A stretch of DNA of 64,000 nucleotides, taken from the NCBI GenBank assembly GCA_963820145.1, contig CAWFZD010000024.1, forward strand, positions 36,216 to 100,215. Direction: 5' to 3'. The stretch comes from an uncultured Alphaproteobacteria bacterium (lineage in GTDB: Bacteria; Pseudomonadota; Alphaproteobacteria; Rhizobiales; Beijerinckiaceae). Of this stretch, positions 1 through 64,000 are shown in pieces (within the stretch, counting starts at the first letter, position 1; each line of letters opens with the position of its first letter). Both the position numbers and the translations under genes were made by a program. The notes beneath the pieces are model-generated. The model saw only the letters and a program-made list of their open reading frames with translations. It was not told where the DNA came from and did no database searches.

Positions 1-247
1 GGATTTTTTCGGATCCACCCGGCAATAGGCGGGTTTCGGGCAGTTCGCGTCGATCGTGGAACAGCCGTCGCCGACGATCGGAACGAGAATGGGCGGATTC
101 TGGGCAGAACGCCCAATTCTTGCCGCAACGGCTCTCCTTGCTCACGCATTCGGCGTGAGCCGGCGGCGCGAGCAATGTCAACGCCGAGGCGCAGGAGACC
201 ACGGTTGCAATCACGATGCGTCTGGAGACGCGGACGATATTCGACAT
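1..247 (-). CDS. Small secreted Cys-rich hypothetical protein (runs off window start; probable frameshift near 130)
   Basis: Manual translation from ATG 247 (GAGGA upstream): MSNIVRVSRRIVIATVVSCASALTLLAPPAHA|ECVSKE looks like a signal peptide. The +1 frame continues AVAARIGRSAQNPPILVPIVGDGCSTIDANCPKPAYCRVDPKKS. Not in the ORF track. Confidence 0.45.
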   Translation of the reverse strand, partial: MSNIVRVSRRIVIATVVSCASALTLLAPPAHAECVSKESRCGKNWAFCPESAHSRSDRRRRLFHDRRELPETRLLPGGSEKI

Positions 248-316
248 GACGATCCTCGATTGTCGCCGAAGGAGTTGAGAAGGCCGACGAGGCGCTGGAC
301 GGAGGCGGCGCATAGC

Positions 317-2908
317 TCAGAACGCCACTTTGATCAGCCCGCGTATCGTGCGCGGGGCGCCGATCACGGTGTTCGAGTTATAATTCGCTGACCAACCCGG
401 AGTGGGGCCGCCATTGTCTTGATATACTGGATTCGGAACCTTGCCGCCCGAGGTGAAGTAGGTTCTGTCGAGAAGGTTATCGACGTTGATTTGCGCACGG
501 ATCTTGTAACCGTTGTAGGGAAATTCATAACTGGCGAGAAGACCCAGGAGCCCATAGCTCGGCGTGTTCAGACCGTATATGTATGAGCCGTCGTTGTAAT
601 AGTTGAAGAAGGGCAGATAGCCTGTGTAGTCGTATCGCGCACCCACCTTCAAGCCTTTGAGCGCGCCGTCCTTGAACTCGTAGTTCGAGGAAATATTCGC
701 CTGGTTGCGCGGCACATAGGGAACCGGCGAGCCGATCGGCGGATTGTAAATGGAAGGCATGGGATTGGCTTTGGTGACTTTGGAATTTGTGTTGGCGTAG
801 CCGAGATTAACGGTCCAGCCGGGCGCGAGCTCACCCTGAAGATCGAGCTCCGGACCTTCTGCGCGCCCCTCGCCGACGATGATGTTGTAAACATAATTGT
901 TCGGCAGGCCGACGGGAATGTTGGTTTTGACGAGGTGATAATAGTCGGCGGAGATTTGCAGCTTGTTGTCGAGCAGCGCGAATTTGATCCCACCTTCCTC
1001 CTGCTGACCGGCGCTCGGGGGATCCGGCATATTCGTGTTGAGAACCAGAAATCCGTTGTAGTTCGGGCTGTAGGACTCGACATAATTGCCATAAAAGCTG
1101 ACCCATTCGAGCGGACGCCACAACAGCGCGGCGCGCGGCGTCACTCTCTGGTCGATCGACTGACCTCGCTGCGATATCGTGTCGAAATTACACGGAACAA
1201 CCACGCCGTTGAAGGCATTTACGGAAAAGGGTCCGCAAATATTGGCGGAATCGGCGGCCCCGGTCCTGTTGTTGATATATTGATAGCGCGCGCCCGCGAG
1301 CACGTTGAAGCCGTAAGGCAGCTTTATCTGATCCTGAACATAAGCGCCGACGTTGTCGGCGTATTGCTCGGCGGCATTGACTGGGGTAATATCCGAAAGC
1401 TGCGGTAGGCAGCGCCACCGGCGAGCCGAAGAGGCTGACAGAGCCTGACTGAGCGGTGTATAAATTCTGATCTCTCGAATTGAAACGATAATAGTCGGCG
1501 CCGATCAGCGCCGTATGCTCGATCTCCTGGGTTTTGAAGTGTCCGGTCATATCGACGACGGTCGCATATTCCGCCTGTCTTTGGCTGATGGTGTAAGGAG
1601 AGCTCAGCACCTGAACATTGCCGGGGGCGCCGAAACAGGAGCCCCCCGGGGTGATGCAATCCGACAAGCTGGCAGGCGCGACGTTGTCCGCCCCCACGGT
1701 CACGCTTTGCAGATAGGCGGTTTGCTGGATCGACCAATCCCTATTGAAGTCGTGATGCCAGGTGACCTCGGCAAAGTCGAGTTGCTGTTCGTAAGGCGAC
1801 GGCGGTCCGTAATTGGTGCTGCGACCCTGGTACAGCGGTAAAACATTGTAGTAGGTTGGAAAGAAGGTGAAGATTTGATCCAGATGGTTTTGCTGATATT
1901 GATTGCTTGCCTTGATCCAGGTGTCAGAGTCGATATTCCATTTGACCACCGGGTTGAACATCAAATTTTTCTGGTAGCCGTAAGTTTGGAACGAGCCGTC
2001 GTTCTCGTAGGACCCGGTCAAGCGATAGAGCACGTCCTTGTTCTCAGACAGCGGGCCGGTCATGTCGAAACTGGTTCGGTAGGACGAGTAGTTGCCGATC
2101 TGCTGCTGAATCGAATAGGCGGGTTTATCGAGGGGCTGCTTCATGTTCAGATTGATGATGCCGCCGGGCTCGACCGCGCCGTAGAGAATAGCGGCCGGAC
2201 CTTTGAGCACTTCGACACTGTCGACGTTGGCGAGCTCGACATTGGCGACGCCGGTGAAGGCGCCGCCGAAATTGTCCACCCTTATGCCGTCGCGGTAATA
2301 GGCGCTCGTCTGAAAGCCGCGGATGACGACGCCGAGAAACGGCACGCCCAGGCCGGCGCCGCCGCCGCCGGAGACATAGACGCCGCTGACGTTGCGCAGC
2401 GCCTGGTCGAGCGTGATGGCCTGCTGGTCTTCGAGCATCTGATGCGTGACGGTCTTCGTCGCCAGCGGCGTGTCGATGACCGGCGTGTTGACCTTGGTGC
2501 CGAGCGACTGAATGGGCGCGGAATAGGATTTGGGATCGTTGCAGACGCCGCCGGCGCAGATTTGACCGTTCGGGCCCGGCCCGATGCTGGGCGGCCCGCT
2601 AACCGCCACCGCCGGGCCGGGGCTCCGGTCCCCGGTCCGCCGCTGGTCGAGGGTGCGCCGCCACCACCACCGCCGCCGCCGCCCGCATGCCTTGCAGCGA
2701 CATGACTGGAGCCGTGCCCCTTGCCGCCGCCGCCGCCGCTGCTGGCCGTTCGACTGGGTTTGCCAAGGCGAGGCGTCGCCGTCACTTTTGGCTTGGCGCC
2801 GACTTCGATCGTCGGCAGCGCCTGCTGTGCGCGAACCTCGACAGTGGGCATCGCGACGGCGATGGCGGCGAGCGACGCCTGGATGAGGATAATTCGGTTG
2901 GGGTGCAT
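317..2908 (-). CDS. TonB-dependent outer-membrane receptor (siderophore/metallophore type), split by two compensating frameshifts (~2620, ~1385)
   Basis: Signal peptide MHPNRIILIQASLAAIAVA... in ORF 2282..2929. Plug motifs (LDQALRNVSG, VEVLKGPAAILYGAVEPGGIIN) in ORF 1188..3032. Barrel end NVDNLLDRTY...GAPRTIRGLIKVAF with terminal Phe in ORF 317..1303. Confidence 0.9.
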
Positions 2909-3000
2909 CTTGCGCTTCCCGCGCCTCATTGGCGCGTCCGGTTGAAGGAATTAATGGAAAGCGGCGCTTCGTCTCATTGAGCGCCGCCTGTCGGCTTCGC

Positions 3001-3912
3001 TCAATATTTCGCGGCGACAGTCGCCGGCGCAAACCAATGGAAGTGGTAGTTCACGCCTGCGCGGACGATATGGCCGTTGAAATGGGTCGAGGACTGATAG
3101 GACGAGCCGAACAGCAAATTGCCGTTGGGGGCGACGCCCGTAGCGACGCCCGCGGCCGTGGCTGTGCCGAGGTCGTAATAGAGATACTCGGCCTTGGCGC
3201 TCCAGTTCGGCAAGAACATCCATTCGACGCCGCCGCCTGCCGTCCAGCCGATGTTCGCATCGCTGAAAACCGCCGAAGACGCGGTCAGAGGAAAATTCGG
3301 ATTAGCCGAACTCTGGAAAACGCCATGGGTGAAACCCAATCCCCCGTAAGCGAGACCGCCCGATCCGAACACCAGCAAGGTGGGAGTGAAAAGGAAACCG
3401 AGGCGGCCGCGCACCGTGCCGAGATAGTTGAGGGTCTTCGTATAGCTCGACGTCGACGCGACCAGCGAAGCGGTGGCCGGTTCGAGAGCGGCGCCGGCGG
3501 CGGAGGCGACGCTGGACAGCGTCGCGCCCTGAATGTCCGCCTCAATGCCGGCGAGGATGTTGTTGAACTGCCAGTTGAAGCCAATCTGACCACCGCCGAT
3601 GACGCCAAGGTTGCTCAGCGAGGCGCGCGCGGCGATGGAGCCGGCGGAGGCCGAACCGAAGAAAGTCGCGGCGCCGCCGTTAATCCCGGCGCCGTCGGTC
3701 AAGTCGTTGAAGAGGGGAGCCGCGGAGGTCGTGGCGCCGTTGCTGGCGTCAAAAATTCCGCCGACGTTCGCGCCGAAATACAAGCCGGTCCAAAGCGGCG
3801 GCGGCGGCGGAACGAAAGGCGCCGCCTTGAAGCTCGGAAGATCCGCGGCCAAGGCCGATCCGGCGACAAGCGCAACGGAAATCGCAAAGAAGGAGGAAAC
3901 GAGTCTGTTCAT
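3001..3912 (-). CDS. Outer-membrane beta-barrel protein, Omp25/RopB-like
   Basis: Signal peptide then ADLPSFKAAP-PPPP-WTGLYFGANVG, GTVRGRLG, GWTAGGGVEW, AEYLYYDLG, VRAGVNYHF. Confidence 0.9.
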   Translation of the reverse strand: MNRLVSSFFAISVALVAGSALAADLPSFKAAPFVPPPPPLWTGLYFGANVGGIFDASNGATTSAAPLFNDLTDGAGINGGAATFFGSASAGSIAARASLSNLGVIGGGQIGFNWQFNNILAGIEADIQGATLSSVASAAGAALEPATASLVASTSSYTKTLNYLGTVRGRLGFLFTPTLLVFGSGGLAYGGLGFTHGVFQSSANPNFPLTASSAVFSDANIGWTAGGGVEWMFLPNWSAKAEYLYYDLGTATAAGVATGVAPNGNLLFGSSYQSSTHFNGHIVRAGVNYHFHWFAPATVAAKY

Positions 3913-4053
3913 GGGTATGGCTTTCTGAGGGTAGCCGCGCGCGAGCTTACTCTCGCTAGAGCGCGTGAGGCGAATGATCGAACGCGGTTCGCGTTGCACA
4001 ACAATCGCAGCGCTGCCGGCTCAGTTACGCGGGAGGCAAGGAACCCCGATCAT

Positions 4054-4162
4054 GCGCGCGGGCGCTTCGTCAGGCGGGGCAGGGCGGCGCGCGGGCGCTT
4101 CGTCAGGCGAGGCAGGGCGGCGCGCGGGCGCTTCGTCAGGCGAGGCAGGGCGGCGCGCGGGC
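4054..4162. repeat. Tandem repeat, 3 x 33 bp plus a partial copy
   Basis: Unit gcgcgcgggcgcttcgtcaggcg(a/g)ggcagggcg at 4054-4086, 4087-4119 and 4120-4152; no spacers. Confidence 0.95.
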
Positions 4163-4549
4163 CGGCGAGGCTCGGAGCCGCATGGCGGCGGTCGGCGTGA
4201 GGAAATCGAATACTGTCCACGCCCGCTTCAAGGCGAAGAGCGCGCCCGCGAGCAGGATCAGATAGCTGCCAGGCAGCGTGCGATCGTGCGCGAAGCCGTG
4301 TGCGCAGATCGCGCAGAGCGAGCAATGTTTGCGGAAATGATCCTTAGGCGTCGGCGCCCCTTCATTCAGGGAAGAACCTGCGTCGCACTTGGTCAGCGAC
4401 GAAGCAAATTCACCGCCTCCAAAAGCGGCAGAACTCATTCGCGCCGCCAAAATCCCCCCTACCGCAATCGACAACAGAAGGACGCCAGCGACCACCATTG
4501 CGACGGTCCGGCGTATTAGTCCTCCTTTTGGCGAGGGAATCAGCATCAT
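4136..4549 (-). CDS. DUF2946/CruR-like leader protein (N-terminal hydrophobic segment, CxxC, C-terminal RAPP)
   Basis: RRTVAMVVAGVLLLSIAVGGILAA...KHCSLCAICAH...SPARAPPCLA*; directly upstream of a porin and TBDR on the same strand. Confidence 0.75.
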   Translation of the reverse strand: MMLIPSPKGGLIRRTVAMVVAGVLLLSIAVGGILAARMSSAAFGGGEFASSLTKCDAGSSLNEGAPTPKDHFRKHCSLCAICAHGFAHDRTLPGSYLILLAGALFALKRAWTVFDFLTPTAAMRLRASPARAPPCLA

Positions 4550-4862
4550 TTCTCTTTCAGCCTGGTACAAACACCCTACTCATCCCGACCCGCATCGAAG
4601 GCGAGCGACTCGCATCAACCGTTTAAAGGCTAGCACATTTGCTTAGAGGGTTTCCACATCACGAAGGCGTCAAGCGAGGCTTGTAGGAAAAGTTTTTTTT
4701 GCTGTTGCAAATCCGCAACAGTCAAGCTGTTCATCCTTATGATTGGCATCTGAAGTGATCGCAAGGATTCTATTCTGAATCGACACGGCGCCGACGCGGT
4801 TCGGCGCGAAAACGGAGACCGGGAAATCTACCGTGACTGCCGGTGATCGACGTCTTGCCGCG

Positions 4863-5420
4863 TTAAAACCTCTCGTCAAGCAGAAGCGGCTCGCCAAGAA
4901 CGCGCCGGTCCCCTGCATCGTCAATTCTGGGAACTTTGCGCGTCTGAGCATCGTATTGGGCGATGAAGACGTCGGCGTCGCCCTGTGCATCGGCGATGTC
5001 TCTCAACGCCAAATGAATGACGCTGGCGCGATGACGATTGTCGATCTCGTCTTCGTAGATGGGTCCGCTCACGGACCAGCCAACCTTTCGCCTTTCTTAA
5101 TCCTTCAGCTCTTTGACCGGTTCTTTCGACAGGGCGATCATGCGGCATTTCAAATGTTCGAGACCGACGTCGCCAAGCGCAGTGAGGCGATGAGACCATC
5201 GAATTGCCCATCTTGGGATCGGTTTTTGCGACATGATCGACGATTGCGCGCCGCTGCGTTTCGAGATCTTCGACCAGAGCCCGTCGGTTTTGCCAATCGA
5301 CGAATGTGCGTGAGGTTCTGTTTTTTGAATTTCGGTGGCGTCTCTGCAGCGCCGGAAAGGCGTCGAGCTCGCAATTTAAGACGTGGTTCGGCTTTTCGAT
5401 CTTCCGCCCGCACAGCAGAT
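4863..5420 (-). pseudogene. Degraded remnant of a conserved alphaproteobacterial hypothetical protein (DUF6880-like)
   Basis: Fragments in different frames: RTFVDWQNRRALVEDLETQRRAIVDHVAKTDP and SGPIYEDEI...LALRDIADAQGDADVFIAQYDAQTRKVPRI; family recognised from memory. Confidence 0.5.
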
Positions 5421-5543
5421 AGCGGTGAATCTTGTGTCCCGGCGCGGTCCTGCCGCGTCCCTTAACGACTTGCAAAATCTCAATGCGTTCCCTGACAGCC
5501 GCGCTGAAACCGAAACGCAGACTTGACATCCTTACAATAACAA

Positions 5544-5570
5544 TATTTCCTATAAACTGAATATGGTATT
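5544..5570. promoter_or_regulatory. Candidate Rrf2-type dyad upstream of the YeiH transporter
   Basis: TATTTCCTAT-AAACTGA-ATATGGTATT, just downstream of a TTGACA (5523-5528). Confidence 0.45.
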
Positions 5571-5758
5571 TGGCGCGAAGGAGCGCATGCCTCAAGCCGA
5601 AGGGGCGATTGCGAGCATCGTCGTGGTCATGGCCGTCTGCAGCGAGTTCGGGGTCTTGCGGAAGATCTCTCGTTCGTCTGCGGGCTCGCTTCGTCGCTCC
5701 CCTTACTGGCGAATAGCCTGCTCCGAGAGCGAGGCCGCCGCAATCGAGGGACGCTGAA

Positions 5759-7222
5759 ATGTCTGAAACATTACTGACTGCCGCCGCTGAACGACCGCGC
5801 AGTTTAACGGAAGATTGGTCGGCCGTTTTGGTGGGCCTGTCGATCTTCGTTTTGGCTCTCTTCGGGCTCACGGGCGTCGACGCGCTCGGCTGGGTCGCGA
5901 CGACGGCGGTATGGATCGATCCGGCGCAAGCGCTCGGCGCAGCCTCCAAAACCTACGCTCACCTTGGCGGCGCGGCGGCTTTGGCGGCGACTTTCCTCGC
6001 CTTGTTGATCAGTCTGAGCGCGGCTGTCTGGGCCACCGGCGGCGACGTCAAGCGTTTCGCGCTTGCGTTCACGGTCGTCTTCGTGATCGCCTATGCGAGC
6101 TGGTTTGCCGGCTCCAACGCGCATCTCGCCGCTGTCACGCCCGCGGATCAGTCGAAATTCGGCATTTCCTGGTCGCTGAAACTGACCAATGAAGGCGGAT
6201 TTATCGTCGCGCTGCTCGCGGGTCTCGTCATCGCCAATTTCTTTCCGCGCTTCGCGGACTGGCTTAAGGAAGCGATCCGCCCCGAGCTCTACATCAAGAT
6301 CGCGATCGTCATCCTCGGCGGCTTCATCGCCGCGACGGCGGCCGGCAAATTGACCCTTGCGTCCTCCGTGCTGCTGCGCGGCGTCGCCGCCATCATCGAG
6401 GCCTATCTGATCTACTGGGCCGTCGTCTATTTCGTCGCCCGCAAATATTTCGGCTTCACGCGCGAATGGGCGGCGCCGCTTGCGTCGGGCATTTCCATCT
6501 GCGGCGTCGCCGCCGCGATTTCCACCGGCGGCGCAATTCGCGCGCGGCCGCAGGTGGCGGTGCTGGTCTCTTCGCTCGTTGTCATCTTCGCCGTCGTCGA
6601 AGTGCTGCTCCTCCCGGTTCTCGCCCAGACCTTCCTGTCGCACGAACCTTTGGTCGCCGCCGCTTGGCTCGGCCTCGCGGTGAAAACCGACGGCGCCGCC
6701 GTCGCCGCCGGCGGCATTACCGAATCTTTGCTGATGGCGCAGGCGGCGAGTGAAGGCGTCAGATATGAAGCAGGCTGGATCATCGCGACCACGACGACGG
6801 TGAAGGTCTTTATCGACATCTTCATCGGCGTCTGGGCGTTCCTGCTCGCCTACATCTGGACCAATCACATCAACGCCGATAAGGGCGACAGGGCCAAGCT
6901 CTGCGAAATCTGGGAACGCTTTCCAAAGTTCATCCTCGGCTTCATCTTCACCTTCGCCGTCGTGCTGGCGCTGTCGCTCGGCGGAGGATTGACGCAGAAG
7001 CTCGCGCCGGCCATCGCCGAGGCGAACACGTTTCGCGTCATCTTCTTCATTCTGACTTTCTTCTCCATCGGCGTGCTGTCGAACTTCCGCAAGCTTTGGG
7101 AAGACGGCCTCGGCCGATTGGCGGCGGTCTATGTCGTCAGCCTGTTCGGCTTCGTGATCTGGGTCGGGCTGGCGATTTCCTGGTTGTTTTTCGCGGGCGT
7201 TCGGCCGCCGCTCGCCGGCTGA
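5759..7222 (+). CDS. YeiH/PSE family putative sulfate exporter-type membrane transporter
   Basis: 487 aa polytopic protein; SLTEDWSAV, ASGISICGVAAAI, WERFPKFILGF motifs. Confidence 0.85.
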   Translation: MSETLLTAAAERPRSLTEDWSAVLVGLSIFVLALFGLTGVDALGWVATTAVWIDPAQALGAASKTYAHLGGAAALAATFLALLISLSAAVWATGGDVKRFALAFTVVFVIAYASWFAGSNAHLAAVTPADQSKFGISWSLKLTNEGGFIVALLAGLVIANFFPRFADWLKEAIRPELYIKIAIVILGGFIAATAAGKLTLASSVLLRGVAAIIEAYLIYWAVVYFVARKYFGFTREWAAPLASGISICGVAAAISTGGAIRARPQVAVLVSSLVVIFAVVEVLLLPVLAQTFLSHEPLVAAAWLGLAVKTDGAAVAAGGITESLLMAQAASEGVRYEAGWIIATTTTVKVFIDIFIGVWAFLLAYIWTNHINADKGDRAKLCEIWERFPKFILGFIFTFAVVLALSLGGGLTQKLAPAIAEANTFRVIFFILTFFSIGVLSNFRKLWEDGLGRLAAVYVVSLFGFVIWVGLAISWLFFAGVRPPLAG

Positions 7223-7247
7223 AAGTAAGTGACAGGGATCAAAGAAA

Positions 7248-7397
7248 ATGAGCGAACCCACCATCAAGGATGAAGCCAAGCTGCGCTTTTCCGAGCCGCT
7301 GCTGCCGATCGAAAAAAAGCTGATCGCCTGGAGCCTCGGCGTCGGAATCGTCTCGCTGATCGCGCTGGCGGCGCTGAGCCGCTATTTTCCGTCGTAA
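7248..7397 (+). CDS. Small single-TM membrane protein (49 aa)
   Basis: Manual translation MSEPTIKDEAKLRFSEPLLPIEKKLIAWSLGVGIVSLIALAALSRYFPS*; 25 bp after the transporter stop. Confidence 0.7.
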   Translation: MSEPTIKDEAKLRFSEPLLPIEKKLIAWSLGVGIVSLIALAALSRYFPS

Positions 7398-7458
7398 ATG
7401 GCCCATCGCGGCTCGTGAGCGCATGCGCAAGAGGGCGCACGCGCATCGGAGCGCGCGC

Positions 7459-8406
7459 TTATATTCCAGCGCCGTCGTCGAAGGCTTCGTTGCGCGTCTT
7501 CGCCTGGGAGATGTTGCTTCCGGGCGGCACGCTGTGGGTGAGCCAGATATTGCCGCCGATGGTCGATCCGCGACCGATGGTGATGCGGCCCAGCACGGTC
7601 GCGCCGGCATAAATCACGACATCGTCTTCGACAATGGGATGCCGGGGCTGGCCCTTCACGAGCGCGCCGGCGGCGTCAGTCTCGAAACGCCTGGCGCCGA
7701 GCGTCACCGCTTGATACAGCCGCACGCGCCTGCCGATGCGCGCAGTCTCGCCGATAACGACGCCGGTGCCGTGATCGATGAAAAAACTCTCGTCGATTTC
7801 GGCGCCCGGATGAATATCGATGCCGGTCTGCGAATGCGATATTTCGCTGATGATCCGCGCCAGCATGGGCGCGCCCAAGAGGTAGAGCTGATGGGCGAGG
7901 CGGTGCCTGATCAAGGCGGTGACGCCCGGATAGCAAAAGATCACTTCATCGAGACTGCGCGCAGCGGGATCGCCGCCATAAGCGGCGCGAATGTCGGTGT
8001 CGAGCACGGCGCGCAGTCTCGGCAGGGCGCGAGCGAAGCCCTTGGCGATTTCGGACGCGCGGCGCTTCTGCGTTGCTTTGGATATGTCGCTCTCTCCGCC
8101 AAACAGCAGAAGTTCGCGACGAATTTGCTCGCCGAGCATCCGTAGCGTGCGGTCCAGCGTCACGGTCAGAAAGCCGTCGAGGCCGTCGACGCTGACATCC
8201 GCCGGACCGAAATGGCGAGGATAGAGCGTCGCGACCAGGCCCTCGACGATCTTGGCGACCGCCTCGCGCGAAGGCAGTTGCGGCAATGAGCCGTTGCGGT
8301 ATCGACTTTGCTGCGACGCTTTGCGCAAGGCGCGCAAGGCGTCGACGATCTCGCCGAGGTCGATCTTGTCCTCGCTCAGCTCCCCTGGCTCGACATGTTT
8401 GGTCAT
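7459..8406 (-). CDS. cysE: Serine O-acetyltransferase (EpsC/SrpH-type)
   Basis: GDPAARSLDEVIFCYPG, TGIDIHPGAEI, FFIDHGTGVVIGETA, RHPIVEDDVVIYAGATVLG. Confidence 0.93.
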   Translation of the reverse strand: MTKHVEPGELSEDKIDLGEIVDALRALRKASQQSRYRNGSLPQLPSREAVAKIVEGLVATLYPRHFGPADVSVDGLDGFLTVTLDRTLRMLGEQIRRELLLFGGESDISKATQKRRASEIAKGFARALPRLRAVLDTDIRAAYGGDPAARSLDEVIFCYPGVTALIRHRLAHQLYLLGAPMLARIISEISHSQTGIDIHPGAEIDESFFIDHGTGVVIGETARIGRRVRLYQAVTLGARRFETDAAGALVKGQPRHPIVEDDVVIYAGATVLGRITIGRGSTIGGNIWLTHSVPPGSNISQAKTRNEAFDDGAGI

Positions 8407-8521
8407 GGTTCATTCTCGCTGTGAATGAGACGCGCTGCGCTGAAACAGCGCGACGGTCCAAGGAATTCCGCCGCGCCCGGTCCGCCTTCAATACGCACGC
8501 GCGTTTTGAGACTCGCGTTGG

Positions 8522-9016
8522 CTACTTCAATTGCTCGGCCGCCTTGTCGATGCCGGCTTTTGCGCAGGCTTCGTCTTTTTCCCCGCCCGGCGCGCCGGAG
8601 ACGCCGACGGCGCCGATGACCACATCGCCGGCCTTGATTGGCAGCGCGCCCTGAAGCGCGATGACGCCGGCCAGCTGCGACTGCCCCGAAGCGGGGTTGT
8701 CTTTTACGCGTTGCGCGAATTCGCCTGAGGGAATGCGGAAGGTGCGCGCCGTATAGGCCTTGCGCTGGCTGTTCTCGTATGTGTGCGGCGAAGCGCCGTC
8801 GCCGCGGATGGCGATGAGCGCCTGTCCTTCAAGTCCGACGACGGTCACGGAAACGTGATGGCCTTGCTGTGTGCAGGTCTCATAGGCGGTTTGCGCGATG
8901 GCGAGGGCGACCGGCGTGGACAGCGCCTTTTGCGTCAACAATTCGGCCTGCGCCGATCCTCCCGGGATCGTGAGAAGGACAAGGGCGGCGGCGACAGAAA
9001 GCGGCTTCGGATTCAT
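8522..9016 (-). CDS. Exported GlcG/HbpS (DUF336) heme-binding family protein
   Basis: Signal peptide; VSVTVV, RKAYTA, GALPI...IGAVGVSGAPGGEKDEACA. Confidence 0.88.
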   Translation of the reverse strand: MNPKPLSVAAALVLLTIPGGSAQAELLTQKALSTPVALAIAQTAYETCTQQGHHVSVTVVGLEGQALIAIRGDGASPHTYENSQRKAYTARTFRIPSGEFAQRVKDNPASGQSQLAGVIALQGALPIKAGDVVIGAVGVSGAPGGEKDEACAKAGIDKAAEQLK

Positions 9017-9280
9017 AGTTTTTTACCCGTTGCTGGGGGGTGACTCCAGCAGGCTAACAGACTACTATTATAGTGTAAAGATATGATATAAGGTTGCCGA
9101 TCTGAATTCTGGCCGCGCAGGAATTTTGCATATCGCCGCCGCATCCTGACATAGATGTATGTTTATAAACATAAAAAGCTCGATTAAACCAGAAGCGGCG
9201 CGCTCCGGCGCGTCGCGACGCGCTCTTGACCGCCATGAGTTAATTTGCTAGTTTGCTTGTTGAATTATAGGAGTAATCAA

Positions 9281-9913
9281 ATGAATGCGCAGACGGATGC
9301 TGGTCCTGTCACCCTACACGCCAAGACGCGTCGGCCCGTGGGGGAAGAGCTTGCGGCCTCCGTCGCGGAACGGCTGCAGCGTCTGATCATTCGAAAAGGC
9401 CGTTCGTTGCAGCGTCTCTCCGAACTGAGCGGCATCGAATCCGGGGAGCTCACTCGCATCGGCCTTGGCGAGCAGCCTCCGACGATTGGCCATCTCTGGC
9501 GCATCGCCAATGCGCTGGGCGTGCCGTTTGGAAGTCTCGTGGCGTCGAAGGAACGGCCCGGCGTGCTGGTGATCCGCAAGCGGGAAGCCCAGCCGGTCAG
9601 TTCGGGCGACGGCGGCTTTCTCTCGCGCGCGCTGTACCCGTATGACTGTCAGCGGCCGGTGGAATTCTATCACGTCGTGATCGCCCCCTTGCACACCGAG
9701 CGCGCCGAGGCGCATGCGCCGGGAACCAAGGAAAATATCGTGGTCGCCAAAGGCGCGGTCGAGATCGCCGTCGGCAAAGAGCCGCCTGTTCAGCTCGACG
9801 AAGGCGACGCCATCGACTTCCTCGCCGACGTTCCGCACAGCTATCGCAATCTCGGCGTGATGCCGGCCGTCCTCTATCTGGTCATGTCCTATGAAATGCT
9901 GGCGGACGCCTGA
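9281..9913 (+). CDS. XRE-family HTH + cupin transcriptional regulator (SutR-like architecture)
   Basis: SLQRLSELSGI...PTIGHLWRIANALGVPF HTH; EAHAPGTKE and FLADVPHSYRN cupin; GGAG RBS before ATG 9281. Confidence 0.88.
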   Translation: MNAQTDAGPVTLHAKTRRPVGEELAASVAERLQRLIIRKGRSLQRLSELSGIESGELTRIGLGEQPPTIGHLWRIANALGVPFGSLVASKERPGVLVIRKREAQPVSSGDGGFLSRALYPYDCQRPVEFYHVVIAPLHTERAEAHAPGTKENIVVAKGAVEIAVGKEPPVQLDEGDAIDFLADVPHSYRNLGVMPAVLYLVMSYEMLADA

Positions 9914-9940
9914 GTGTAGAATAATAAGACGGCTAGATAT

Positions 9941-9986
9941 AGAAGTTCACCATTTTTGTAGAGGTATATAACTCTTGTAGAACAAG
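9941..9986. promoter_or_regulatory. Two overlapping candidate dyads upstream of the encapsulin gene
   Basis: AGAAGTTCAC-CATTTTT-GTAGAGGTAT (9941-9967) and AGAGGTATAT-AACTCTT-GTAGAACAAG (9960-9986) in an AT-rich spacer. Confidence 0.35.
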
Positions 9987-10178
9987 TAATATTATATATT
10001 CGTTTCATTTTTAGCTTATTCGTCGCTTGTGACCGAAGCTCATCTGATGTATTGCTGCGTGCGTCTGAAGTGCAACGCTCGCGCCGCACAGATCAAGTCC
10101 TTCCCGGGCTGTCGACGATTTAGGCGCCTAAACGCTCAGACGCGCCCGCGCTCAAAGTCGCTTCGAGGAAAATTTCGC

Positions 10179-11126
10179 ATGACCGCTGAACCTGAAATCC
10201 GCCGAACGCTGAGCGAATCGGCGGCGCGACAACTCGCCAATGCGACGAAGACGCGCCCGCAATGGTCGGGCATCACGCCGCGCTGGCTCGTGTCATTCTT
10301 GCCTTGGGTGCCGGTGGAAGCAGGCATCTACCGGCTGAACCGGGTCAAGGAATCCTCCGCGCTGACCGACGCGGACGTGCAATGCAGTCCGGCGCGCGAC
10401 CGCGACGCCGATCTGCCGGAAACCTTCGTCGACTACGAGGATGCGCCGCGCGAATATTCGATGAATGCGGTGACCACCGTTCTCGACGTGCAGACGCGCG
10501 TTTCCGATCTCTACAATCACCCCTATGACCAGATTCAGGAGCAAGTCCGACTCCTCACCGAAAAGGTGAAAGAGCGGCAGGAAGCCGAACTGATCAACAA
10601 CGCCGAATACGGCTTCCTCGCCAATGCGGCGCCTTCGATGAAGATCAAGACGCGCGGCGGCGCGCCGACGCCCGACGACCTCGACGAATTGATCGCAAAG
10701 GTGTGGAAAGAGCCGGCGTTCTTCCTCGCGCATCCGCGCGCCATTGCGGCCTTCGGTCGCGAATGCACGCGCCGCGGCGTGCCGCCGCCAACCGTGACGC
10801 TGTTCGGCTCGCCGTTTCTGACCTGGCGCGGCCTTCCGCTGGTGCCGAGCGACAAACTCTATATCGATGAGAGCGGCAAGACCAACATTCTGCTGCTGCG
10901 CACGGGCGAGAAGAAGCAGGGCGTCATCGGCCTGTTCCAGCCGGGCGTGCCGGGCGAGGTGGCGCCGAGTCTGTCTGTGCGCTTCATGGGCATCAACCGC
11001 AAGGCCATCGCCTCTTATCTCATCTCGCTTTATTGCTCCGCCGCCGTGCTCACCCATGACGCGCTCGGCGTGCTCGAGGAGGTCGATATCGGCAAGTATC
11101 ACAAATACGGCGACGCCTATGAGTGA
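10179..11126 (+). CDS. srpI: Family 2A encapsulin shell protein (SrpI / major membrane protein I type)
   Basis: AARQLANATKT.PQ..GITPRWLV..LPWVPVEAGIYRLNRV, RVSDLY..PYDQI.EQ.RL, GAPTPDDLDELI.KVWKEPAFFLAHPRAIAAFGRECTRRGVPP. Confidence 0.95.
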   Translation: MTAEPEIRRTLSESAARQLANATKTRPQWSGITPRWLVSFLPWVPVEAGIYRLNRVKESSALTDADVQCSPARDRDADLPETFVDYEDAPREYSMNAVTTVLDVQTRVSDLYNHPYDQIQEQVRLLTEKVKERQEAELINNAEYGFLANAAPSMKIKTRGGAPTPDDLDELIAKVWKEPAFFLAHPRAIAAFGRECTRRGVPPPTVTLFGSPFLTWRGLPLVPSDKLYIDESGKTNILLLRTGEKKQGVIGLFQPGVPGEVAPSLSVRFMGINRKAIASYLISLYCSAAVLTHDALGVLEEVDIGKYHKYGDAYE

Positions 11127-11197
11127 GACGACGCTGATTTAGGATTAATCGCCGGCGGCCTGTCCCGCCGGCGGCTCTTTCTCGAGGAAAAGCCAGC

Positions 11198-13409
11198 ATG
11201 TCATCCGCGCAGTTGATCCCGGCGCACGGGAATGGTCTTTCGACCGACGTTCCCTTGCAAGACGCGCTCGACCATCAGTCGTCCGCAGCGCCCGACCCGG
11301 AGATGATCGCGCGGCTCGCCAACGCGTTCTTCCTGCTGCAACCGCATCAGGCGCCGCCCGCGCCCACCGCTCCCGGGGCGCCTGTCGCCACGCCGGCGCC
11401 GCCGGAGCCGCCGGCGCCTTCGGTCGTGACGACCGCAGCGCCTCTTGCGCCGGCGCGCGCGCCGTTTGGCCCGCCCGACCTGCCGCCGACGACGATCCCG
11501 TCCGTCGTGCCGACGCCGAATGTCGCCATCCCGGCCGCGCCGACCCATGCGCAACCGGGTTCCCGGCCGCTTGGACTGCCGGACCCGCCGCAGCCCGGCG
11601 CTTCTCTTGGATCGGCGCAGCTCGGTTCTCCAAACGACATCGATTACAGCCTCATACCTCGCCTCTTCGGCGAGGCTCTCGCGCTGACGTCGACGACGCG
11701 GACGGAACCGCTCCCTCATGGCCTTGACTCGTCTGCCGCGCCCGCAGGAGTTTCGGCGCCGCAAGCGGACAATCTCTACTTTCTGCATGACCGCGCGTCG
11801 CTGAGCGCCCCGGGAACGTCGCCGGCCACTGAACGCGCAGGCTCAGAGGTTGTCGTGCGAGAAACACCGATTGCCGCGCGAGAAACTCCCGGCGCCTTCC
11901 CGGAAAATTTCGCGGTCTCCGCCCCGTCGGACTCCGATCCACACCGCATTTCGGACGTCGCCTCCTTTGCAAGCCCACCGACGCCGGCGCCGATCTTCGA
12001 AGGATATGAAAGCAGCGCGTCGCCGGGCGCCGCTGGGCCCGCCGGGCATGATGCGCTCTATTTCATAGGCCATTCGGGCGGACATGAAGGCGCCTTCGAT
12101 CCCGCGCCTGCGCAGGCGAAAGACCCCGTTCCGCAGGGCTATGAGCCGCGACTCGCGGGCGGCGCCGAGTCGGCGCGTCAGCCGTTCGATCCCTATCGCG
12201 TCAAGCGCGACTTCCCGATTCTGCAGCAGCAAGTGCATGGCAAGCCGCTGATCTGGCTCGATAACGCCGCGACGACGCAAAAGCCGCAGGCGGTGATCGA
12301 CCAACTTCGCGCATTTCTACGAATATGAGAATTCGAACATTCATCGCGCCGCACATGCGCTGGCAGCGCGCTCGACCGACGCCTATGAGGCGGCGCGCGA
12401 AAAAGTCCGCCGCTTTCTGAAGGCGCCTTCCGCGCAGGACATCATTTTCGTGCGCGGCGCGACTGAGGGCATCAATCTCGTCGCACAGGCCTGGGGCCGC
12501 CGTAATGTGCAGAAAGGCGACGAAATCGTCGTCTCCTGGCTGGAGCATCACGCAAACATCGTTCCTTGGCAGCAACTCTGCGCGCAGGCAGGCGCGAGAC
12601 TTTGCGTCGCGCCGGTCGATGATCGCGGCCAGATCATTCTCGAAGAGTACGAGAAGCTGCTCAGTCCCAAGACCCGCATCGTCGCGGTGACGCAGGTCTC
12701 GAACGCGCTCGGCACAGTGACGCCGGTGCGCGAGATCACGGCCATGGCGCATCGTCATGGAGCCTGCGTGCTGATCGATGGCGCGCAATCCGTCTCACAC
12801 ATGCCGGTCGACGTGCAATCGATCGACTGCGACTTCTTCGTCTTCTCCGGCCACAAGGTGTTCGGCCCGACCGGCATCGGCGTCGTCTACGGGAAGAAGG
12901 ACGTTCTCGAACACATGCCGCCATGGCAGGGCGGCGGCAATATGATCGCCGACGTCACTTTCGAGAAAACCGTCTATCAGGCGCCGCCGGAGCGTTTCGA
13001 GGCCGGCACCGGCAATATCGCCGATGCGGTGGGACTGGGCGCGGCGCTCGATTACGTCGAGAACATCGGCATGGAGGTCATCGCCCGCTACGAGCATGAT
13101 CTGCTCGTTTACGCGATGGAGAAAATGCGGCTCGTGCCCGGCCTCACATTTATCGGAACGGCCCCGGAGAAGGCCTCGGTGCTTTCCTTCGTGCTCCACG
13201 GTCACGACACGCAGGATGTCGGCAAGGCGCTTGATCGCGAGGGCATAGCGGTGCGCGCCGGCCATCACTGCGCCCAGCCGATTCTGCGCCGCTTCGGCCT
13301 TGAGGCGACGGTGCGGCCTTCGCTCGCGTTCTACAACACTTGCGCCGACGTCGACGCGCTCGTTGGGGCGCTGCTGAAATTGCAAAGCGGATACGGCGCA
13401 AAGAGCTGA
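11198..13409 (+). CDS. Encapsulin-cargo cysteine desulfurase (SufS-like) with ~330-aa disordered N-terminus; one frameshift ~12305
   Basis: IARLANAFF motif in a Pro/Ala-rich N-terminus; WLDNAATTQKP; shifted frame HFYEYENSNIHRAAH; SGHK (PLP Lys); RAGHHCAQP (catalytic Cys). Confidence 0.93.
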
Positions 13410-13471
13410 ATTGATAGGCTTATCAGCGGATATTGCGCTCCCGCCACGGTCAGGCGCCGAATGATAATTCG

Positions 13472-13547
13472 CTTAGTCTATAGTTTAAGTTGATTAATGT
13501 GCGGGGAACGGCTAATTTGGGACATCCTTCCAAGTTAGTAGGAAAAG
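13472..13547. promoter_or_regulatory. Two candidate dyads upstream of the first Rrf2 gene (possible autoregulation)
   Basis: CTTAGTCTAT-AGTTTAA-GTTGATTAAT (13472-13498) and GACATCCTTC-CAAGTTA-GTAGGAAAAG (13521-13547). Confidence 0.5.
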
Positions 13548-13551
13548 CCGC

Positions 13552-13999
13552 GTGCTGACCAAAAAGGGCAAATACGGCCTAAAGGCCATGGTGCATCTGG
13601 CGCAATTCCCGCCAGGACAGCCGGTTCCGGTCCTCGATGTGGCGAGCGCGCAGAGGATCCCTGAAAAAATTCCTCGACGCGATCCTGTGCGAATTGCGCA
13701 ACTCGGGCTTCGTCAACTCCAAGATGGGCAAGGGCGGCGGCTATACGCTGGCGCGCGACGCCGAAGACATCAGCGTCGGCGACATCATCCGGGCGATCGA
13801 CGGACCGCTGGCGCCGCTGCCCTGCGCAAGCAAGACGAGATATCAGCGCTGCGACGACTGCACGAACGAAGGCAATTGCCCGGTGAGACTCATCATGATC
13901 GATGCGCAACGCGCGCTCTCGAATGTGCTCGACAACTGCTCGCTGGCGCAGATGCGCCAAATGGGCGACACGAGCGTCAGGTCTTTCGTTTTACGATAA
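13552..13999 (+). CDS. Rrf2 family transcriptional regulator (frameshift ~13662)
   Basis: MLTKKGKYGLKAMVHLA...QRIP joined to KKFLDAILCELRNSGFVNSKMGKGGGYTLAR...PCASKTRYQRCDDC...C. Confidence 0.9.
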
Positions 14000-14011
14000 G
14001 CGAGTCCGTTG

Positions 14012-14389
14012 ATGGACATGAAATTGCAGGAGTTGGCGCCGAAGGCGGCGCAAGCGGAGCGGTTTTTGAAGGCGCTGGCGAGCAGTTCGCGACTCATGAT
14101 CCTGTGCGAACTCCATAAGGGCGAAACCTCGGTGACGCGGCTGCAACACGCGCTCGATCTCAGCCAATCATCGCTATCCCAGCATCTCGCGAGACTACGC
14201 GCAGACGCGTTGGTCAAAACGCGGCGCGAATCGCAGACGATCTATTATTCGCTCGCCGATGATAAGGTCTCGCGCGCGATGGCGCTGATTTACGAGCTGT
14301 TTTGCGGCGAGGCCAGCGTAGGCGCGCAGTCCGCTGCAACGCGTCGAGCTGTCTTAGCAAAACCAAAGCGCAAGAAGCGCGTCCCCTGA
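14012..14389 (+). CDS. ArsR/SmtB regulator with the SqrR/BigR-like two-Cys pattern
   Basis: FLKALA...RLMILCEL, LSQSSLSQHLARLR...LVKTRRESQTIYYSL, ELFC. Confidence 0.88.
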   Translation: MDMKLQELAPKAAQAERFLKALASSSRLMILCELHKGETSVTRLQHALDLSQSSLSQHLARLRADALVKTRRESQTIYYSLADDKVSRAMALIYELFCGEASVGAQSAATRRAVLAKPKRKKRVP

Positions 14390-14402
14390 TGGGCTCCGCT
14401 GC

Positions 14403-14885
14403 TCACTTCGGTTTTGGCCAATAGCCCTGCGGCGCGCCGGGACCGCCGACTTGCGTCGTCTCGACCGGGCCCTCGCCAATGATTTGCACGATGGCCTCCT
14501 CGTCGCCGGCGCCGTCCCAATGCACGCCGCCGGCCGGATGCAGCATATAGGAGCCGGCTTTCAGCGGAACCGCCTTGTTGAAATCGAGTTCCGGGCCGGT
14601 CCCCGTCCACCACACGCCCTTGATCACCGTGGCGTGGCGATCCTGCGAATGGAAATGCGGGCTGGAATGCGCGCCCGGCGGGAAACGGTTGCGGATCACA
14701 TATAGGCCGGGTTTGGAGGGATCGCCGAAGAGGATCGCCGTTTGTGGTCCGACGCCGAGCGGGCTTTTGAAGGGAACGGTTTCCGGCTCGATGCGCAGAA
14801 AAGCGCGATCCTCAGCCTTCGCGACGAGGCCGGCGCCAAGCGCGACCAAAAATGCGGCATGACGCAGTAAAGATCGGCGCTTCAC
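14403..14885 (-). CDS. Exported cupin-domain protein
   Basis: GTG start with GGAGA RBS; KRRSLL signal; GDPSKPGLYVIR, PHFHSQDR, HPAGGVHWDG. Confidence 0.82.
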   Translation of the reverse strand: MKRRSLLRHAAFLVALGAGLVAKAEDRAFLRIEPETVPFKSPLGVGPQTAILFGDPSKPGLYVIRNRFPPGAHSSPHFHSQDRHATVIKGVWWTGTGPELDFNKAVPLKAGSYMLHPAGGVHWDGAGDEEAIVQIIGEGPVETTQVGGPGAPQGYWPKPK

Positions 14886-15051
14886 ATTTGTCTCCCATTC
14901 GGTTCGAGGCGTCAGATCTGGCGAAGGCCCTCGCAAGTGAATTTATATCATATGGCGTTGGTATGTTTCAATGCGGCAGATCGCGAGGGCCCGCAGACAT
15001 ATGTGTCTCACTCTATGCGCTCAGTGACGATCCAGCCAAAAAATATTGGAT

Positions 15052-15118
15052 GTAATACGATCTAATGAGTAGACATAGCGCGGCTGACACATTAATCTGA
15101 CCAAACAAGTAGGATTAA
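15052..15118. promoter_or_regulatory. Two candidate dyads in the divergent promoter of the DUF1549/DUF1553 operon
   Basis: GTAATACGAT-CTAATGA-GTAGACATAG (15052-15078) and TTAATCTGAC-CAAACAA-GTAGGATTAA (15092-15118; 8/10 palindromic). Confidence 0.55.
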
Positions 15119-15171
15119 AGCGAGGCGCGCCGGCAGGCGGCTCCCTCGCAAAGCCGCTGGGGTTTCAAATC

Positions 15172-17531
15172 ATGAGAAGGTCGATCAAACTCAGCTTCGC
15201 CGCCTTGTTGCTGAGCGTGTCGTCTGCAGCGCTCGCTGTCGCCGCCGATGTCGCGGCGCCTGTCGTCGTTGCGCCGCCCTCGTCGCAGTCCGCGCCCGCA
15301 GAGCCGGCGAAGGCGCCGTCGAAGCCGCTCTGGTCCTGGCAACCGGTCCAGGCGCCCGTAACGCCGACGATCGCCAATAAGGATTGGGTGCGGCAGCCGC
15401 TCGACGCTTTCGTGTTGGCCAAGATCGAAGCCAAAGGCCTCACTCCGTCACCGGATGCGGATCGCTCGACATTCATCCGTCGCGCGACGCTCGATGTTTG
15501 GGGACTGATCCCGACGCCCGAAGAGGTCGCGGCCTTCGAGGCCGACGACTCGCCCGATGCATACGAGAAGCTCGTCGACCGCCTGCTGGCTTCGCCGCGC
15601 TACGGCGAGCGGCAGGCGCGGTTGTGGCTCGATCTCGCGCGCTACGCCGACAGCGCCGGCTTTCAAAACGACAATACGCGGCCAAATTTCTTCCGCTATC
15701 GCGACTATGTGATCAAGGCCTTCAACGACGACAAGCCCTACTCGCGTTTCATTCAAGAGCAGATCGCCGGCGACGAACTCGCGCCCGGCGACCAAAGCGT
15801 ATTGGTCGCCACGGGATTCCTCGCCGGCTACCCCGACAACAGCAATTCGCGCGATCTCGTTCAGCGCAAATATCAGATCACGACCGATATGGTCGACACA
15901 TTGGGCCAGGCGGTTCTCGGCACGACGGTCGGATGCGCCCGCTGCCACAATCACAAGACCGACAAGTTTTCGCAGAAGGACTATTATTCGCTGCAGGCCT
16001 TCTTCGCCAACACCGCATTTGACGAAAAGGCCCCCGCCATCAAAGGCGAGCAGGAGCTTGCCTATGAGAAGGCGCAGGCGGTTTACGACGCAGCGACGAA
16101 AGAGATCCGCGAAAAGCAGAAGGCGATTATCGACAGCGTGCGCGACGCGGCGCTCAAATATCACAAGGAACGCTATCTCACCGACAGCCGCGAGTCGATC
16201 TTCAAACCGAAAGAGCAGTGGAACGCGCTCGACCGCTGGGTGAACCATCGCCTGGAGGCCGTGACCGACGACCCGGCGCTCGGCGCGTTCTTGCGCTACG
16301 CCGCGGAAGACGCTTCCGCGCCGGAGCACAGCGAAGAGATCAAGCAGAAATGGGCGGAGTATCAAAAGCTCACGCAAGAGCTGCGCAAATTCGCGGCTAA
16401 GAAGCCGGCGCGCGGCTCGGAAACGTTCACGACCGCCACCGAACTTGGTCATTCCGATTCGCCGCCGACTCATATTTTCTTCGGCGGCAATCACGAGCGT
16501 CCGCTGGATGAAGTGCAGCCCGCCTTTCCCGAGGCGATGACGAGTGAAAAGCCTGACATCAAGCCGACGGCGACCTCTTCGGGCCGTCGCACCGCGCTCG
16601 CCAATTGGCTCGTCAGCCCGACCAATCCGCTGACGGCGCGAGTCTTCGTCAACCGCATCTGGAACCAATATTTCGGCAAGGGCGTCGTCGCGACGGTCAG
16701 CGACTTCGGCAAGGCCGGCGACAAGCCGACGAACCAGGAGCTGCTCGATTTTCTCGCCGACCGTTTCGTTGCGGACGGCTGGGACGTGAAGAAGCTGCAT
16801 CGACAGATTCTCCTCTCGAGCGCCTATCGCCAGTCGTCCAACTATCGAGAAGACGCGGCCAAGGCGGATCCCGAGAACAAGCTCATCGCGGTGTTTCCGC
16901 GCAAGCGCCTCGAAGCGGAAGAAATTCGCGATTTAATCCTTGCGGCGTCCGGCAAGCTTTACGAGCAGGTCGGCGGTCCGAGCGTGTTTCCGCCGCTTCC
17001 GCCCAATCTTACGGGCGGCGGCACGTTCAATCAGGATCCCGCCTGGACCACGTCGAAGGATCCGAAGGATTACGTGCGGCGCAGCCTCTACACTTTCACA
17101 CGCCGCAGTCTGCCCTATCCATTGCTCGAGACCTTCGATATGGCGAATCCGCAGCAAATTCACAGCAAGCGCGACGTGACGACAACGCCCTTGCAGGCGC
17201 TGACGCTCGTCAACAGCGACATCGTCTTCGAATGGTCGCAGGCGCTCGCGGGCCGCGTTTTCAACGAGGCCGGCGCCGATGAATCGGCGCAACTCGATCG
17301 GCTCTATGAGATCTTGTTCGCGCGCAAGCCAACTGAGGACGAAAGGCAGATCCTGGAGGCCTTCCTCGCCCAGCATCAAAAGACTTCGCCGAGAAGGCCG
17401 AGGACGGAAAGCTCTCGCTCGCCGTTCCAGTGGGCGCGAAGACGAAGCCCGCCGATCCGTTGCGCGCCTCGGCCTTCGTCGATCTCGTCCACACCGTCGT
17501 GAACTCCAACGAGTTCGTCTACCGCTTTTGA
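15172..17531 (+). CDS. DUF1549 + DUF1553 (PSCyt2/PSD1) planctomycete-type exported protein; frameshift ~17380
   Basis: PLDAFVLAK, FIRRATLD..GL.PT.EE, LLASPRYGER.AR.WLDLARYADS, CARCHNHK, GRRTALANWL...NPLTARVFVNRIW, TTTPLQAL; C-terminus ...NSNEFVYRF* in shifted frame. Confidence 0.9.
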
Positions 17532-17554
17532 GCGATCAGCAAAGGATCAAGACC

Positions 17555-19009
17555 ATGCTCATCAAGACATCGCGTCGCGAATGGCTGCGCGGGGCCGTTT
17601 ATGGCGCCGGCGGATATGCGCTCGGCGGATTGTTGCCGGACGGCGGCTGGTTCGGCGTTCCGGAAGCGAGCGCCGCCAACTTCATCGATCCGCTGGCGCC
17701 GAAGGAGCCGCATTTCGCCCCGAAAGTGAAGTCGGTCATCTGGCTGCATATGGACGGCGCGCCTTCGACGCTCGACCTCTATGACTATAAGCCGGAACTC
17801 ATTCGCCTGGCCGGCCAGGACGTGCCGGACTCTTTCCTCAAGGGCATCAAGACCAGCACGCAAGGCGGCGTCGGCAAGCTCTTCGCTTCAAAGCGCACGT
17901 GGAAGCAATATGGCGAGAGCGGGGCGTGGTTTTCGGATTGGATGCCGAACCTTGCGCAGCACGCCGACAAGCTGACCTTCATCAAATCGAGCGTTACGGT
18001 CGGCGCGACGCATGACATCTCGATCTTGAAGCTCAACACCGGCGACGTGAGCCCGGGCCGGCCCTCGCTCGGCGCCTGGGTCTCCTATGCGCTGGGTTCC
18101 GCCAATCCGGACCTGCCGCCCTATGTCGTGCTCTATGGCGGCAAGCGCGAGCCGCGCGCGGGTTCGGTGAATTGGAGTTCGGGCTTTCTGCCCGCAGTCT
18201 ATCAAGGCACTGCATTTCGTCCGGGCGAACAGCCGATCCTCTATCAGGCGCCGCCCGAACTCGTCGGCCTGAAGCAGCAGCGCGAAAATCTCGACCTGTT
18301 GAAAAAGCTCAACGACATCGGCGGCGCGGCGCATCCAGGCGACAGCGAGCTTGCGGCGCGCACGCGCTCATACGATCTTGCCTATCGCATGGAGGCGACA
18401 GCGCCGGAAGCCGTCGATCTCTCCAAGGAGACCGAGGCGACCAAGGCGCTTTACGGCCTCAACGACGAGGCGACCAAGGACATGGGAACGGTGCTGCTGC
18501 GCGCGCGCCGTCTCGTCGAACGCAAGGTGCGTTTCATCCACGTGGTCTCCGGTCCGGTCAACAGTCAGGGGCAGGGCGACGACGCGAGCTGGGACGCGCA
18601 TCGCGCGCTCGAACAAAACCACGGCGCGCACACCAAGGCGATCGACAAGCCGGTCGCCGGCCTGCTGGCCGATCTGGCCTCGCGCGGACTTCTCGATCAG
18701 ACGCTCGTCGTATGGACCTCGGAGTTCGGTCGCACCTCTTACGGCCAGAGCGGCGACGGACGCGATCATAACCCCTGGGGCTATACGCAATGGCTCGCCG
18801 GCGGCGGCTTGAAACACGGCTTCACCTATGGCCAGACCGACGAGATCGGCCTGAAGACTGTGGAGAACCCCGTCGACACTTACGACGTGCATGCGACCGT
18901 GCTGAAGCTTCTCGGCCTCGATCACCTCAAGACGATCTACAAGCGCGCCGGTCGCGCGGAGCGGCCGACGGTCGTCTACGGCAAGGTTGTCGAGGAAATT
19001 CTGACCTAG
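17555..19009 (+). CDS. DUF1501 family protein, Tat-exported
   Basis: SRREWL twin-arginine signal; PLAPKEPHFAPKVKSVIWLHMDGAPS.LDLYDYKP, RPSLGAWVSYALGS, WDAH, SEFGRT, GRDHNP. Confidence 0.92.
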   Translation: MLIKTSRREWLRGAVYGAGGYALGGLLPDGGWFGVPEASAANFIDPLAPKEPHFAPKVKSVIWLHMDGAPSTLDLYDYKPELIRLAGQDVPDSFLKGIKTSTQGGVGKLFASKRTWKQYGESGAWFSDWMPNLAQHADKLTFIKSSVTVGATHDISILKLNTGDVSPGRPSLGAWVSYALGSANPDLPPYVVLYGGKREPRAGSVNWSSGFLPAVYQGTAFRPGEQPILYQAPPELVGLKQQRENLDLLKKLNDIGGAAHPGDSELAARTRSYDLAYRMEATAPEAVDLSKETEATKALYGLNDEATKDMGTVLLRARRLVERKVRFIHVVSGPVNSQGQGDDASWDAHRALEQNHGAHTKAIDKPVAGLLADLASRGLLDQTLVVWTSEFGRTSYGQSGDGRDHNPWGYTQWLAGGGLKHGFTYGQTDEIGLKTVENPVDTYDVHATVLKLLGLDHLKTIYKRAGRAERPTVVYGKVVEEILT

Positions 19010-19021
19010 GGCAGGCGACGC

Positions 19022-19363
19022 ATGAAGAAGCGCTTTCGCGCTTACGCGATGCTGGCGGCGCTCGCAGCCTGCATCGCATCGCTCGGCGCGAATGCCGAAA
19101 CGATGGCGCGGATCACGATCGAGAATTTCGCTTTTGATCCGCCGGCGCTCACGGTGAGAGTTGGGGATCGAATCGTCTTCCTCAATCGCGATCAGGTTCC
19201 GCATGCGGTCGTAGGCACGCGCTCGGGTTCGGAAATCTTCCGCTTGGGTGAGCAGCTCGACACGGACGAGACCTATTCCATCGTGGCGGACGCGCCGGGC
19301 GAGATCGCGCTCGGCTGCGGACTGCATGCCAGAATGATGGGAAAAATCACCGTGACGCCGTAA
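19022..19363 (+). CDS. Periplasmic cupredoxin (amicyanin/plastocyanin-like)
   Basis: Signal peptide; IENFAFDPPALTVRVGD, PH, CGLHARM type-1 Cu ligands. Confidence 0.85.
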   Translation: MKKRFRAYAMLAALAACIASLGANAETMARITIENFAFDPPALTVRVGDRIVFLNRDQVPHAVVGTRSGSEIFRLGEQLDTDETYSIVADAPGEIALGCGLHARMMGKITVTP

Positions 19364-19405
19364 GCGGCGCGCGCGTCGAGGACGCAGAAGGGATCGGGAA
19401 GGAAG

Positions 19406-19810
19406 ATGCGGGGTCGATGGCTAGCCTTTGTTTTGGCGCTGGAATTCATAGTGGGCGTCGCCCTCGCGGCGCCGGCGTTGGATTTTCGCGATTACGACAA
19501 TGATCTGATGCGCGATCTCGACAGGACCATCAAATATTTCGAGCCGGACATCGCGGGCGGCAACGCTGACGCTGCGAAAGAGGATCTCGATCAGCTCGCC
19601 GAGGGCTTTCGCTACACGCAAGATTATTTCTCCAAGAAGACCGGCGCCGACGACGCCGTGGAAATTTCGCGCAAAGGCGCCAAACTCGTCGCCGACGTGC
19701 GCGATCTGATCGAAAAGTCCGACTTCGACGCAGCCGCCGCCGCAGCGCGCGAAACGCCCGGCGTCTGCAAATCCTGCCACGATATCTACAAGCCGCGCCT
19801 TGCGCGCTAG
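19406..19810 (+). CDS. Periplasmic monoheme c-type cytochrome (class II-like, C-terminal CxxCH)
   Basis: Signal peptide; helical sequence; CKSCH near C-terminus. Confidence 0.75.
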   Translation: MRGRWLAFVLALEFIVGVALAAPALDFRDYDNDLMRDLDRTIKYFEPDIAGGNADAAKEDLDQLAEGFRYTQDYFSKKTGADDAVEISRKGAKLVADVRDLIEKSDFDAAAAAARETPGVCKSCHDIYKPRLAR

Positions 19811-19822
19811 GAGACCAAAAAT

Positions 19823-20713
19823 ATGACTCGCAAGACCGCTGCGGACTTCCATCCCGAGGTCCTGAAACTCTTCGATCTCTTCGTGCATGGCCTGCTCGAC
19901 CGGCGCGGCTTTCTCGACGGTGCGAAAAGATTCGCCGTAGGCGGCGTCGGCGCCGGAGCGCTGCTCGAAGCGCTGTCGCCGCGCTTCGCCGAGGCCGAGC
20001 AGGTGTCGAAGGACGATCCACGCATCAAGAGCCGCACCATCGAGGCGCCCTCGCCCGACGGCAATGGAACCGTGAAGGGCTATTTCGTCGAACCGGCCAA
20101 TCACTCGGGCAAACTGCCGACAATTCTCGTCATCCACGAAAACCGCGGACTCAATCCGCATATCGAAGATATTGCGCGCCGTCTCGCGTTGGCGAACTAC
20201 AACGCCTTCGCGCCCGACGCGCTCAGCTCCCTTGGCGGCTATCCCGGCGACGAGGACAAGGCGCGCGAGGCCTTTAAAAAACTCGACCAGACCAAGGCCC
20301 GCAATGATTTCATCGCCGCTCTGGGCTTCCTGAAAAAAAATCCGAGCGGCAATGGCAAGGTCGGCGCGGTCGGCTTCTGCTATGGCGGCGGGATCGTCAA
20401 TTTCCTTGCGACGAGGTCGCCCGATCTCGACGCGGGCGTTCCCTTCTACGGCGCTGCGCCGCCGCTGGAGGATGTCGCCAAGATCAAAGCGCCGCTGCTG
20501 TTGAACTTCGCCGGCAATGACGACCGCATCAACGCGACCTGGCCGCCCTATGAGGCGGCGTTGAAGGCCGCCAAGGTCGATTATCAGGCCTTCGTCTATC
20601 CTGGCGTGCAGCACGGTTTCAACAACGACACGACGCCGCGCTACGACGAAGCGGCGGCCAAGCTCGCCTGGAGTCGCACGCTCGACTTCTTCAACGCCCA
20701 CCTGCGCGGCTGA
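19823..20713 (+). CDS. Dienelactone hydrolase family protein, YghX-type
   Basis: DRRGFL, IHENRGLNPHIEDIARR, GFCYGG nucleophile, HGFNNDTTPRYD. Confidence 0.92.
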   Translation: MTRKTAADFHPEVLKLFDLFVHGLLDRRGFLDGAKRFAVGGVGAGALLEALSPRFAEAEQVSKDDPRIKSRTIEAPSPDGNGTVKGYFVEPANHSGKLPTILVIHENRGLNPHIEDIARRLALANYNAFAPDALSSLGGYPGDEDKAREAFKKLDQTKARNDFIAALGFLKKNPSGNGKVGAVGFCYGGGIVNFLATRSPDLDAGVPFYGAAPPLEDVAKIKAPLLLNFAGNDDRINATWPPYEAALKAAKVDYQAFVYPGVQHGFNNDTTPRYDEAAAKLAWSRTLDFFNAHLRG

Positions 20714-20741
20714 CCCCGCGCTTTACATCGAGAGCACAAAC

Positions 20742-21281
20742 ATGAAGACCGCTTCCTCTATTCTTGGCGCGCTCCTGGCGCTTCACGCCGGGTCGGCAGT
20801 CGCGCAACAGGCGCCCGCTCCGGTTCCGGCTGTGACGCCCGCTCCGGTCGCCGCCACGCCCGCAAACGATCCGGCCTACACTTACAAAACGCTGCGTCTC
20901 AATCGCGCCGCCTTCGACGCGCTGCTCGCGAGGCCGGAGCAGCTGCTCGTCATCGACGTGCGCCGCCCCGATGAGCTGACCAAGGTCGGCGGCTTTCCGG
21001 TTTATTTGAGCATTCAGACCGCCGACATTCAGAGAAGCCTCTCCTTCATTCCGCGCGATCGATTGATCGTCACTGTCTCAAATCGCGCGCATCGCGCCGG
21101 CGCGGTCGGCGACATTCTCGCCGGTCTGGGCTTCCATGTCGTGGGCGCGATCGGCGTGCTCGACTATCAGGACGAGGGCGGCGCGCTGACGAAGATCGCG
21201 CCGCCTCCGGCCCGCGCGGCGGCCGCGCCTGCGCCAGACCGCCAGTCGCAGACGGCGACGACCGTCAAGCAACAGCAGTAG
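20742..21281 (+). CDS. Periplasmic rhodanese-like protein lacking Cys
   Basis: Signal peptide; LLVIDVRRPDE; IVTVSNRAHRA at the active-site loop position. Confidence 0.75.
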   Translation: MKTASSILGALLALHAGSAVAQQAPAPVPAVTPAPVAATPANDPAYTYKTLRLNRAAFDALLARPEQLLVIDVRRPDELTKVGGFPVYLSIQTADIQRSLSFIPRDRLIVTVSNRAHRAGAVGDILAGLGFHVVGAIGVLDYQDEGGALTKIAPPPARAAAAPAPDRQSQTATTVKQQQ

Positions 21282-21298
21282 AAGCGGCGGGGCTGGTC

Positions 21299-21862
21299 AT
21301 GAAACCCAATAGGCTCGTCGCATCGCTGATGTTTGGCGCATTGATCGCCTGCGCGAGTTCCTGCGCGCAGGCGGCGCTGAAGGTCGGCGACATTGCGCCG
21401 GATTTCACCTTGCCGGCGGCGGTCGGCGGCAAGGATTTCACCTTTTCGCTCTCCGACGCGCAAAGACAGGGGCCGGTCGTCATTTACTTCTACCCCAAAT
21501 CCTTCACGCGCGGCTGCACGATCGAAGCGCATGAGTTCGCCGACCACGCCGCCGAGTTTCAAGCGGCGGGCGCCAGTCTCATCGGCATATCGAGCGACCC
21601 GATCGAAACGCAACGCGACTTCTCGACCAAGGAATGTCGCGACAAATTTCCGATCGGAGCCGACCCCAGCCTCACCGCAATCACCGCCTATAACGCAAAG
21701 CGCGAAAAGCCCGGCGCTTCGGGCGAGAAGCTCGCCGAGCGCATTTCTTACGTCGTCGCCGACGGCAGGATCGTGTACGTCTTGACGAGTTCGAATCCGA
21801 TCGAGCACGTCCAATCAACGCTCGATTTCGTCCGCAAAAGGCGCGACGAGCATAAGCAGTGA
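21299..21862 (+). CDS. Exported peroxiredoxin (BCP/PrxQ type)
   Basis: LKVGDIAPDFTL, YFYPKSFTRGCTIEA. Confidence 0.9.
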   Translation: MKPNRLVASLMFGALIACASSCAQAALKVGDIAPDFTLPAAVGGKDFTFSLSDAQRQGPVVIYFYPKSFTRGCTIEAHEFADHAAEFQAAGASLIGISSDPIETQRDFSTKECRDKFPIGADPSLTAITAYNAKREKPGASGEKLAERISYVVADGRIVYVLTSSNPIEHVQSTLDFVRKRRDEHKQ

Positions 21863-21884
21863 CATTCAACGGAGATTGTGAAAG

Positions 21885-22397
21885 ATGCGAATGAAAAGAC
21901 TTCCGCGTCGCGCTGCGGGCGCCGGCGCAGTGATTGCGCTGGCGCTCATCGCCGCCGCGAACGCGCAAAACGCGCCCGCGCCAGCCGGCGGCGGCGCCGG
22001 ACCTTCGCCGGCGAAACTCGCGCTCGAGAACCGCAAGGCGGCCTATACGCTGATCGGCAACAGCTTCCGCTGGTTCGGCGCGGTGGCGAAGGGCAATGTC
22101 GCTTACGATGACGCGGAGGCTTCAAAGCGCGCGCAGCGCATCGCTTTCCTCTCCGCGCTGCCGGGCGAAAATTTTCCCGAGGGGTCGAATTTCCCCGAGC
22201 CGGAGAGCAAGGCGAAGCCGGACGTATGGAGCAATCGCGCCGACTTCGACAAGAAGCTGCATGACTTCCAGGAGCATGCCGCGCGTCTCGCCGAAGTCGT
22301 GGCCAAGGAGAAGGGCGCGACGGAGCCCTTCAAGGCGGCGGTCGTCGCTTTGGGCCAGGACTGCAAGGGCTGCCACGACACCTACAGAGTGAAATGA
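21885..22397 (+). CDS. Cytochrome c' / c556
   Basis: Signal peptide; FPEGS, SKAKPDVW, CKGCHDTYR. Confidence 0.88.
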   Translation: MRMKRLPRRAAGAGAVIALALIAAANAQNAPAPAGGGAGPSPAKLALENRKAAYTLIGNSFRWFGAVAKGNVAYDDAEASKRAQRIAFLSALPGENFPEGSNFPEPESKAKPDVWSNRADFDKKLHDFQEHAARLAEVVAKEKGATEPFKAAVVALGQDCKGCHDTYRVK

Positions 22398-22464
22398 GTC
22401 AGCACAGGGGGACGAGGCAGGCGCGTCGTCGCTCATCTCGCTCCCGCAACAGGAGCCGGAAGCC

Positions 22465-23208
22465 GTGACGACCATCGAAACTGACCGCATCGCGCAATCC
22501 GAAGCGCCCGCCAGGACCGCGCAACGACTCGTGTGGGATTGGCCGGTGCGGTTGTTTCACTGGTCGCTCGTCGTCTCGATCCTCGGCGCCTTCGTGACCA
22601 ACCGGCTCGGCGTCAAATATTTCGCGTATCATGTCTGGTTTGGCTATGCGGTGCTCGTGCTCGTGGTCTTTCGCGCGCTTTGGGGCGTGATGGGGCCGCG
22701 CCACGCGCGCTTCGCCAATTTCGTGCGCGGCCCCAAGGCCGTGCTCGGCTATGTCAGCGCTCTCGGACGCGGGCGGCGCACGCGCTACGCCGGCCACAAT
22801 CCGCTCGGCGCGCTCATGGTCGTGACGCTGCTGGCGCTCCTGGCGCTGCAGGCGGGCTTCGGCCTCTTCGCCGATGACGAAATATTCAACGCGGGACCGC
22901 TCGCGGGCCTCGTATCGAAGAGCGCCAGCCTCAACCTCACGTCGCTGCATCGAAAGATCTTCTATTGGATCGTCGCTTCGGTCGCTTTGCATGTCCTCGC
23001 CGTCGTCTGGCATATGCGCTTCAAAGGCGAGAATCTCGCGCTCGCCATGATCACCGGAAAAAAGCCCGCGCGTCTGGTGAGGCCGGGCGAAGCGATCGCC
23101 TCGTCGCGCAGTCGTTTGGCGATAGCGCTTTTCCTCGCGATCGTAGCGGGCGTCGCCTTTGCGCTGCAATTTGTTCCAGCGGCGGAGTCAGACGGCGCCG
23201 GCTTTTGA
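22465..23208 (+). CDS. Cytochrome b/b6-domain membrane protein (hydrogenase b-type)
   Basis: VWDWPVRLFHW, HVWFGY, GHNPLGA, LH...LHVLAV, AMITGKK. Confidence 0.9.
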   Translation: MTTIETDRIAQSEAPARTAQRLVWDWPVRLFHWSLVVSILGAFVTNRLGVKYFAYHVWFGYAVLVLVVFRALWGVMGPRHARFANFVRGPKAVLGYVSALGRGRRTRYAGHNPLGALMVVTLLALLALQAGFGLFADDEIFNAGPLAGLVSKSASLNLTSLHRKIFYWIVASVALHVLAVVWHMRFKGENLALAMITGKKPARLVRPGEAIASSRSRLAIALFLAIVAGVAFALQFVPAAESDGAGF

Positions 23209-23355
23209 CAATTCATTTTCGTGGATTTCCAGATTCGAACTCCGCCTCCAACCGCGATAACAATTAACCATACTCACTAACTATATATGTTGCATATGGG
23301 CAACAGTCCTAGAAATCCGGACAAAATCGAACTTTTGAAAGCTTGACGTCAATCA

Positions 23356-23382
23356 TAAATCATACTTAGTTAGTAGATATAA
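23356..23382. promoter_or_regulatory. Candidate dyad overlapping the TBDR promoter
   Basis: TAAATCATAC-TTAGTTA-GTAGATATAA, just downstream of TTGACG (23343-23348). Confidence 0.55.
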
Positions 23383-23421
23383 GATTAACAAACGCCGGCC
23401 ATGCGTTATGGGGGTTCAAAG

Positions 23422-25962
23422 ATGAGGCGTTCGACATTTGCGTTTCGCGAAAGGCTCATGCGCAGCACGCAGTTCGCATCCTTCGCCATACTGGGTACGG
23501 GCGCGCTGGCTGCGCCTTTGGCTTTGGCGCAGACCGTGCCGCCGCCGCCGGCCGCGCAACCCGCGCCTACGCCTCAACCCGCAACCGGGCCGGCGAGTGC
23601 GGAAGTAGAGGAGGTCAAGGTCACCTCGCGCCTGCGCGAGGAGAAGGCTCAGGACGTGCCGCTGCCGGTCAGCGTCGTTGGCGGCAAGACCGCCGACCGA
23701 GAGCATATCGAGCGCCTGCAGGACTTTGCGGAAAAGGTGCCGAACTTCGTGCCCTACACCACCAACCCGCGCACCTCGGCCATCGCGATCCGAGGCATCA
23801 CCGGCATCTCGGGCGGCGCCGACGGCTCCGAGTCGGCGACGGGCTTTATCGTCGACAATGTGTTCTTCACTCATGTCGGCTTCCAATGGGCCGATTATGT
23901 CGACCTGCAGTCGCTCGAGGTCGCGCGCGGCCCGCAAGGCACGCTGCTGGGCAAGAACACGACGGTCGGCGCAGTGGTGATCCACACGCAAGCGCCGTCC
24001 TTCACGCCCTCGGCGACGTTGGAGTCCTCCTTCGGCAATTACAATCGCTTCATTGAAAAGCTGAATGTGACGGGACCGATCATTCCCGACAGGGTAGCCG
24101 GCCGATTCACGTTGTTCCTCGATAAGGGCGACGGCTGGATTCATGATGCGGTCACCGGCGCCGGTCTTCTGGACAATAATCGCTGGGGCGCGCGCGGTCA
24201 GCTTCTCTTCACTTTCGACGATTTCACCGACCGCGTGATCTTCGACCGGCTTCGGTCCGACGAGTACAACAACTACGGCGCGCCCGCTTACAACAGCTTC
24301 CCGTTCTACGCCAATGGCGCGCTGGCGACCTCGTTTTCATCCAATCTCGCGAACCGCCTGCACTGGCCGCTGCTCGGCCTTGATCCCTATTCGCCGGAGC
24401 TGAGCGACCTGCGCAATCTCGACCAGCGCACGACCGGCCTCTCGAACGAATTCAACAAGCCGATCGGCGACAACGTCTTCACCTCCGTCGCAGCCTGGCG
24501 CGAGTTCACGCTGCATCCAAACAACACCGGCTCCACGACCACGGGCGGCACGGTCGGTCAGGACACCTTCATCGAATCGACCGGATTCGATACTTACGTC
24601 GATCAATATTCGTTCGAGAACCGGCTCGCCTCGCCCAAGGACGTGCCCTTGGAGTGGACCGTCGGGACCTATTTCCTGCGCGAGGTCGTCAATTCGCACG
24701 ACCGCGAAACCTACGGGCCTCAAGCAGCGCAGTGGTTCTTGAACAGTTTTGCGGCCAATCCAGCGGTGCTGAACGGCTCCACGAGCCATCAGGACGGTAT
24801 CGCCCGCACCTTCAGCGCCGCCGCCTTCGCCCAGACCTCATGGCACATCGACGACAAGTGGACGCTCACCACGGGGTTGCGCAACACTTATGAAATCCGC
24901 GAGGGTTCCGACTTCGGCTGGATCAACGGCAACACCACCGCCGCTGGCATCGGCGCCGCGAACACGGCGCAGGGCTACAGCTTCTTCGATACGGGTGGGC
25001 AGACCACGCGCACCAACTCGATTTCGGGCCTCATCAACCCGTCCTATCGATTTAGCGAGAACGTGCTCGCCTACGGCTCGGTCGCCAGGGGCGAAAAGTC
25101 CGGCGCGATCAACACGAACGCGTTGCCGCTGCTCGATAGCGCCGGCAATTTCAAAGGGTTTCAGCCGGTCATCACCAAGCCCGAAGTCTCATGGGACTAC
25201 GAGCTCGGCGTCAAGACCAACTGGTTCGACAACAAGCTCATCGTCAACGCCAATCTGTTCTGGAACGACATTTACGACTTCCAGGCGATTCTGGTGGACA
25301 CGTCGATCCTCGACGTGACCGGCGTGCCGATACGCAAAACCTATCTCGGCAACATCCCCCAGGTCCGCTCGCGCGGCTTCGAGTTCGACACACGGTGGAG
25401 CCCGCTGGAGCGGCTGTGGATCACCTTCAACGGTCAGGCGACGGATTTCCGTTACGTCAGCTATCCGCAGGCGGCGCCGCCTGCCGACTGGACCTGGCCC
25501 GCTTCCGCCAACATCAAAGGCGTCGCCGCGCCGCTCTACGTCAATCTTTCGGGTCAGCGCGTCACCTCCGGCGTCAACGGCAACGCTCCGTTCTCGCCTT
25601 ATTCCTTCAACCTCGGCGCCAATTACGAATATCCGCTTGGTCCGGTCTTGAGACCCTATGGCCTGCCGCAATCCATCTCGATGTTTGGCTACGGCAACCT
25701 GACCTGGAGATACAAGAGCCAGTTGTCCGAGCCCTATTCCCTCTATTACCTGCAACAGCCGTCCTATTCCCTGATCAACGCCGGCCTCGGCTTCAAGACC
25801 GACGACGAGAAATACAGCTTCAATCTCTGGGTCAAGAATCTCGCCGACTCCCGCTATCTCATCGCAGCGACCATCGGCAGCCCCACCGCGCCCGGAAACA
25901 TCACCTTCGGCGAAAACAATCCGCGCACCTTCGGCGCAACTCTTCGTGTGAAGCTCTACTGA
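23422..25962 (+). CDS. TonB-dependent receptor (alternative start 23401)
   Basis: EEVKVTSRLREEKAQDVP TonB box region; LEVARGPQGTLLGKNTTVGAV; WVKNLAD...PRTFGATLRVKLY. Confidence 0.93.
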   Translation: MRRSTFAFRERLMRSTQFASFAILGTGALAAPLALAQTVPPPPAAQPAPTPQPATGPASAEVEEVKVTSRLREEKAQDVPLPVSVVGGKTADREHIERLQDFAEKVPNFVPYTTNPRTSAIAIRGITGISGGADGSESATGFIVDNVFFTHVGFQWADYVDLQSLEVARGPQGTLLGKNTTVGAVVIHTQAPSFTPSATLESSFGNYNRFIEKLNVTGPIIPDRVAGRFTLFLDKGDGWIHDAVTGAGLLDNNRWGARGQLLFTFDDFTDRVIFDRLRSDEYNNYGAPAYNSFPFYANGALATSFSSNLANRLHWPLLGLDPYSPELSDLRNLDQRTTGLSNEFNKPIGDNVFTSVAAWREFTLHPNNTGSTTTGGTVGQDTFIESTGFDTYVDQYSFENRLASPKDVPLEWTVGTYFLREVVNSHDRETYGPQAAQWFLNSFAANPAVLNGSTSHQDGIARTFSAAAFAQTSWHIDDKWTLTTGLRNTYEIREGSDFGWINGNTTAAGIGAANTAQGYSFFDTGGQTTRTNSISGLINPSYRFSENVLAYGSVARGEKSGAINTNALPLLDSAGNFKGFQPVITKPEVSWDYELGVKTNWFDNKLIVNANLFWNDIYDFQAILVDTSILDVTGVPIRKTYLGNIPQVRSRGFEFDTRWSPLERLWITFNGQATDFRYVSYPQAAPPADWTWPASANIKGVAAPLYVNLSGQRVTSGVNGNAPFSPYSFNLGANYEYPLGPVLRPYGLPQSISMFGYGNLTWRYKSQLSEPYSLYYLQQPSYSLINAGLGFKTDDEKYSFNLWVKNLADSRYLIAATIGSPTAPGNITFGENNPRTFGATLRVKLY

Positions 25963-26093
25963 TCGGACGGAAGTCATTGACTTCCGTTCCCGCGCGGACC
26001 CGAGCTCCTCCCCCTCGGGTCCGCCACCCATCAAACCAGGCGCCAGGCGCGTTGCGCGTGCGTGAGTTTCGACAACAGCTAAGGGGTCCCCGA

Positions 26094-26930
26094 GTGAAAA
26101 AAGTTCTGCTACCCGTCGCAACGGCGCTCCTCGCTCTCGCAGCGACGACGGCCCTCTCCGCCGACCTCCCGTCCCGAAAGGAAGCCCCGGTGGTTCCGCC
26201 TCCGCCGCCGCCGTGGACGGGCTTCTACCTCGGCGTCAACGCCGGCTATTTCTGGACGAGCGAGAACCAGATCACCCAAAGCTATTCCGACACTTTGCCG
26301 GGCGGCTTCTTAACCCACGCCTTGGTCGGGAGTATCCCGGTTCAAGTGTCGGTCCCCAACCACGGCTTCATCGGCGGCGGCCAGGTTGGCTTCAACTATC
26401 AGTTGGAGAACCGCTTCGTCCTTGGCCTTGAAGCGGACATCCAGGGGCTGACCGGGAATGACGGGACCATCAGTGTCATCAGCGGTCCCTCGGCGACCTC
26501 GTTTTCACGCGGATTGCAGCAGATCGGCGCCATTCGCGCCCGCGTCGGCTATGTGCTGACGCCCCAACTTCTGATTTACGGCACGGGCGGCTTCGCTTAT
26601 GGCCAGGCAAATTTGACCGCCAACTATTTCGGCGCGTGGTCTTCTGCGCTGCAGGGCGTCGACAATGAGACTCGAACGCTCGGAGGATTCGCGCTCGGCG
26701 CGGGCGCAGAGTGGCTTGTCCTGCCGAACTGGGGCGTCAAGGCGGAATATCTTTATTACGACCTCGGCTCGCTCAACACGAGTGGAACGCAATTTTCTTA
26801 CAAGTCCGGAGGCGTCGCGGCGATATCCACGGCTCAATCGAGTTCGCGCTTCAACGGCAACATCGTGCGCGTCGGCCTCAATTATCACGTCAATTGGGCC
26901 GGACCGCCTGCGCTCTTCGCCAATCACTGA
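26094..26930 (+). CDS. Outer-membrane beta-barrel protein, Omp25/RopB-like
   Basis: GTG start; ADLPSRKEAP-PPPP-WTGFYLGVNAG...AEYLYYDLG...VRVGLNYH. Confidence 0.9.
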   Translation: MKKVLLPVATALLALAATTALSADLPSRKEAPVVPPPPPPWTGFYLGVNAGYFWTSENQITQSYSDTLPGGFLTHALVGSIPVQVSVPNHGFIGGGQVGFNYQLENRFVLGLEADIQGLTGNDGTISVISGPSATSFSRGLQQIGAIRARVGYVLTPQLLIYGTGGFAYGQANLTANYFGAWSSALQGVDNETRTLGGFALGAGAEWLVLPNWGVKAEYLYYDLGSLNTSGTQFSYKSGGVAAISTAQSSSRFNGNIVRVGLNYHVNWAGPPALFANH

Positions 26931-27013
26931 CTTTTCAGTCGATCGTCGCCTCGGGTTTTTTAAAAACGCGAATAGGCCAGAGACATTTAAAAAAAAACCG
27001 GATGACTTCAGCC

Positions 27014-27040
27014 ATAATCATATTGCGTCTATGGGATTAG
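27014..27040. promoter_or_regulatory. Candidate dyad upstream of tonB-exbBD
   Basis: ATAATCATAT-TGCGTCT-ATGGGATTAG. Confidence 0.5.
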
Positions 27041-27088
27041 TGGTGTTAGTTTGCTTTTGTGACAACCATCGGGAAAGGCGCTTTAGAG

Positions 27089-27898
27089 ATGTCCTTAGCT
27101 GCTGCGCCAAGAGCGGCGTCCGCTTACGCGAAAGCCGAGCGCCTGTATCACGACAAAGCGTCTGGCGCGCAGTCGTTGCTGCATGTCGCGCCGCCCCCGC
27201 CCGACTATCCGGCCCGCACCGGCGCCATCCTTCTCTATTTCCTGCTGCTCGCGCTTTTCGTCACCGTCGGCTTCAAAAACAACGACACGCCGATTGAAGA
27301 GGAGCAGGTCGTCGAACTCGCGCCGATGCCGGTCGAAGAGCAGCCGGTCGAAGACACGCCGCCCCCGCCTGAAGCGATGGCGATTCCGGACATTCCGCCG
27401 CCTCCGGCTTTCGATCCGATCGCCCCGGTCGAAGAGGTGAAGCCGGTGGAGAAGCCCAAGATCGAGAAACCGAAGGTCGAGAAGCCCAAGCTCGAAAAAC
27501 CGAAGGCGCCGACGCGCGCACAAACGCCGAGCGCTCCCGCGCGTCCTTCCAGGCAACCCGCGCATCCGGCCGCAGCCGCAAAACCCGCGCCGCATGTCGC
27601 CGCGCCCGCCGTGCATGCGCCGCCAGCTCCTGCTGGAGCCACGATCTCTGCGGCCGCAAACGCTTACCATGCGTGTTTGCAGCGCGCCGCCGGGAGCATG
27701 GAGCCGCCGGTCGGCGGTCGCGTCACCTACCACGCCACGGTCAGCGCGACGGGAGCGGTCACCTCGTTTTCGATCACTTCTTCCAGCAATCCCTCCCTCG
27801 CATCTCTCGCTCAACGTCTCGGCGGTCGCTGCGGCTCCGTGCCGGCGCCAGGACGTCCGGGTTCGCTCTCGGGCGGAATCAGCTTCTCTGGTCCCTGA
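27089..27898 (+). CDS. tonB: TonB-like energy transducer
   Basis: Single N-terminal TM, Pro-rich linker with EKPK repeats, C-terminal domain (ATGAVTSFSITSSSNPSL); precedes exbB/exbD. Confidence 0.7.
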   Translation: MSLAAAPRAASAYAKAERLYHDKASGAQSLLHVAPPPPDYPARTGAILLYFLLLALFVTVGFKNNDTPIEEEQVVELAPMPVEEQPVEDTPPPPEAMAIPDIPPPPAFDPIAPVEEVKPVEKPKIEKPKVEKPKLEKPKAPTRAQTPSAPARPSRQPAHPAAAAKPAPHVAAPAVHAPPAPAGATISAAANAYHACLQRAAGSMEPPVGGRVTYHATVSATGAVTSFSITSSSNPSLASLAQRLGGRCGSVPAPGRPGSLSGGISFSGP

Positions 27899-27939
27899 TC
27901 ATTTTCCTTCCTCGTTCGCAAAACTGAAAGGCGCTACAC

Positions 27940-28680
27940 ATGGTTGACACGGCTACCACCGCCTCGGCGGCGCTGGCGCATACGCTGACGCCCGTCGAGC
28001 TTTTCCTGCAGGCGGACTCGATCGTCAAAACGGTGATCGTGCTGCTGATCCTCGCCGCGGCCTGGGGCCTTGGCGTCACTGCCGAGAAGTTGATTCGCCT
28101 CGGCGTGCTGCATCGCCGCGCGGCGCGCCTTTTCGACAGCATCCAGGAAGGTCTTCCCGTCTCCCACCTTGCCGAGAGCTTCGCTTCCGCGCCGAAGAAC
28201 GATCCTCTCGTGCGCGTCTACACATCCATGGTCGAGGAATACGAGCGCTCCCTCGACTTGACCCAGAGCGAATCGCAGCGCAATTCCCTCCAGGAGCGCG
28301 TGCATCGCGTCGCCCAGCTCGCCAGCTCCGCCGCGATCGAACATCTGCAGTCGCGCCTGCCTGGCCTCGCCACGATCGGCGCCGTTGCGCCTTTCGTCGG
28401 CCTCTTCGGCACGGTCTGGGGCATCATGAACTCCTTCCAGGGCATCGCCGCCTCCAACAACACCAGCCTCGCCGTCGTCGCGCCCGGCATCGCGGAAGCG
28501 CTGTTCGCGACGGCGCTCGGCCTCGTCGCGGCGATTCCCGCCGTCATTTTCTACAACCGCATCAGCGGCGACATCGGCGCCTACGCCAAGCGCCTGACGT
28601 CCTTCATCGGCGTGTTCGAGGTCGAACTGTCTCGCCAACTGTCCAAGAGAGGAGATCGCAATGGCCTTCGCGCTGCGTAA
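27940..28680 (+). CDS. exbB: MotA/TolQ/ExbB proton channel protein
   Basis: LATIGAVAPFVGLFGTVWGIMNSF...VAPGIAEALFATALGL. Confidence 0.9.
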   Translation: MVDTATTASAALAHTLTPVELFLQADSIVKTVIVLLILAAAWGLGVTAEKLIRLGVLHRRAARLFDSIQEGLPVSHLAESFASAPKNDPLVRVYTSMVEEYERSLDLTQSESQRNSLQERVHRVAQLASSAAIEHLQSRLPGLATIGAVAPFVGLFGTVWGIMNSFQGIAASNNTSLAVVAPGIAEALFATALGLVAAIPAVIFYNRISGDIGAYAKRLTSFIGVFEVELSRQLSKRGDRNGLRAA

Positions 28681-29111
28681 GAGTGATTCCGAATTCGAAC
28701 TCGGGCCCCATCGCCGACATCAACGTCACGCCGCTCGTCGATGTGATGCTCGTGCTGCTCATCGTCTTCATGGTGGCCGCGCCCCTGATGACGGCGGGCG
28801 TGCCCGTCGATCTGCCTAAGACGCAGGCGAAGCAGCTCAACGATCAGCAACCGCCGATCGTGGTCAGCGTCGACGCCGATGGAAGCTTCTTCGTCGACAA
28901 GCGCGAAGCGAGCGGGACCGAGGGACTGCTCGCGGTGCTGCAGGAGAGCAGCGAGAACAACAAGGACCGCCGCGTGCATGTGCGCGCCGACAAGGCGGTC
29001 GCCTACGGCAAGGTGGCTGAGGCCATGGGCGTCATCAACGCCGCCGGCTACGTCAAGGTGGCGCTGGTTTCCGAATCTGCTGGCGGCGGCAGGACGACGG
29101 CCCGCCGCTGA
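28661..29111 (+). CDS. exbD: ExbD/TolR protein; likely true start ATG 28661 with a frameshift in the C-run ~28707
   Basis: INVTPLVDVMLVLLIVFMVAAP, VRADKAVAYG; GAGAGGAG RBS precedes out-of-frame ATG 28661 (MAFALRKSDSEFELGP). Confidence 0.88.
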
Positions 29112-29292
29112 AAACGGACCGGCTTCGAGATTGAGCGGGTCCGAAAGTCCATGAAAATTCAGCCACGGCCGGCTCCCGCTGGCCGTGGCGGGTTTCCGAT
29201 ATGACATATCGCAAATGCAGCTTTAGAATGCCCCGCCACGAACGCCGCACGGACAGACGCAGGCGTCGGAAAAGCGGGGAGTTTCCTCATTC

Positions 29293-29727
29293 ATGTTGTC
29301 GAATAAAGCCAAATACGGCCTTAAAGCCCTGATGCATCTGGCCGGGAGCGAGGACCAGTGCCTCGCCGGCGATATTTCCAGGGACAACAACATTCCAAGA
29401 AAATTCCTCGACGCGATTCTGGTGGAGTTGCGCAACGCTGGCATTCTCAATAGCCGCAAAGGCAAGGGCGGCGGCTACCGTCTGGCGCGGCCGGCGGAAA
29501 AAATCACGGTCGGTCAAATCATCCGCATTCTCGACGGCCCGCTCGCGCCAATTCCCTGCGCGAGCAAGACCGCATATCAGCGCTGCGCCGACTGCCCCGA
29601 CGAAGACGCCTGCGCGATCCATGACATCATGCTCGACGTGCGCGTCTCGATCGCGCTCATCCTCGATCGCACGAGCATCGCCTCATTACGAAATCGTGGA
29701 CATAGAGAGAGCCAATTGCTGAGATGA
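29293..29727 (+). CDS. Rrf2 family transcriptional regulator (paralog of 13552-13999)
   Basis: MLSNKAKYGLKALMHLA, IPRKFLDAIL, GKGGGYRLAR, PCASKTAYQRCADC...C. Confidence 0.93.
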   Translation: MLSNKAKYGLKALMHLAGSEDQCLAGDISRDNNIPRKFLDAILVELRNAGILNSRKGKGGGYRLARPAEKITVGQIIRILDGPLAPIPCASKTAYQRCADCPDEDACAIHDIMLDVRVSIALILDRTSIASLRNRGHRESQLLR

Positions 29728-30080
29728 AGGACACCCCCATTTTGATGGGCCCCGTGTCCCTCATATTGAACCCGAGAGCCGCCATATCATGGACGGCGGT
29801 CGGATTTTCGCGGGACGGCGGCGCGGCGGGGCGAGCAGGATTCTGGAAAAGAGCGTGGCTTTCCCGTCGCGAAATCGACCCCGCGTGCGTTGCGCGGGCA
29901 TAAACCCGACACTTTCGGCGTTGCATTCGCCTTCCCCGGCGCCTATCTATTGCCCATCGATTTTCGGCCTGACGACTTGGACTTGCTTTGAAAACGAAGC
30001 CGCCGACGACCTCTTGCAAACATCGATCGACCCGGCCCCGCGCACGCGGGCCAGCTTCTAAATTATGTTTGGAGAGATGA

Positions 30081-30290
30081 ATGGCTACCGGCGTCGTGAA
30101 ATGGTTCAATGGTCAGAAGGGCTTCGGCTTCATCCAGCCGGATGATGGCGGCACGGACGTTTTCGTCCATATCAGCGCGGTCGAGCGCGCCGGCCTGCGC
30201 GATCTGCGCGAAGGCCAGAAGGTGAGCTACGAGATTGTCCAGGATCGTCGCACCGGCAAGTCCTCCGCCGATCAGCTCAAGGAAATCTGA
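30081..30290 (+). CDS. cspA: Cold-shock protein
   Basis: [23 protein letters not shown]; GGAGAG RBS. Confidence 0.96.
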
Positions 30291-30336
30291 GAAGCGCCGA
30301 TCGCGACGGCTCTCCGTCACGATCGTCCCATAGACG

Positions 30337-30365
30337 AAAGGTCGCCGCTCGCGGCGGCCTTTTTT
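30337..30365 (+). terminator. Rho-independent terminator
   Basis: aaaggtcgccgc-tc-gcggcggcc followed by T-run. Confidence 0.8.
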
Positions 30366-30452
30366 GCATTTGAACCAAGACGCCGCCATGTCAGCGTCGA
30401 TGCGCTGCGCGAAGCGTGACGCAGGTCCGGCGTCGCCGCGACGCGGCGACGC

Positions 30453-31085
30453 CTATCCACGCCGCCAGACGCTCGCCAGCCAGGGCTGTGCGCCAGCCGG
30501 CGCTCCGCTCGGTCTGTAATAATGCTCGAGTTCGACGAACCCCGCCGCCAATCCGAAATCTCGCCAGCTTTCGGGGGTGTGAAACACGCCATAGCGTCCA
30601 TCGCTCCAACCTTCCTGGCCCGCGCCATGGGGGATGGAGCTGAACAGCACGCCCTCGGGCTTCAGCGTAGCGTATAGCTCGTGCAGGACGCGCGGCAATT
30701 CGTAGCTCGGCACATGAAACAGCGACGCATTGGCGAAGATTCCGTCGAAATGGCAAGGAGGCAAATCGAGCGCGAGAAAATCCTCCAGCCACACTTCGCA
30801 ACCGCTGTGGATGCGCGCCATTTCGACGAAGCGCGGCGCTCCGTCGAGACCGATCGCGACATGCCCGAGCTCGGCGAGCGCCCTCAAATCGCGGCCGGGC
30901 CCGCAGCCGAAATCGAGCAGCGTAAAAGGAGGCGCTCCGCGAATGTGGCTGAGCATCGCCGCGATATTTTGCCTGACGTCGTGCCCCTGCGTGCCCTCCC
31001 AGAAGGCCTCGGCGCGCAGGTTGTAGTGTTGCAGCGTCGGGCCGCTGAACCTTTCCAGATCGTCAGAGCCTGCGCCCATTCTCAT
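30453..31085 (-). CDS. Class I SAM-dependent methyltransferase
   Basis: LLDFGCGPGRD, FDGIFANASLFHVP. Confidence 0.9.
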   Translation of the reverse strand: MRMGAGSDDLERFSGPTLQHYNLRAEAFWEGTQGHDVRQNIAAMLSHIRGAPPFTLLDFGCGPGRDLRALAELGHVAIGLDGAPRFVEMARIHSGCEVWLEDFLALDLPPCHFDGIFANASLFHVPSYELPRVLHELYATLKPEGVLFSSIPHGAGQEGWSDGRYGVFHTPESWRDFGLAAGFVELEHYYRPSGAPAGAQPWLASVWRRG

Positions 31086-31747
31086 GCCTCCGAACGATCG
31101 TCCCGGACTTCGCTCTGAATTGAAAAAATGTCGTAGGGCGGAGCGTTCTCCGCATTGGCGAGGCCCAAAGGCTGCGCGCCGCCGGTTTCACCGGACCGCC
31201 CGGATCGACGGCTCATCTGGGCAATTTCGCCCCCGTAAACATGGATGAGGACGGATGTCCGATCAGCCTGCGCGTTGCAAATCACCCAGTCCGAACTGCT
31301 GCCCGACGGGCGCGCCTCCACCGCTTTCGGCTGCAGCAGGCGGGACTCGCCAGCTTGCGCAAGCTTCGCCGGAAAGCCATCGACTTGCTGACGCGTGACG
31401 GCGCCGCGCGATACTCCCGCGATCTCCCAAACTTTGGGTTGAGCGATCGCCATGAAGGCCCCGCCACACAAGATCGTGCTCACTACGGAAAATCGCTCGA
31501 GCCCATCGCGATAAATCTGAAATTGCTGTCCCCCGGCGGGGTTTGGAACGGCGAACACCGTCGGCAGCCAGTCGTCGGTCGCGATGAGCCGCGTCATGAG
31601 ATCGCGGCCGATAAGGAGAATCTCCCGCTCGCTTTCGGCGAGTTCGACCATGGACTGAATGTCCCATATGAATCGCCTCAGCTCTTCAGGGACAGGGTCT
31701 CGCTCGATGACCCGCAAATTTGGATCGGCAGCATTCATCACGGTCAT
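31082..31747 (-). CDS. Cysteine/3-mercaptopropionate dioxygenase-like protein lacking the Fe-binding histidines
   Basis: DDWLP..FA.P.P...QQ, ERFSVVS, NA.ADRTSVLIHVYG match bacterial thiol dioxygenases; expected HDH reads AQP. Confidence 0.7.
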   Translation of the reverse strand: MTVMNAADPNLRVIERDPVPEELRRFIWDIQSMVELAESEREILLIGRDLMTRLIATDDWLPTVFAVPNPAGGQQFQIYRDGLERFSVVSTILCGGAFMAIAQPKVWEIAGVSRGAVTRQQVDGFPAKLAQAGESRLLQPKAVEARPSGSSSDWVICNAQADRTSVLIHVYGGEIAQMSRRSGRSGETGGAQPLGLANAENAPPYDIFSIQSEVRDDRSEA

Positions 31748-31878
31748 GGTCTTGAATTTTCCCGCCCGCCGCCGGGAGCGGTCAATGGCGCGGAACGAGT
31801 TGTTCGCGGCATTCGTAGGTTTAGCGTCTTTCGACGCCCTCGGCTAATATGCAAAGCAAGCCTCGCGCCAGACGACGG

Positions 31879-31994
31879 TAGAGCGCTTTCCGACCGAACG
31901 GAATCATTCGGTCGATAAGAAATCGCTTCAAAATCAAAACGCTGGAGCAAATTATGATCGAAAGAGTCTATCAACTTTTTCGGATTTTGCTTTA
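31879..31994. repeat. ~116-bp dispersed MITE/RIME-like element, copy 1
   Basis: TAGAGC...GCTTTA termini; internal hairpin cgaccgaacggaatcattcggtcg; similar to 34828 and 45310 copies. Confidence 0.8.
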
Positions 31995-32090
31995 GCCGCT
32001 CCGAGCAAAGGACGACGAGAGCTTATAGTTCGCGCTGTGTCATCTGGCGTCACGCCGTATGGCGACCATCTTGCAACGCGGCCAGCCACA

Positions 32091-32441
32091 ATGGCGGAGC
32101 GTGAAACGTTGAAAAGAGAATATATTCCCGAAGTCAGCGAGATTCGGATGGTGCGCCGCGCGCCGGATCACCCTTTCGTCCTGAGCGAGGCGGATAGCCG
32201 CTACATCGCGGATTGCCTTTTGGCTGTGGAAGCGTCATTCGAACTGCAGGGTTTTCCGGGTGTCGCTTTTCGGCAGATTCCGGCCCGCGCCTTGATCAGC
32301 CTGTTCATCGACTGGTGGCGCGGGCTCGAGCCGGCCAATGAAGTTCAGCAGGAGGCCCACGCGCGCCTGCCAGGAGCCATCCGTCTGCTCGATACCGCCT
32401 CCGCGTTGATGGAAGAACAAGCGACCCGGGATCGGCTTTAG
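32091..32441 (+). CDS. Hypothetical protein
   Basis: 116-aa ORF with protein-like composition filling the gap between flanking genes. Confidence 0.6.
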   Translation: MAERETLKREYIPEVSEIRMVRRAPDHPFVLSEADSRYIADCLLAVEASFELQGFPGVAFRQIPARALISLFIDWWRGLEPANEVQQEAHARLPGAIRLLDTASALMEEQATRDRL

Positions 32442-32485
32442 CGCAACGGGCTTTCGTTGAAGCCACACCAAGGCGGTCGCCGCTC

Positions 32486-33607
32486 TCAGTATTCTTCCCG
32501 CGCGCAAATTGCATCTATAGTGGCTACCGCCGCATCAATTTCGCTTTCCTCGACTGTGAGCGGAGGAAATAGACCAAGGATCGATCCCGTGGCGCGCGTG
32601 AAAAGCCCGCGTTCGGCGAGCGTCGCGCGCAATGGTTCGGCCTCTTTGGAGCACACCAGCCCCTGCATCAGGCCAAGGCCGCTCAGCGCCGTAAAGGTTC
32701 CGCGACGCTTGTAAAGCAGCTCGGCGAGTCGGTCTTCGAGACGCCAACTTCGATTTTGCACTTGTTCGAGAAAGCCCGGCGTCAATAGCGCGTCCATAAC
32801 AGCGTGCCCGGCCAGGAGCGCGGCGCGGTTGACGAGAGGCGGACGGGCGGGCGCTCCTCGCGCCACTCTTTGCGTGACGACAACCGCGGCCACGGGCGCG
32901 ACGGCCCCAAGCCCATGGTCCCCCAGCCCAAGCGCAGCGATCATCAGATCCGGAGTGACGCCCGTCCATTCATGAGCCCACAACATGCCTGAGCGACCGA
33001 AGCCACAAAGGGTTTCATCGAAAGCGAGGATGAGCCCATATTCGTCCGCGATCTCGCGCAGCCGAGCGAGCAGGCCGCCCGAGACGACCTCGAGACCGGC
33101 TCTCGTCCGAACCGGCGCAATCAGAATTCCGGCCGTCTTCACGTTGATTTCCGCCAGCAATGCGGCGTGATCATCCGTTCGGAGCACAACGATCTCGTCA
33201 TCGCCCTCGAGTCCAGGCGGCCGGCCTCCCGCTTCATCCGCAGCTTCGAGGCAGATGATGAGGCGGCGACGCTTGGGACGGCCGACGATGCCGTGGTAAC
33301 GACGAGCCATGTCGATGGCGAAACGCCAGGCTTCGGCCTCGGAAGGAAGCAAAAACACACGGTCGCCGAAAGACATAGGCAAGATTTTCGCGCTGAGAGC
33401 GTCTGAAAAAGCGGCTGCTTCCAGCGCCGATACCGGCGAGCTGACAGACTCCTCCGTGCCGGGCGCCGGTCGGGAAGGATTTTCCGGAAAACCGAGCATG
33501 GAGCCGGAAAAGTCTAACGGCGCCCGCACCCCAGCTAGGTCGCCGGCGATGGCGCCCTCGATGGGTTCATAAGGCTCGTTGGCCGAATCTGACGAGGGGC
33601 CGGACAT
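32486..33607 (-). CDS. Class III aminotransferase-like protein (ArgD-like) lacking the PLP lysine
   Basis: LREIADEYGLILAFDETLCGFGRSG, GVTPDLMIAALGLG (K replaced), GLGLMQGL, FPPLTV. Confidence 0.75.
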   Translation of the reverse strand: MSGPSSDSANEPYEPIEGAIAGDLAGVRAPLDFSGSMLGFPENPSRPAPGTEESVSSPVSALEAAAFSDALSAKILPMSFGDRVFLLPSEAEAWRFAIDMARRYHGIVGRPKRRRLIICLEAADEAGGRPPGLEGDDEIVVLRTDDHAALLAEINVKTAGILIAPVRTRAGLEVVSGGLLARLREIADEYGLILAFDETLCGFGRSGMLWAHEWTGVTPDLMIAALGLGDHGLGAVAPVAAVVVTQRVARGAPARPPLVNRAALLAGHAVMDALLTPGFLEQVQNRSWRLEDRLAELLYKRRGTFTALSGLGLMQGLVCSKEAEPLRATLAERGLFTRATGSILGLFPPLTVEESEIDAAVATIDAICAREEY

Positions 33608-33810
33608 GTTTCGCGCGCTGTTATGAAGGGGCCGTAGCCGCAAAGCATACATGAGAATTCAGGCGGCCACGAGATAGTGACCGAGCCGGGTCGCGCCCCC
33701 CGTGGCGGTGCAGCTGAACGGGAGCAAGCCGCTCGCGACGCACTGTGGATGGCGATTGACAGTCCCGCCCCCCCCTTTCGAGAGAGGAGGAGAGCGACCG
33801 TGGCGGTCCC

Positions 33811-34389
33811 CTATTCCTTGAGCGACCTTGGACCGCTGACGAACGGGCTGCCCCGAAGATAAAATCGCAGGAGGCGGTTCGCGTCCCGCGAGACGCCGAT
33901 CCTGATGCTCCGCCCGATTTCGCCGGTTTCGGGATCGCCGCGCCCGAGCCACAGAGGGCCTTTCCGGCATAGATCCAGCCTATCGAGCGAACGATCGACC
34001 CGTAACGCCGCGGTGAGCTTTCCTGGTCCTCGCGCCAAGTCGCGCAAGCGCTCGACGCCGCGATTGCGCTGCATGAGCTGAACGCCCTCGAGCGGCTCGA
34101 GCGCCCTGATCAGTACGCCGGCGCCGATCCCGGGCGTCTCGCTCGAGACATTCAGCATGTACGAGCTGCCGTAGGCGAGATAAATATAGGCGTGTCCACG
34201 CTCGAGATACAGCGAACGATTACGCCGGGTCATCCCCCGGTAGGCGTGCCCGGCGGCGTCGCCGACGACATAAGCCTCGGTCTCAACAATACGACCACTG
34301 GCGACGCCTTCCGGCAGCTCCAAGCGGGCGAGCGGCAGATGGTCGCCATCCTTGCGACGGCGAGGTTTCAGGCTGTCCGCTCGACCCAT
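33811..34389 (-). CDS. DNA-3-methyladenine glycosylase (MPG/AAG family); N-terminus looks shortened
   Basis: GRIVETEAY, GHAYIYLAYG, GVLIRALEP, LARGPGKL, RIGVS. Confidence 0.85.
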   Translation of the reverse strand: MGRADSLKPRRRKDGDHLPLARLELPEGVASGRIVETEAYVVGDAAGHAYRGMTRRNRSLYLERGHAYIYLAYGSSYMLNVSSETPGIGAGVLIRALEPLEGVQLMQRNRGVERLRDLARGPGKLTAALRVDRSLDRLDLCRKGPLWLGRGDPETGEIGRSIRIGVSRDANRLLRFYLRGSPFVSGPRSLKE

Positions 34390-34748
34390 TGCGCGCGCGA
34401 AGGCCCCGGCTCGAACGGATCGCCGAAATACTGGGTCTCGCGGGCCACCTTCCCATCGAGGAACTCCATGACGCTCACGGTGTAAGACGGCCGCTCGTCA
34501 TAGGTCAGGACATATTCGGTGACCCAGAGGTCGCCCGCGCCAATGATCCGACGCACCGTGAAACGTTTCCGATTCGGCTGCGCGGCGCGAGACGATTGAA
34601 TGTTCCGACGCCCGCGGATTCGCTCGCCCGATTGAGGATATTCGAGCACGGCGTCCTCTCGGTAAATCTGGTGCTCCGCCTCGAAGTCGTTGGCGTCGGA
34701 GGCGGCCCAATGGAGATCCAGAGCCGCTCGAATCCGTCGGTCTTCCAT
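34368..34748 (-). CDS. SnoaL/NTF2-like protein
   Basis: DAVLEYPQSGERIRGR, VSVMEFLDGKVARETQYF. Confidence 0.85.
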   Translation of the reverse strand: MEDRRIRAALDLHWAASDANDFEAEHQIYREDAVLEYPQSGERIRGRRNIQSSRAAQPNRKRFTVRRIIGAGDLWVTEYVLTYDERPSYTVSVMEFLDGKVARETQYFGDPFEPGPSRAQWVERTA

Positions 34749-34827
34749 ACCAAATCTCCTGATCATCGCCGCCGACGCTGAGCCGCTGCAAAGAAGCCAA
34801 AATTGGAGAACGGCCGCAGTTCTCACC

Positions 34828-34943
34828 TAGAGCGCCTTTCGCTCGAATGGAATCATTCGAGCGATAAGAAACCGCTTCCAAATCAGAATTATGGAGCATG
34901 TTCTTATCGCAAAAGCGCTTCGACTTTCGCGGAACATGCTCAA
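34828..34943. repeat. ~116-bp dispersed MITE/RIME-like element, copy 2
   Basis: TAGAGC...GCTCAA; hairpins cgctcgaatggaatcattcgagcg and agcatgttc...gaacatgct. Confidence 0.8.
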
Positions 34944-35158
34944 GGAGCCGGGCCTGCTTTAAAATAACGTCGCGCTCGCCGGCGTCGTAAAGAGGAGCGC
35001 AACACCGGCGAAGACAGTGGCGCCGTAGCCTCTTCCCGAGAGATTCGAGACCGACGAGAGATTGCCGATTCCGGGAATGCCGGAGAGGCTTATCGTTCCG
35101 CTGGTGTAGGACAGACCCAAATTTTTGAAAAAGCCGCATCAAAAACCCGAGCGACAGC

Positions 35159-35172
35159 TTGACGTTTGTGAA
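35159..35172. promoter_or_regulatory. Possible FNR/FixK box upstream of cyoA
   Basis: TTGACGTTTGTGAA versus TTGA-N6-TCAA (one mismatch). Confidence 0.35.
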
Positions 35173-35407
35173 GCGCAATATGTTCATCGAAATAGGCATT
35201 CGTGCAAACTCCGGAACGCGCGCGCGCAGGGCGGATTAAAGAAAATTTGCGGAAACGATGTGGACAACTCAATCCGTCAGCCTAAGTCGCAGCTAAGACT
35301 GCAAAGCTGACCGCAGCCGGAACTTCGGATTGAGGGGGATCGCGAAGATGCAGCCACAGCTGTCGCCTTACGCGCTTCTTGCGGTCGAGGCGAAAACATC
35401 TCTTTTC

Positions 35408-36247
35408 ATGCCGGACCCAGCTCCGCACTCCTTGGGCGTGCTTGACCCGCAGGGGCCTGTCGCCGCCGGCAATGCGCAAATCCTGCTCAACGCACTTGCG
35501 ATCATGATGATGATCGTCGCGCCGACCATTCTCGTCACGCTGGCTTTCGCCTGGTGGTTTCGCGCTTCCAACAAAAGGGCGACCTATTTGCCCAACTGGG
35601 CCTATTCCGGACGCCTCGAGCTTATCGTCTGGGGCATTCCCCTTCTCGTGATCTTGTTCTTGAGCGGCGTGACCTGGATCGGCTCGCATGATCTCGATCC
35701 CGCGCGCCCGCTCGCAGCAGAGTCGAAGCCGGTCGAGATACAGGTTGTTTCGCTCGATTGGAAATGGCTGTTCATCTACCCGGGCGAGGGCGTCGCGAGC
35801 GTCAATGAGATCGCCCTGCCGACCGACCGCCCGGCGCATCTTTCGTTGACCTCCGCCACCGTCATGAACATGTTTTGCGTTCCGCAGCTCGGCAGCATGA
35901 TCGCCACGATGAACGGAATGGCGACGCAGCTCAATCTCAAGGCGGATCGGCCGGGCGACTACCATGGCCAGTCCGCGCAGTTCAGCGGCGCCGGCTTTTC
36001 CGACATGCATTTCGTGCTGCGCGCGCTTGCCCCGGAGTCCTTCGCGCAGTGGACGGCGGAGGCGCGCAAAATCTCGGTTGGCGCTGGATGAAGGCGCATA
36101 TCTGGCGCTGGCGCGCAGAGCAAGCGGCGTCGCCGATATGCTGTTCTTGGCTCAGTCGATCGGATCTCTTCATGCAGAAGATTGCCGCCGGGCCGGCTCA
36201 CGAGCGAGGCCGGCCCGATGAGCGCTTCGCCTTCAACGACGGAGTGA
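35408..36247 (+). CDS. cyoA: Cytochrome bo3 ubiquinol oxidase subunit II (C-terminus frameshifted; end approximate)
   Basis: VLDPQGPVA, WAYSGRLELIVWGIP, QVVSLDWKWLFIYP, GQSAQFSGAGFSDMHF. Confidence 0.88.
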
Positions 36248-36250
36248 CGA

Positions 36251-38270
36251 GTGCTCGGCAAGCTCACCTCAATGCGATCCCGTGGGATCAGCCGATTCCG
36301 CTCGTCGCCGGCGCCGTGGTCGGCCTCGTCCTGCTCGCTGTCTTCATCTGGATCGTCGTCAAAGGTCACCTGCCTTACCTCTGGAACGAGTGGATCACCA
36401 GCGTCGACCACAAGCGCATCGGCGTCATGTATGTGCTGCTCGGCGCTCGTCATGCTGCTGCGCGGCTTCATCGACGCGATCATGATGCGCTCGCAGCAGG
36501 CCGTGGCCTTTCACGCCCCGGGCTATCTGCCGCCCGAACACTATGACCAGATCTTTTCGGCCCACGGCACGATCATGATCTTCTTCGTGGCGATGCCGTT
36601 CATGATCGGCCTGATGAACTTCGTCGTGCCGCTGCAGCTCGGCGTGCGCGACGTCGCCTTCCCGACGCTGAACTCGGTCGAGCTTCTGGCTCACCGCGAC
36701 CGGCGCGCTGCTCGTCAACATCTCGCTCGTCATCGGCGAGTTCGCGCGGACCGGCTGGCTGCCCTATCCGCCGCTGTCCGAGCTTGCCTATTCGCCGGGC
36801 GTCGGCGTCGACTATTATCTTTGGGCGCTGCAGATCTCCGGCGTCGGGACGCTGCTGACCGGCATCAACTTCGTCACCACGATGCTGAAGATCCGCGGCG
36901 CCGGGCATGAGCTACATGCGCATGCCGATGTTCTGCTGGACCGCGCTTGCCTCGAACCTGCTGATCGTCGCCGCCTTTCCGATCCTCACCGCGACCCTGG
37001 CGATGCTGCTCGCTCGACCGCTATCTCGGCTTTCATTTCTTCACCAACGAGGCCGGCGGCAACATGATGATGTTCGTCAACCTGATCTGGGCCTGGGGCC
37101 ATCCGGAAGTCTACATCCTGGTGCTGCCGGCTTTCGGCATCTTCTCGGAAGTCATCTCGACCTTCTCCGGCAAGCCTCTGTTCGGCTATCGCTCGATGGT
37201 CGTCGCGACCATGGCGCATCTGCATCATCTCCTTCATCGTGTGGCTGCACCACTTCTTCACGATGGGCGCCGGCGCCGACGTCAACGCGGTCTTCGGCAT
37301 CGCCACGTAGCGATCATCGCGGTCGCCACGGGCGTGAAGATCTTCAATTGGCTGTTCACGATGTATGGCGGCCGCATTCGCTTCGCAACGCCGATGCTGT
37401 GGTCGCTCGGTTTTCATCGTCACTTTCGTCATCGGCGGCATGACAGGCGTGCTGCTCGCCGTGCCGCCGGCCGATTTCGTGCTCCACAACAGCCTCTTCC
37501 TCATTGCGCATTTCCACAATGTGATCATCGGCGGCGTGCTGTTCGGCGGGCTTCGCCGGCTAGACTACTGGTTCCCGAAGGCCTTCGGCTTCCGGCTGCA
37601 CGAGGGCTGGGGCAAGGCGGCGTTCTGGTGCAGGCTCGTCGGATTTTACGTGCGTTTCTTCCGCTCTATGTCGCCGGGCTGCTCGGCATGACGCGGCGCA
37701 TGCAGCATTACGAGGTCGCGGAGTGGCGTCCCTGGGTTCTGGCGGCGGCCGTCGGGGTCGCGGTTTCCGGCGTCGGCATGCTGTGCCAGATCGTTCAGCT
37801 CGTCGTCAGCATTCGCGACCGCGCCGAGCTTCGCGACGAGACCGGCGATCCCTGGGACGGGCGTTCGCTCGAATGGGCGACGGCCTCGCCGCCTCCGGCG
37901 TTCAATTTCGCCTTCCTGCCGGACGTCAAGGGGGAGGAGCCCTATTGGGCGATGAAGCGGCGCGCCATCGAGACGCAGCACCTCGCCGCGGCCGGCGAAT
38001 ATCAGGCGATCGAAATGCCGAAGAACAGCGCCACCGGTTTCATTGACCGCCTTCTTTGCGACGCTCACCGGCTTCGGGCTGATCTGGCACATCTGGTGGA
38101 TGGTCGGCGCCGGGCTCGTCCTGGCCTATGCGGGCTTTGTCTGGTTCGCCTGGCGCGACGAGGACGAATACGCAATTCCGGCGAGCGAGGTTGAACGCAT
38201 AGACGGCGAGAGGCGACGCGCGCGAGAAGAATGGCTGGCGCATTACGCCAATGCGGGCGAGGCGCCATGA
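36251..38270 (+). CDS. cyoB: Cytochrome bo3 ubiquinol oxidase subunit I, broken by about ten frameshifts
   Basis: Consecutive fragments in alternating frames: [72 protein letters not shown]. Confidence 0.9.
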
Positions 38271-38917
38271 CGGCGACAGCGACAATCACCCTGCCCAGTG
38301 CGCCGGGACTCTATGCGGGAGCCGAGGCGCCCGGCCATGGCGAAGGCGGGCCCGCCTCGAAGCGCGTGATCGTCGGCTACGGCTTCTGGATTTTCCTGCT
38401 CAGCGACATCGTCATGTTCTCCGCATTCTTCGCGGCGCATGCGGTGTTGCAGAGCGCGACCGACGGCGGCCCCTCCGGCGCGGAGCTCTTCCATGCGCGG
38501 AACGTCGCGATCGAGACCGCCTGTCTACTTTTGTCGAGTTTCACCTGCGGCCTTTCGGCGGTCGGCGCCGAGGCGCGCCGCATGATCTGGACGCAGGCGG
38601 CGCTGCTCGTGACCGGACTGCTTGGCTTGGCCTTTCTCCTGCTGGAGCTGCGCGAGTTCACGGCGATGATTGCAGCCAATGCCGGTCCGCAGCGCAGCGC
38701 GTTTCTCTCGTCCTTCTTCGCGCTCGTCGGCTGTCACGGCGCGCATGTGAGCGTCGGGCTGTTGTGGCTCGGCACGATGATGGCGCAGCTCTTCATCAAG
38801 GGCTTTCGCGCCGACATCCAGCGTCGGCTGCTTTGCTTCAATCTGTTCTGGCACATGCTCGACATCGTCTGGGTGGCGATTTTCACGCTGGTTTATCTCG
38901 TCGGAGGCGCGCGATGA
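38267..38917 (+). CDS. cyoC: Cytochrome bo3 ubiquinol oxidase subunit III
   Basis: GFWIFLLSD, ETACLLLSSFTCG, SAFLSSFFALVGCHGAHV, FWHMLDIVW; ATGA overlaps on both sides. Confidence 0.93.
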   Translation: MTATATITLPSAPGLYAGAEAPGHGEGGPASKRVIVGYGFWIFLLSDIVMFSAFFAAHAVLQSATDGGPSGAELFHARNVAIETACLLLSSFTCGLSAVGAEARRMIWTQAALLVTGLLGLAFLLLELREFTAMIAANAGPQRSAFLSSFFALVGCHGAHVSVGLLWLGTMMAQLFIKGFRADIQRRLLCFNLFWHMLDIVWVAIFTLVYLVGGAR

Positions 38918-40041
38918 CGGTCGAGACCGGACGGGACGCCGCGCCCGGCGACACAGGCGCCATGGACGCCGAGCGCGAAAGCGTCTCGGAAGGCGTACTG
39001 ACCTATCTGATCGGTCTCGCTCTATCGGCGCTGCTGACGGCCGCGGCGTTTTACTTCGCCCAATCGCATTGGATATGGGGGCCGAGCATCCCGGTCGCGC
39101 TTTCGGTGCTCGCCATTGCGCAGATCGGGGTGCATCTCGTGTTCTTCCTGCATCTCACGACCGCACCCGACAATGTGAACAACACTTTGGCGCTGGCCTT
39201 CGGCACGCTGATCGTCGCGCTCGTGATCGGCGGCACGCTTTGGATCATGTATCATATGAACATGAACATGCCGCCGATGGAGCGTATGCCGACGCCCCTC
39301 GCCGCGGTCGCCCATTATCGGACGGCGACGGGCGTCGTCGAAGCCGCGAGCCCCGCGCCCGTCGAGGCGCAAGTCGCTGGAAGAATTCAATCGGCGGAGT
39401 GCGAAGCGGGGACGCGGGTCAAAAAGGGCCAGCCCTGCGCCACGATCGACGCCCCGTCCCTTGGACATTCGGTCTTGGAGAGCGAGCGCCGTTTGCGCGC
39501 GGCGCAAGCGCGCCTGGACCAGGATCAGGCGGCCCTCGCTTCGGCGCAGGCCTCGCTCAATCGAAGCGAAGCGCTTTCACCGCGGCGCGCTGCGGGACTG
39601 AAGAAGATCGCGGAGGCGGCGCAGAAGCGTCTGGATCAGGACTCGAGCAAGGTTTCGGAGCTTGAACATGCGCTCGAGGTCGCAACGGCCAAGCTCGCCG
39701 ACACGCGGATCCTGGCGCCGATCGATGGCGTGGTGCTGACGCGCAATGTCGAGCCGGGCCAGACCGTAGCTCCGACGACGCGCCGCCCGCTCTTCGTCTT
39801 CGCGCCGGATGCGGTCGAAATCAAAGCCTCGGTCTCCGGACCTATCGCCGCGGCGCTGAAAGCGGGCGAGAAGATTGCCTTCGCCGTCGACCAGCTTCAA
39901 GGGCGGAGCTTCGACGGCGAAATCATCCGCGTCGCGCCCGGGCACGGCGCGGAGCCCGCCGAAGTCGTCGTCCTCGCGCCAGACCCGCATGCCGCGCTGA
40001 AGCCGGGCATGAGAGCAACGATCAAATTGCCTGCTGAATGA
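38914..40041 (+). CDS. cyoD: Cytochrome bo3 subunit IV fused to an RND/HlyD-type membrane-fusion (periplasmic adaptor) domain
   Basis: YLIGLALSALLT...AIAQIGVHLVFFLHL...GTLWIMYHMN, then in frame VEAQVAGRI...GTRVKKGQ, coiled coil, ILAPIDGVVLTRNVEPGQTV, LKPGMRATI. Confidence 0.85.
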   Translation: MTVETGRDAAPGDTGAMDAERESVSEGVLTYLIGLALSALLTAAAFYFAQSHWIWGPSIPVALSVLAIAQIGVHLVFFLHLTTAPDNVNNTLALAFGTLIVALVIGGTLWIMYHMNMNMPPMERMPTPLAAVAHYRTATGVVEAASPAPVEAQVAGRIQSAECEAGTRVKKGQPCATIDAPSLGHSVLESERRLRAAQARLDQDQAALASAQASLNRSEALSPRRAAGLKKIAEAAQKRLDQDSSKVSELEHALEVATAKLADTRILAPIDGVVLTRNVEPGQTVAPTTRRPLFVFAPDAVEIKASVSGPIAAALKAGEKIAFAVDQLQGRSFDGEIIRVAPGHGAEPAEVVVLAPDPHAALKPGMRATIKLPAE

Positions 40042-40350
40042 CCAAGTGGGCGGGTCGAGGATGGAGCGTCAAAGCAGCGCGCCGCCATCGCATTGCTGAA
40101 ACGGCGGCGGACGCCGAAGCCGGCGCCTGCCTCGGCATCATGCCCGAGCTCGATCCGGAAAAGGTCATCGCGGAGCGTCAGCCGCAAAAGGCGCGCGGCC
40201 TATACTAGAGACTCTCGTATCCGGCGCTATCCTTCTTCAGGCGAGCGCGGCGGACGTTTCGAGGCGGCGGCTCCGCATGCTGAGGGCGGCGCGCCGACTC
40301 GACGCGAAGCGCCGCCGGTCGCCATCGATCCGCCGATAGGGATAGGGCGC

Positions 40351-40821
40351 ATGGCCTTCGACGTTAAAGTCAACGGAAAGTCGCACAGCGTCGATGTCGA
40401 CGGCGACACCCCGCTGCTGTGGGTTCTGCGCGACGTGCTGGGCATGACCGGCGCCAAGTTTGGATGCGGCAAGGCGCTGTGCGGCGCCTGCACGGTGCAT
40501 ATCGATGGCGCTCCTGTCCGCTCGTGCGTCACCTCCATCGACAGCATAGGCGTTTCCGAGATCACGACGATCGAGGCGATCGGTGAAACGCCGGTGGGAG
40601 CCAGAGTTCAAAAGGCCTGGGTCGACCTGGAGGTCCCTCAATGCGGCTACTGCCAGTCAGGTCAGATCATGTCCGCCGCAGCGCTTCTGGCCGGCAACCC
40701 GCACCCGTCCGACGCCGACATCGACGACGCGATGTTCGGCAACATCTGCCGCTGCGGGACTTATGTTCGCATTCGCCAGGCGATCAAGCGGGCCGGGCAG
40801 TCCAATGGCGAGAGAGGCTGA
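40351..40821 (+). CDS. (2Fe-2S) small subunit of a molybdenum hydroxylase (IorA/CoxS-like)
   Basis: [43 protein letters not shown]. Confidence 0.93.
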
Positions 40822-40823
40822 CG

Positions 40824-43025
40824 ATGAAGCCCGAGCTTTCCCCTATTGCAGCCGGCGACGAATCCGGATCGCCAGCGGCGAACGGCGTCTCGCGACGCCG
40901 CTTGCTTCGGGTCGGCGCGGTCGCCGGCGGCGGCTTGATGCTGGGCTTGCGATTGCCGTTCGCTGACGGCGAAGCTGGAGCCGCCCACTCCGAATTCGCG
41001 CCCAACGCCTTCATTCGCATCGGCCGCAACGGAGAGATCGTCCTGACGATGCCCTATGTGGAGATGGGGCAAGGCGTCTACACCTCGATCCCGATGCTGA
41101 TCGCGGAAGAGCTCGAGGCGAGGCTGAATCAGGTGCGGCTGGAGCATGCTCCTCCTAACGAGAAGCTCTACGCGAATCCTCTTCTCGGCGTGCAGGCTAC
41201 GGGTAATTCGAACGCGATCCGCGGCGCCTGGAAGCCGCTGCGCGAGGCCGGCGCCACCGCAAGGGTCATGCTGGTCGCGGCTGCAGCCAAGCGTTGGGGC
41301 GTCGATGCGAAGTCCTGCCGCGCGCAAGACGGTGAAGTGATCCATGGCCCGACTAGCCGACGCCTGACATACGGCGAGCTTGCCGCCGACGCAGCCAAAA
41401 CGCCCATTCCTGAAAACGTCACATTGAAATCGCCAGAGGACTTCAAGCTGATCGGCACGCCGGCCATGCGGCTCGACACGCCGGCAAAGGTCAACGGGAC
41501 CGCGGTCTATGGCATCGACGCGCGCCCACCCGGCGTGAAGATTGCGACCCTGGCGCAATCGCCAGTTTTCGGCGGACGGGTGAAGAGCCTGGACGATACG
41601 GCGGCGAAGGCCGTCAAGGGCGTGCGCCAAATCGTCCGCCTCGATGACGCCGTCGCCGTCGTCGCCGATCACATGGGCGCTGCGAAGAAAGGCCTGGAAG
41701 CGCTCAAGATTGAATGGGACGAGGGTCCGCACGCGGGGCTGACGACCCAACAGATCGCGCGCGAACTCGAGCAGGCGACGCTCCGCTCGGGCGCGGTGGC
41801 GCAAAACATCGGCGACGTCGACAAGGCCATGGCGAGCGCCGCGAAAAAGGTCGAGGCGATCTATGAGCTTCCCTTCCTGGCTCACGCCACGATGGAGCCG
41901 ATGAATTGCACGGCGCATTTTCGCCAGGATGAGTGCGAGATTTGGATCGGCAGCCAGGCGATGGCGCGGGTGCAGGCGATGGCCGCAAAAGCCGCAGGCT
42001 TGGCGCCGGAAAAGGTCATCGTCCACAATCATCTGATCGGCGGCGGCTTCGGCCGGCGGCTGGAGGCCGACGGCGCGGTCCGCGCCGTCGAGATCGCCAA
42101 GCAGGTCGATGGTCCCGTGAAGGTCGTGTGGACTCGCGAGGAGGACATTCAGCACGACATGTACCGGCCCTATTGGTTCGACCGGATTTCCGCGGGGCTT
42201 GACGAGCAGGGCAGGCCCATCGCCTGGAAGAATCGCTTTGCCGGCTCTTCCGTGATTTCGCGATGGGCGCCGCCGGGGTTCAAGAACGGGCTCGATGCCG
42301 ATACGACGGAAGGCGCCATCGATCTCGTCTACGACCTGCCGAATCTCCACGTCGAATATGTCCGCGTGGAGCCTCCCGGCGTGCCGACGGCGTTCTGGCG
42401 CAGCGTCGGGCCCTCGCATAATGTGTTCGTGACCGAAAGCTTCATCGACGAGCTGGCGGCGGCGGCGAAGCGGGACGCGGTCGTCTATCGCCGCGCGCTG
42501 CTCGACAAGTCGCCGCGCGCGAAGGCGGTCCTCGATCTCGCCGCCGAGAAGGCCGGCTGGGGACAGGCCTTGCCCAAGCGAAGCGGTCGTGGCGTCTCGC
42601 TGCAATTCGTCTTTGGCAGCTATCTCGCGCAGGTCGCCGAAGTCCAAGTCTCGAAGGAGGGCGACGTCCGCGTTCGGCGCGTGGTCTGCGCGGTCGATTG
42701 CGGCGGCGTCGTCAATCCCGACACGGTGGAAGCGCAGATCCAGAGCGGAATCATCTTCGGCGCCACCTCTGCGCTCCGTGGCGAGATCACGGTCAAGAAC
42801 GGACGCGTCGAGCAGAGCAACTTCGACACCTATCAAATGCTGCGCATGAACGAGGCGCCCGCGATCGAGGTTCACCTCGTCAAAAGCCCGTATCCGCCAG
42901 GCGGAATCGGCGAGACGGGAACGTCGGCGATCGTTCCCGCCATCGCCAACGCGATCTTCGCCGCAACCGGCAAGCGCCTGCGCAAGATGCCGGTCGACTC
43001 AGACCTGCTGAAGCAGCCGGCCTAA
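40824..43025 (+). CDS. Molybdopterin-binding large subunit (isoquinoline 1-oxidoreductase beta-like), Tat signal
   Basis: SRRRLL; EMGQG, AHATMEPMNC, GGGFGRR, WTREEDIQHD, GGIGETG...IANAIFAATGKRLR. Confidence 0.92.
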   Translation: MKPELSPIAAGDESGSPAANGVSRRRLLRVGAVAGGGLMLGLRLPFADGEAGAAHSEFAPNAFIRIGRNGEIVLTMPYVEMGQGVYTSIPMLIAEELEARLNQVRLEHAPPNEKLYANPLLGVQATGNSNAIRGAWKPLREAGATARVMLVAAAAKRWGVDAKSCRAQDGEVIHGPTSRRLTYGELAADAAKTPIPENVTLKSPEDFKLIGTPAMRLDTPAKVNGTAVYGIDARPPGVKIATLAQSPVFGGRVKSLDDTAAKAVKGVRQIVRLDDAVAVVADHMGAAKKGLEALKIEWDEGPHAGLTTQQIARELEQATLRSGAVAQNIGDVDKAMASAAKKVEAIYELPFLAHATMEPMNCTAHFRQDECEIWIGSQAMARVQAMAAKAAGLAPEKVIVHNHLIGGGFGRRLEADGAVRAVEIAKQVDGPVKVVWTREEDIQHDMYRPYWFDRISAGLDEQGRPIAWKNRFAGSSVISRWAPPGFKNGLDADTTEGAIDLVYDLPNLHVEYVRVEPPGVPTAFWRSVGPSHNVFVTESFIDELAAAAKRDAVVYRRALLDKSPRAKAVLDLAAEKAGWGQALPKRSGRGVSLQFVFGSYLAQVAEVQVSKEGDVRVRRVVCAVDCGGVVNPDTVEAQIQSGIIFGATSALRGEITVKNGRVEQSNFDTYQMLRMNEAPAIEVHLVKSPYPPGGIGETGTSAIVPAIANAIFAATGKRLRKMPVDSDLLKQPA

Positions 43026-43152
43026 GTCGCGGCCACCCGCAGTGCTGCGGACGACGGGAGGGGAGACCGACATGACCCGCGCCTTTGACATTGGCGACGA
43101 TGGCGCTTTTGCTCGTCGAAAGACTTGTCCGAGCCTGCGCAAGGAGACTCCC

Positions 43153-43644
43153 ATGCGAGTGAAGGGACCCCTCGTAATGTTGATTATCCTGGCGACCGCC
43201 ACGGCGGCCTTCGCAGGATTCCCCTCCGTTGCGACCGCGCAAGCCGCTTCCGGCGAAAAACCGATCGCGTCGAGCGCAGGCGAGTCGGTTGCGCCGCTTC
43301 CCGATCTCCAAACTACCGTCGCCGGCGAACCTTTGATTTATCTGAACACGCCGAATCCGCTGGTCTCGTCGTCCGTTCTGACCATTCCGCCCGGCGGCGT
43401 ATCTCATTGGATGACTCATCCGGCGCCGGCCTATTTGTATGTCCTTCAGGGCCAGCTCACAGTGGAGTTCGCCGATGGCGAACGTCGCGTCTTTCGGGCG
43501 GGCCAAGCCTTTCTTCAATCGCGCGCGAAATGGCATCGCGGGCGCAATGAAGGTGTTCAGCCCGTTCAATTCCTCGCTGTGTTCTTTGGCTCGAAAGGAG
43601 TGCCGACGGTTCTGCATCCTCCCGGCGATTCATCGGCAAAGTGA
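43153..43644 (+). CDS. Exported cupin-domain protein
   Basis: AAGGAG RBS; signal peptide; HWMTHPAPAYLYVLQGQLTVE, WHRGRNEG. Confidence 0.82.
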   Translation: MRVKGPLVMLIILATATAAFAGFPSVATAQAASGEKPIASSAGESVAPLPDLQTTVAGEPLIYLNTPNPLVSSSVLTIPPGGVSHWMTHPAPAYLYVLQGQLTVEFADGERRVFRAGQAFLQSRAKWHRGRNEGVQPVQFLAVFFGSKGVPTVLHPPGDSSAK

Positions 43645-43734
43645 ACCAGCTGGGACGCGGGCCTCGAAGCAGCGTTCGGCGGATGCGGGCTCAGCCGATA
43701 CGAGTTCGAAACAGGCGCTGTCTCTCCGACGCCG

Positions 43735-43815
43735 CGGACCGACGCAGCGCACGAGCGCGTCGTTCGCCTGTCCGCGCGCCTGCGGGTGAGAGCCGATCAT
43801 GTTCTGAACATGCAT
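43735..43815 (-). pseudogene. 5' remnant of a four-helix-bundle copper-binding (DUF326/Csp3-like) gene
   Basis: GAGGA RBS then MHVQNMIGSHPQARGQANDALVRCV, the typical N-terminus of this family; the expected Cys-rich helices do not follow. Confidence 0.45.
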
Positions 43816-43837
43816 GGACTTATCCTCAACCAAAAGG

Positions 43838-44026
43838 TCAGGAATGCGAAACCCGTCGCGGCTTGCCCTTGCGCGGCGTCGACGCGAGTTCGCTGAGCTG
43901 CTGTTCGCTCATCGACTCTTCCATCGACCGCGATGCGCCTTTGAGTTCGCTTTTCCTGGTTTCGCCGCGTTTGGCGGAAAGCGCGGCGCCGGCGGCCATT
44001 TGCTGCGCCTTGGATTTTGCAGGCAT
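43838..44026 (-). CDS. DUF3008 family protein
   Basis: MPAKSKAQQMAAGAALSAKRGE...LKGASRSM..SMSE.QL.ELAST. Confidence 0.88.
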   Translation of the reverse strand: MPAKSKAQQMAAGAALSAKRGETRKSELKGASRSMEESMSEQQLSELASTPRKGKPRRVSHS

Positions 44027-44139
44027 CTCGACTCTCCCCAAAAATGAGGCTTGCGCCGCAATAACTGGATTTGCTCACATCACATTCAAGCGCGAGCGCG
44101 GCAAAGGCCTCGCTTCATATGCTCACATCTTGCATAAGC

Positions 44140-45234
44140 TCACATGATGAGCGTCAGGCGCTGCGCGGCGCGCGTGACGCCGGTATAGAGCCAGCGCGCG
44201 CGATGTTCGCGAAAGGCGAAGGACTCGTCGAACAGCGCGACATTGTCCCATTGCGAGCCTTGCGCCTTGTGCACCGTCAGCGCGTAGCCGTAGTCGAACT
44301 CGTCCGAGTCCTTGCGCAGGACGAAAGGAATTTCGCCTTCCGAGCCGTCGAAAAATTGCGGGATCACGGCGACGCGCCGAAAGCCGCCTTCGCCATCCTC
44401 CGGCATGACGAGCATGCGGATCTTGCCTCTGCGCACGGCGCCGGCGCTCTTCACCGTGAACAGCGCGCCGTTGAGCAGACCTTTTTTGCGATTGTTGCGC
44501 AGGCAAACGAGCTTTTCGCCCGACTGCGGCAAGTCGCCGGAAAAGCCGCGCAATTCGCGCAGGCGCCGGTTGTAGGAGCGACGCGTCTTGTTGATGCCGA
44601 CGAGCACCTGATCGGCGCCGGTGACGCGTTCGGGCTCTAGATTTTGCCGCGATACGACGCGGGTTTCGCCGTAGTCTCCCGGCTGCAGCGCGCCGCCTTC
44701 GCGGATCGTCATCGAGAGCCGGATGATCGGATTGTCGGCCGCCTGGCGATGCACTTCGGTCAGCATCACGTCGGGATCGGCCTCCGTGAAATAGCCGCCG
44801 CCCTTGACCGGCGGCAACTGCGCCGGATCGCCGAGCACGAGCACCTTGCGTTTGAAGGAGAGCAGATCGCGCCCAAGCTCTTCGTCCACCATCGAACATT
44901 CGTCGATGACGATCAGCTTGGCGCGCGAAGCGTCGCTGTCTTCGTTCAGCTCGAAGCTCGGCTCTTCGGTTTCGGTCTCGGTCGCGCGATAGATGAGGCT
45001 GTGGATGGTGCGCGCGTTGGCGCATCCCTTCGAGCGCATGACGAGCGCCGCCTTGCCGGTGAAGGCGGCGAAGACCACGAGCCCCTCCACATTTTCGGCG
45101 AGATGTCGCGCCAGCGTCGATTTGCCGGCGCCGGCGTAGCCGAACAGGCGAAAGACCTGCGGGCCGTCTTTCGCGGCGAGCCATTGCGCGACGGCCTTGA
45201 GCGCCCGATCCTGCACAGGGGTCCACGATGTCAT
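44140..45234 (-). CDS. RecD-like ATP-dependent helicase (superfamily 1)
   Basis: GYAGAGKS Walker A, TIHSLIY, VIDECSMV, GDPAQLPPV, HRQA, YALTVHKAQGSQW, YTGVTRA. Confidence 0.92.
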   Translation of the reverse strand: MTSWTPVQDRALKAVAQWLAAKDGPQVFRLFGYAGAGKSTLARHLAENVEGLVVFAAFTGKAALVMRSKGCANARTIHSLIYRATETETEEPSFELNEDSDASRAKLIVIDECSMVDEELGRDLLSFKRKVLVLGDPAQLPPVKGGGYFTEADPDVMLTEVHRQAADNPIIRLSMTIREGGALQPGDYGETRVVSRQNLEPERVTGADQVLVGINKTRRSYNRRLRELRGFSGDLPQSGEKLVCLRNNRKKGLLNGALFTVKSAGAVRRGKIRMLVMPEDGEGGFRRVAVIPQFFDGSEGEIPFVLRKDSDEFDYGYALTVHKAQGSQWDNVALFDESFAFREHRARWLYTGVTRAAQRLTLIM

Positions 45235-45309
45235 GAAGTTCTGGCGCTTTCCTTTGGGGCGAGGCCAGGAAATTGCCGCAACCCGAGCCCTTGGGCAAGG
45301 GGAGGCTTG

Positions 45310-45424
45310 CGCGGCGTTCCCGGCTCGAATGCAATCATTCGGGCGATAAGAAATTCACCCAGAATCAGACTGATGGAATATGCGCTTATCGCAAAGCGCT
45401 TCAACTTCAGCCGAACATGCTCTA
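45310..45424. repeat. ~115-bp dispersed MITE/RIME-like element, copy 3
   Basis: gctcgaatgcaatcattcgggcgataagaa core; ends gaacatgctcta. Confidence 0.75.
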
Positions 45425-45467
45425 GGAACTCATCAACGCCGGCGCCGGGGAGCGCATAGGGAAAAAG

Positions 45468-47785
45468 ATGCCGTCGCGAAGCCCTGAAACACAAAGCTAC
45501 CTCCTCGCCGCGGCGCTGTTTCTGCTCTGCGCGCTCGCGCTCGCCTCGCCGTTTCTGCTCGGCTTCTACACCGTGCCGTGGGACGCCAAGGCGCATTTCC
45601 AACCGCAGTTCGTCTTTCTCGCCCATGCCTTGCACAGCGGGGAATCGCCGTTCTGGACGCCAAACGTCTTCGCGGGCATGCCGCAGATCTCCGACCCGCA
45701 GTCGCTGATCTTTGCGCCCTTCTTCCTGCTCGCCGCATGGCTCGTCAAGGAGCCGTCGTTCCAGCTCGAAGACGGCATCGTCTTCGCGATGCTGGCGATG
45801 GGCGGGCTAGCGCTGATCGCTTATTTTTACGACCGCGGCTGGCATGCGGCAGGCGCCGCGATGGCGGCGCTGGCCTTCGCCTTTGGCGGTTCGGCGAGCT
45901 GGCGCATCCAGCACACGGGGCAGATCACGAGTCTCGCCTTCCTGCCCGTGACGCTGTGGCTGCTGTCGCGCGCGCTCGATCGCCGCTCGATGGTCTGGGG
46001 CGCCGCCGCGGGCGTTGCAGCTGCGTTCATGGTGCTGGGACGCGATCAGATCGCTTTCCTGTCCGTCCTGCTTCTCACGGCTTATGCGATCTATCGCGCC
46101 CTCACCGACGAAGCCGACATGTGGACCGCGCTCAAGCCACTGCTCGCGGGCGCCCTTTGCGGCGCGACGCTCATCGCGCTTCCGCTCGCCCTGACGCTCG
46201 ATCTTGCGCAAAACTCCAATCGGCCCGAGATCGATCTCGACGGCGCCTTGAAAGCCTCGCTGGAGCCCGGCGCCTTTCTGACGCTCATCTGCGGCAATCT
46301 TTTCGGCGTCGACGGGCCGTTGAAGGATTTTTGGGGACCGCCATCGCAAGTCTTCGGCACCAGGGACACCTACCTCGCGCGCAACATGGAGACCTTCTAC
46401 ATGGGCGCGCTGCCGCTCGCAGCGCTGATCGCAGCCTTTGGGCGACGTTATTTCGCCAATAAGGAGATTCGCTTCTTCTCCGTCGCCGCCGCGTTTTTCG
46501 CGATCTACGCCTTGGGCCGCCATACGCCGGTCTTCGCGCTGATCTATCACGTCCCCGGCGTCGATCTGTGGCGGCGCCCGCCGACGCGACCTTCCTGCTC
46601 TGCGCGACGCTCGCTATCCTCTCGGGCTATGCGCTGCATCTGCTGCTCACGGCGCAAGTCGAGTTGCAACCCCTGCGCCTCGCCGGCGCCGTCGGAGCGC
46701 TGCTCGCGCTCTGCGCGGGCGTCGCGCTCGCCTTCGGGCGGCTGGCGCAGGCGGGCGGATCCCTGGCGCTCGCCGCCGGGCTATGGACCGCATCCTGCGC
46801 GCTGATCATCGCGGCGCCGCGCCTCAAGCAGAGGCCGGGGTTCGCCCTGGCGCTCGTCGCGGCGCTGACGACGATCGACCTCGCAGCGAGCAACAAGCCC
46901 AATGAATCGACGGCGCTGCCGCCCGAGCAATTCGACGTGCTGCGCCCCGACACCAGGAACGACACGATCGCGCTGCTGCGCGAAAAGCTAAGCGGGCAGC
47001 CGCCGGACAGGCGCGACCGGATCGAACTCGCCGCCATCGACTTCCACTGGCCGAACGCGAGCCTCGTGCATGGTTTCGATCACGATCTTGGCTACAATCC
47101 GATCCGACTGAAACTTTACGAGGACGCGACCGGCGCCGGCGACCACGTCGCGCTGCCCGAGCAAAGGCAGTTCACCAAGCTCTACGCTGGCTATCGCTCA
47201 CCGATGTCCGATCTTCTCGGGCTGCGCTGGATCGCGACGGGCGTGCCGATCGAGCAAATAGACAAGACGCTGCGGCCCGACGACGTGAGCTTCGTCGCGC
47301 GCACGAAGGACGCTTATGTCTATGAATACAAGGGCGCACTGCCGCGCGTGCTGCTGCCGACCTGCGGGCGCCAGGCCGATTTTGCGACTATGATCGAAAC
47401 CGGCGTTTGGCCACAGATCAATTTCCGCGAGGCCGTGCTGCTGGAGCAGCCGCCGATGTGCCACAAGCAATCGGAGGACGCGCCGCCGGCCCGCGCGCGC
47501 ATCATATCTTATGAAAATACGCGCGTCGTCGTGGAGGCGGAGGCGCCGCCCGGCGGCGGCTGGGTCGTGCTCAACGACGTCTGGCACCCTTATTGGTTCG
47601 CGCAGGTCGACGGCGCAGAGACCCCGATCTTGCGCGCCAATGTGCTGTTCCGCGCGGTCCCTGTCGCAGAAGGGCGACACGAAGTCGTATTCAGCTTCGA
47701 CCCGCTGCGTGGACTTTGGCGACAGATCAACGGAAATCGCGCAGAGGCCGCGCCTCTTGTTTCGCCCGAGCCAAAAACGCGCTAA
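45468..47785 (+). CDS. YfhO-like polytopic membrane protein (GT-C glycosyltransferase-like); frameshift ~46575
   Basis: PFWTPNVFAGMP...DPQS; many TMs; C-terminal VLNDVWHPYWFAQVDG...RANVLFRAVPVAEGRHEVVFSF. Confidence 0.78.
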
Positions 47786-47819
47786 CAATGGCCGAGTATA
47801 AGGGCTGGAACGGATAGAC

Positions 47820-48497
47820 ATGTTCGCCAACGCCACGCTCGCGTGGGAAATACTCGCAATCATCTGGATCAATATTTTGTTGTCGGGCGACAACGCCGTC
47901 TTGATCGCGCTCGCCTGCCGCAAACTTCCCGAGAATCGGCGCCGGCTCGGCGTCATTCTCGGCGCGACCGGCGGCGTCGTGCTGCGCATCGCCTTCACCC
48001 TCGTCATCGTGCAGGCGATGGGCGTCCCCTTCATCAAGATCGCCGGCGGAGCTCTGCTGCTTTATGTCGCCGCAAAATTGCCGATCGATCGCGGCGAGCA
48101 GCGCAGCGTCGAAGCCAAGCCCGATCTTTTTTCGGCGGTCGCCGCGATCATCGCCGCCGACGCGATCATGTCGCTCGACAACGTCATCGCCATCGCCGCC
48201 GCCGCGCACGGTTCGATGCGGCTCATCGTCTTTGGCCTTGCGCTGTCGGCGCCGATCGTCATGTTCGGCGCCGACGTGCTGCTGCGCCTGTTCGAGCGCT
48301 TTCCGCTGCTCACCTGGATCGGCGCCGCGATCCTCGGCTGGATTGCGGGCGAGCTTTGCGCCGGGGATCCATTCTGGACGATGAAAGGGGCGGCGCCGGG
48401 GTCTATCAATCTCCCGTTCGCCGTCGCCGGCGCCGCGATCGTGCTGGCCAGCGCCCTCCTATTGCAGCTTTGGGGACGCCGGCGCGAAGAGGTTTAG
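47820..48497 (+). CDS. TerC/YjbE family membrane protein
   Basis: INILLSGDNAVLIALACR.LP, ADAIMSLDNVIAIAAAA. Confidence 0.92.
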   Translation: MFANATLAWEILAIIWINILLSGDNAVLIALACRKLPENRRRLGVILGATGGVVLRIAFTLVIVQAMGVPFIKIAGGALLLYVAAKLPIDRGEQRSVEAKPDLFSAVAAIIAADAIMSLDNVIAIAAAAHGSMRLIVFGLALSAPIVMFGADVLLRLFERFPLLTWIGAAILGWIAGELCAGDPFWTMKGAAPGSINLPFAVAGAAIVLASALLLQLWGRRREEV

Positions 48498-48501
48498 CTT
48501 G

Positions 48502-51029
48502 ATGGAGAAGCTCAGCCGCCCGCGACGCCTGTCGGCGACATTTTTCCTTTCGGCGGCTCTTCTCGCCTTTGCAGGTCGCGCCCCGGCGGGGGCGCAAGAG
48601 ACAACGCTTCCAGCAAACGCGCACAAAATCGAGATCAGGAACGTCGCCGCGCCGCTCGGCTGCCGCAACCCATATGACGCCCCGTTCACATCGGACTGGG
48701 GTCAGCGTCCCGCTTACAGGGACGGTCGTCAAAATGGACCAATCACCGAACGTTTTGAAGGCGCAAGGATATATCGATCCGCCACGTCAACTGCCGTCCT
48801 GGCCGCGGCCGAAATATTCGCGTAATCATATTTTCTGGATTTCCCGCGAAAACGCGCCCGGCCAGTCGGTCGTGATGAGCGGCGCATTCTCCCCGGCCCC
48901 AAAGCATGTTCGGCTGGCTGCGATTCCCTATGGGTCTCGAAGATGTCAAAGCGCTGCTCGACGCGAGTTCGATCGTCGTTGCTTCGCGAGCGTTGGGCTC
49001 CACCGGACTAGCGTTCAAAGTCCCGGCGGATTTTCCCGCAGGCGCCTTCGCTTTTCGGATCGAGGACCCGACCGCGGCGCCCGTCGAGGCGATCGCGAAT
49101 GCCCCCGAAATACGCTGGGCCGCCGGCGTCATGCCGACGAGGTTGGATGCCGATCTTCCCGCGCAGGTCTTTTCTTTCCCGCCTGTTTCCTGCGGCGTGT
49201 TCGCTGGCGGCGTGGCGCGGATTTTCGGGAAAAATTTTTTGCCGGGCGCGAAAGCCTATTTGGCCGACCTTGAAGGAGGCTTTTTCGAACTCGACGTTCT
49301 GCAGCGCGATGAAAACGCCATCGCCGCCGCCATCCCAAGCAATGTCAAACCGGGAAATTATTTTTTATGGACCGGCGACGCCGCGCACGAGCTAGCCTCC
49401 AGCGCTCTGTTCCCCTTGAAAGTGCTGGCCGCCGAGAGCGCGCCGCAGGTCAAAGCGATCATCTGTCCCGACATCGTCCAAATATCCACAGGGGATATCG
49501 CGGCGGCCCTCCAGAAATGCCTGGACGGCAACGTTCCCGCGGACCCGACCAAAGCCGCCTATGTTTTTTATCTCCCTGCCGGAAACTTTTCCCTCACTCA
49601 ACCGGTAGCCTTTCATCCCGGGCAATATCTGCGCGGAGCGGGGCTGTCTGCGACGACCATTGCGGGCGTGGCTTCGCCTTTGCCGGATAGCTGGTTTGTC
49701 GGAACGCATCATTTTGGCTTCGCGAAGCTGAGTTTTCATGCGCCGATGCGAAACTCGCTGCTGCGCTCCGATCTCAGCGGCGCCCCTAAGGCGTCGGGAT
49801 ATGTGACGATCAATCGCGTGGCGCTAAAAGTGGATGCGCTAGCGCCAACGGGCGGCCACCCCGAGGCGGTCCACTTGAGCGGTCCCGCGATCCAAATCAT
49901 CGATACGACTTTAGATAGCCTCTCCGGCTTGTCCTCCTCCGTGGCCTATGCCGATGGCGTATGGCTCAAAGGCTTCGATCAAAGGCAAGCCCAGGCTGGT
50001 TGGGCGGCGATCGGGGAGAGTCAGAACGTCATTTTCGAACATTCCATCGTCAGCGGCCCGGCGCCGGATGCGGGAGTCGCTGGCGGCGGTCTCGCGTTAA
50101 CGCTGACCTTCGCGCCGCACAGCCGGCTTCCGCGTTCCGAGCAGGTGCAGCGCAATACTTACCTTGGCTATCTCAAGCTCAAAAATATGATGGCGCCGGG
50201 CTTGGGCTCGAGCCAGGCGTTTACGACCGATGGCGGTTCGCAAGTCTATTATGGAACGATTGCTGCGAGTTCCATGGACTCGGCAACGCTGCTGCATGAT
50301 CCGGATTGGTCATTCACCGGCAACACGATTCCCGACGGCTTGATCGTGTCTATTATTGCAGGGGCCGGAGCCGGACAATATCGCCATATGGCCAGATACG
50401 ACAAGCTGACCATCTATTTAAGCGAACCCTGGACGTTGCGGCCCGATTCGACGAGCGTCGTGGTTGTTTCGCAGGCCAATGAAAACATTATATTGTCTCA
50501 CAACACCGTTCAAAACTGCGCCTCTGACGCGTTCATGTTGTATGGTCTCGTGTTTGACTCGGTCATCGAAGGAAACACGCTAATCGATGCCGGCGACGGG
50601 ATCAATTTCATGGCCTTTGGACCTTATGGCGATGCGTTTTATAACTCGAGTTTCAATGCCGAAATCTTACACAACAACATAACGAACTCGCCGGGGCTGA
50701 ACTATATCGTAGCCAACGGAGGCATAGTGCTTTCGGAGCAACCGGGCGCGACGCTCTCGGGAGTCGTAGTGCGTGGAAACACAATAACGCCTCCACAACT
50801 CATTCGCGTCTCGCAAGGATATTCGAACAATATTGCAAATGTGATCGAGGACAACAACTACGCGCTTGAATCGTCAGCAAAGTTGATGAGTTCGGCTGTT
50901 CACACTAACCCAGGATTTCTCGTCGAAGGGATCAATTACAAAGGTCGTCGCGATCCCCTGCCCTTTCGTCGCCGCAAAACCCTTCGCTCCCGAAACCGCA
51001 GGTCTATGAGCGTGCGAAGGATCCGTTGA
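48502..51029 (+). CDS. Large secreted protein with probable right-handed beta-helix (pectin-lyase-like) region; two apparent N-terminal frameshifts
   Basis: Signal-like N-terminus in ORF 48499..48825; continuation in 48569..49273, then 48906..51029; DIAAALQKCLD, YLPAGNF, LRGAG; repeated I.HN/IEGN/VRGN strands; lower GC than flanks. Confidence 0.6.
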
Positions 51030-51031
51030 TT

Positions 51032-52327
51032 TTACAAATATGGCGCAAGCGCCGCCGGCTTCGGTCCGCCGCTCGCCCAATCCAAAAGCTCGACGAGATG
51101 CACGACGGGAATGCCGCTGCCGCTGGCGATCTGCGTCATGCAGCCGAGATTGCTCGCCGCGATCACATCGGGGTTCACGCTCTCAATATTCTCGACCTTA
51201 CGACGCAAAAGCGCGCCCGCCATCTGCGGCTGCAGCAGATTGTAGGTTCCCGCCGAGCCGCAGCAGATATGGCCTTCCGGCACGGCGAGGGGCGCAAAAC
51301 CGGCCTCGCGCAGCAGGTTCATCGGCTCCTGCGTGATCTTCTGTCCGTGTTGCAGCGAACAGGCCGAGTGATAGGCGACGCGCAGCGCCGGCGTTCCCCC
51401 TGTCGGCGCATAGTCCAGCATGGCGACGATCTCGCTGACGTCGCGCGCGATCGAGGCGATATGCGCGGCCTGCAGCGCGAGCGCCCGATCGTCTTGAAAC
51501 AGGAAGCCGTAATCGCGCACATGGACGCCGCAGCCCGACGTATTGATCACGATGTGATCGATGCCGCCGTCTTCGATCTCGCGCGTCCAGGCCGGAATAT
51601 TGCGCGTGGCGAATGCGCGCGCTTCGTCGCTCTTGCCGAGATGCTGCGCCAGCGCGCCGCAACAGCCGGCGCCTTCGGCGACGACGACCTCGACGCCGAG
51701 CCGCGTCAAAAGCCGCACCGTGGCCTCATTGATGCTGGGGTCCAGCGCCTGCTGGGCGCAGCCGTTCAGCAAAGCGACGCGCATCTTGCGCTCAGCCGCC
51801 GCCGCAAAGACCTGCGGCCGGTCGACGTTCGAGGGCGGCGGCGCGCGCCTCGGCGCAAGCTCGAGCAGCGGGCGCAGCCGCTCCGGCGCGAAGGCCGCGA
51901 AAGGCTTGACGAGCGCGCCGGCGCGCAGCCCCAGGCGAAAGATCGTCGGCCGCGCCAGAATGAAGCCGAGGGCGCCGCGCAGCAGCCGCTCGAACGCAGG
52001 GCGCGCATAGCTCTGCTCGATATGCGCGCGGGCGTGGTCGACGAGATGCTGATAGTTCACGCCCGAGGGGCAGGTCGTCATGCAGGAGAGGCAGGACAGG
52101 CATCGGTCGATGTGACGAACCGTACGGGCGTCCGCTGGGCGCTCGTTCTCCAGCATTTCCTTGATGAGGTAGATGCGCCCGCGCGGGCTGTCGAGTTCGT
52201 CGCCGGTGACGAGATAGGTGGGACAGGTCGCGCAGCAAAAACCGCAATGGACGCAGGCGCGAAGGATTTTTTCGGCGCGTGCGCAGTCGGGATCGGCGAG
52301 GGCGGCGAGGGAGAAATTGGTTTGCAT
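51032..52327 (-). CDS. glcF: Glycolate oxidase iron-sulfur subunit
   Basis: MQTNFS...CVHCGFCCATCPTY...ELDSPRGRIYL, CLSCLSCMTTCPSGV, CCG domains, CCGSAGTYN. Confidence 0.93.
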   Translation of the reverse strand: MQTNFSLAALADPDCARAEKILRACVHCGFCCATCPTYLVTGDELDSPRGRIYLIKEMLENERPADARTVRHIDRCLSCLSCMTTCPSGVNYQHLVDHARAHIEQSYARPAFERLLRGALGFILARPTIFRLGLRAGALVKPFAAFAPERLRPLLELAPRRAPPPSNVDRPQVFAAAAERKMRVALLNGCAQQALDPSINEATVRLLTRLGVEVVVAEGAGCCGALAQHLGKSDEARAFATRNIPAWTREIEDGGIDHIVINTSGCGVHVRDYGFLFQDDRALALQAAHIASIARDVSEIVAMLDYAPTGGTPALRVAYHSACSLQHGQKITQEPMNLLREAGFAPLAVPEGHICCGSAGTYNLLQPQMAGALLRRKVENIESVNPDVIAASNLGCMTQIASGSGIPVVHLVELLDWASGGPKPAALAPYL

Positions 52328-52345
52328 CGGCGAGCGCGCGCGCCT

Positions 52346-53347
52346 TCACATTTTGAAGTCCTCGCCAAGATAGATGCGGCGCACGTCGGGGTTGGCGACG
52401 ATCTCTTCCGGCGGCCCTTCGGTCAGCACATGGCCATTGTAGATAATATAGGCGCGATCGGTGAGGCCGAGCGTTTCGCGCACGCTGTGATCGGTGATGA
52501 GCACCCCGATGCCGCGCGACTTGAGGTGGCGGACGAGGTCCTGGATGCCGCCGATCGCGATCGGATCGATGCCGGCGAAGGGCTCGTCGAGCAGCATGAA
52601 GGAGGGATGACCCGCGAGCGCGCGCGCGATCTCGCAGCGCCGCCGTTCGCCGCCGGAAAGCGCGATGGCCGGCGTCTTGCGCAGCTTGGTGAGGCGAAAC
52701 TCGTCGAGCAGCCCTTCCAGCTCCTCGGAACGCAGATGCTTGTCGGGCTGGGTGATCTCCAGCACCGCGCGAATGTTGTCCTCCACCGAAAGCCCTCGAA
52801 ACACCGAGGTTTCCTGTGGCAAATAGCCGATGCCGAGCCGCGCGCGGCGATACATCGGCAGCGGCGTCACGTCATAGCCGTCGAGCGAAACCGCGCCGCG
52901 GTCGGGTTTGACGAGACCGGTGATCATATAGAACACGGTCGTCTTGCCGGCGCCGTTCGGGCCGAGCAGGCCGACCGCCTCGCCGCGCCGCACATAAAGG
53001 CTCACGTCTTCGACGACGCGGCGCGTCTTGTAGGATTTGGCGACGTTGTGGATCGCCAGCACGCCTAACGATTCATTGTATGGTTCGGCGGCGACTTCGC
53101 CTTGCGCCCAGAAGGCCGCGTCGTCGGCCGCTTCGGCGTCGGGATAAGACCCTTCCTCGCGGCCCCACTCGTCCGCAATCTCGCCCGCCTTGGGCGCGGC
53201 TTCGCGGCGGCGCGGACCCAGCGCGCGAAAGACCTCGAACGGCGCGCGGAGCAGCGACGCAGCTCGCCCGTTCATCGGCCGTCGATCTTCATTCGCCGCC
53301 ATCCCCTCCTCAAGCGCCTGACTGGAAGGCGCGCTTTGCGAAGGCAC
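52346..53347 (-). CDS. lptB: LPS export ABC transporter ATP-binding protein with N-terminal extension (start uncertain)
   Basis: GPNGAGKTTVFYMITGL, GIGYLPQETSVFR, LSGGERRRCEIARAL, DEPFAGIDPIA, LITDH.VRETL, YLGEDF. Confidence 0.92.
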   Translation of the reverse strand: MPSQSAPSSQALEEGMAANEDRRPMNGRAASLLRAPFEVFRALGPRRREAAPKAGEIADEWGREEGSYPDAEAADDAAFWAQGEVAAEPYNESLGVLAIHNVAKSYKTRRVVEDVSLYVRRGEAVGLLGPNGAGKTTVFYMITGLVKPDRGAVSLDGYDVTPLPMYRRARLGIGYLPQETSVFRGLSVEDNIRAVLEITQPDKHLRSEELEGLLDEFRLTKLRKTPAIALSGGERRRCEIARALAGHPSFMLLDEPFAGIDPIAIGGIQDLVRHLKSRGIGVLITDHSVRETLGLTDRAYIIYNGHVLTEGPPEEIVANPDVRRIYLGEDFKM

Positions 53348-53348
53348 T

Positions 53349-53954
53349 TTAAGCCCAAGGCCGCGAACTCGCCATCTCCTGTTCGAAAGCCGTGATTTTT
53401 TCGGCCTTCTGCAAGGTGAGACCGATGTCGTCGAGGCCGTTGAGCAGGCAATGTTTGCGGAACGGGTCGATCTCGAAACGAACGACCCCGCCGTCGGGGC
53501 CGCGGATTTCCTGCGCCTCGAGGTCGATCGTCATCGTGGCGTTGGCGCCGCGCCTGGCGTCGTCCATGAGTTTGTCGAGGTCGGCCTGCGCAACCTTGAT
53601 CGGCAGAATGCCGTTCTTGAAGCAGTTGTTAAAGAAAATATCCGCGAAACTCGTCGAAATTACGCATCTGACGCCAAAATCCAGCAACGCCCAGGGCGCG
53701 TGTTCGCGCGACGAGCCGCAGCCGAAATTGTCCCCGGCCACCAGGATTTGCGCCTGCCGATAGGCCGGCTTGTTCAACACGAAGTCGGGATTTTCCGAAC
53801 CGTCCTCGAAGTAGCGCATCTCGGCGAACAGTCCCTTGCCGAGCCCCGTCCGCGCGATGGTCTTAAGATATTGCTTGGGGATGATCATGTCGGTGTCGAC
53901 ATTCATGATCTCCAAGGGCGCGGCGACTCCGGTCAGGGTGGTGAATTTATGCAT
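53349..53954 (-). CDS. leuD: 3-isopropylmalate dehydratase small subunit
   Basis: [42 protein letters not shown]. Confidence 0.96.
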
Positions 53955-54063
53955 TGATTTAAGCTCTGCTGTCTTGGGCCGCCCCTCGGGGCCGATCGGA
54001 CCCCGGCTTTCTCGCCCTGTAGCAAATCCGCCCGCGCGGCGCAAAGCGGCCACGCTGATACTT

Positions 54064-54094
54064 TAGAACGCTTTCCGCTCGAAAGCATGTTCCA
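54064..54094. repeat. Internally deleted copy of the dispersed element
   Basis: tagaacgctttccgctcgaa (left end) joined directly to agcatgttcca (right-end-like). Confidence 0.4.
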
Positions 54095-54158
54095 GGAACT
54101 TGACATCCGCTCTCCCCTTGAGCCACTCGCATGCATGATTAGCGCGCAAGGGGAAGCA

Positions 54159-55109
54159 ATGGCGACGGCGTTCATTTTTCCGGGACAGGGTTCGCAGGCG
54201 GTCGGGATGGGCAAGGCGCTCGCCGAAAGCTTCCCCGCATCGAGGGCGGTTTTCGATGCGGTCGACGAGGCGCTCGGGGACTCCCTGAGCCGGGTCATTT
54301 TCGAGGGTCCGGAAAACGAGCTGACGCTCACCGCCAATGCGCAGCCGGCGCTGATGGCGGTCTCGCTCGCGACAATAGCCGCGCTAAAGAGCGAGACCGG
54401 CCTTGATTTGCGGCGCGACGCCAAATTCGTCGGCGGACATTCGCTCGGCGAATATTCCGCGCTTTGCGCCGCGGGCGCGCTTTCGCTCAAAGATGCGGCG
54501 CGCCTGCTGCGGCTGCGCGGCGCCGCGATGCAGGCCGCGGTTCCGGTCGGCGAAGGCGCGATGGCGGCCTTGCTCGGCGTCGAACTCGAGCTCGCGCGCG
54601 AGATCGCGGCGGCCGCGGCTGCGGAAAGCGGCGGCGTCTGTCAGGTCGCCAACGACAATGGCGGCGGCCAGATCGTGATCTCCGGCGCCAAGGCGGCGGT
54701 CGACAAGGCGATGGATATCGCCAAGGCGCACGGCGTCAAGCGCGCAGTGCCGCTTCCGGTTTCGGCGCCCTTCCATTGCACGCTGATGCAAGGCGCCGCG
54801 GAAGCGATGCGCGCCGCGCTGCAAGAGGCGAAGATCGCAGCGCCTTGCGTTCCGCTCATCGCCAATGTCACCGCCGGGCCGGTCGACGATCCCGAACGGA
54901 TCCGCGCGCTTTTGGTCGAGCAGGTGACGGGCGCCGTGCGCTGGCGCGAGAGCGTCGTCTACATGGCGCAGCACGGCGTGACCAAATTCGTCGAGTGCGG
55001 CGCGGGCAAGGTGCTGGCTGGGCTGCTGAAGCGGATCGCCCCCGGCGTCGCGGGCGTAAGCGTCGGCCAACCGCAGGATTTCGACGCCTATCGCGTCTTT
55101 CTCGCATGA
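54159..55109 (+). CDS. fabD: Malonyl-CoA:ACP transacylase
   Basis: FPGQGSQ, AQPAL, GHSLGEY, VSAPFH. Confidence 0.96.
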   Translation: MATAFIFPGQGSQAVGMGKALAESFPASRAVFDAVDEALGDSLSRVIFEGPENELTLTANAQPALMAVSLATIAALKSETGLDLRRDAKFVGGHSLGEYSALCAAGALSLKDAARLLRLRGAAMQAAVPVGEGAMAALLGVELELAREIAAAAAAESGGVCQVANDNGGGQIVISGAKAAVDKAMDIAKAHGVKRAVPLPVSAPFHCTLMQGAAEAMRAALQEAKIAAPCVPLIANVTAGPVDDPERIRALLVEQVTGAVRWRESVVYMAQHGVTKFVECGAGKVLAGLLKRIAPGVAGVSVGQPQDFDAYRVFLA

Positions 55110-55110
55110 A

Positions 55111-55142
55111 AAAGGCTCCGACGCGGGAGCGCCGGAGCCTTT
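55111..55142. terminator. Hairpin terminator between convergent fabD and porin genes
   Basis: aaaggctccg...cggagccttt. Confidence 0.75.
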
Positions 55143-55162
55143 GACGGAGCCTAATACTTGGA

Positions 55163-56008
55163 TCAATATTTGGCGTAGGCCGGAGCGGGCGAGCCCCAGT
55201 TGAAGTGGTAGTTCACGCCGGCGCGCACGACGTTGAGCTGCGGATGACGATTGTTTCCGAAGTTCCAGCCGTAGGTTCCCGTCTGGCCGCCGGAGGAAAG
55301 GTCCGTATAGAGATATTCGGCCTTGGCCGACCAGTTCGGCATGAACATCCACTCCACGCCGCCGCCCGCGGTCCAGCCGGTGCGGGTGTTGTTCTGGTTG
55401 AAGACCTGCACGTCGCCATAGGCGAAGCCGCCGGTGCCGTAGATCAGCAGGGTGGGCGTCACGAGCCAGCCCGCGCGGCCGCGCACGGTGCCGAACCACG
55501 GCAGGCCGATATTGCCGCCGTTGCCGGTCGCCAAAGGCGTGACGATGCCGGTCGGGGAGAGCGCGCCGTAGGGGCTCGGATAAGCGCCGGCGTAGTTGCC
55601 CTGGTTGCCGCCGGTGATGCTGGAGCCCTGGAAGTCGGTTTCGACGCCGGCCAGGAAGGACTGGCCGAACTGGAAATTATAGCCCGCCTGGCCGCCGCCG
55701 ACGACGCCGCCGGTGTTGGAGTTCGTCTGGCCGCCGCCCGGGAAGAAGAAGAGGTTGGGCGTGCCGGCGACCACGGCTCCGACGCCGAAGCCCGGATCGG
55801 AATACGGCAGGTAGCTGTTGTTTTGGCTGTTCGCCGACCAGCCGCCGCCAAGGTTGAGGCCGCCGTAGAAACCGGTCCAAACCATGACCGGCGGCGGCGG
55901 CACGTAAACCGGCGGCGGAGGAGCCTTGCGCGACGGCAGGTCGGCCGCCTGCGCCGCGCCGCTCAGAAGCGCTGCGCCAAGCGCAAGAGCAGAGATCGTC
56001 TGTTTCAT
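55163..56008 (-). CDS. Outer-membrane beta-barrel protein, Omp25/RopB-like
   Basis: MKQTISALALGAALLSGAAQA-ADLPSRKAP...WTGFYGGLN...GTVRGRAG...VRAGVNYHF. Confidence 0.92.
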   Translation of the reverse strand: MKQTISALALGAALLSGAAQAADLPSRKAPPPPVYVPPPPVMVWTGFYGGLNLGGGWSANSQNNSYLPYSDPGFGVGAVVAGTPNLFFFPGGGQTNSNTGGVVGGGQAGYNFQFGQSFLAGVETDFQGSSITGGNQGNYAGAYPSPYGALSPTGIVTPLATGNGGNIGLPWFGTVRGRAGWLVTPTLLIYGTGGFAYGDVQVFNQNNTRTGWTAGGGVEWMFMPNWSAKAEYLYTDLSSGGQTGTYGWNFGNNRHPQLNVVRAGVNYHFNWGSPAPAYAKY

Positions 56009-56233
56009 ATCCGTCGTCCTTTTGCAGCTGTCGCGCAACCGACGAAAGGCTTGGCCTCTCTCTTCGCGCACGTCTATCTAGTTCGAATCGATTATTACCG
56101 CTGCTTAATTTAAAATTATACTAACATTCGGAGCGCCACTTAAAGCCTATTGCAGTCAAATCCATGATTTGCGAACAAAGCACGACGAGCTTATGTTTAT
56201 GGTTACTATAAAATTAATAGTACGTTGCTATGG

Positions 56234-56476
56234 TTAGCAGAAAGCTAAGTTTTGCGCTTGATTGTATCTGGCGGCGGCGAGGACGGCGTTGGCGGCGTCG
56301 CCTTGCGTATGGGCGAGGAAGTTGCGGCCCATGCGATGCTCGGCCTTAAGATGGCCGATGACCGGTTCGACGGCGGGGCGGCGGCGCAGTTCGCGTTTGA
56401 TCTGCTCGGTGACGCGCCGTCTCTGGCCCGAGATGAACACCCTGAACTTATGACAGTTGTCGCGGTCGCATCTCAA
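56234..56476 (-). mobile_element. IS5-family transposase C-terminal remnant
   Basis: RVFISGQRRRVTEQIKRELRRRPAVEPVIGHLKAEHRMGRNFL...GDAANAVLAAA; N-terminal part absent. Confidence 0.8.
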
Positions 56477-56599
56477 CGGATTCGAGCGACCACCTCGTGC
56501 TCAGCTTTCCGCGAAGGTCATTATCATGAGTGAGTTCGCGAGACGCTCCAGTTTTCGGATCGCGTCCCTTTTCGTCAATGATTTCGGAGCGAAGGCGCT

Positions 56600-57659
56600 T
56601 TAGTAGACCTCGACTGCGTCGAGATGAAGATAATTGCGTTCGTTCAACTGCAACCGAACGTATCTCGCCTTTTCGTTATTCAGCATTGCCCGTAGAGGAA
56701 AGCCATCGACGCCGCCGAAGGGGCGACCAGCTTGATCATGAACCAATTTCCATGTGGCGCCGTTGGTGGACAACAATATTTGCAGCGTGCGGGAGCGCTG
56801 ACGCGAGCCGTAAATCCGGTTATAGACGCGGACCTCGTGCAAAGTCTCGCTGCGGCCCAGGTCCACTTGCCACCACGGCTTGTCTTCTTCATTGGTGTGG
56901 AAGCCGAAGCGTCCGTCCTTCTTTCCACTGAGGGCGCCCTGCGCGTCATCCGCTTTGGACCACGTCGACAGGCTGCTTTGCATGGCTTTTTTTCCGAGCG
57001 CGAGATTTTTGCGCTCCGTCGGAATTTCCGCCGTCACGCGCGCCCGGCAGTAGAATGCGTCGCCATGGCCGTTGCTATTAAGCTGCATCCATCTCATTCT
57101 AAGTCCAAATTGCCTGAGAAACTCAGTTATTTCTTCATGCACGCATCCGCCTTTGTATAGGGGTTCCTCACTAATTTCGACAAAAACGCCGTCGATGAAG
57201 GAAAGGATTTTCCGGGCGCCCTTCAGGACCTTGAGATCCGCACCCTGCGTGTCGATGACGAGAAGATTGGGGAATTGCTTGAGCTTGAGTTTGTCGACTA
57301 GGCTATCGACTGTCGTTGTCACCATTCGCTGGGAAGCCGCGTAGCGAACCGTGGGATAGAATTCCGCATGGGCTCCTAGGTCGAGCATGCTGGAGGAAAG
57401 ACCGTCGTTGCTCGAGATATTGAATTCGATCTTCTCGCCTTCGACATGCCGAACAGACCGCTTGGACGGCGATATGTCCAGGGAATTCCGCAATTTGCTT
57501 CTTCAGCAATGCGAAGACCTTGTCGATCGGTTCGACATAAATGCAAGGGTTGGCGCCGCTTTCCGCATAAGCGAAACGTTCCTGCCCCTCATTGGCGCCA
57601 ATGTGCAGAACGCCCTCGACAGGAAATCCGGCGGACCTCATCAATTCCAAAGCGTACAT
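56600..57659 (-). CDS. FkbM-family methyltransferase fused to an F5/8 type C (discoidin/fucolectin-like) domain; frameshift ~57450
   Basis: VLHIGANEGQE, VEPI, LVIDTQGADLKVLKG; then NLALGKKAMQSS, FHT, PWWQVDLG, VRVYNR, ARYVRLQL, LHLDAVEVY. Confidence 0.82.
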
Positions 57660-57856
57660 TTCTCACCCTCAACTGTGCAAAAGCTGTTTCCCGATCGACA
57701 CGCTTGGCGTAATCGCCTGGGTGCAGCCGGAAAGAGGCTAAAATGCGACATTCGAAAGCGCCTCGTTTCGGGGACGCGCTTTGCGCTCGAATGGATTGGC
57801 CTTTTTGCGAGCGCCTGTTGTCAGGTTCTCTGTTAATAGCGCCAAGTTCGCGGCGG

Positions 57857-59305
57857 CTATTTGCCGTCGGCGAGTTCGGACAATTTCGCCTTGAGTTCCG
57901 CGATCTCGCTCTCCGCCCGCACCTGCACGGTGGCGTCATACTGAATGCCGAGCAGATACAGAAGCCTGCCGCCCATGTCGTAGAGCGGCGAAATGGACAG
58001 CCGATTATGGAAAAGCGCGCCATCCTTGCGATAGTTGCGCAGCGTGACTTCGATCGGCGCGCGCTTCTCGATCGCCGCGCGCAATTGCGCCCGGGCCTCC
58101 TGGTTGCGGTCGTCCGCCTGCAGAAATCTGCAGTTCTGTCCCAGAATGTCGTCGATCGCATAGCCGGTGATGCGCTGAAACTCCTTGTTGGCGTAGACGA
58201 TCGGCGCGTCTTCCTGATCCGGGTCGGCGAGCGTGACGCCATTGACGCAGGAGTCGAGAATCCGGGTAAGCATTTCAGGGATCAGCTCGGTGCGCTTTTG
58301 CACGGCGAAGACGTGGCCCTTGGCCTGGTTGCGCGCGCGGGCGAGCGCCCGATAGGCGCCCGGCGCGACGCCTTTGAAGCGGCGGAAGGCGCGACGAAAA
58401 CTGGCCTCGTCCACGAAGCCGGCGGAAGCCGCGGTCTCCTTGACCGATTTGCTGCTCGTCTCGAGCAGCGTCTGCGCGGTCTCGACGCGCACGCGGTCTA
58501 TGAAGGTCTTCGGCGATTCGCCGCTCGCCTGTTTCAAGCGGCGGTGCAGCGTGCGCTCCGAGGTCGATAGCGCCCTGGCGAGATCGAGGGTCGAGAGCGG
58601 CGCGTCCGCCGCCAGCCGCACCGCGCGTTCAGCCTCGACGAGGAACGGATCGAGCCCGGAGAGGTAGCCGCTCGCCTGATAGGCGCCGTGATCGCGGGAA
58701 GCGCCGTCCAGCGCCGTCAGTTCGGCGGCGATGCGCGCCGCGGCGTCGCCGCAGAGCGTGCGGACGCAATGCAGCGCGAGATCCATCCAGGCGAGCGGCG
58801 CGCCGGCCGTGACGACCCTGCGGTCGTCGATCAGAACGGCGCCCCGCGCTGCGTCGGCGCGCGGATAGCGGCGCTTCAGCTCGTCGAGGTTGCGCCAGCT
58901 CGTCGTGCATCTGCGCCCGTCAAGCAATCCCGCTTCGCCGAGCAGGAACGCGCCGGTCCCCGCCCCGCAGACCATCGCCCCGCGCGCGTGCTGGCGCCGC
59001 ATCCAGGCCGCGACCCCGGCAAGATGGTCGAGCAGCGGCGGTTGGCCGGCTTCATCAGGTTGAAAGCCGGGCGTCAGGATCGCGTCACATGACGTTATTT
59101 CTTCGAACGACGTCTCAACCGAGAAACTGCGCCCGAAGCCGTCGACGATTCCGGATCCGCTCGCGCTCGCGGTGATCATCGAGAAGGGCGGCTCCTCCCC
59201 GGTGGCGCGGGCGATCGCCTCGCGCGCAAGGGATAGCGCGTCAACGACGCCAATGAAGGCGGAGCCCAAGCAACCGCTGACGCCGGCGACGACGATTTTG
59301 ATCAT
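57857..59305 (-). CDS. GlxA-type regulator (DJ-1/PfpI + AraC HTH) with C-terminal LOV domain
   Basis: GAFLLGEAGLLDGRRCTTSW; STSERTLHRR...AGFVDEASFRRAFRR..GVAPGAYR; PIVYANKEF..ITGY...GQNCRFLQ...NYRKDG..F.N...GIQYDAT. Confidence 0.92.
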   Translation of the reverse strand: MIKIVVAGVSGCLGSAFIGVVDALSLAREAIARATGEEPPFSMITASASGSGIVDGFGRSFSVETSFEEITSCDAILTPGFQPDEAGQPPLLDHLAGVAAWMRRQHARGAMVCGAGTGAFLLGEAGLLDGRRCTTSWRNLDELKRRYPRADAARGAVLIDDRRVVTAGAPLAWMDLALHCVRTLCGDAAARIAAELTALDGASRDHGAYQASGYLSGLDPFLVEAERAVRLAADAPLSTLDLARALSTSERTLHRRLKQASGESPKTFIDRVRVETAQTLLETSSKSVKETAASAGFVDEASFRRAFRRFKGVAPGAYRALARARNQAKGHVFAVQKRTELIPEMLTRILDSCVNGVTLADPDQEDAPIVYANKEFQRITGYAIDDILGQNCRFLQADDRNQEARAQLRAAIEKRAPIEVTLRNYRKDGALFHNRLSISPLYDMGGRLLYLLGIQYDATVQVRAESEIAELKAKLSELADGK

Positions 59306-59486
59306 GACGAGCCCAGTTTGGCGAGTTATGCACTTATTATGGCGGCTAGGCGGTCCTAACCTTTTTCATAAGTGCGACATACTGGCGCAAACGGCGCGCA
59401 AAGCCCATTATAAAAAGATGGTCGGCTGAGGCCTAGCGCGGCTAGGCCGCGAGGTTGCTTTCGAGAGCGCGCCGGGGAGAGGAAAC

Positions 59487-61412
<1,926 letters not shown>

Positions 61413-61438
61413 CGCATAGCCTATTGATCACTCTGGAT

Positions 61439-61468
61439 AAGCCCGGCCAGAAGCCGGGCTTGTTTTTT
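61439..61468 (+). terminator. Rho-independent terminator after ftsH
   Basis: aagcccggc-cagaa-gccgggctt then gtttttt. Confidence 0.85.
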
Positions 61469-61686
61469 GCTCTTCGCGTCGTCGGCTGCGGCCTCCCGCT
61501 TCGGCGTCGACTGTCGTCAAGCCGTTTGTCTTGCAAAGCTTTGCGATTCATCCGCTTGACGCCGCCGGGGATTTGGCCGAAACTGCGCTTAATTTGGCGA
61601 CTATGTCACGTGTGTTTGACGTCGCAAAAGAGCATGGTCAAGCAACCCTGAGAATTAAATCTCAGGTCAATAACGGAGGATATAAC

Positions 61687-62454
61687 ATGAGCTCCACCAC
61701 CGACACGGCTGCCGGCGCAGCCGCTGGCGCTGATACAGTCGTCGATCTGAAGGGCATGTGGATCGGCCTCGCCGCTCTCAACACCTTCTATCTCATCGTC
61801 CGCATTTACGAGCAGGTCTTCGGCTGGCGCGCCGGTCTCGACTCCTTCGCGCCGGAGTTCCAGACCTACTGGCTGTCGATTCTGTGGACGGAAATCCCGC
61901 TTGAGCTGGTCGCCGGTCTCGGCCTCGCCGGCTATCTGTGGAAGACCCGCGACCGCAACGTCGACGCCGTGGCGCCGCGCGAAGAGATGCGCCGCCTCGT
62001 CGTTCTCGTGCAATGGCTGACGGTTTACGGCATCGCCATCTACTGGGGCGCCTCGTTCTTCACCGAGCAGGACGGCACCTGGCACATGACGGTGATCCGC
62101 GACACCGACTTCACGCCGTCGCACATCATCGAGTTCTACATGAGCTACCCGATCTATTCGATCATCGCGGTGGGCGCGTTCTTCTATGCGAAGACCCGCA
62201 TCCCGTATTTCGCTCATGGCTACTCGCTGGCGTTCCTCATCGTCGCCATCGGCCCGTTCATGATCATCCCCAACGTGGGTCTCAACGAATGGGGCCACAC
62301 CTTCTGGTTCATGGAAGAACTCTTCGTCGCGCCGCTGCACTGGGGCTTCGTGTTCTTCGGCTGGATGGCGCTCGGCGTGTTCGGCGTCGTGCTGCAGATC
62401 CTCGCCCGCATCCATGCCCTGATCGGCAAGGAAGGCGTCGAGCTTCTGGCGTAA
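61687..62454 (+). CDS. pmoC: Particulate methane monooxygenase subunit C, stand-alone copy
   Basis: GGAGG RBS; GLDSFAPEFQTYW, YWGASFFTEQDGTWHMTVIRDTDFTPSHIIEFY, PNVGLNEWGHTFWFMEELFVAPLHWGFV; no pmoA/pmoB follows. Confidence 0.97.
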   Translation: MSSTTDTAAGAAAGADTVVDLKGMWIGLAALNTFYLIVRIYEQVFGWRAGLDSFAPEFQTYWLSILWTEIPLELVAGLGLAGYLWKTRDRNVDAVAPREEMRRLVVLVQWLTVYGIAIYWGASFFTEQDGTWHMTVIRDTDFTPSHIIEFYMSYPIYSIIAVGAFFYAKTRIPYFAHGYSLAFLIVAIGPFMIIPNVGLNEWGHTFWFMEELFVAPLHWGFVFFGWMALGVFGVVLQILARIHALIGKEGVELLA

Positions 62455-62484
62455 TCGACACATCTCGCTTCCGAGCGATTTGGG

Positions 62485-62516
62485 CCTCTCCCCGACATTC
62501 GGGGAGAGGTTTTTTT
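62485..62516 (+). terminator. Rho-independent terminator after pmoC
   Basis: cctctccccg-acatt-cggggagagg then T7. Confidence 0.9.
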
Positions 62517-62591
62517 ATGGGCGCAACTCGATATGACGAAGCTGCGTTTAGCAATATTCGAGAATTTCGCGGAATTGTGTATGTGACGCGC

Positions 62592-63335
62592 ATGACCTTC
62601 GCCGCCGATTACGCTCCCGCCCGCGTGCTGCCTTCGCCCAATCACAACGACAGGCGGCGTCCAGTCTCTTCGCTGATCCTGCATTACACCGGCATGCCGA
62701 GCGCGCAGGCCGCGCTGGATCTATTGCTGAGCCCGGCGGCGGAAGTCTCGGCGCATTATATGGTCGACGAAGACGGCTCCGTCCTTCAGCTCGTCCCCGA
62801 AGCCAGACGCGCCTGGCACGCCGGCAAAAGCTTTTGGCGCGGCGAGACGGATATGAACTCCGCGTCGATCGGCGTCGAGATCGTCCATCCCGGACATGAC
62901 GACCCGAGGCCCTACCCAAAAGCCCAGATCGCGGCGGTGATCGCCCTGGCGCGCGACGTTTGCGCCCGCAATCGCATCGAGAAGCGCGACGTGCTCGGCC
63001 ATTCTGACATCGCGGTGACCCGTAAAATCGATCCTGGGGAATTCTTTCCCTGGGGCGAACTCGCCGCGGCGGGAGTCGGGCTCCATGTCACGCCTGCGCC
63101 GCTTTTGGGGCTTGAGACGCCGATCGGCGACGCTGAGACCTTCGCGTTGCGCGCCGGTCTCGCGCGCTATGGCTATAACGTCGCCGCGACCGGCGCCTGT
63201 GACGCGGCGCTGGCCGAGGTGGTCGCCGCCTTCCAGCGGCACTTCCGCCCCGAGCGGGTCGACGGACGCGCCGATGCTTCGACGAGAGCGACGCTGCGGG
63301 CGCTGCTCGACGAAATGGACCGGAGCCGCCGATGA
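62592..63335 (+). CDS. N-acetylmuramoyl-L-alanine amidase (AmiD/AmpD type) with peptidoglycan-binding C-terminus
   Basis: SPNHNDR, ILHYTG, VSAHY, AWHAGKS, SIGVEI, GHSDIA..RKIDPG, AFQRHFRP. Confidence 0.92.
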   Translation: MTFAADYAPARVLPSPNHNDRRRPVSSLILHYTGMPSAQAALDLLLSPAAEVSAHYMVDEDGSVLQLVPEARRAWHAGKSFWRGETDMNSASIGVEIVHPGHDDPRPYPKAQIAAVIALARDVCARNRIEKRDVLGHSDIAVTRKIDPGEFFPWGELAAAGVGLHVTPAPLLGLETPIGDAETFALRAGLARYGYNVAATGACDAALAEVVAAFQRHFRPERVDGRADASTRATLRALLDEMDRSRR

Positions 63336-64000
63336 CGAAAAAGCGCAGCGTGGTGGTGACGGGCGTCTCCAGCGGCATTGGAGAAGCTTGCGTCGAGGCT
63401 TTGATCGCGGCCGGATTTTTCGTCTTCGGTTCGGTGCGCGCCGAGGCCGACGCTTCGAGACTTCAAGCTGCGCATGGAAAAAATCTCGCGCCGCTGATCT
63501 TGGATGTGACCGACGCGGCGCAAATCGAGGCCGCCCGGAAAGAGGTGGAGGCGCGGCTCGCCGGCGATAATCTCGCCGGTCTCGTCAACAACGCCGGCGT
63601 CGCGCTGCCAGGGCCTTTGCTGCTGCAACCAATCGAAGAAGTGCGGCGGCAGTTCGAGGTCAATCTCTTCGGCCAGCTGATCGTGATCCAAAGCTTCGCG
63701 CCCTTGCTCGGCGCGCGGGCGAACGCTCGCGGCGCGCCCGGACGGATCGTCAACATGAGCTCGGTCTCGGGCAAATTCGCGCCGCCGTTCCTTGGCGCCT
63801 ACGCCGGCTCGAAACATGCTCTCGAGGCGTTTTCGGACGCGTTGCGCCGAGAGCTGACGATTTTTGGCGTCGACGTGATCGTGATCGAGCCGGGCGCCAT
63901 AGCGACGCCGATCTGGGACAAGGCGGAGGCGGCGCCGCTGGATCGCTACGACTCATCCCTCTTTGCGGGCGCCATTCGCGGCCTGCAGAAGGAGGCGGCG
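63332..64000 (+). CDS. SDR family oxidoreductase (runs off window end)
   Basis: Manual translation MTKKRSVVVTGVSSGIG...LVNNAG...RIVNMSS...YAGSK. Confidence 0.9.
   Translation, partial: MTKKRSVVVTGVSSGIGEACVEALIAAGFFVFGSVRAEADASRLQAAHGKNLAPLILDVTDAAQIEAARKEVEARLAGDNLAGLVNNAGVALPGPLLLQPIEEVRRQFEVNLFGQLIVIQSFAPLLGARANARGAPGRIVNMSSVSGKFAPPFLGAYAGSKHALEAFSDALRRELTIFGVDVIVIEPGAIATPIWDKAEAAPLDRYDSSLFAGAIRGLQKEAA

Follow-up and report, generated by a model that had tools for sequence, protein, structure and literature searches.

The promoters of a 24-kb Methylocystis gene island in the window (the whole 64,000-nucleotide stretch that was analysed) carry an inverted repeat that is a real signal, conserved, enriched and present across phyla. 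Its consensus is TCTAY-N7-RTAGA within a 25-bp dyad of 9-7-9 layout, the fuller form being TAAGTCTAT-N7-ATAGACTTA. Judged from sequence, its binder is most likely one CymR-like subfamily of Rrf2 proteins, and the dyad is probably the operator by which this subfamily represses a sulfur-scavenging set under sulfur or cysteine supply. The sulfur-acquisition regulon so outlined is most likely older and wider than the island. The putative operator and the candidate regulator would be new for the operon of the sulfur-storing family 2A encapsulin.

The island contains the following genes:
7459-13409, sulfur core of the island, from the SAT-like gene through the cysteine desulfurase
7459-8406, minus strand, SAT-like gene (Pfam/NCBIfam)
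8522-9016, minus strand, HbpS-like gene (Pfam/NCBIfam)
9245-9913, plus strand, XRE-cupin gene, directly upstream of the encapsulin gene (Pfam/NCBIfam)
10029-11126, family 2A encapsulin gene (514.7 bits on NF041162, cut-off 380)
11198-12328 and 12450-13409, cysteine desulfurase in two frames (Pfam/NCBIfam)
13552-13999, plus strand, rrf2a, candidate regulator in two frames, shifted at the six-A run 13665-13670
14009-14389, ArsR-type protein gene
15172-29111, plus strand, three dyad-headed operons (Pfam)
29293-29727, plus strand, rrf2b, candidate regulator, intact, 144 aa (Pfam Rrf2, 117.9 bits)

The first of the three operons specifies DUF1549/1553, DUF1501, cupredoxin, cytochrome c'-like, dienelactone hydrolase and 179-aa proteins, followed by AhpC/TSA, cytochrome c' and cytochrome b561. 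The second encodes a TonB-dependent receptor (TBDR) and an OMP beta-barrel, and the third TonB-like, ExbB and ExbD proteins; the 27059-27898 protein has a weak TonB_C match (E = 0.038).

The palindromic motif search proposed in a preliminary description of this DNA recovered the dyad unseeded. EM from random seeds on 90 upstream regions of relatives, with the window excluded, returned TAAGTCTAT-N7-ATAGACTTA at 19 bits, and the resulting matrix was used to score the window sites in the register of that description. A second unseeded run, on 65 encapsulin loci from other genera and phyla alone, gave the matching motif GTCTAT-N7-ATAGAC; with this distant-taxa matrix the sites at 13473, 23357 and 15053 rank 2, 11 and 14 genome-wide. 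The sites considered are listed below, with scores from the relatives' matrix:
5545-5569, YeiH-like transporter site, with the gene (5759-7222) downstream, 14.3 bits (10.6 with the distant-taxa matrix)
9065-9089, weak or decayed dyad between the divergent minus-strand HbpS-like/SAT-like and plus-strand XRE-cupin genes, 7.3 bits
9942-9966 and 9961-9985, tandem overlapping dyads before the family 2A encapsulin gene, 9.4 and 9.1 bits
13473-13497, rrf2a promoter dyad overlapping a -35-like TTGAYT, 21.7 bits, the highest in the genome
13522-13546, doubtful second rrf2a site overlapping the rrf2a ribosome-binding site, 10.5 bits (4.2 with the distant-taxa matrix)
14945-14969, dyad adjoining the start of a minus-strand cupin gene (14403-14936), 9.3 bits
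15053-15077 and 15093-15117, dyads upstream of the DUF1549/DUF1553-DUF1501 operon, 8.9 and 10.4 bits (the former 13.7 with the distant-taxa matrix)
23357-23381, dyad before the TBDR gene, 19.4 bits
27015-27039, dyad upstream of the TonB-like/ExbB/ExbD operon, 15.7 bits
29191-29217, weak site of the preliminary description before rrf2b, -0.3 bits, no dyad instance

All ten strings that had been put forward are present at their positions, nine of them scoring 8.9-21.7 bits, and eight are true sites of one dyad. Compared with their own reverse complements, the ten 27-mers agree at 4-8 of 10 half-site positions. The site at 13521 is doubtful because close relatives have a single site at the rrf2a promoter and no counterpart of this one. 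The string at 29191 was rejected as a dyad instance on its score of -0.3 bits; before rrf2b no dyad is present in the window, and none of 12 relatives has one of at least 9 bits. The string instead contains a different palindrome, CGATAT-GAC-ATATCG, within a conserved TTCCNATATGAYA block. Two sites were missing from the earlier list, the conserved one at 14945 (9.3 bits) and the decayed one at 9065 (7.3 bits). The claim that the dyad marks most promoters of the island held, since it is present in seven of the island's eight intergenic regions with a promoter. So did its placement downstream of TTGAC -35-like hexamers: at several promoters it begins 6-16 nt past a conserved CTTGAC or overlaps it, and the transporter site begins 15 nt past a TTGACA.

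That these dyads are chance matches in AT-rich promoters, or promoter hexamers only, is scarcely credible. Several window sites reach just 9-10 bits, the original alignment of degenerate AT-rich DNA was made by eye, and scoring a matrix against a GC-rich genome gives an advantage to every stretch of AT-rich DNA. Against this, the two independent unseeded runs agree on the dyad, and it is enriched over matched background: matches of at least 14 bits number 15 in the 4.22-Mb genome, four of them inside the 24-kb island, where 60 column-permuted matrices of equal composition averaged 0.1 and never exceeded 2. Overall, permuted matrices found approximately 10- to 40-fold fewer island matches, and approximately 17-fold fewer at distant encapsulin loci. 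At 25 of 65 of the latter, a site scoring 13 bits or more falls within 480 bp upstream, compared with 1.5 +/- 1.25 (maximum 7) for 200 permuted matrices.

Conservation of position amid diverged intergenic DNA likewise argues against chance. The dyad occupies matching promoter positions in 9-13 Methylocystis/Methylosinus relatives. With a threshold of 9 bits at each relative's orthologous promoter, it is found at the promoters of encapsulin (11/20), rrf2a (13/14), TBDR (9/10) and TonB-like (10/10) genes and in the HbpS/XRE-cupin region (12/12, at 9.3-25.1 bits). At the PSCyt2 promoter (DUF1549/1553-DUF1501 region) all 12 relatives have sites of at least 12 bits. With permuted matrices the means at orthologous promoters were 0.26-1.69. 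The yeiH-like site is kept in two of three orthologous contexts, at about 22 bits, and the cupin-gene site has the counterpart ATCATAY-N7-RTATAT in relatives (14.4 bits in locus L001). Also preserved are the tandem encapsulin pair with its common GTAKACGTATAY centre, both positions (15053 and 15093) before the DUF operon, and the TonB-like promoter AATCCTAT-TGCGTCT-ATAGGATT (10/10 relatives). The TBDR layout CTTGAC-N11/12-ATAATCCTAC-N7-GTAGATATA is preserved in nine of ten; the window dyad lies 12 nt past the conserved CTTGAC and therefore covers the -10 region.

An Rrf2 protein is the favoured binder because the 9-7-9 layout is typical of Rrf2 operators, because dyads precede the subfamily's own genes in two phyla, and because dyad and subfamily co-occur. 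The NsrR operator, discussed alongside those of other Rrf2 regulators, also has a 7-bp central region (PMC9338935). In rrf2a the Pfam Rrf2 match is split between two frames, with residues 2-47 in the first and profile positions 37-129 in the following one; rrf2a and rrf2b both contain a four-Cys loop, C-X8-C-X2-C-X5-C. A helix P-x-K-F-L-[DE]-x-I-L-x-E-L-[RK]-N characterises the subfamily; K37, F38, L39, I42, L43, E45 and N48 within the recognition helix do not vary among the three paralogs and the acidobacterial orthologues. As many as three paralogs occur in Methylocystis, the island's rrf2a and rrf2b plus a core copy approximately 1 kb from cysK (in all three genomes examined); the core copy was not found in the present genome, a 68%-complete assembly. 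Within approximately 200 bp upstream of the core paralog and its alphaproteobacterial orthologues, 6 of 12 loci have a dyad (9.3-20.9 bits), as do all five Cys-less Terriglobia orthologues, 22-28 bp upstream (12.7-18.7 bits). Six Rrf2 genes of other types that these genomes also contain have none upstream. The subfamily was found in 9/10 genomes with an encapsulin dyad versus 1/10 without, counts which overstate independence because the genomes are related to one another; the exceptions are one dyad-negative genome with the subfamily and a dyad-positive 2.4-Mb MAG in which it was not found. Besides the failure to find the core copy in this genome, two features of the window count against a CymR-like Rrf2 binder: rrf2b is without a dyad of its own, and rrf2a is frameshifted in the assembly.

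It is very unlikely that the XRE-cupin (9245-9913) or the ArsR-type protein (14009-14389) binds the dyad and that the Rrf2 genes are mere targets. The XRE-cupin gene immediately precedes that of encapsulin here, and an HTH_3 neighbour occurs at 22.5% of family 2A encapsulin loci at a median distance of 1 (eLife 2021 table). Yet the dyad is found at encapsulin genes with neither an XRE-cupin nor an ArsR gene within 6 kb (e.g. L003-L008 and Terriglobales loci) and before Rrf2 genes remote from any encapsulin locus. Conversely, L034 and L039 have an adjoining XRE-cupin gene but neither the dyad nor the Rrf2 subfamily, and an ArsR gene is present in only five related loci.

Within the Rrf2 family, CymR acts in Bacillus subtilis and Staphylococcus aureus as the master repressor of cysteine metabolism. 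Even et al. reportedly described in 2006 its box, TAAWNCN2ANTWNAN3ATMGGAATTW, as a 27-bp 10-7-10 site, the right half of which we take to resemble ATAGGATTTA of the TonB-like promoter. The dyad had been likened in geometry to the IscR type-1 site; the nearest known analogue is instead the box of CymR or IscR's type-2 layout, with CC...GG at equivalent positions. The type-2 consensus of E. coli and other Proteobacteria is A-N3-CC-N2-A-N7-T-A-N-GG-N3-T, with whose positions the CC/GG and outer A/T of AAATCCTAT-N7-ATAGGATTT-type sites coincide. IscR shares with the candidates the Rrf2 family, the 9-7-9 layout and a Cys-rich loop past the winged helix. It differs in its cysteines (C-X5-C-X5-C-X2-H) and recognition helix (S-Y-L-E-Q versus K-F-L-D-A); the candidates score 46-70 bits on IscR models (cut-offs 207 and 275) and their genes do not adjoin isc or suf genes. 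RirA, the iron-responsive Rrf2 repressor of Rhizobiales with the IRO box TGA-N9-TCA, is similarly an alphaproteobacterial repressor with a Cys loop and has TonB-dependent uptake genes under its control. However, the candidates reach 34-52 bits on its model (cut-off 193), the operator is unlike in sequence and spacing, and sulfur genes dominate the dyad targets.

CymR is nearest. The solved proteins closest to rrf2b are the S. aureus and B. subtilis CymR (3t8r, E = 6e-16; 2y75, E = 2e-14), and among the specific NCBIfam models that of CymR ranks first for rrf2b and for the core paralog and third for the truncated rrf2a fragment. The targets are related to sulfur and cysteine, with cysK close to the core paralog; CymR works in complex with CysK, its signal being O-acetylserine (PMC2940859). 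The acidobacterial orthologues are Cys-less, and B. subtilis CymR is without an Fe-S cluster (PMC9338935). The candidates reach 51-83 bits on the CymR model, whose cut-off is 195, and are therefore not CymR equivalogs. Identity is 34-40% at most and limited to the DNA-binding half, alphaproteobacterial members have the four-Cys loop that CymR does not, and the candidates come from other phyla (Alphaproteobacteria, Acidobacteriota). Their regulon would comprise encapsulin, TBDR/TonB and the DUF1501 operon, with no cysD or cysK site. No dyad lies upstream of cysD, nor directly upstream of M. rosea cysK, and the dyad set is therefore not the whole cysteine regulon. A further point against the proposed regulon is that strong genome matches outside the island share no coherent function.

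The same subfamily might instead sense iron, an Fe-S cluster or redox state through its C-X8-C-X2-C-X5-C loop, as do RirA, IscR and RsrR, a reading that we regard as unlikely but not negligible. The four conserved cysteines lie where IscR, NsrR and RirA hold clusters, the island has TBDR, TonB-like/ExbBD and HbpS-like proteins, cytochromes and a cupredoxin, and cysD is without a dyad. The cysteine spacing, however, is unlike that of IscR, NsrR and RirA, whose NCBIfam models score far below cut-off, and a cluster is evidently unnecessary for this operator system, since Terriglobia orthologues with the same helix and own-gene dyad have no cysteine. In other genera the dyad precedes SAT, rhodanese, YeeE/YedE-like, SBP_bac_3/5 and TonB genes; the SAT, rhodanese, YeeE-like and solute-binding targets tell against an iron, Fe-S or redox signal, as does the position of the core paralog near cysK. 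The TonB/TBDR genes, cytochromes, cupredoxin and four-Cys loop would also suit such a signal.

The sulfur theme is preferred because CymR is nearest, cysK lies approximately 1 kb from the core paralog, the targets elsewhere include SAT, rhodanese and YeeE-like genes, and the island has a SAT-like gene. The desulfurase encapsulin operon is upregulated when S. elongatus is starved of sulfur (PMC8049743) and, approximately 10-fold, when A. baumannii is (PMC10836720), the latter also speaking against iron. Known SrpI-type family 2A operons match that of the island in type, combining serine acetyltransferase with encapsulin, cysteine desulfurase and, in many cases, a rhodanese. Older literature names CysR as the regulator in S. 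elongatus. The sulfur-starvation papers name no regulator outside cyanobacteria (PMC8049743; PMC10836720), and in the literature searched Rrf2, encapsulin and cysteine desulfurase never occur together, Rrf2 and encapsulin doing so only in an iron-detoxification review.

An Rrf2 dimer on sites overlapping the -35 or -10 would shut the operons off; under sulfur or cysteine shortage binding would be lost and the scavenging set switched on. This set would include the serine acetyltransferase-like gene, encapsulin with cysteine desulfurase, the YeiH-like transporter, the DUF1549/1553-DUF1501 redox/hydrolase operon and the TBDR with its own TonB-like/ExbBD set. Binding, repression, the sulfur signal and the assignment of paralogs to sites are inferred, and so is whatever part the four cysteines or CysK may play.

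The island's two Rrf2 paralogs had been proposed to control the encapsulin, DUF, TBDR, TonB and transporter genes as one unit. A probable Rrf2 operator common to these promoters stands; its restriction to the two paralogs does not. Other Alphaproteobacteria, and Acidobacteriota as well, have dyads ahead of their family 2A encapsulin genes, and the regulon is most likely older and wider than the island because dyads also precede the encapsulin gene in genomes that lack both island paralogs (M. rosea group, Terriglobales), and because the core paralog and the Cys-less acidobacterial orthologues share the recognition helix and the own-gene dyad.

The source genome, a Methylocystis metagenome-assembled genome of 4.22 Mb in 150 contigs (68% complete), carries an island between 5.4 and 29.7 kb of the window, the genes of which were called with Pfam and NCBIfam models.

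Genes of the island (window coordinates, strand, product)
5759–7222, plus: YeiH-like transporter
7459–8406, minus: serine acetyltransferase-like protein
8522–9016, minus: HbpS-like protein
9245–9913, plus: XRE-cupin regulator
10029–11126, plus: family 2A encapsulin
11198–12328 and 12450–13409, plus: cysteine desulfurase, in two frames
13552–13999, plus: rrf2a, an Rrf2 paralog
14009–14389, plus: ArsR-type regulator
14403–14936, minus: cupin
15172–23208, plus: DUF1549/1553, DUF1501, cupredoxin, cytochrome c'-like protein, dienelactone hydrolase, 179-aa protein, AhpC/TSA, cytochrome c' and cytochrome b561
23401–26930, plus: TonB-dependent receptor (TBDR) and OMP beta-barrel
27059–29111, plus: TonB-like protein (weak TonB_C match), ExbB and ExbD
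29293–29727, plus: rrf2b, the second Rrf2 paralog

With 514.7 bits to NF041162 (cut-off 380) the shell protein belongs to family 2A of the encapsulins. The Aminotran_5 gene downstream, specifying the cysteine desulfurase, has a long N-terminal region and is split over two frames lying 1252 nt apart (junction at 12328–12450); its orthologues in relatives are in frame. Two reading frames also make up rrf2a, with a frameshift at a run of six A (13665–13670), and a further TonB-dependent receptor gene upstream (317–3032) is split across two ORFs by an apparent frameshift. All three may be indel errors of a fragmented metagenome assembly or true pseudogenes. The minus-strand ORF at 7459–8406 matches Hexapep/SATase_N and has the better codon-position GC pattern, so that the island possesses the serine acetyltransferase that desulfurase encapsulin operons typically contain, here on the strand opposite to the encapsulin and behind the HbpS-like gene. 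The overlapping plus-strand ORF 7423–8145 is probably spurious.

A preliminary description had listed ten dyads in the island (5544, 9941, 9960, 13472, 13521, 15052, 15092, 23356, 27014 and 29191; starts are one higher in our scans), and all ten strings are present at these positions. A palindromic EM search of 90 upstream regions of relatives, with the window left out, recovered the same dyad unseeded, converging from 400 random seeds on TAAGTCTAT-N7-ATAGACTTA (19 bits). The GC-rich genome background used for scoring mostly rewarded AT-rich DNA and was replaced by a uniform one, together with column-permuted controls. Nine of the sites score 8.9–21.7 bits with this matrix in exactly the register described. 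The tenth, 29191, scores −0.3 bits, a different conserved block occupying its position, and is not a dyad of this type. Eight sites are upheld; 13521 scores in register but is doubtful, having no counterpart in close relatives and overlapping a ribosome-binding site. Scores of at least 8 bits occur at only twelve positions in the 64-kb window, ten of them intergenic positions of the island, and two dyads had been overlooked, at 14945 and, in decayed form, at 9065. Seven of the eight promoter-bearing intergenic regions contain the dyad, which bears out its description as a mark of most promoters of the island. Of the 15 hits scoring 14 bits or more in the genome-wide scan, 4 fall in the island, against a mean of 0.1 and a maximum of 2 for sixty column-permuted matrices of identical composition.

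The promoters were compared with the orthologous island of eleven Methylocystis genomes and with 80 encapsulin loci from many taxa, the leader-upstream regions being aligned. A relative was counted where a site scored 9 bits or more, for which permuted matrices gave means of 0.26–1.69.

Conservation of the dyad at island promoters (relatives with a site)
Encapsulin: 11 of 20
rrf2a: 13 of 14
DUF1549/1553: 12 of 12
TBDR: 9 of 10
TonB-like: 10 of 10
HbpS/XRE-cupin: 12 of 12
rrf2b: 0 of 12

In aligned relatives the TBDR promoter consists of a conserved CTTGAC, 11–12 nt and then ATAATCCTAC-N7-GTAGATATA; the TonB-like promoter carries AATCCTAT-TGCGTCT-ATAGGATT in each of the ten. Two dyads overlap before the encapsulin gene and have the centre GTAKACGTATAY in common, the DUF1549/1553 promoter has a pair 40 bp apart with a third adjoining the divergent cupin gene, and the dyad of the yeiH-like gene has 22-bit counterparts in two of three orthologous contexts. 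At rrf2a (21.7 bits) the layout is AGTCTAT-N7-NTTGACT, the right half doubling as the −35 element; in Methylosinus GTCTAY-N7-ATAGAC lies over the −10 instead. At several promoters the dyad begins 6–16 nt past the conserved CTTGAC or overlaps it, an arrangement which would fit repression by occlusion. Scanning 5400–15200 with the E. coli-type sigma-70 consensus revealed no promoter, and the −35 assignments therefore derive from the CTTGAC conserved in the alignments. Before rrf2b, a perfect palindrome at 29197–29211, CGATATGACATATCG (CGATAT-GAC-ATATCG), stands within the block TTCCNATATGAYA, which is conserved in relatives; it lacks the N7 dyad layout and may serve rrf2b as an operator of its own.

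The dyad extends well beyond the island. It precedes the encapsulin gene (14–18 bits) in the M. rosea group, Methylocystis possessing neither rrf2a nor rrf2b, and also in Methylocella, Methylocapsa, Rhodoblastus, Xanthobacter, Labrys, Rhodospirillales and many Terriglobales (Acidobacteriota). Of 65 loci outside Methylocystis and Methylosinus, none of which had been used for the matrix, 25 contain a site scoring 13 bits or more within 480 bp before the encapsulin match; 200 permuted matrices gave 1.5 ± 1.25 (maximum 7). A second unseeded run on these 65 distant segments alone yielded AATGTCTAT-N7-ATAGACATT (17.1 bits), and this matrix ranks the island sites 13473, 23357 and 15053 second, eleventh and fourteenth in the source genome. 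In other genera the dyad stands before a serine acetyltransferase/encapsulin operon, before rhodanese and YeeE/YedE-like sulfur transporter genes, and before genes for solute-binding proteins of families 3 and 5, an FAD oxidoreductase and TonB. Genes neighbouring the best hits outside the island in the source genome have no common theme (DPBB, alpha/beta hydrolase, phosphoesterase, DUF4147/MOFRL and several family-less proteins), and tblastn found no paralogous TonB-like genes behind look-alike sites on its contigs C36 and C39.

Both independent unseeded matrices hold their information in positions 1–9 and 17–25, with little in the central seven; that is, the dyad has the inverted half-sites of 8–10 bp and the 7-bp central region of an Rrf2-type operator. 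The 9-7-9 layout fits this family. For NsrR, the operator has been described as having a 7-bp central region, in a discussion that takes in related Rrf2 regulators (PMC9338935). The candidate binders are rrf2b (117.9 bits with PF02082, cut-off 30; 104.6 with TIGR00738, cut-off 73.3), the C-terminal frame of rrf2a (94.7 and 77.5 bits) and a third, core paralog (131.4 and 115.3 bits), all above both cut-offs. The core paralog, 56–62% identical to rrf2b, is present in every Methylocystis genome searched except one (G021) and was not found in the 68%-complete source genome. It has a dyad 117–195 bp upstream of its own start, a site of this kind occurring in 6 of 12 alphaproteobacterial loci. Orthologues in Terriglobia, the gene neighbours of which (TerC, PP2C and family-less proteins) are uninformative, have the dyad 22–28 bp before the aligned start in 5 of 5 cases (12.7–18.7 bits); of six Rrf2 genes of different type in these genomes, none has it. 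Many Rrf2 regulators control their own genes; here rrf2b, with a dyad in none of 12 relatives, differs from rrf2a in this respect. When twenty genomes behind encapsulin loci were searched, a member of the subfamily was found in 9 of 10 with a dyad at the encapsulin gene and in 1 of 10 without, a supportive co-occurrence to be read informally, as the negatives are mostly Nitrobacteraceae and the genomes are interrelated. In Granulicella sp. S156, from the dyad-negative set, the sole Rrf2 protein is of another, 3-Cys SufR/IscR-like type.

The XRE-cupin regulator encoded beside the encapsulin is a poor alternative as the binder: the dyad occurs where its gene does not, and two encapsulin loci (L034 and L039) have an adjacent XRE-cupin gene but no dyad, their genomes also lacking the Rrf2 subfamily. 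An Rrf2 regulon with the dyad as candidate operator, as originally suggested, is supported in its core, its scope being widened from rrf2a and rrf2b to genomes possessing neither. Recognition-helix residues K37, F38, L39, I42, L43, E45 and N48 and wing residues G57, G60, G61 and Y62 are invariant in the three paralogs and the acidobacterial proteins, so that a single operator specificity is expected for all of them and no paralog-specific operator can be claimed. A split of the sites into CC/GG (possibly rrf2b) and TC/GA (rrf2a or core) forms was rejected, as the genus-wide counts only track the presence of the island.

The three paralogs pass Rrf2 superfamily models only. With the CymR equivalog NF047409 (cut-off 195) rrf2b scores 70.7, the rrf2a fragment 51.2 and the core paralog 82.7 bits; scores are 46–70 bits with the IscR models TIGR02010 and NF008110 (cut-offs 207.55 and 275), 34.5–51.7 with RirA (NF008886, 193) and 38.9–56.9 with NsrR (NF008240, 182), and the SUF-regulator models are also far below their cut-offs. 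Among proteins of solved structure, the CymR proteins of S. aureus and B. subtilis come closest. IscR differs in its ligand motif, C-X5-C-X5-C-X2-H as opposed to the C-X8-C-X2-C-X5-C loop common to rrf2a and rrf2b, and in its linkage to isc/suf genes, whereas the neighbours here are neither. Public records give the subfamily no more specific name than "Rrf2 family transcriptional regulator", apart from a few automated entries in the acidobacterial cluster that read "cysteine metabolism repressor". Methylocystis sp. MJC1 has a member of the rrf2b cluster. From these comparisons the system may work in a manner like CymR, or like IscR at type-2 sites, while being a member of neither.

CymR works with CysK and O-acetylserine (PMC2940859). 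In all three genomes examined a cysK-type gene of divergent orientation is found about 1 kb away from the core paralog (in M. rosea it scores 441 bits with TIGR01139; in the two others a PALP gene is placed likewise). The order cysK, family-less gene (about 230–280 aa), core paralog is kept in these Methylocystis genomes (L113, 7856–10324; L114, 5721–8306; L115, 6216–8661). Desulfurase encapsulin operons are up under sulfur starvation, about 10-fold in A. baumannii (PMC10836720) and also in S. elongatus (PMC8049743). Together with the nearness of CymR and the sulfur-dominated targets, these points suggest that the signal is sulfur or cysteine supply. A study on P. aeruginosa reports antioxidant defences induced by sulfur starvation (PMC12581299), which would fit the AhpC/TSA gene of the island. 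No dyad was found before cysD among core sulfate-assimilation genes, nor directly before cysK, which makes a simple cysteine regulon less likely; a cysK-like gene has only a 12.7-bit site 2.5 kb away. An Fe-S or redox signal would also suit the four-Cys loop in company with the TBDR, cytochromes and cupredoxin, but the Terriglobia orthologues contain no cysteine, showing that the operator system in itself can do without a cluster. In a further reading, the three Methylocystis paralogs, with identical DNA-reading residues and differing sensor loops, might compete or heterodimerise on shared operators, the island integrating several signals, such as cysteine/O-acetylserine (via CysK) and sulfane sulfur or Fe-S status (via C-X8-C-X2-C-X5-C); the acidobacterial form, devoid of Cys, would represent the ancestral, CymR-like mode, and the subfamily would be the regulator so far lacking for the response of desulfurase encapsulins to sulfur starvation in two phyla or more. 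We consider this scheme rather unlikely.

Encapsulins of the SrpI (desulfurase) type serve as stores of elemental sulfur, and sulfur starvation switches them on. The literature searched names no regulator for them outside cyanobacteria and does not bring Rrf2, encapsulin and cysteine desulfurase together; Rrf2 and encapsulin were found together only in an iron-detoxification review. A published table of family 2A neighbourhoods lists HTH_3 and LysR regulators, Rrf2 being absent. The Rrf2/dyad system appears to be new and is well defined computationally. It offers a concrete operator and a candidate protein family, conserved from Alphaproteobacteria to Acidobacteriota, which would make encapsulin regulation directly testable in cultured strains. 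It would also define a sulfur-acquisition regulon of methanotrophs and of peat and soil bacteria, tying the DUF1549/1553-DUF1501 operon, a dedicated TBDR with its TonB-like/ExbBD set and the YeiH-like transporter to sulfur supply, and CymR-like control would reach beyond the Firmicutes.

Three further features of the source genome deserve mention. Its second-best dyad (21.2 bits), the strongest outside the island, on contig C103 at 586–610 (L101), is a nearly perfect palindrome 6 nt past a CTTGAC; no ORF downstream was convincing by GC3/codon bias or had a family match. In the window but outside the island, an OMP beta-barrel paralog on the minus strand (about 55163–56071) has a dyad some 120 bp upstream, at 56192–56216, which scores 14.0 bits, or 11.0 with the matrix from the distant segments; it may mark an extra regulon member or be due to chance. 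A dispersed MITE-like repeat, about 115 nt long and bounded by terminal inverted repeats (CTAGAGC...GCTCTAG), is present in at least 33 copies, for example at 46679 of contig C10 and, just outside the window, at 101826 of C24; its inner part, AAAGTCTATCAACTTTTTCGGATTT, scores 10–13 bits on the dyad matrix and was filtered out, the repeat probably being unrelated to the regulon.

Follow-up and report, generated by a model that had tools for sequence, protein, structure and literature searches.

A Methylocystis methanotroph carries a 15-gene import and processing block that we take, with slightly more confidence than doubt, to be a TonB-powered sulfur-scavenging system within a sulfur-limitation island. 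The block fills positions 15172-29727 of the window (the whole 64,000-nt stretch of DNA analysed), and all fifteen of its co-directional + strand genes are present, in the order and at the coordinates given below with two regulatory regions. The sulfur-scavenging reading follows from three independent lines: (i) the near-absence of Cys and Met from the block's proteins; (ii) sulfur genes, among them sulfate-uptake genes, that repeatedly adjoin its core; (iii) a minimal cassette on a Methylosinus plasmid. Judged from sequence, sulfur scavenging for sulfur-poor habitats is the most likely role.

15040..15125, +, conserved PSD1 operon promoter region (alignment of 18 Methylocystis/Methylosinus upstream regions)
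15172..17531, +, PSCyt2/PSD1 (DUF1549/DUF1553) haem-motif protein (Pfam PSCyt2 282 bits, PSD1 319 bits)
17555..19009, +, Tat-exported DUF1501 protein (Pfam 436 bits)
19022..19363, +, exported cupredoxin (Cupredoxin_1 38 bits)
19406..19810, +, small four-helix class II c-type cytochrome (Cytochrom_C_2 24.9 bits, just below the 26.5 cut-off)
19823..20713, +, Tat-exported dienelactone-hydrolase-family (DLH) esterase, YghX-like (DLH 168 bits)
20742..21281, +, exported rhodanese-homology protein, 179 aa
21299..21862, +, periplasmic PrxQ/BCP-type peroxiredoxin (AhpC-TSA 96 bits)
21885..22397, +, cytochrome c' (PF01322 109 bits)
22465..23208, +, membrane cytochrome b561 (Ni_hydr_CYTB family, 82 bits)
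23260..23400, +, receptor upstream region with AATC[AC]TAC-type operator half-sites (motif census)
23401..25962, +, TonB-dependent receptor (plug and barrel)
26094..26930, +, OmpA-like small outer-membrane barrel (OMP_b-brl 53 bits)
27059..27898, +, TonB-like protein with membrane anchor
27940..28680, +, ExbB (MotA_ExbB 117 bits)
28683..29111, +, ExbD (103 bits)
29293..29727, +, Rrf2-family regulator with four Cys (89, 98, 101, 107) (Rrf2 118 bits)

The sequence-only reading had described nine tightly spaced co-directional genes followed by a receptor, a porin, TonB-ExbB-ExbD and an Rrf2 gene, a layout confirmed by Pfam matches and by intergenic gaps of 12-67 nt among the first nine genes. Gaps of about 190, 130 and 130 nt lie ahead of the receptor, barrel and TonB genes, respectively. 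The supposed porin is indeed an outer-membrane barrel but of the small OmpA-like type, with a GTG start at 26094, a signal peptide and no Cys or Met past the start. The TonB call is upheld by its conserved position ahead of ExbB-ExbD and a Pro-rich linker, though the TonB_C match is weak (E 0.038).

Five complete genomes from this genus show synteny over the entire block. Its gene arrangement is far beyond chance, and the block is a conserved unit kept whole in Methylocystis. Within the genus, about 11 of the 24 genomes carry the block gene used for searching; a search of 16 other families of the order found it in none. Elsewhere the core is found in Alpha-, Beta- and Gammaproteobacteria and a few other MAGs at 60-90% identity. 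Scanning a single genome for each species gave 338 stretches encoding relatives; the best 80 of these (69-90% identical; Alpha-, Beta- and Gammaproteobacteria with Verrucomicrobiaceae and Bryobacteraceae MAGs) are the loci over which partners were counted. Among 400 genomes sampled evenly across the phylum there was no relative at E 1e-100, and the block is thus a rare, horizontally spread accessory system. Across the 80 loci the partners are PSD1 (76), the small cytochrome c (69, always directly after DUF1501), peroxiredoxin (64), cytochrome c' (56), a TonB-dependent receptor (54), cytochrome b561 (53), the rhodanese-like protein (51), DLH (40), a class-I cytochrome c (30) and an SGL lactonase (13). 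The receptors adjoining PSD1-DUF1501 are not orthologous between lineages (23-75% identity).

Cys and Met make up 1.18% of the block, where the genome averages 3.27%; in a rough collection of exported proteins the median is 2.36% and the 5th percentile 0.69%. The abundant structural proteins of the block are made almost without these residues: PSD1 0.7%, DUF1501 0.8%, DLH 0.3%, the receptor 0.4%, ExbB 0.8%, and none in the rhodanese-like protein or the outer-membrane barrel. DUF1501 orthologues of at least 70% identity hold 0.2-1.6% (median 0.7%) versus 1.6-5.9% (median 3.4%) in the nearest other representatives (at most 53% identity). Family-conserved Cys and Met columns are substituted; a Cys present in 84% of the DUF1501 family, for example, is Leu here. 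In PSD1 orthologues the CxxCH cysteines are the only Cys retained (76 of 77). Known sulfur-starvation proteins at the same loci are likewise depleted (Sbp 0, SsuA-like 0.3%, arylsulfotransferase 0.45%). A within-genome paralogue control in a Bryobacteraceae MAG gave a modest difference (1.9% versus 2.6-3.1%). In the window the run of sulfur-poor genes begins at about 3 kb and stops at 29 kb.

In unrelated bacteria the core travels with genes for sulfate uptake, sulfonate uptake and sulfate-ester use. Adjoining genes encode SulP, Sbp (NCBIfam 553 bits; 5 loci), arylsulfotransferase (5 loci), an S1 sulfatase with CxPxR (3 loci), an SsuA-like ABC set with a porin (3 loci) and the serine acetyltransferase-encapsulin-desulfurase set (18 loci, one of them Methylococcales). 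On Methylosinus sporium plasmid pUOS2_II a divergent receptor gene is followed by PSD1-DUF1501-Sbp-SulP, with Sbp and SulP overlapping. The encapsulin operon is up about 10-fold under sulfur starvation in A. baumannii and is also induced in S. elongatus (PMC10836720). The flank of the block in the window is as follows.

317..3032, -, second TonB-dependent receptor (TonB_dep_Rec_b-barrel 108 bits, Plug 82 bits), two ORFs in the present assembly (barrel 317-1303, plug within 1188-3032)
3001..3999, -, outer-membrane beta-barrel protein (OMP_b-brl 37 bits; 0.6% Cys+Met), left edge of the sulfur-poor island
5759..7222, +, YeiH-like membrane protein (PF03601; 0.6% Cys+Met)
7459..8406, -, serine acetyltransferase-like protein with hexapeptide repeats (Hexapep 33 bits, weak SATase_N match)
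8522..9016, -, exported HbpS-like (GlcG/DUF336) protein (PF03928 107 bits; beside the core at 26 of the 80 loci)
9245..9913, +, XRE-type HTH and cupin regulator (HTH_3, Cupin_2; 26 of 80 loci)
10029..11126, +, family 2A encapsulin shell, SrpI-like (PF19307 354 bits; orthologues 88-96% identical)
11198..13409, +, cysteine desulfurase, cargo of the encapsulin (Aminotran_5 404 bits, from the 3' ORF)
13552..13999, +, Rrf2-family regulator belonging to the encapsulin set
14009..14389, +, ArsR-family regulator (best curated match BigR, 88 bits, below the cut-off of 155)
14403..14936, -, sulfur-poor cupin protein, divergent from PSD1 (21 of 80 loci)

The encapsulin and desulfurase expected in this flank are there, but neither the desulfurase (frameshifted near 12306-12346 by tblastn; one ORF of about 740 aa in relatives) nor its neighbouring Rrf2 gene (frameshifted near 13664-13671) is intact in the present assembly. 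The acetyltransferase-like gene belongs to this set and adjoins SrpI in relatives (cluster c28); it lies at 7459-8406 and not at 9245-9913, the XRE-HTH/cupin gene.

PSD1 carries a Sec signal and just one CxxCH, at residue 255. The domains and haem motif first read from the sequence stand, but the reading frame does not: a 1-nt deletion lies near 17376-17385, and the last ~50 codons, which are conserved and predicted to form the DUF1501-docking helices, continue out of frame as far as 17531. Should the deletion be genuine, the present copy may be inactive. DUF1501 starts at 17555 (the longest ORF began at 17279), bears the Tat motif SRREWL and is without Cys once mature. Its model (pLDDT 90) has a predicted alkaline-phosphatase/sulfatase-superfamily fold, closest to PafA (Z 20.2, rmsd 4.4, 283 residues aligned), then NPPs (Z about 19) and S1 sulfatases (Z about 18); the fit to phosphatases and phosphodiesterases is no worse than that to sulfatases. 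A classical sulfatase is ruled out because DUF1501 has neither cysteine nor the C/S-x-P-x-R formylglycine motif. We regard it as the putative catalytic subunit.

The suggested PSD1:DUF1501 complex was modelled with ipSAE 0.72 (best of 3 controls 0.00). Of solved complexes 58 of 80 reach this mark, as do 2 of 110 mismatched pairs; these counts apply only roughly, because custom alignments were used. At least 51% of contacts agree between runs and partner pLDDT is at least 84. Neither family has a relative by sequence in the PDB and no like complex has been solved, so the pass does not reflect a solved structure already known to the predictor. The model supports a predicted specific heterodimer.

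The cupredoxin has the type-1 copper ligand pattern (H61/C99/H102/M105-106) and is an addition confined to Methylocystis loci, 11 of the 80. The small cytochrome has CxxCH at its C-terminus. The esterase has a YqhI-like N-terminus and a Tat motif, and scores 412 bits against NF041440, under the cut-off of 460. The peroxiredoxin carries PxxxTxxC, with Cys73 and Cys113. The rhodanese-like call holds for the fold (atlas 0.95; PDB profile E 5e-6) but not for the catalytic Cys, whose position is taken by Ser113, an invariant Ser113-Asn-x-Ala-x-Arg replacing the Cys loop. The whole family is Cys-free, and a role as persulfide carrier is ruled out because there is no cysteine.

We propose that the receptor, powered by its own TonB-ExbB-ExbD, takes in a scarce sulfur-bearing organic compound, the leading candidates being sulfate esters (for instance sulfated sugars, or the aryl or alkyl sulfates of natural organic matter). 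A precedent is the TonB-dependent receptor SftP of P. putida S-313, which functions in the use of sulfate esters (PMC7711191). In the periplasm, DUF1501 would act as a formylglycine-free metal enzyme, its helical insert gripped by PSD1's C-terminal helices, and would free the sulfur in the form of sulfate or some related oxyanion. The esterase, whose place a lactonase takes in other lineages, would clear the organic product, the peroxiredoxin would remove peroxide and the rhodanese-like protein may bind the anion; sulfate uptake would then proceed via Sbp/SulP or CysPTWA-type transporters. The PSD1 haem, small cytochromes, cupredoxin and cytochrome b561 could serve a release-coupled redox step or electron disposal; by way of cytochrome b561, electrons would then travel between the quinone pool and the cytochromes or cupredoxin. 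Haem would be superfluous for a purely hydrolytic release of sulfate, whereas as many as five redox proteins are conserved alongside PSD1-DUF1501, so the chemistry may differ from this proposal. The core of the original inference, receptor-mediated import and periplasmic release of sulfur, draws support from the depletion, the linkage, the plasmid cassette and the predicted complex. The proposal gives a functional context to the long-unexplained exported PSD1-DUF1501 pair.

From composition and linkage only, the operon would be expected to be induced by sulfur limitation. The PSD1 promoter has a TAGACA-type -35 and a TATTAAT-type -10 element flanked by CCTA / TAGG half-sites, including TAGGATTAA at 15110. 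AATC[AC]TAC-type half-sites are common to the PSD1, receptor and TonB upstream regions, and AATCCTA / TAGGATT-type sites precede PSD1 in 7 of 18 loci, the receptor in 10 of 13 Methylocystis-type loci and TonB in 7 of 12. The block's Rrf2 protein, whose top curated matches (CymR, IscR) all fall under cut-off, is the candidate repressor of these three transcription units and probably acts at the common AATCCTA...TAGGATT sites. Upstream of the encapsulin genes this operator motif seldom occurs, so that the encapsulin set and the block may not share one regulator.

The fifteen plus-strand genes at 15172-29727 are best read as a sulfur-starvation system. A scarce organic sulfur compound would be imported through a dedicated TonB-dependent gate, its sulfur would be freed in the periplasm by an enzyme formed by the PSCyt2/PSD1 (DUF1549/DUF1553) and DUF1501 proteins at the head of the block, and the sulfate would be handed to uptake systems. 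Few unexplained families are as expanded in Planctomycetes, Verrucomicrobia and Acidobacteria as DUF1549/DUF1553 and DUF1501, and the function of the PSD1-DUF1501 gene pair has been unassigned since its description in 2012. The gene content of the block, from Pfam and motif checks, is as follows.

Genes of the block from PSD1 to Rrf2, in order
15172-17531, plus strand: PSCyt2/PSD1 protein (PF07583, 282.5 bits; PF07587, 319.4 bits), Sec signal, one CxxCH (CARCH, residue 255)
True start 17555, plus strand: DUF1501 (PF07394), 435.8 bits over profile positions 2-390 of 390
Directly after DUF1501, plus strand: cupredoxin with the ligand pattern of type-1 copper
Plus strand: small four-helix c-type cytochrome, 134 aa (PF01322, 24.9 bits, below the 26.5 cut-off)
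Plus strand: dienelactone-hydrolase-family esterase (DLH Pfam, 168 bits), Tat signal
Plus strand: exported rhodanese-homology protein, 179 aa, no Pfam hit
Plus strand: periplasmic PrxQ-type peroxiredoxin (AhpC-TSA, 96 bits)
Plus strand: cytochrome c' (PF01322, 108.6 bits), C-terminal CKGCH at residue 160
After cytochrome c', plus strand: cytochrome b561
After cytochrome b561, plus strand: TonB-dependent receptor
GTG start 26094, plus strand: OmpA-like barrel
End of block, plus strand: TonB-like protein, ExbB, ExbD and Rrf2 regulator

The first nine genes are spaced 12-67 nt apart. Both domains of the PSCyt2/PSD1 protein reside in one exported chain, and the CxxCH, a haem motif by sequence, lies inside PSCyt2. 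DUF1501 carries a twin-arginine signal (SRREWL, residues 6-11) with the RR motif present in 71 of 81 orthologs. Two names given in the sequence-only reading need qualification. Its YghX hydrolase does belong to the DLH family but scores below the curated YghX cut-off (NF041440; 411.9 against 460 bits). Its rhodanese-like protein does have the rhodanese fold (atlas score 0.95; E 5e-6 for a 31-ortholog profile against solved structures) but lacks the catalytic Cys; an invariant Ser113 sits in the active-site loop and none of 51 orthologs has a Cys in the mature part. The peroxiredoxin possesses Cys73 in a PxxxTxxC motif, a conserved Cys113 some 40 residues on and a conserved signal peptide, and its matches to curated equivalogs are all below cut-off.

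The block is syntenic in five complete Methylocystis genomes, one of which has a second copy consisting only of PSD1, DUF1501 and the receptor. Within the genus the gene occurs in about 11 of 24 genomes; it was found in none of the 16 other families of the order searched and in none of 400 evenly drawn genomes of the phylum at E 1e-100. A scan with one genome per species identified 338 stretches encoding a relative, the best 80 of which are 69-90% identical. Alphaproteobacterial carriers among these best 80 of 338 are Methylocystis, Methylosinus, Methylocapsa, Methylocella, Beijerinckia and Rhodoblastus; the others are Methylobacillus, Oxalobacteraceae and other Burkholderiales, Methylococcales, Solimonas/Hydrocarboniphaga and Cellvibrionaceae, together with a few Verrucomicrobiaceae and Bryobacteraceae MAGs. 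Their habitats are mainly freshwater, peat and soil. The system is rare, accessory and horizontally spread. Partners were counted by clustering all ORFs of the best 80 loci, and since the partner set recurs across them, the block is one version of a widespread module.

Partners at the best 80 of 338 loci (loci with the partner)
PSD1: 76/80
Small cytochrome c, invariably right after DUF1501: 69/80
Peroxiredoxin: 64/80
Cytochrome c': 56/80
TonB-dependent receptor: 54/80
Cytochrome b561: 53/80
Ser-type rhodanese-like protein: 51/80
Esterase (DLH): 40/80
ExbB: 30/80
Class-I cytochrome c, missing from the window: 30/80
Metallo-beta-lactamase-fold protein: 15/80
SMP-30-type lactonase: 13/80
Cupredoxin, Methylocystis only: 11/80
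CHRD protein: 8/80
PepSY_TM protein: 7/80

At some loci of Ideonella and Oxalobacteraceae (L085, L089, L098 and L103) the genes for CcmE, CcmF, CcmG and CcmH lie directly 3' of the module; adjoining cytochrome c maturation genes are consistent with its load of c-type haem proteins. Uptake of methanobactin/copper or of lanthanides, an idea prompted by the methanotroph and methylotroph carriers, was rejected, as carriers of the core also include Duganella, Cellvibrio, Solimonas and others, and the cupredoxin is limited to one lineage.

A low content of Cys and Met is a known trait of proteins made under sulfur starvation. Cys+Met makes up 1.18% of the cluster proteins, compared with 3.27% for the genome on average. 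Seven of them (PSD1, DUF1501, esterase, rhodanese-like protein, receptor, barrel and ExbB) rank no higher than the 3rd percentile of the genome, nor above roughly the 5th percentile when set against a crude collection of exported proteins. The sulfur-poor island is continuous in the window from ~3000 to 29700, with Cys+Met below about 1.2%, and takes in a second outer-membrane barrel, a YeiH-like protein, an acetyltransferase, an HbpS-like protein and a cupin; normal composition (2-7%) returns from 30.4 kb (30453 onwards). Depletion extends to the cytoplasmic acetyltransferase (1.0%), the inner-membrane YeiH-like protein and ExbB. DUF1501 relatives of at least 70% identity have 0.2-1.6% Cys+Met (median 0.7%) against 1.6-5.9% (median 3.4%) in the next representatives, which are at most 53% identical, and sulfur amino acids are 4-5 times scarcer in the clade than elsewhere in the DUF1501 family. 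Columns that are mostly Cys or Met across the family are Thr, Ser or Leu here. Both CxxCH cysteines are retained in 76 of 77 PSD1 orthologs, which argues that the haem site is needed. Sbp, the SsuA-like binding protein and the arylsulfotransferase from the best 80 of 338 loci are equally depleted, and the regulators are not. As paralog controls, a Verrucomicrobiaceae MAG has just two PSD1 genes, both sulfur-poor, and in a Bryobacteraceae MAG the contrast is modest. Compared with both proteome and paralogs, the cluster has the composition of a sulfur-economised protein set. Depletion of Cys+Met in a clade relative to its own family offers a general flag for sulfur-starvation genes that needs no expression data.

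The linkage to sulfur genes on which the sequence-only reading had relied recurs in unrelated lineages. This evidence can be set out as (i) the sulfate-binding protein Sbp (553 bits against a cut-off of 288) beside the core in a Verrucomicrobiaceae MAG, a Steroidobacteraceae MAG, two Oxalobacteraceae and a Methylosinus plasmid; (ii) arylsulfotransferase beside the core in Verrucomicrobiaceae, Cellvibrio and Methylococcales; (iii) true S1 sulfatases with the formylglycine motif (CxPxR/CxAxR) in Cellvibrio and Steroidobacteraceae; (iv) an SsuA-like ABC transporter with a porin in three Burkholderiales; and (v) the family 2A encapsulin set of acetyltransferase, SrpI shell and cysteine desulfurase, which adjoins the core in 18 of the best 80 of 338 loci (Methylocystis/Methylosinus, Methylocapsa, Rhodoblastus, other Hyphomicrobiales and one Methylococcales MAG). 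The encapsulin operon is raised about 10-fold under sulfur starvation in A. baumannii and is also induced in S. elongatus (PMC10836720). This set, at 7459-13409 in the window, works apart in the cytoplasm under Rrf2 and ArsR regulators of its own, and it rarely bears the operator motif of the PSD1 cluster.

A mobile form of the module is found on the Methylosinus sporium plasmid pUOS2_II (L056:4748-14613), where a five-gene unit lies directly beside repABC. After a divergent receptor gene come PSD1 and DUF1501 and then two overlapping genes, for Sbp and a SulP-family sulfate permease; antioxidant genes are absent from this cassette. Nothing hints more clearly than this plasmid at sulfate, or a compound handled in the same way, as the product of the pair.

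The DUF1501 model (pLDDT 90) has the alkaline-phosphatase superfamily fold, with PafA, the NPP phosphodiesterases and the S1 sulfatases tied at Z 18-20 over 240-280 aligned residues (several S1 sulfatases at Z ~18, rmsd 3.5-3.9, about 250 residues) and Foldseek values of E 1e-8 to 1e-6 against the superfamily. With neither the C/S-x-P-x-R formylglycine motif nor any Cys in its mature form, DUF1501 does not count as a classical sulfatase. At sequence level the only stretch to align is its strand-loop TSEFGR, with sulfatase TSDNGG; profile-profile comparison with S1 sulfatases covers only 38 columns at a probability of 55%. The family-invariant residues H153, D347, H349, E390, R403 and H405 match neither the S1 nor the PafA/NPP ligand pattern by sequence. 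D347, H349 and H405 could constitute one metal site, and the second zinc site of the PafA/NPP ligand set is not recognisable in the DUF1501 sequence. DUF1501 differs from the S1 sulfatases, PafA and NPPs by a large helical insert (residues ~214-290), where the predicted interface with PSD1 lies. The model of the whole PSD1 protein is all-helical (pTM 0.85). Foldseek returned no solved relative for it (best E 0.29), and the best match of a wide VIA search (Z 6.9) is to a coiled-coil hairpin only.

A DUF1501-PSD1 complex had been singled out beforehand for structure prediction, and the prediction came out in its favour. With intact orthologs from one Methylocystis locus, the pair reached an ipSAE of 0.72, the best control 0.00. 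Of 80 solved complexes 58 reach the ipSAE mark, as do 2 of 110 mismatched pairs; both counts apply only approximately here, since the prediction used our own alignments. Contact agreement between runs was at least 51% and partner pLDDT at least 84. In the model the helical insert of DUF1501 (~214-280) contacts the C-terminal helices of PSD1, of which the invariant last 16 residues are part, and as a prediction it supports binding of the two proteins to each other.

In the present assembly a frameshift takes away exactly the C-terminal PSD1 segment of this predicted interface. Single-nucleotide frameshifts affect three genes within 6 kb (desulfurase 12306-12346, the Rrf2 gene upstream of the block 13664-13671, PSD1 17376-17385), the PSD1 frame running on to 17531 in another frame, and an upstream TonB-dependent receptor (317-3032) is split across two frames. 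The same genes are intact in relatives. The source genome is a MAG, 68% complete in 150 contigs, and the lesions reflect either assembly error or genuine decay of the island.

PSCyt/PSD1 and DUF1501 modules are known from Planctomycetes, Verrucomicrobia and Lentisphaerae in work that left their function open (Kamneva et al. 2012, PMC3542564; He et al. 2017, PMC5615132), and sulfatase genes near PSCyt genes have been noted (He et al., PMC5615132). Our search of the literature on DUF1501 and on DUF1549/DUF1553/PSCyt2 found no function given and no paper treating DUF1501 with DUF1553; nothing relevant was found on sulfur starvation in methanotrophs. As in those modules, a large Sec-exported PSCyt2(CxxCH)-PSD1 protein is encoded directly upstream of a DUF1501 with a Tat signal. 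Unlike them, the proteobacterial genomes have a single pair, without PSCyt1, carbohydrate-binding or WD40 modules. Cytochromes, a peroxiredoxin, the rhodanese-like protein and an esterase are its fixed companions, and it also comes with a TonB uptake set and a link to sulfate uptake genes. In the ats-sft system AtsK is a 2-oxoglutarate dioxygenase and AtsA a formylglycine sulfatase, whereas the candidate enzyme here is a pair of a haem protein and DUF1501. The TonB-dependent receptor of that system, SftP, serves sulfate-ester sulfur in P. putida S-313 under sulfur limitation (PMC7711191). The receptor of the block would be like SftP in having an organosulfur role, a likeness of proposed role with no claim of homology. 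Sox (the SoxAX haem protein and the Tat-exported metallohydrolase SoxB) and SorAB are periplasmic pairings of a haem protein with a Tat metalloenzyme that yield sulfate. By analogy alone, the c-type haem protein and Tat-exported enzyme of the block may resemble them; there is no sequence or fold relationship, and the block has no SoxYZ-like carrier.

Inverted AATCCTA/TAGGATT-type sites are common to 15040-15125, 23260-23400 and 26990-27050, the regions that precede PSD1, the receptor and TonB. Methylocystis and Methylosinus both retain these sites, which in Methylocystis-type loci flank or overlap a conserved sigma-70-like promoter, and the CC-N13-GG spacing of the sites is reminiscent of Rrf2 (IscR type 2) operators. 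From the shared sites and this spacing, the Rrf2 protein of the cluster is the likely candidate repressor. It passes the Rrf2 superfamily model (104.6 against 73.3 bits) and misses the subfamily cut-offs (CymR 70.7/195, IscR 64/208, RirA 52/193, NsrR 45/182 bits). Encapsulin genes seldom carry the operator motif, and k-mer censuses found no motif common to the PSD1-cluster and encapsulin promoters; TAGGATTAA, upstream of the desulfurase gene, occurs in this window only. A consensus scan was uninformative: it found 4 promoter-like sites where 2.7 were expected, and 23 terminator-like sites where 16 were. No locus has a sigma-54 promoter upstream of PSD1. The only good sigma-54 match precedes a sulfatase gene in L068, and a sigma-54 activator without a receiver domain is encoded at 13 of the best 80 of 338 loci, in Beta- and Gammaproteobacteria (for example L091:15465-16640).

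Sulfate esters lead among the substrate candidates on four grounds: the fold of DUF1501, the presence of sulfatase and arylsulfotransferase genes nearby, the Sbp-SulP cassette, and esterases or lactonases that could clear an organic product. The weak point of sulfur release is the conserved redox escort: simple hydrolysis needs no haem, yet the escort is conserved, so redox-coupled release or another substrate class is possible. Tentatively, we would go further and suggest that PSD1:DUF1501 may be a new class of periplasmic sulfur-releasing enzyme, in which a formylglycine-independent member of the alkaline-phosphatase superfamily, bound to a haem protein, frees sulfate. On that view the paralogous pairs that Planctomycetes and Verrucomicrobia have by the dozen would each be specific to a substrate, with the same chemistry directed at sulfated glycans, and the proteobacterial clade would be a sulfur-cheap version used solely to obtain sulfur.

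The block could belong to a sulfur-starvation regulon without releasing sulfur, as a sulfur-cheap periplasmic redox or antioxidant module for thiol-short cells, with the receptor importing some other compound and the pair acting elsewhere in the envelope. No sulfur gene is more tightly conserved with the pair than the redox proteins and the peroxiredoxin, the sulfur-poor composition would fit equally well, and antioxidant defences are reportedly induced by sulfur starvation in P. aeruginosa (PMC12581299). We consider this arrangement unlikely, given that the plasmid cassette contains the receptor, PSD1, DUF1501, Sbp and SulP alone, that sulfatase, arylsulfotransferase and SsuA-like sets directly adjoin the pair in other lineages and that the DUF1501 fold is that of a hydrolase. 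Scarcity of Cys and Met might instead reflect resistance to oxidation, were the block a defence against periplasmic oxidants or nitric oxide. Gene sets of cytochrome c', cytochrome b561, peroxiredoxin and a Cys-rich Rrf2 (here with a sub-cut-off NsrR match, E 1e-11) do resemble those for nitrosative or oxidative stress. Such a role would leave no place for the Sbp-SulP linkage, and the depletion of the cytoplasmic acetyltransferase, YeiH-like protein, ExbB, Sbp and SsuA-like protein also makes it improbable.

Acquisition of iron, haem or another metal, through the receptor, TonB-ExbBD, an Fe-S-type Rrf2, the HbpS-like protein and cytochrome b561/PepSY_TM reductases, seems more improbable still. 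The best curated matches of the receptor are siderophore and haem subfamilies, far below cut-off; HbpS-like, PepSY_TM and cytochrome b proteins recur among the best 80 of 338 loci, and many carriers are methanotrophs, which need copper. Sulfur-poor proteins would not be expected under iron starvation, however; no siderophore, haem-oxygenase or metal ABC genes recur in those 80 loci, whereas sulfate and sulfonate uptake genes do, and the cupredoxin is restricted to Methylocystis. Scavenging of phosphate esters is barely credible, even with PafA (Z 20.2) and NPPs (Z ~19) at the head of the structural list and Porin_O_P, a phosphate-type porin, at 3 of the best 80 of 338 loci. The sulfatases trail by no more than 2 Z units, pst and pho genes do not recur, the adjoining binding protein is a sulfate binder followed by SulP, and the depletion indicates limitation by sulfur, not phosphorus.

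Sulfur starvation as the setting of the block gives the proteobacterial clade a concrete hypothesis, namely release of sulfate for assimilation, which is cheaply testable because there is one copy per genome, carriers are in culture and a five-gene plasmid cassette exists. Bacteria of low-sulfate freshwater, peat and soil, major methane oxidisers included, would have a dedicated, horizontally spread, putative system for mining organic sulfur, and this bears on sulfur limitation of wetland methane oxidation.

Some loci depart from the common arrangement. Methylobacillus gramineus (L062:7518-16200) has a tandem of two PSD1-DUF1501 pairs followed by the small cytochrome and the peroxiredoxin, and Methylobacillus loci have an RND efflux set just upstream whose adaptor and outer-membrane factor are sulfur-poor. 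The source genome itself encodes a distant second DUF1501-like protein (L002, contig C53:27663-31478; Pfam E 4e-33), which has a normal sulfur content of 2.6%, with another ExbD paralog a few kb away.

Follow-up and report, generated by a model that had tools for sequence, protein, structure and literature searches.

A LOV-bearing AraC-type regulator of Methylocystis placed back to back with an extra ftsH and a monocistronic pmoC

The window analyzed here is a stretch of 64,000 nucleotides from a metagenome-assembled genome (MAG; 68% complete, 4.2 Mb), which belongs to the GTDB genus shared with Methylocystis rosea SV97 and M. parvus. It contains a gene that appears to join a sensor for blue light to a DNA-binding protein. 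The question that this locus raises is whether the encoded protein senses light and, if so, which genes it would control. We approached it through the anatomy of the protein, its distribution and that of its relatives, and the organization of the DNA around it.

Domain anatomy and the published ortholog

An earlier note, made from the sequence of the window, described one unbroken reading frame of 482 codons in which a LOV domain follows a DJ-1-like domain and an AraC-type helix-turn-helix (HTH). Both points were borne out. The frame is uninterrupted, with its ATG at 59305, and its parts are placed as follows.

57857..59305, minus strand: LOV-TF coding sequence (482 aa, protein P0001), assigned as an ortholog of McLOVn-TF (Methylocystis)
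58712..59305, minus strand: DJ-1/PfpI-like (class I glutamine-amidotransferase-like) domain, residues 1-198, from Pfam, the AF2 model and fold matches to 3gra and 3er6
58331..58648, minus strand: AraC-type double helix-turn-helix domain, residues 220-325, from HTH_18, HTH_AraC and the AF2 model
57869..58279, minus strand: LOV module, residues 343-479, made up of the A'alpha N-cap, the core (356-457) and J-alpha (459-479)

Pfam models place DJ-1_PfpI (PF01965) at residues 43-181 (37.8 bits against a cutoff of 26.6), HTH_18 (PF12833) at 242-320 (84 bits) and PAS_9 at 356-459 (64 bits), the last two also above their gathering scores. Among NCBIfam models, a YtvA-family LOV model covers residues 346-478 (E 6e-42), and GlxA matches of the FtrA/GbdR type together span 41-329, with the FtrA-like match at 60-323. 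Neither equivalog cut-off is reached (141 bits against 425 for FtrA; 86 bits against 480 for GbdR), and on these profile scores we place the protein in the broad GlxA/FtrA-type family, outside the FtrA and GbdR equivalogs. Homology E-values reach 1e-254, which excludes chance similarity. The AlphaFold (AF2) model (pLDDT 80) shows three well-folded domains, with residues 199-218 and 325-340 as linkers of low confidence between them; with a pTM of 0.45, its inter-domain geometry is not reliable. Searched with Foldseek, the N-terminal part matches the DJ-1-like domains of the AraC-family regulators 3gra and 3er6, and the LOV part matches short LOV proteins of the PpSB1/PpSB2 type (TM about 0.8).

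All LOV motifs quoted in the earlier note were found: GQNCRFLQ at residues 389-396, NYRKDG at 424-429, FHN at 432-434, GIQ at 453-455 and DAT at 457-459. The first of these contains the adduct cysteine, Cys392 (codon 58130-58132), which is kept in 89 of 90 aligned LOV-TF orthologs. Across 30 orthologs N391, C392, R393, Q396, R409, N424, N434 and Q455 are invariant; all of these other than the cysteine we take to be the equivalents of the AsLOV2 flavin contacts N449, R451, Q454, R467, N482, N492 and Q513. In the same 30 orthologs P343 and D351 of the N-cap are invariant, as is T358, and C353, also of the N-cap, is nearly so. The short coiled coil claimed to trail the domain corresponds to a predicted C-terminal helix (459-479) with a heptad pattern at I468, L471, L475 and L478. 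This helix aligns to J-alpha of Pseudomonas short LOV proteins, which are the best sequence matches of residues 343-478 (E about 1e-31, A'alpha and J-alpha included). Judged by these positions, the domain carries every residue needed for flavin photochemistry.

A protein of this type has already been described. El-Arab, Pudasaini and Zoltowski (PLoS One 2015, PMC4416707) reported two Methylocystis LOV proteins, a short LOV and McLOVn-TF, the latter from Methylocystis sp. Rockwell. Their isolated LOV construct of McLOVn-TF (residues 337-490) binds flavin and is a constitutive dimer; its 450 nm band bleaches to the 390-nm C4a adduct and recovers with a tau of 130 s. In the window protein, the landmark residues given for McLOV in that study, Pro12, Asp20, the Cys-containing turn 21-24, Thr27 and Gln124, correspond with an offset of 331 to P343, D351, S352-C353-V354-N355, T358 and Q455. 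The two transcription factors thus share the N-cap Pro, Asp, Cys turn and Thr and the active-site Gln at equivalent positions, as well as the genus, the order of amidotransferase-like domain, AraC HTH and C-terminal LOV, and a similar length (about 490 against 482 aa). The window protein is 59-64% identical to the orthologs of named and isolated Methylocystis strains, and the closest database sequence is 79% identical. By sequence it is a divergent ortholog of McLOVn-TF, and the DJ-1/AraC/LOV architecture is not new, having been known since 2015.

With its LOV residues complete and the LOV domain of an ortholog shown to photocycle (PMC4416707), the earlier reading of a blue-light-switchable GlxA-type regulator is supported, and we consider it very probable that this protein is a light-sensing transcription factor. 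The use in optogenetics that had also been suggested is less promising because full-length McLOVn-TF is insoluble in Escherichia coli and accumulates in inclusion bodies (PMC4416707). We found nothing further in the later literature on full-length McLOV-TF, its targets or locus tags of strain SC2.

Loss of the DJ-1 cysteine and distribution of the fusion

The earlier note had also claimed that glycine occupies the position of the usual DJ-1 nucleophile. This is Gly116 (codon 58958-58960), which the AF2 model places at the nucleophile elbow between a strand (111-115) and a helix (118-124). In the alignment of full-length LOV-TF orthologs, 84 of 90 sequences have Gly at the elbow; all 21 close LOV-less relatives in the same alignment have Cys there. 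Among more distant LOV-less representatives 26 of 29 have Cys, which brings the LOV-less relatives to 47 of 50. The loss of the cysteine is therefore real and goes with the LOV fusion. The preceding position sets the window protein apart from its family, being Ala115 where most orthologs read Cys115/Gly116. Since glycine sits at the strand-helix elbow, a catalytic or thiol-reactive role of the DJ-1 domain is unlikely. It is a reasonable inference from the alignment that light sensing took over from a thiol-based ligand function of the lost cysteine.

A survey of 56 Methylocystis genomes bears on whether the LOV domain is a separate gene in orthologs, which the earlier note had named as an objection to its reading. 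The objection fails: a LOV-TF-type frame, with the LOV fused, is present in 40 of the 56. Twelve have no LOV of any kind. Short LOV genes, one to three per genome and 49-64% identical to the LOV domain of the transcription factor, accompany LOV-TF in 27 of the 40 positive genomes. LOV domains of such similarity were confined to Methylocystis when the wider family was searched. A search of 1.84 billion representatives, clustered at 50% identity, returned only one that covers the full length, and LOV-TF thus forms a single cluster at this level; the remaining top matches are multidomain LOV/PAS proteins or GlxA regulators that lack LOV, with at most 46% identity. Four proteins considered as independent AraC-LOV fusions (P0143, P0221, P0215 and P0258) were rejected, being multi-PAS proteins or kinases that lack an AraC HTH. 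A few Methylocystis copies of LOV-TF look damaged: L072, L081, G134 and G135 carry frameshifts or in-frame stops, and L077 has an internal deletion.

Genes and candidate operator around LOV-TF

The DNA upstream of LOV-TF holds the following features.

59487..61412, plus strand: ftsH paralog, divergent from LOV-TF, AAA and M41 domains intact
61435..61472, plus strand: strong intrinsic terminator 3' of ftsH (13-bp stem and T-run)
61687..62454, plus strand: monocistronic pmoC (AmoC family), with a terminator at 62482-62512
59316..59363, minus strand: conserved 48-bp block, a candidate operator just upstream of the LOV-TF ATG (alignment, position weight matrix)
61572..61602, minus strand: second, weaker repeat pair, 3' of the ftsH terminator and 5' of the pmoC start (position weight matrix)

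This arrangement is constant. Upstream DNA is present at 30 species-level loci, all of them from Methylocystis, and at every one LOV-TF and ftsH are divergent, with 165-187 bp between them (181 bp in the window, 59306-59486). The next gene after ftsH is pmoC in all 10 loci with enough flank, and likewise in G006 and G100; the terminator hairpin of ftsH is kept in all 10 aligned loci. The ftsH beside LOV-TF is an extra copy wherever this was checked (four genomes), and complete congeners carry at least two. In the window genome the second ftsH (contig C20) has the usual setting, tilS-ftsH-glmM, and is 82% identical. A tree of FtsH separates the LOV-adjacent from the tilS-adjacent copies in one subclade; its deep nodes are unresolved, and we dropped the reading of a single ancient duplication. 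On the other side of LOV-TF, porin genes are partly syntenic too. Many assemblies break within the LOV-adjacent ftsH, as would be expected if ftsH and pmoC are repeated in the genome. In public RNA and DNA runs, only the conserved AAA region of ftsH and pmoC are covered, by 90-99% alike contigs of other organisms, and cover of the LOV-TF gene is negligible (depth below 1 in a few bins); these runs carry no information on expression or co-transcription.

Part of this locus is known from earlier work. In strains SC2 and Rockwell, Dam et al. 2013 (PMC3794950) noted that ftsH adjoins a monocistronic pmoC; they speculated on pMMO quality control and mentioned neither regulator nor light. The study of McLOVn-TF in turn does not mention ftsH, pmoC, methane, genomic context or targets (PMC4416707). 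We found no literature that joins the Methylocystis LOV-TF to ftsH or monocistronic pmoC. The constant back-to-back placement of LOV-TF with an extra ftsH and a spare pmoC looks new.

Within the divergent region 59306-59486, the 48-bp block is conserved over about 30 Methylocystis species and the rest is variable. The block contains two (T/A)(C/A)GCCAAA direct repeats, 21 bp apart. A position weight matrix (PWM) of the repeat pair was built without the window sequence and the entire 4.2-Mb genome was scanned with it. The pair in the divergent region of the window ranks second genome-wide; its block is the most diverged copy (score 27.6 against 39-56 elsewhere). The pair before pmoC ranks third, with a score barely above noise (9.4 against 9.2 and 8.9). 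The top match (C108:17434) was taken as chance, as it lies between HIT-family and prephenate-dehydratase-like genes. In seven loci, the stretch from the ftsH terminator to pmoC keeps TGGCG repeats at a spacing of 21 bp.

We also considered the block as a sigma-70 promoter, with a -35 element TTGGCT, a 17-nt spacer and a -10 element TAnATT for ftsH or CATAAT for LOV-TF. This layout fits most species; it misfits the subclade of the window itself and was rejected, and a consensus promoter scan of the block in the window found nothing. Two LOV-free genomes (G122 and G132) keep the block upstream of ftsH and have a luxI-type gene in the place of LOV-TF, of which no remnant is left. In view of these genomes, the block serves ftsH and cannot be tied to LOV-TF alone.

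LOV-less GlxA paralogs provide a second view of the same neighborhood. They are 50-52% identical to the window protein over residues 1-327 and retain the elbow cysteine. Four of five are divergent from a lone pmoC: one on contig C92 of the window genome, one on the chromosome of G006, and two on plasmid-like contigs, the first in G006 and the second in G132. At the two plasmid-like loci, ftsH directly follows pmoC. Between the paired paralogs and their pmoC genes, GCCA-core repeats lie at the equivalent place. For the fifth paralog (G006 C4:116916) no pmoC match was found in its 1.5-kb flanks. Because the pairing recurs at unrelated loci, it is the best argument that this subfamily of regulators may control pmoC and ftsH instead of merely adjoining them.

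Proposed function, alternatives and related systems

The explanation that we favor, and hold to be likely as a whole, is that LOV-TF is a light-sensing regulator that would govern ftsH, itself and probably pmoC. LOV-TF would act as an AraC/GlxA-type regulator, probably a homodimer, with flavin bound in its C-terminal LOV domain. Blue light would drive formation of the C4a adduct between Cys392 and the flavin, and the adduct would reposition the A'alpha/J-alpha dimer interface, as in Pseudomonas short LOV proteins. Passed on through a linker of roughly 16 residues, this signal would alter the contact of the two AraC HTH domains with the direct repeats TTGGCG...TTGGC, which are spaced 21 bp apart in the divergent region of 181 bp. 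Transcription of the ftsH paralog and of LOV-TF itself would in this way be set by light, and control would probably extend to the neighboring monocistronic pmoC, before which a separate promoter region contains a related repeat pair. The claim within this proposal that ftsH, pmoC or both are direct targets, which draws on gene order and repeats, we put at even chances.

On the choice of targets, the main competing explanation accepts the light sensor and places its regulon elsewhere, for example in photo-oxidative stress, pigments or repair. The adjacency to ftsH and pmoC would be inherited synteny and the conserved block mere promoter elements of ftsH and LOV-TF. We judge this less likely than control of the neighbors. 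A single genus supplies all 30 loci, and synteny extends in part to the porin side, so shared descent accounts for part of the synteny, and the persistence of the ftsH-upstream block in LOV-free genomes points the same way. Against it stand the LOV-less paralogs, paired independently with pmoC or pmoC-ftsH at unrelated loci and on plasmids, and the related 21-bp-spaced repeats before both ftsH and pmoC. Moreover, the divergent neighbor is a common target of AraC/GlxA-type regulators.

Two further explanations concern the switch. El-Arab et al. envisaged competitive dimerization of the transcription factor with a separate short LOV, similar to VVD/WC-1 in fungi. Dimers are formed by the isolated LOV domain of the transcription factor as well as by the short LOV proteins (PMC4416707), and the co-occurrence of short LOV genes with LOV-TF in the 27 genomes fits such a partnership. 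However, 13 of the 40 LOV-TF-positive genomes, most of them more than 90% complete, have no short LOV, so the partner is not obligatory; nor was a short LOV gene found in the assembled part of the window genome, a 68% complete MAG. We regard this mode of switching as unlikely. More doubtful still is the idea that the LOV domain senses redox state or oxygen in vivo by reduction of its flavin, or is a mere dimerization module. A redox switch had also been allowed for in the earlier note. Methanotrophs do inhabit oxic-anoxic interfaces, many of them dark, LOV flavins are reducible, and conserved N-cap Cys residues have been linked to sensitivity to oxidative stress in fungal LOV proteins (PMC4416707). 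Yet Cys392 would be superfluous in a purely structural or redox role, and the near-complete retention of this adduct cysteine among the orthologs, together with the full set of photocycle residues and the normal photocycle of the ortholog domain (PMC4416707), argues for a light sensor.

If light-dependent control of ftsH and pmoC by LOV-TF is correct, a physiological role can be tentatively proposed. Blue light inactivates ammonia monooxygenase, a homolog of pMMO, and recovery requires new synthesis (PMC9797979). By analogy, blue light may damage the copper enzyme pMMO, and LOV-TF could be the light input of a pMMO repair module, inducing the dedicated FtsH paralog to clear damaged subunits and the spare monocistronic PmoC to replace them, although we hold this role to be rather improbable. 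Were it true, the logic would resemble the FtsH/D1 cycle that repairs photosystem II, and lone pmoC copies elsewhere would answer to the LOV-less GlxA paralogs, which would sense chemical signals through their intact Cys pocket. The locus joins two threads of the literature, that on LOV-TF in Methylocystis (PMC4416707) and that on the unexplained pairing of ftsH with monocistronic pmoC (PMC3794950), and bears on the roles of lone pmoC copies and on light inhibition of copper monooxygenases (PMC9797979). Its value lies in a testable link between LOV-TF and ftsH/pmoC and not in the domain fusion, as the protein type by itself adds little.

Each part of the window protein has counterparts in known systems. 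The closest sequence and fold matches to residues 343-478 are the Pseudomonas short LOV proteins PpSB1-LOV (3sw1/5j3w), PpSB2-LOV (7a6p) and SBW25-LOV (7yx0), which have a dimeric parallel LOV architecture. These lack an effector, whereas the window protein carries its LOV module at the C-terminus of a DNA-binding protein. The N-terminal DJ-1/PfpI-like domain and HTH_18 are common to GlxA/FtrA-type AraC regulators (FtrA, GbdR; 3gra, 3er6), whose LOV-less relatives in Methylocystis are 52-62% identical to the window protein over residues 1-327; compared with this type, the window protein adds a C-terminal LOV domain and has exchanged the elbow Cys for Gly. A LOV domain C-terminal to a nucleic-acid-binding effector is likewise found in aureochromes (bZIP-LOV) and in PAL (PAS-ANTAR-LOV, 6hmj), the LOV domain of PAL matching that of the window protein at E 1e-26. 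Their effectors, bZIP and the RNA-binding ANTAR, and their taxa differ from those of the window protein, and the mechanism of PAL is intramolecular autoinhibition. LOV-controlled one-component transcription factors also include EL222 (LOV-LuxR HTH) and the engineered BLADE (VVD-AraC DBD; AraC DBD-VfLOV). EL222 differs in its N-terminal LOV and LuxR-type HTH, and BLADE is synthetic and has no DJ-1-like domain. In one BLADE variant the LOV domain is C-terminal to the AraC DNA-binding domain and light drives dimerization, whereas the LOV domain of McLOVn-TF is already dimeric in the dark.

Genes adjoining the LOV regulator and pmoC

In the window, three further features lie close to LOV-TF, the regulator that joins a DJ-1/PfpI-like domain, an AraC HTH and a C-terminal LOV domain, or to the lone pmoC.

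56234-56476 (-), 80-aa ORF adjoining the FkbM methyltransferase gene
56600-57659 (-), fusion of an FkbM-type methyltransferase with an F5/8 type C (discoidin) domain
62550-63335 (+), N-acetylmuramoyl-L-alanine amidase with Amidase_2 and peptidoglycan-binding domains, following the pmoC terminator

Porins flank LOV-TF in congeners; here the methyltransferase gene separates LOV-TF from the porin genes and has the appearance of an insertion. Its N-terminal part is found in a separate overlapping frame (57303-57659), and the gene may therefore be frameshifted. A Pfam search with the adjoining 80-aa ORF returned zero matches; judged by eye, the ORF is a candidate for the C terminus of an IS-type transposase, which it resembles.

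Paralogs of ftsH and of the regulator

Two related loci were located on other contigs of the same genome.

C20:40748-42670, second ftsH, 82% identical to the window ftsH, in a tilS-ftsH-glmM context
C92:148551-150469, LOV-less GlxA paralog of LOV-TF with a divergent lone pmoC

Because the C20 copy occupies the usual tilS-ftsH-glmM setting, the window ftsH counts as an additional paralog. The ftsH copy number in congeners is 2-4, and in one of them (G123) pmoC also comes after the tilS-linked ftsH (L094). The C92 GlxA paralog shares 52% identity with LOV-TF residues 2-327. The divergent pair of LOV-less GlxA paralog and lone pmoC is also present on the G006 chromosome, and plasmid-like contigs of G006 and G132 carry the same pair with ftsH after pmoC.

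Distribution and state of the LOV genes

Genomes G122 and G132 contain zero LOV genes, yet retain the repeat block, the conserved DNA upstream of ftsH (L083, L084); the position expected for LOV-TF is taken up by roughly 1.1 kb of non-coding DNA together with a gene for a LuxI-like acyl-homoserine-lactone synthase. Elsewhere LOV-TF itself appears damaged in several cases: residues ~121-424 are lost by internal deletion in L077, the gene is frameshifted in L072 and L081 (G123), and in-frame TGA codons interrupt it in G134 and G135. This apparent damage could reflect either genuine gene decay or mistakes in assembly.

A 150-aa short LOV protein of the purple sulfur gammaproteobacterium Ectothiorhodospira shaposhnikovii DSM 243 (L074:5968-6420) shares 60% identity with the LOV module of the Methylocystis regulator, ILDxCVNGVT N-cap included, and this LOV subfamily therefore extends beyond methanotrophs.
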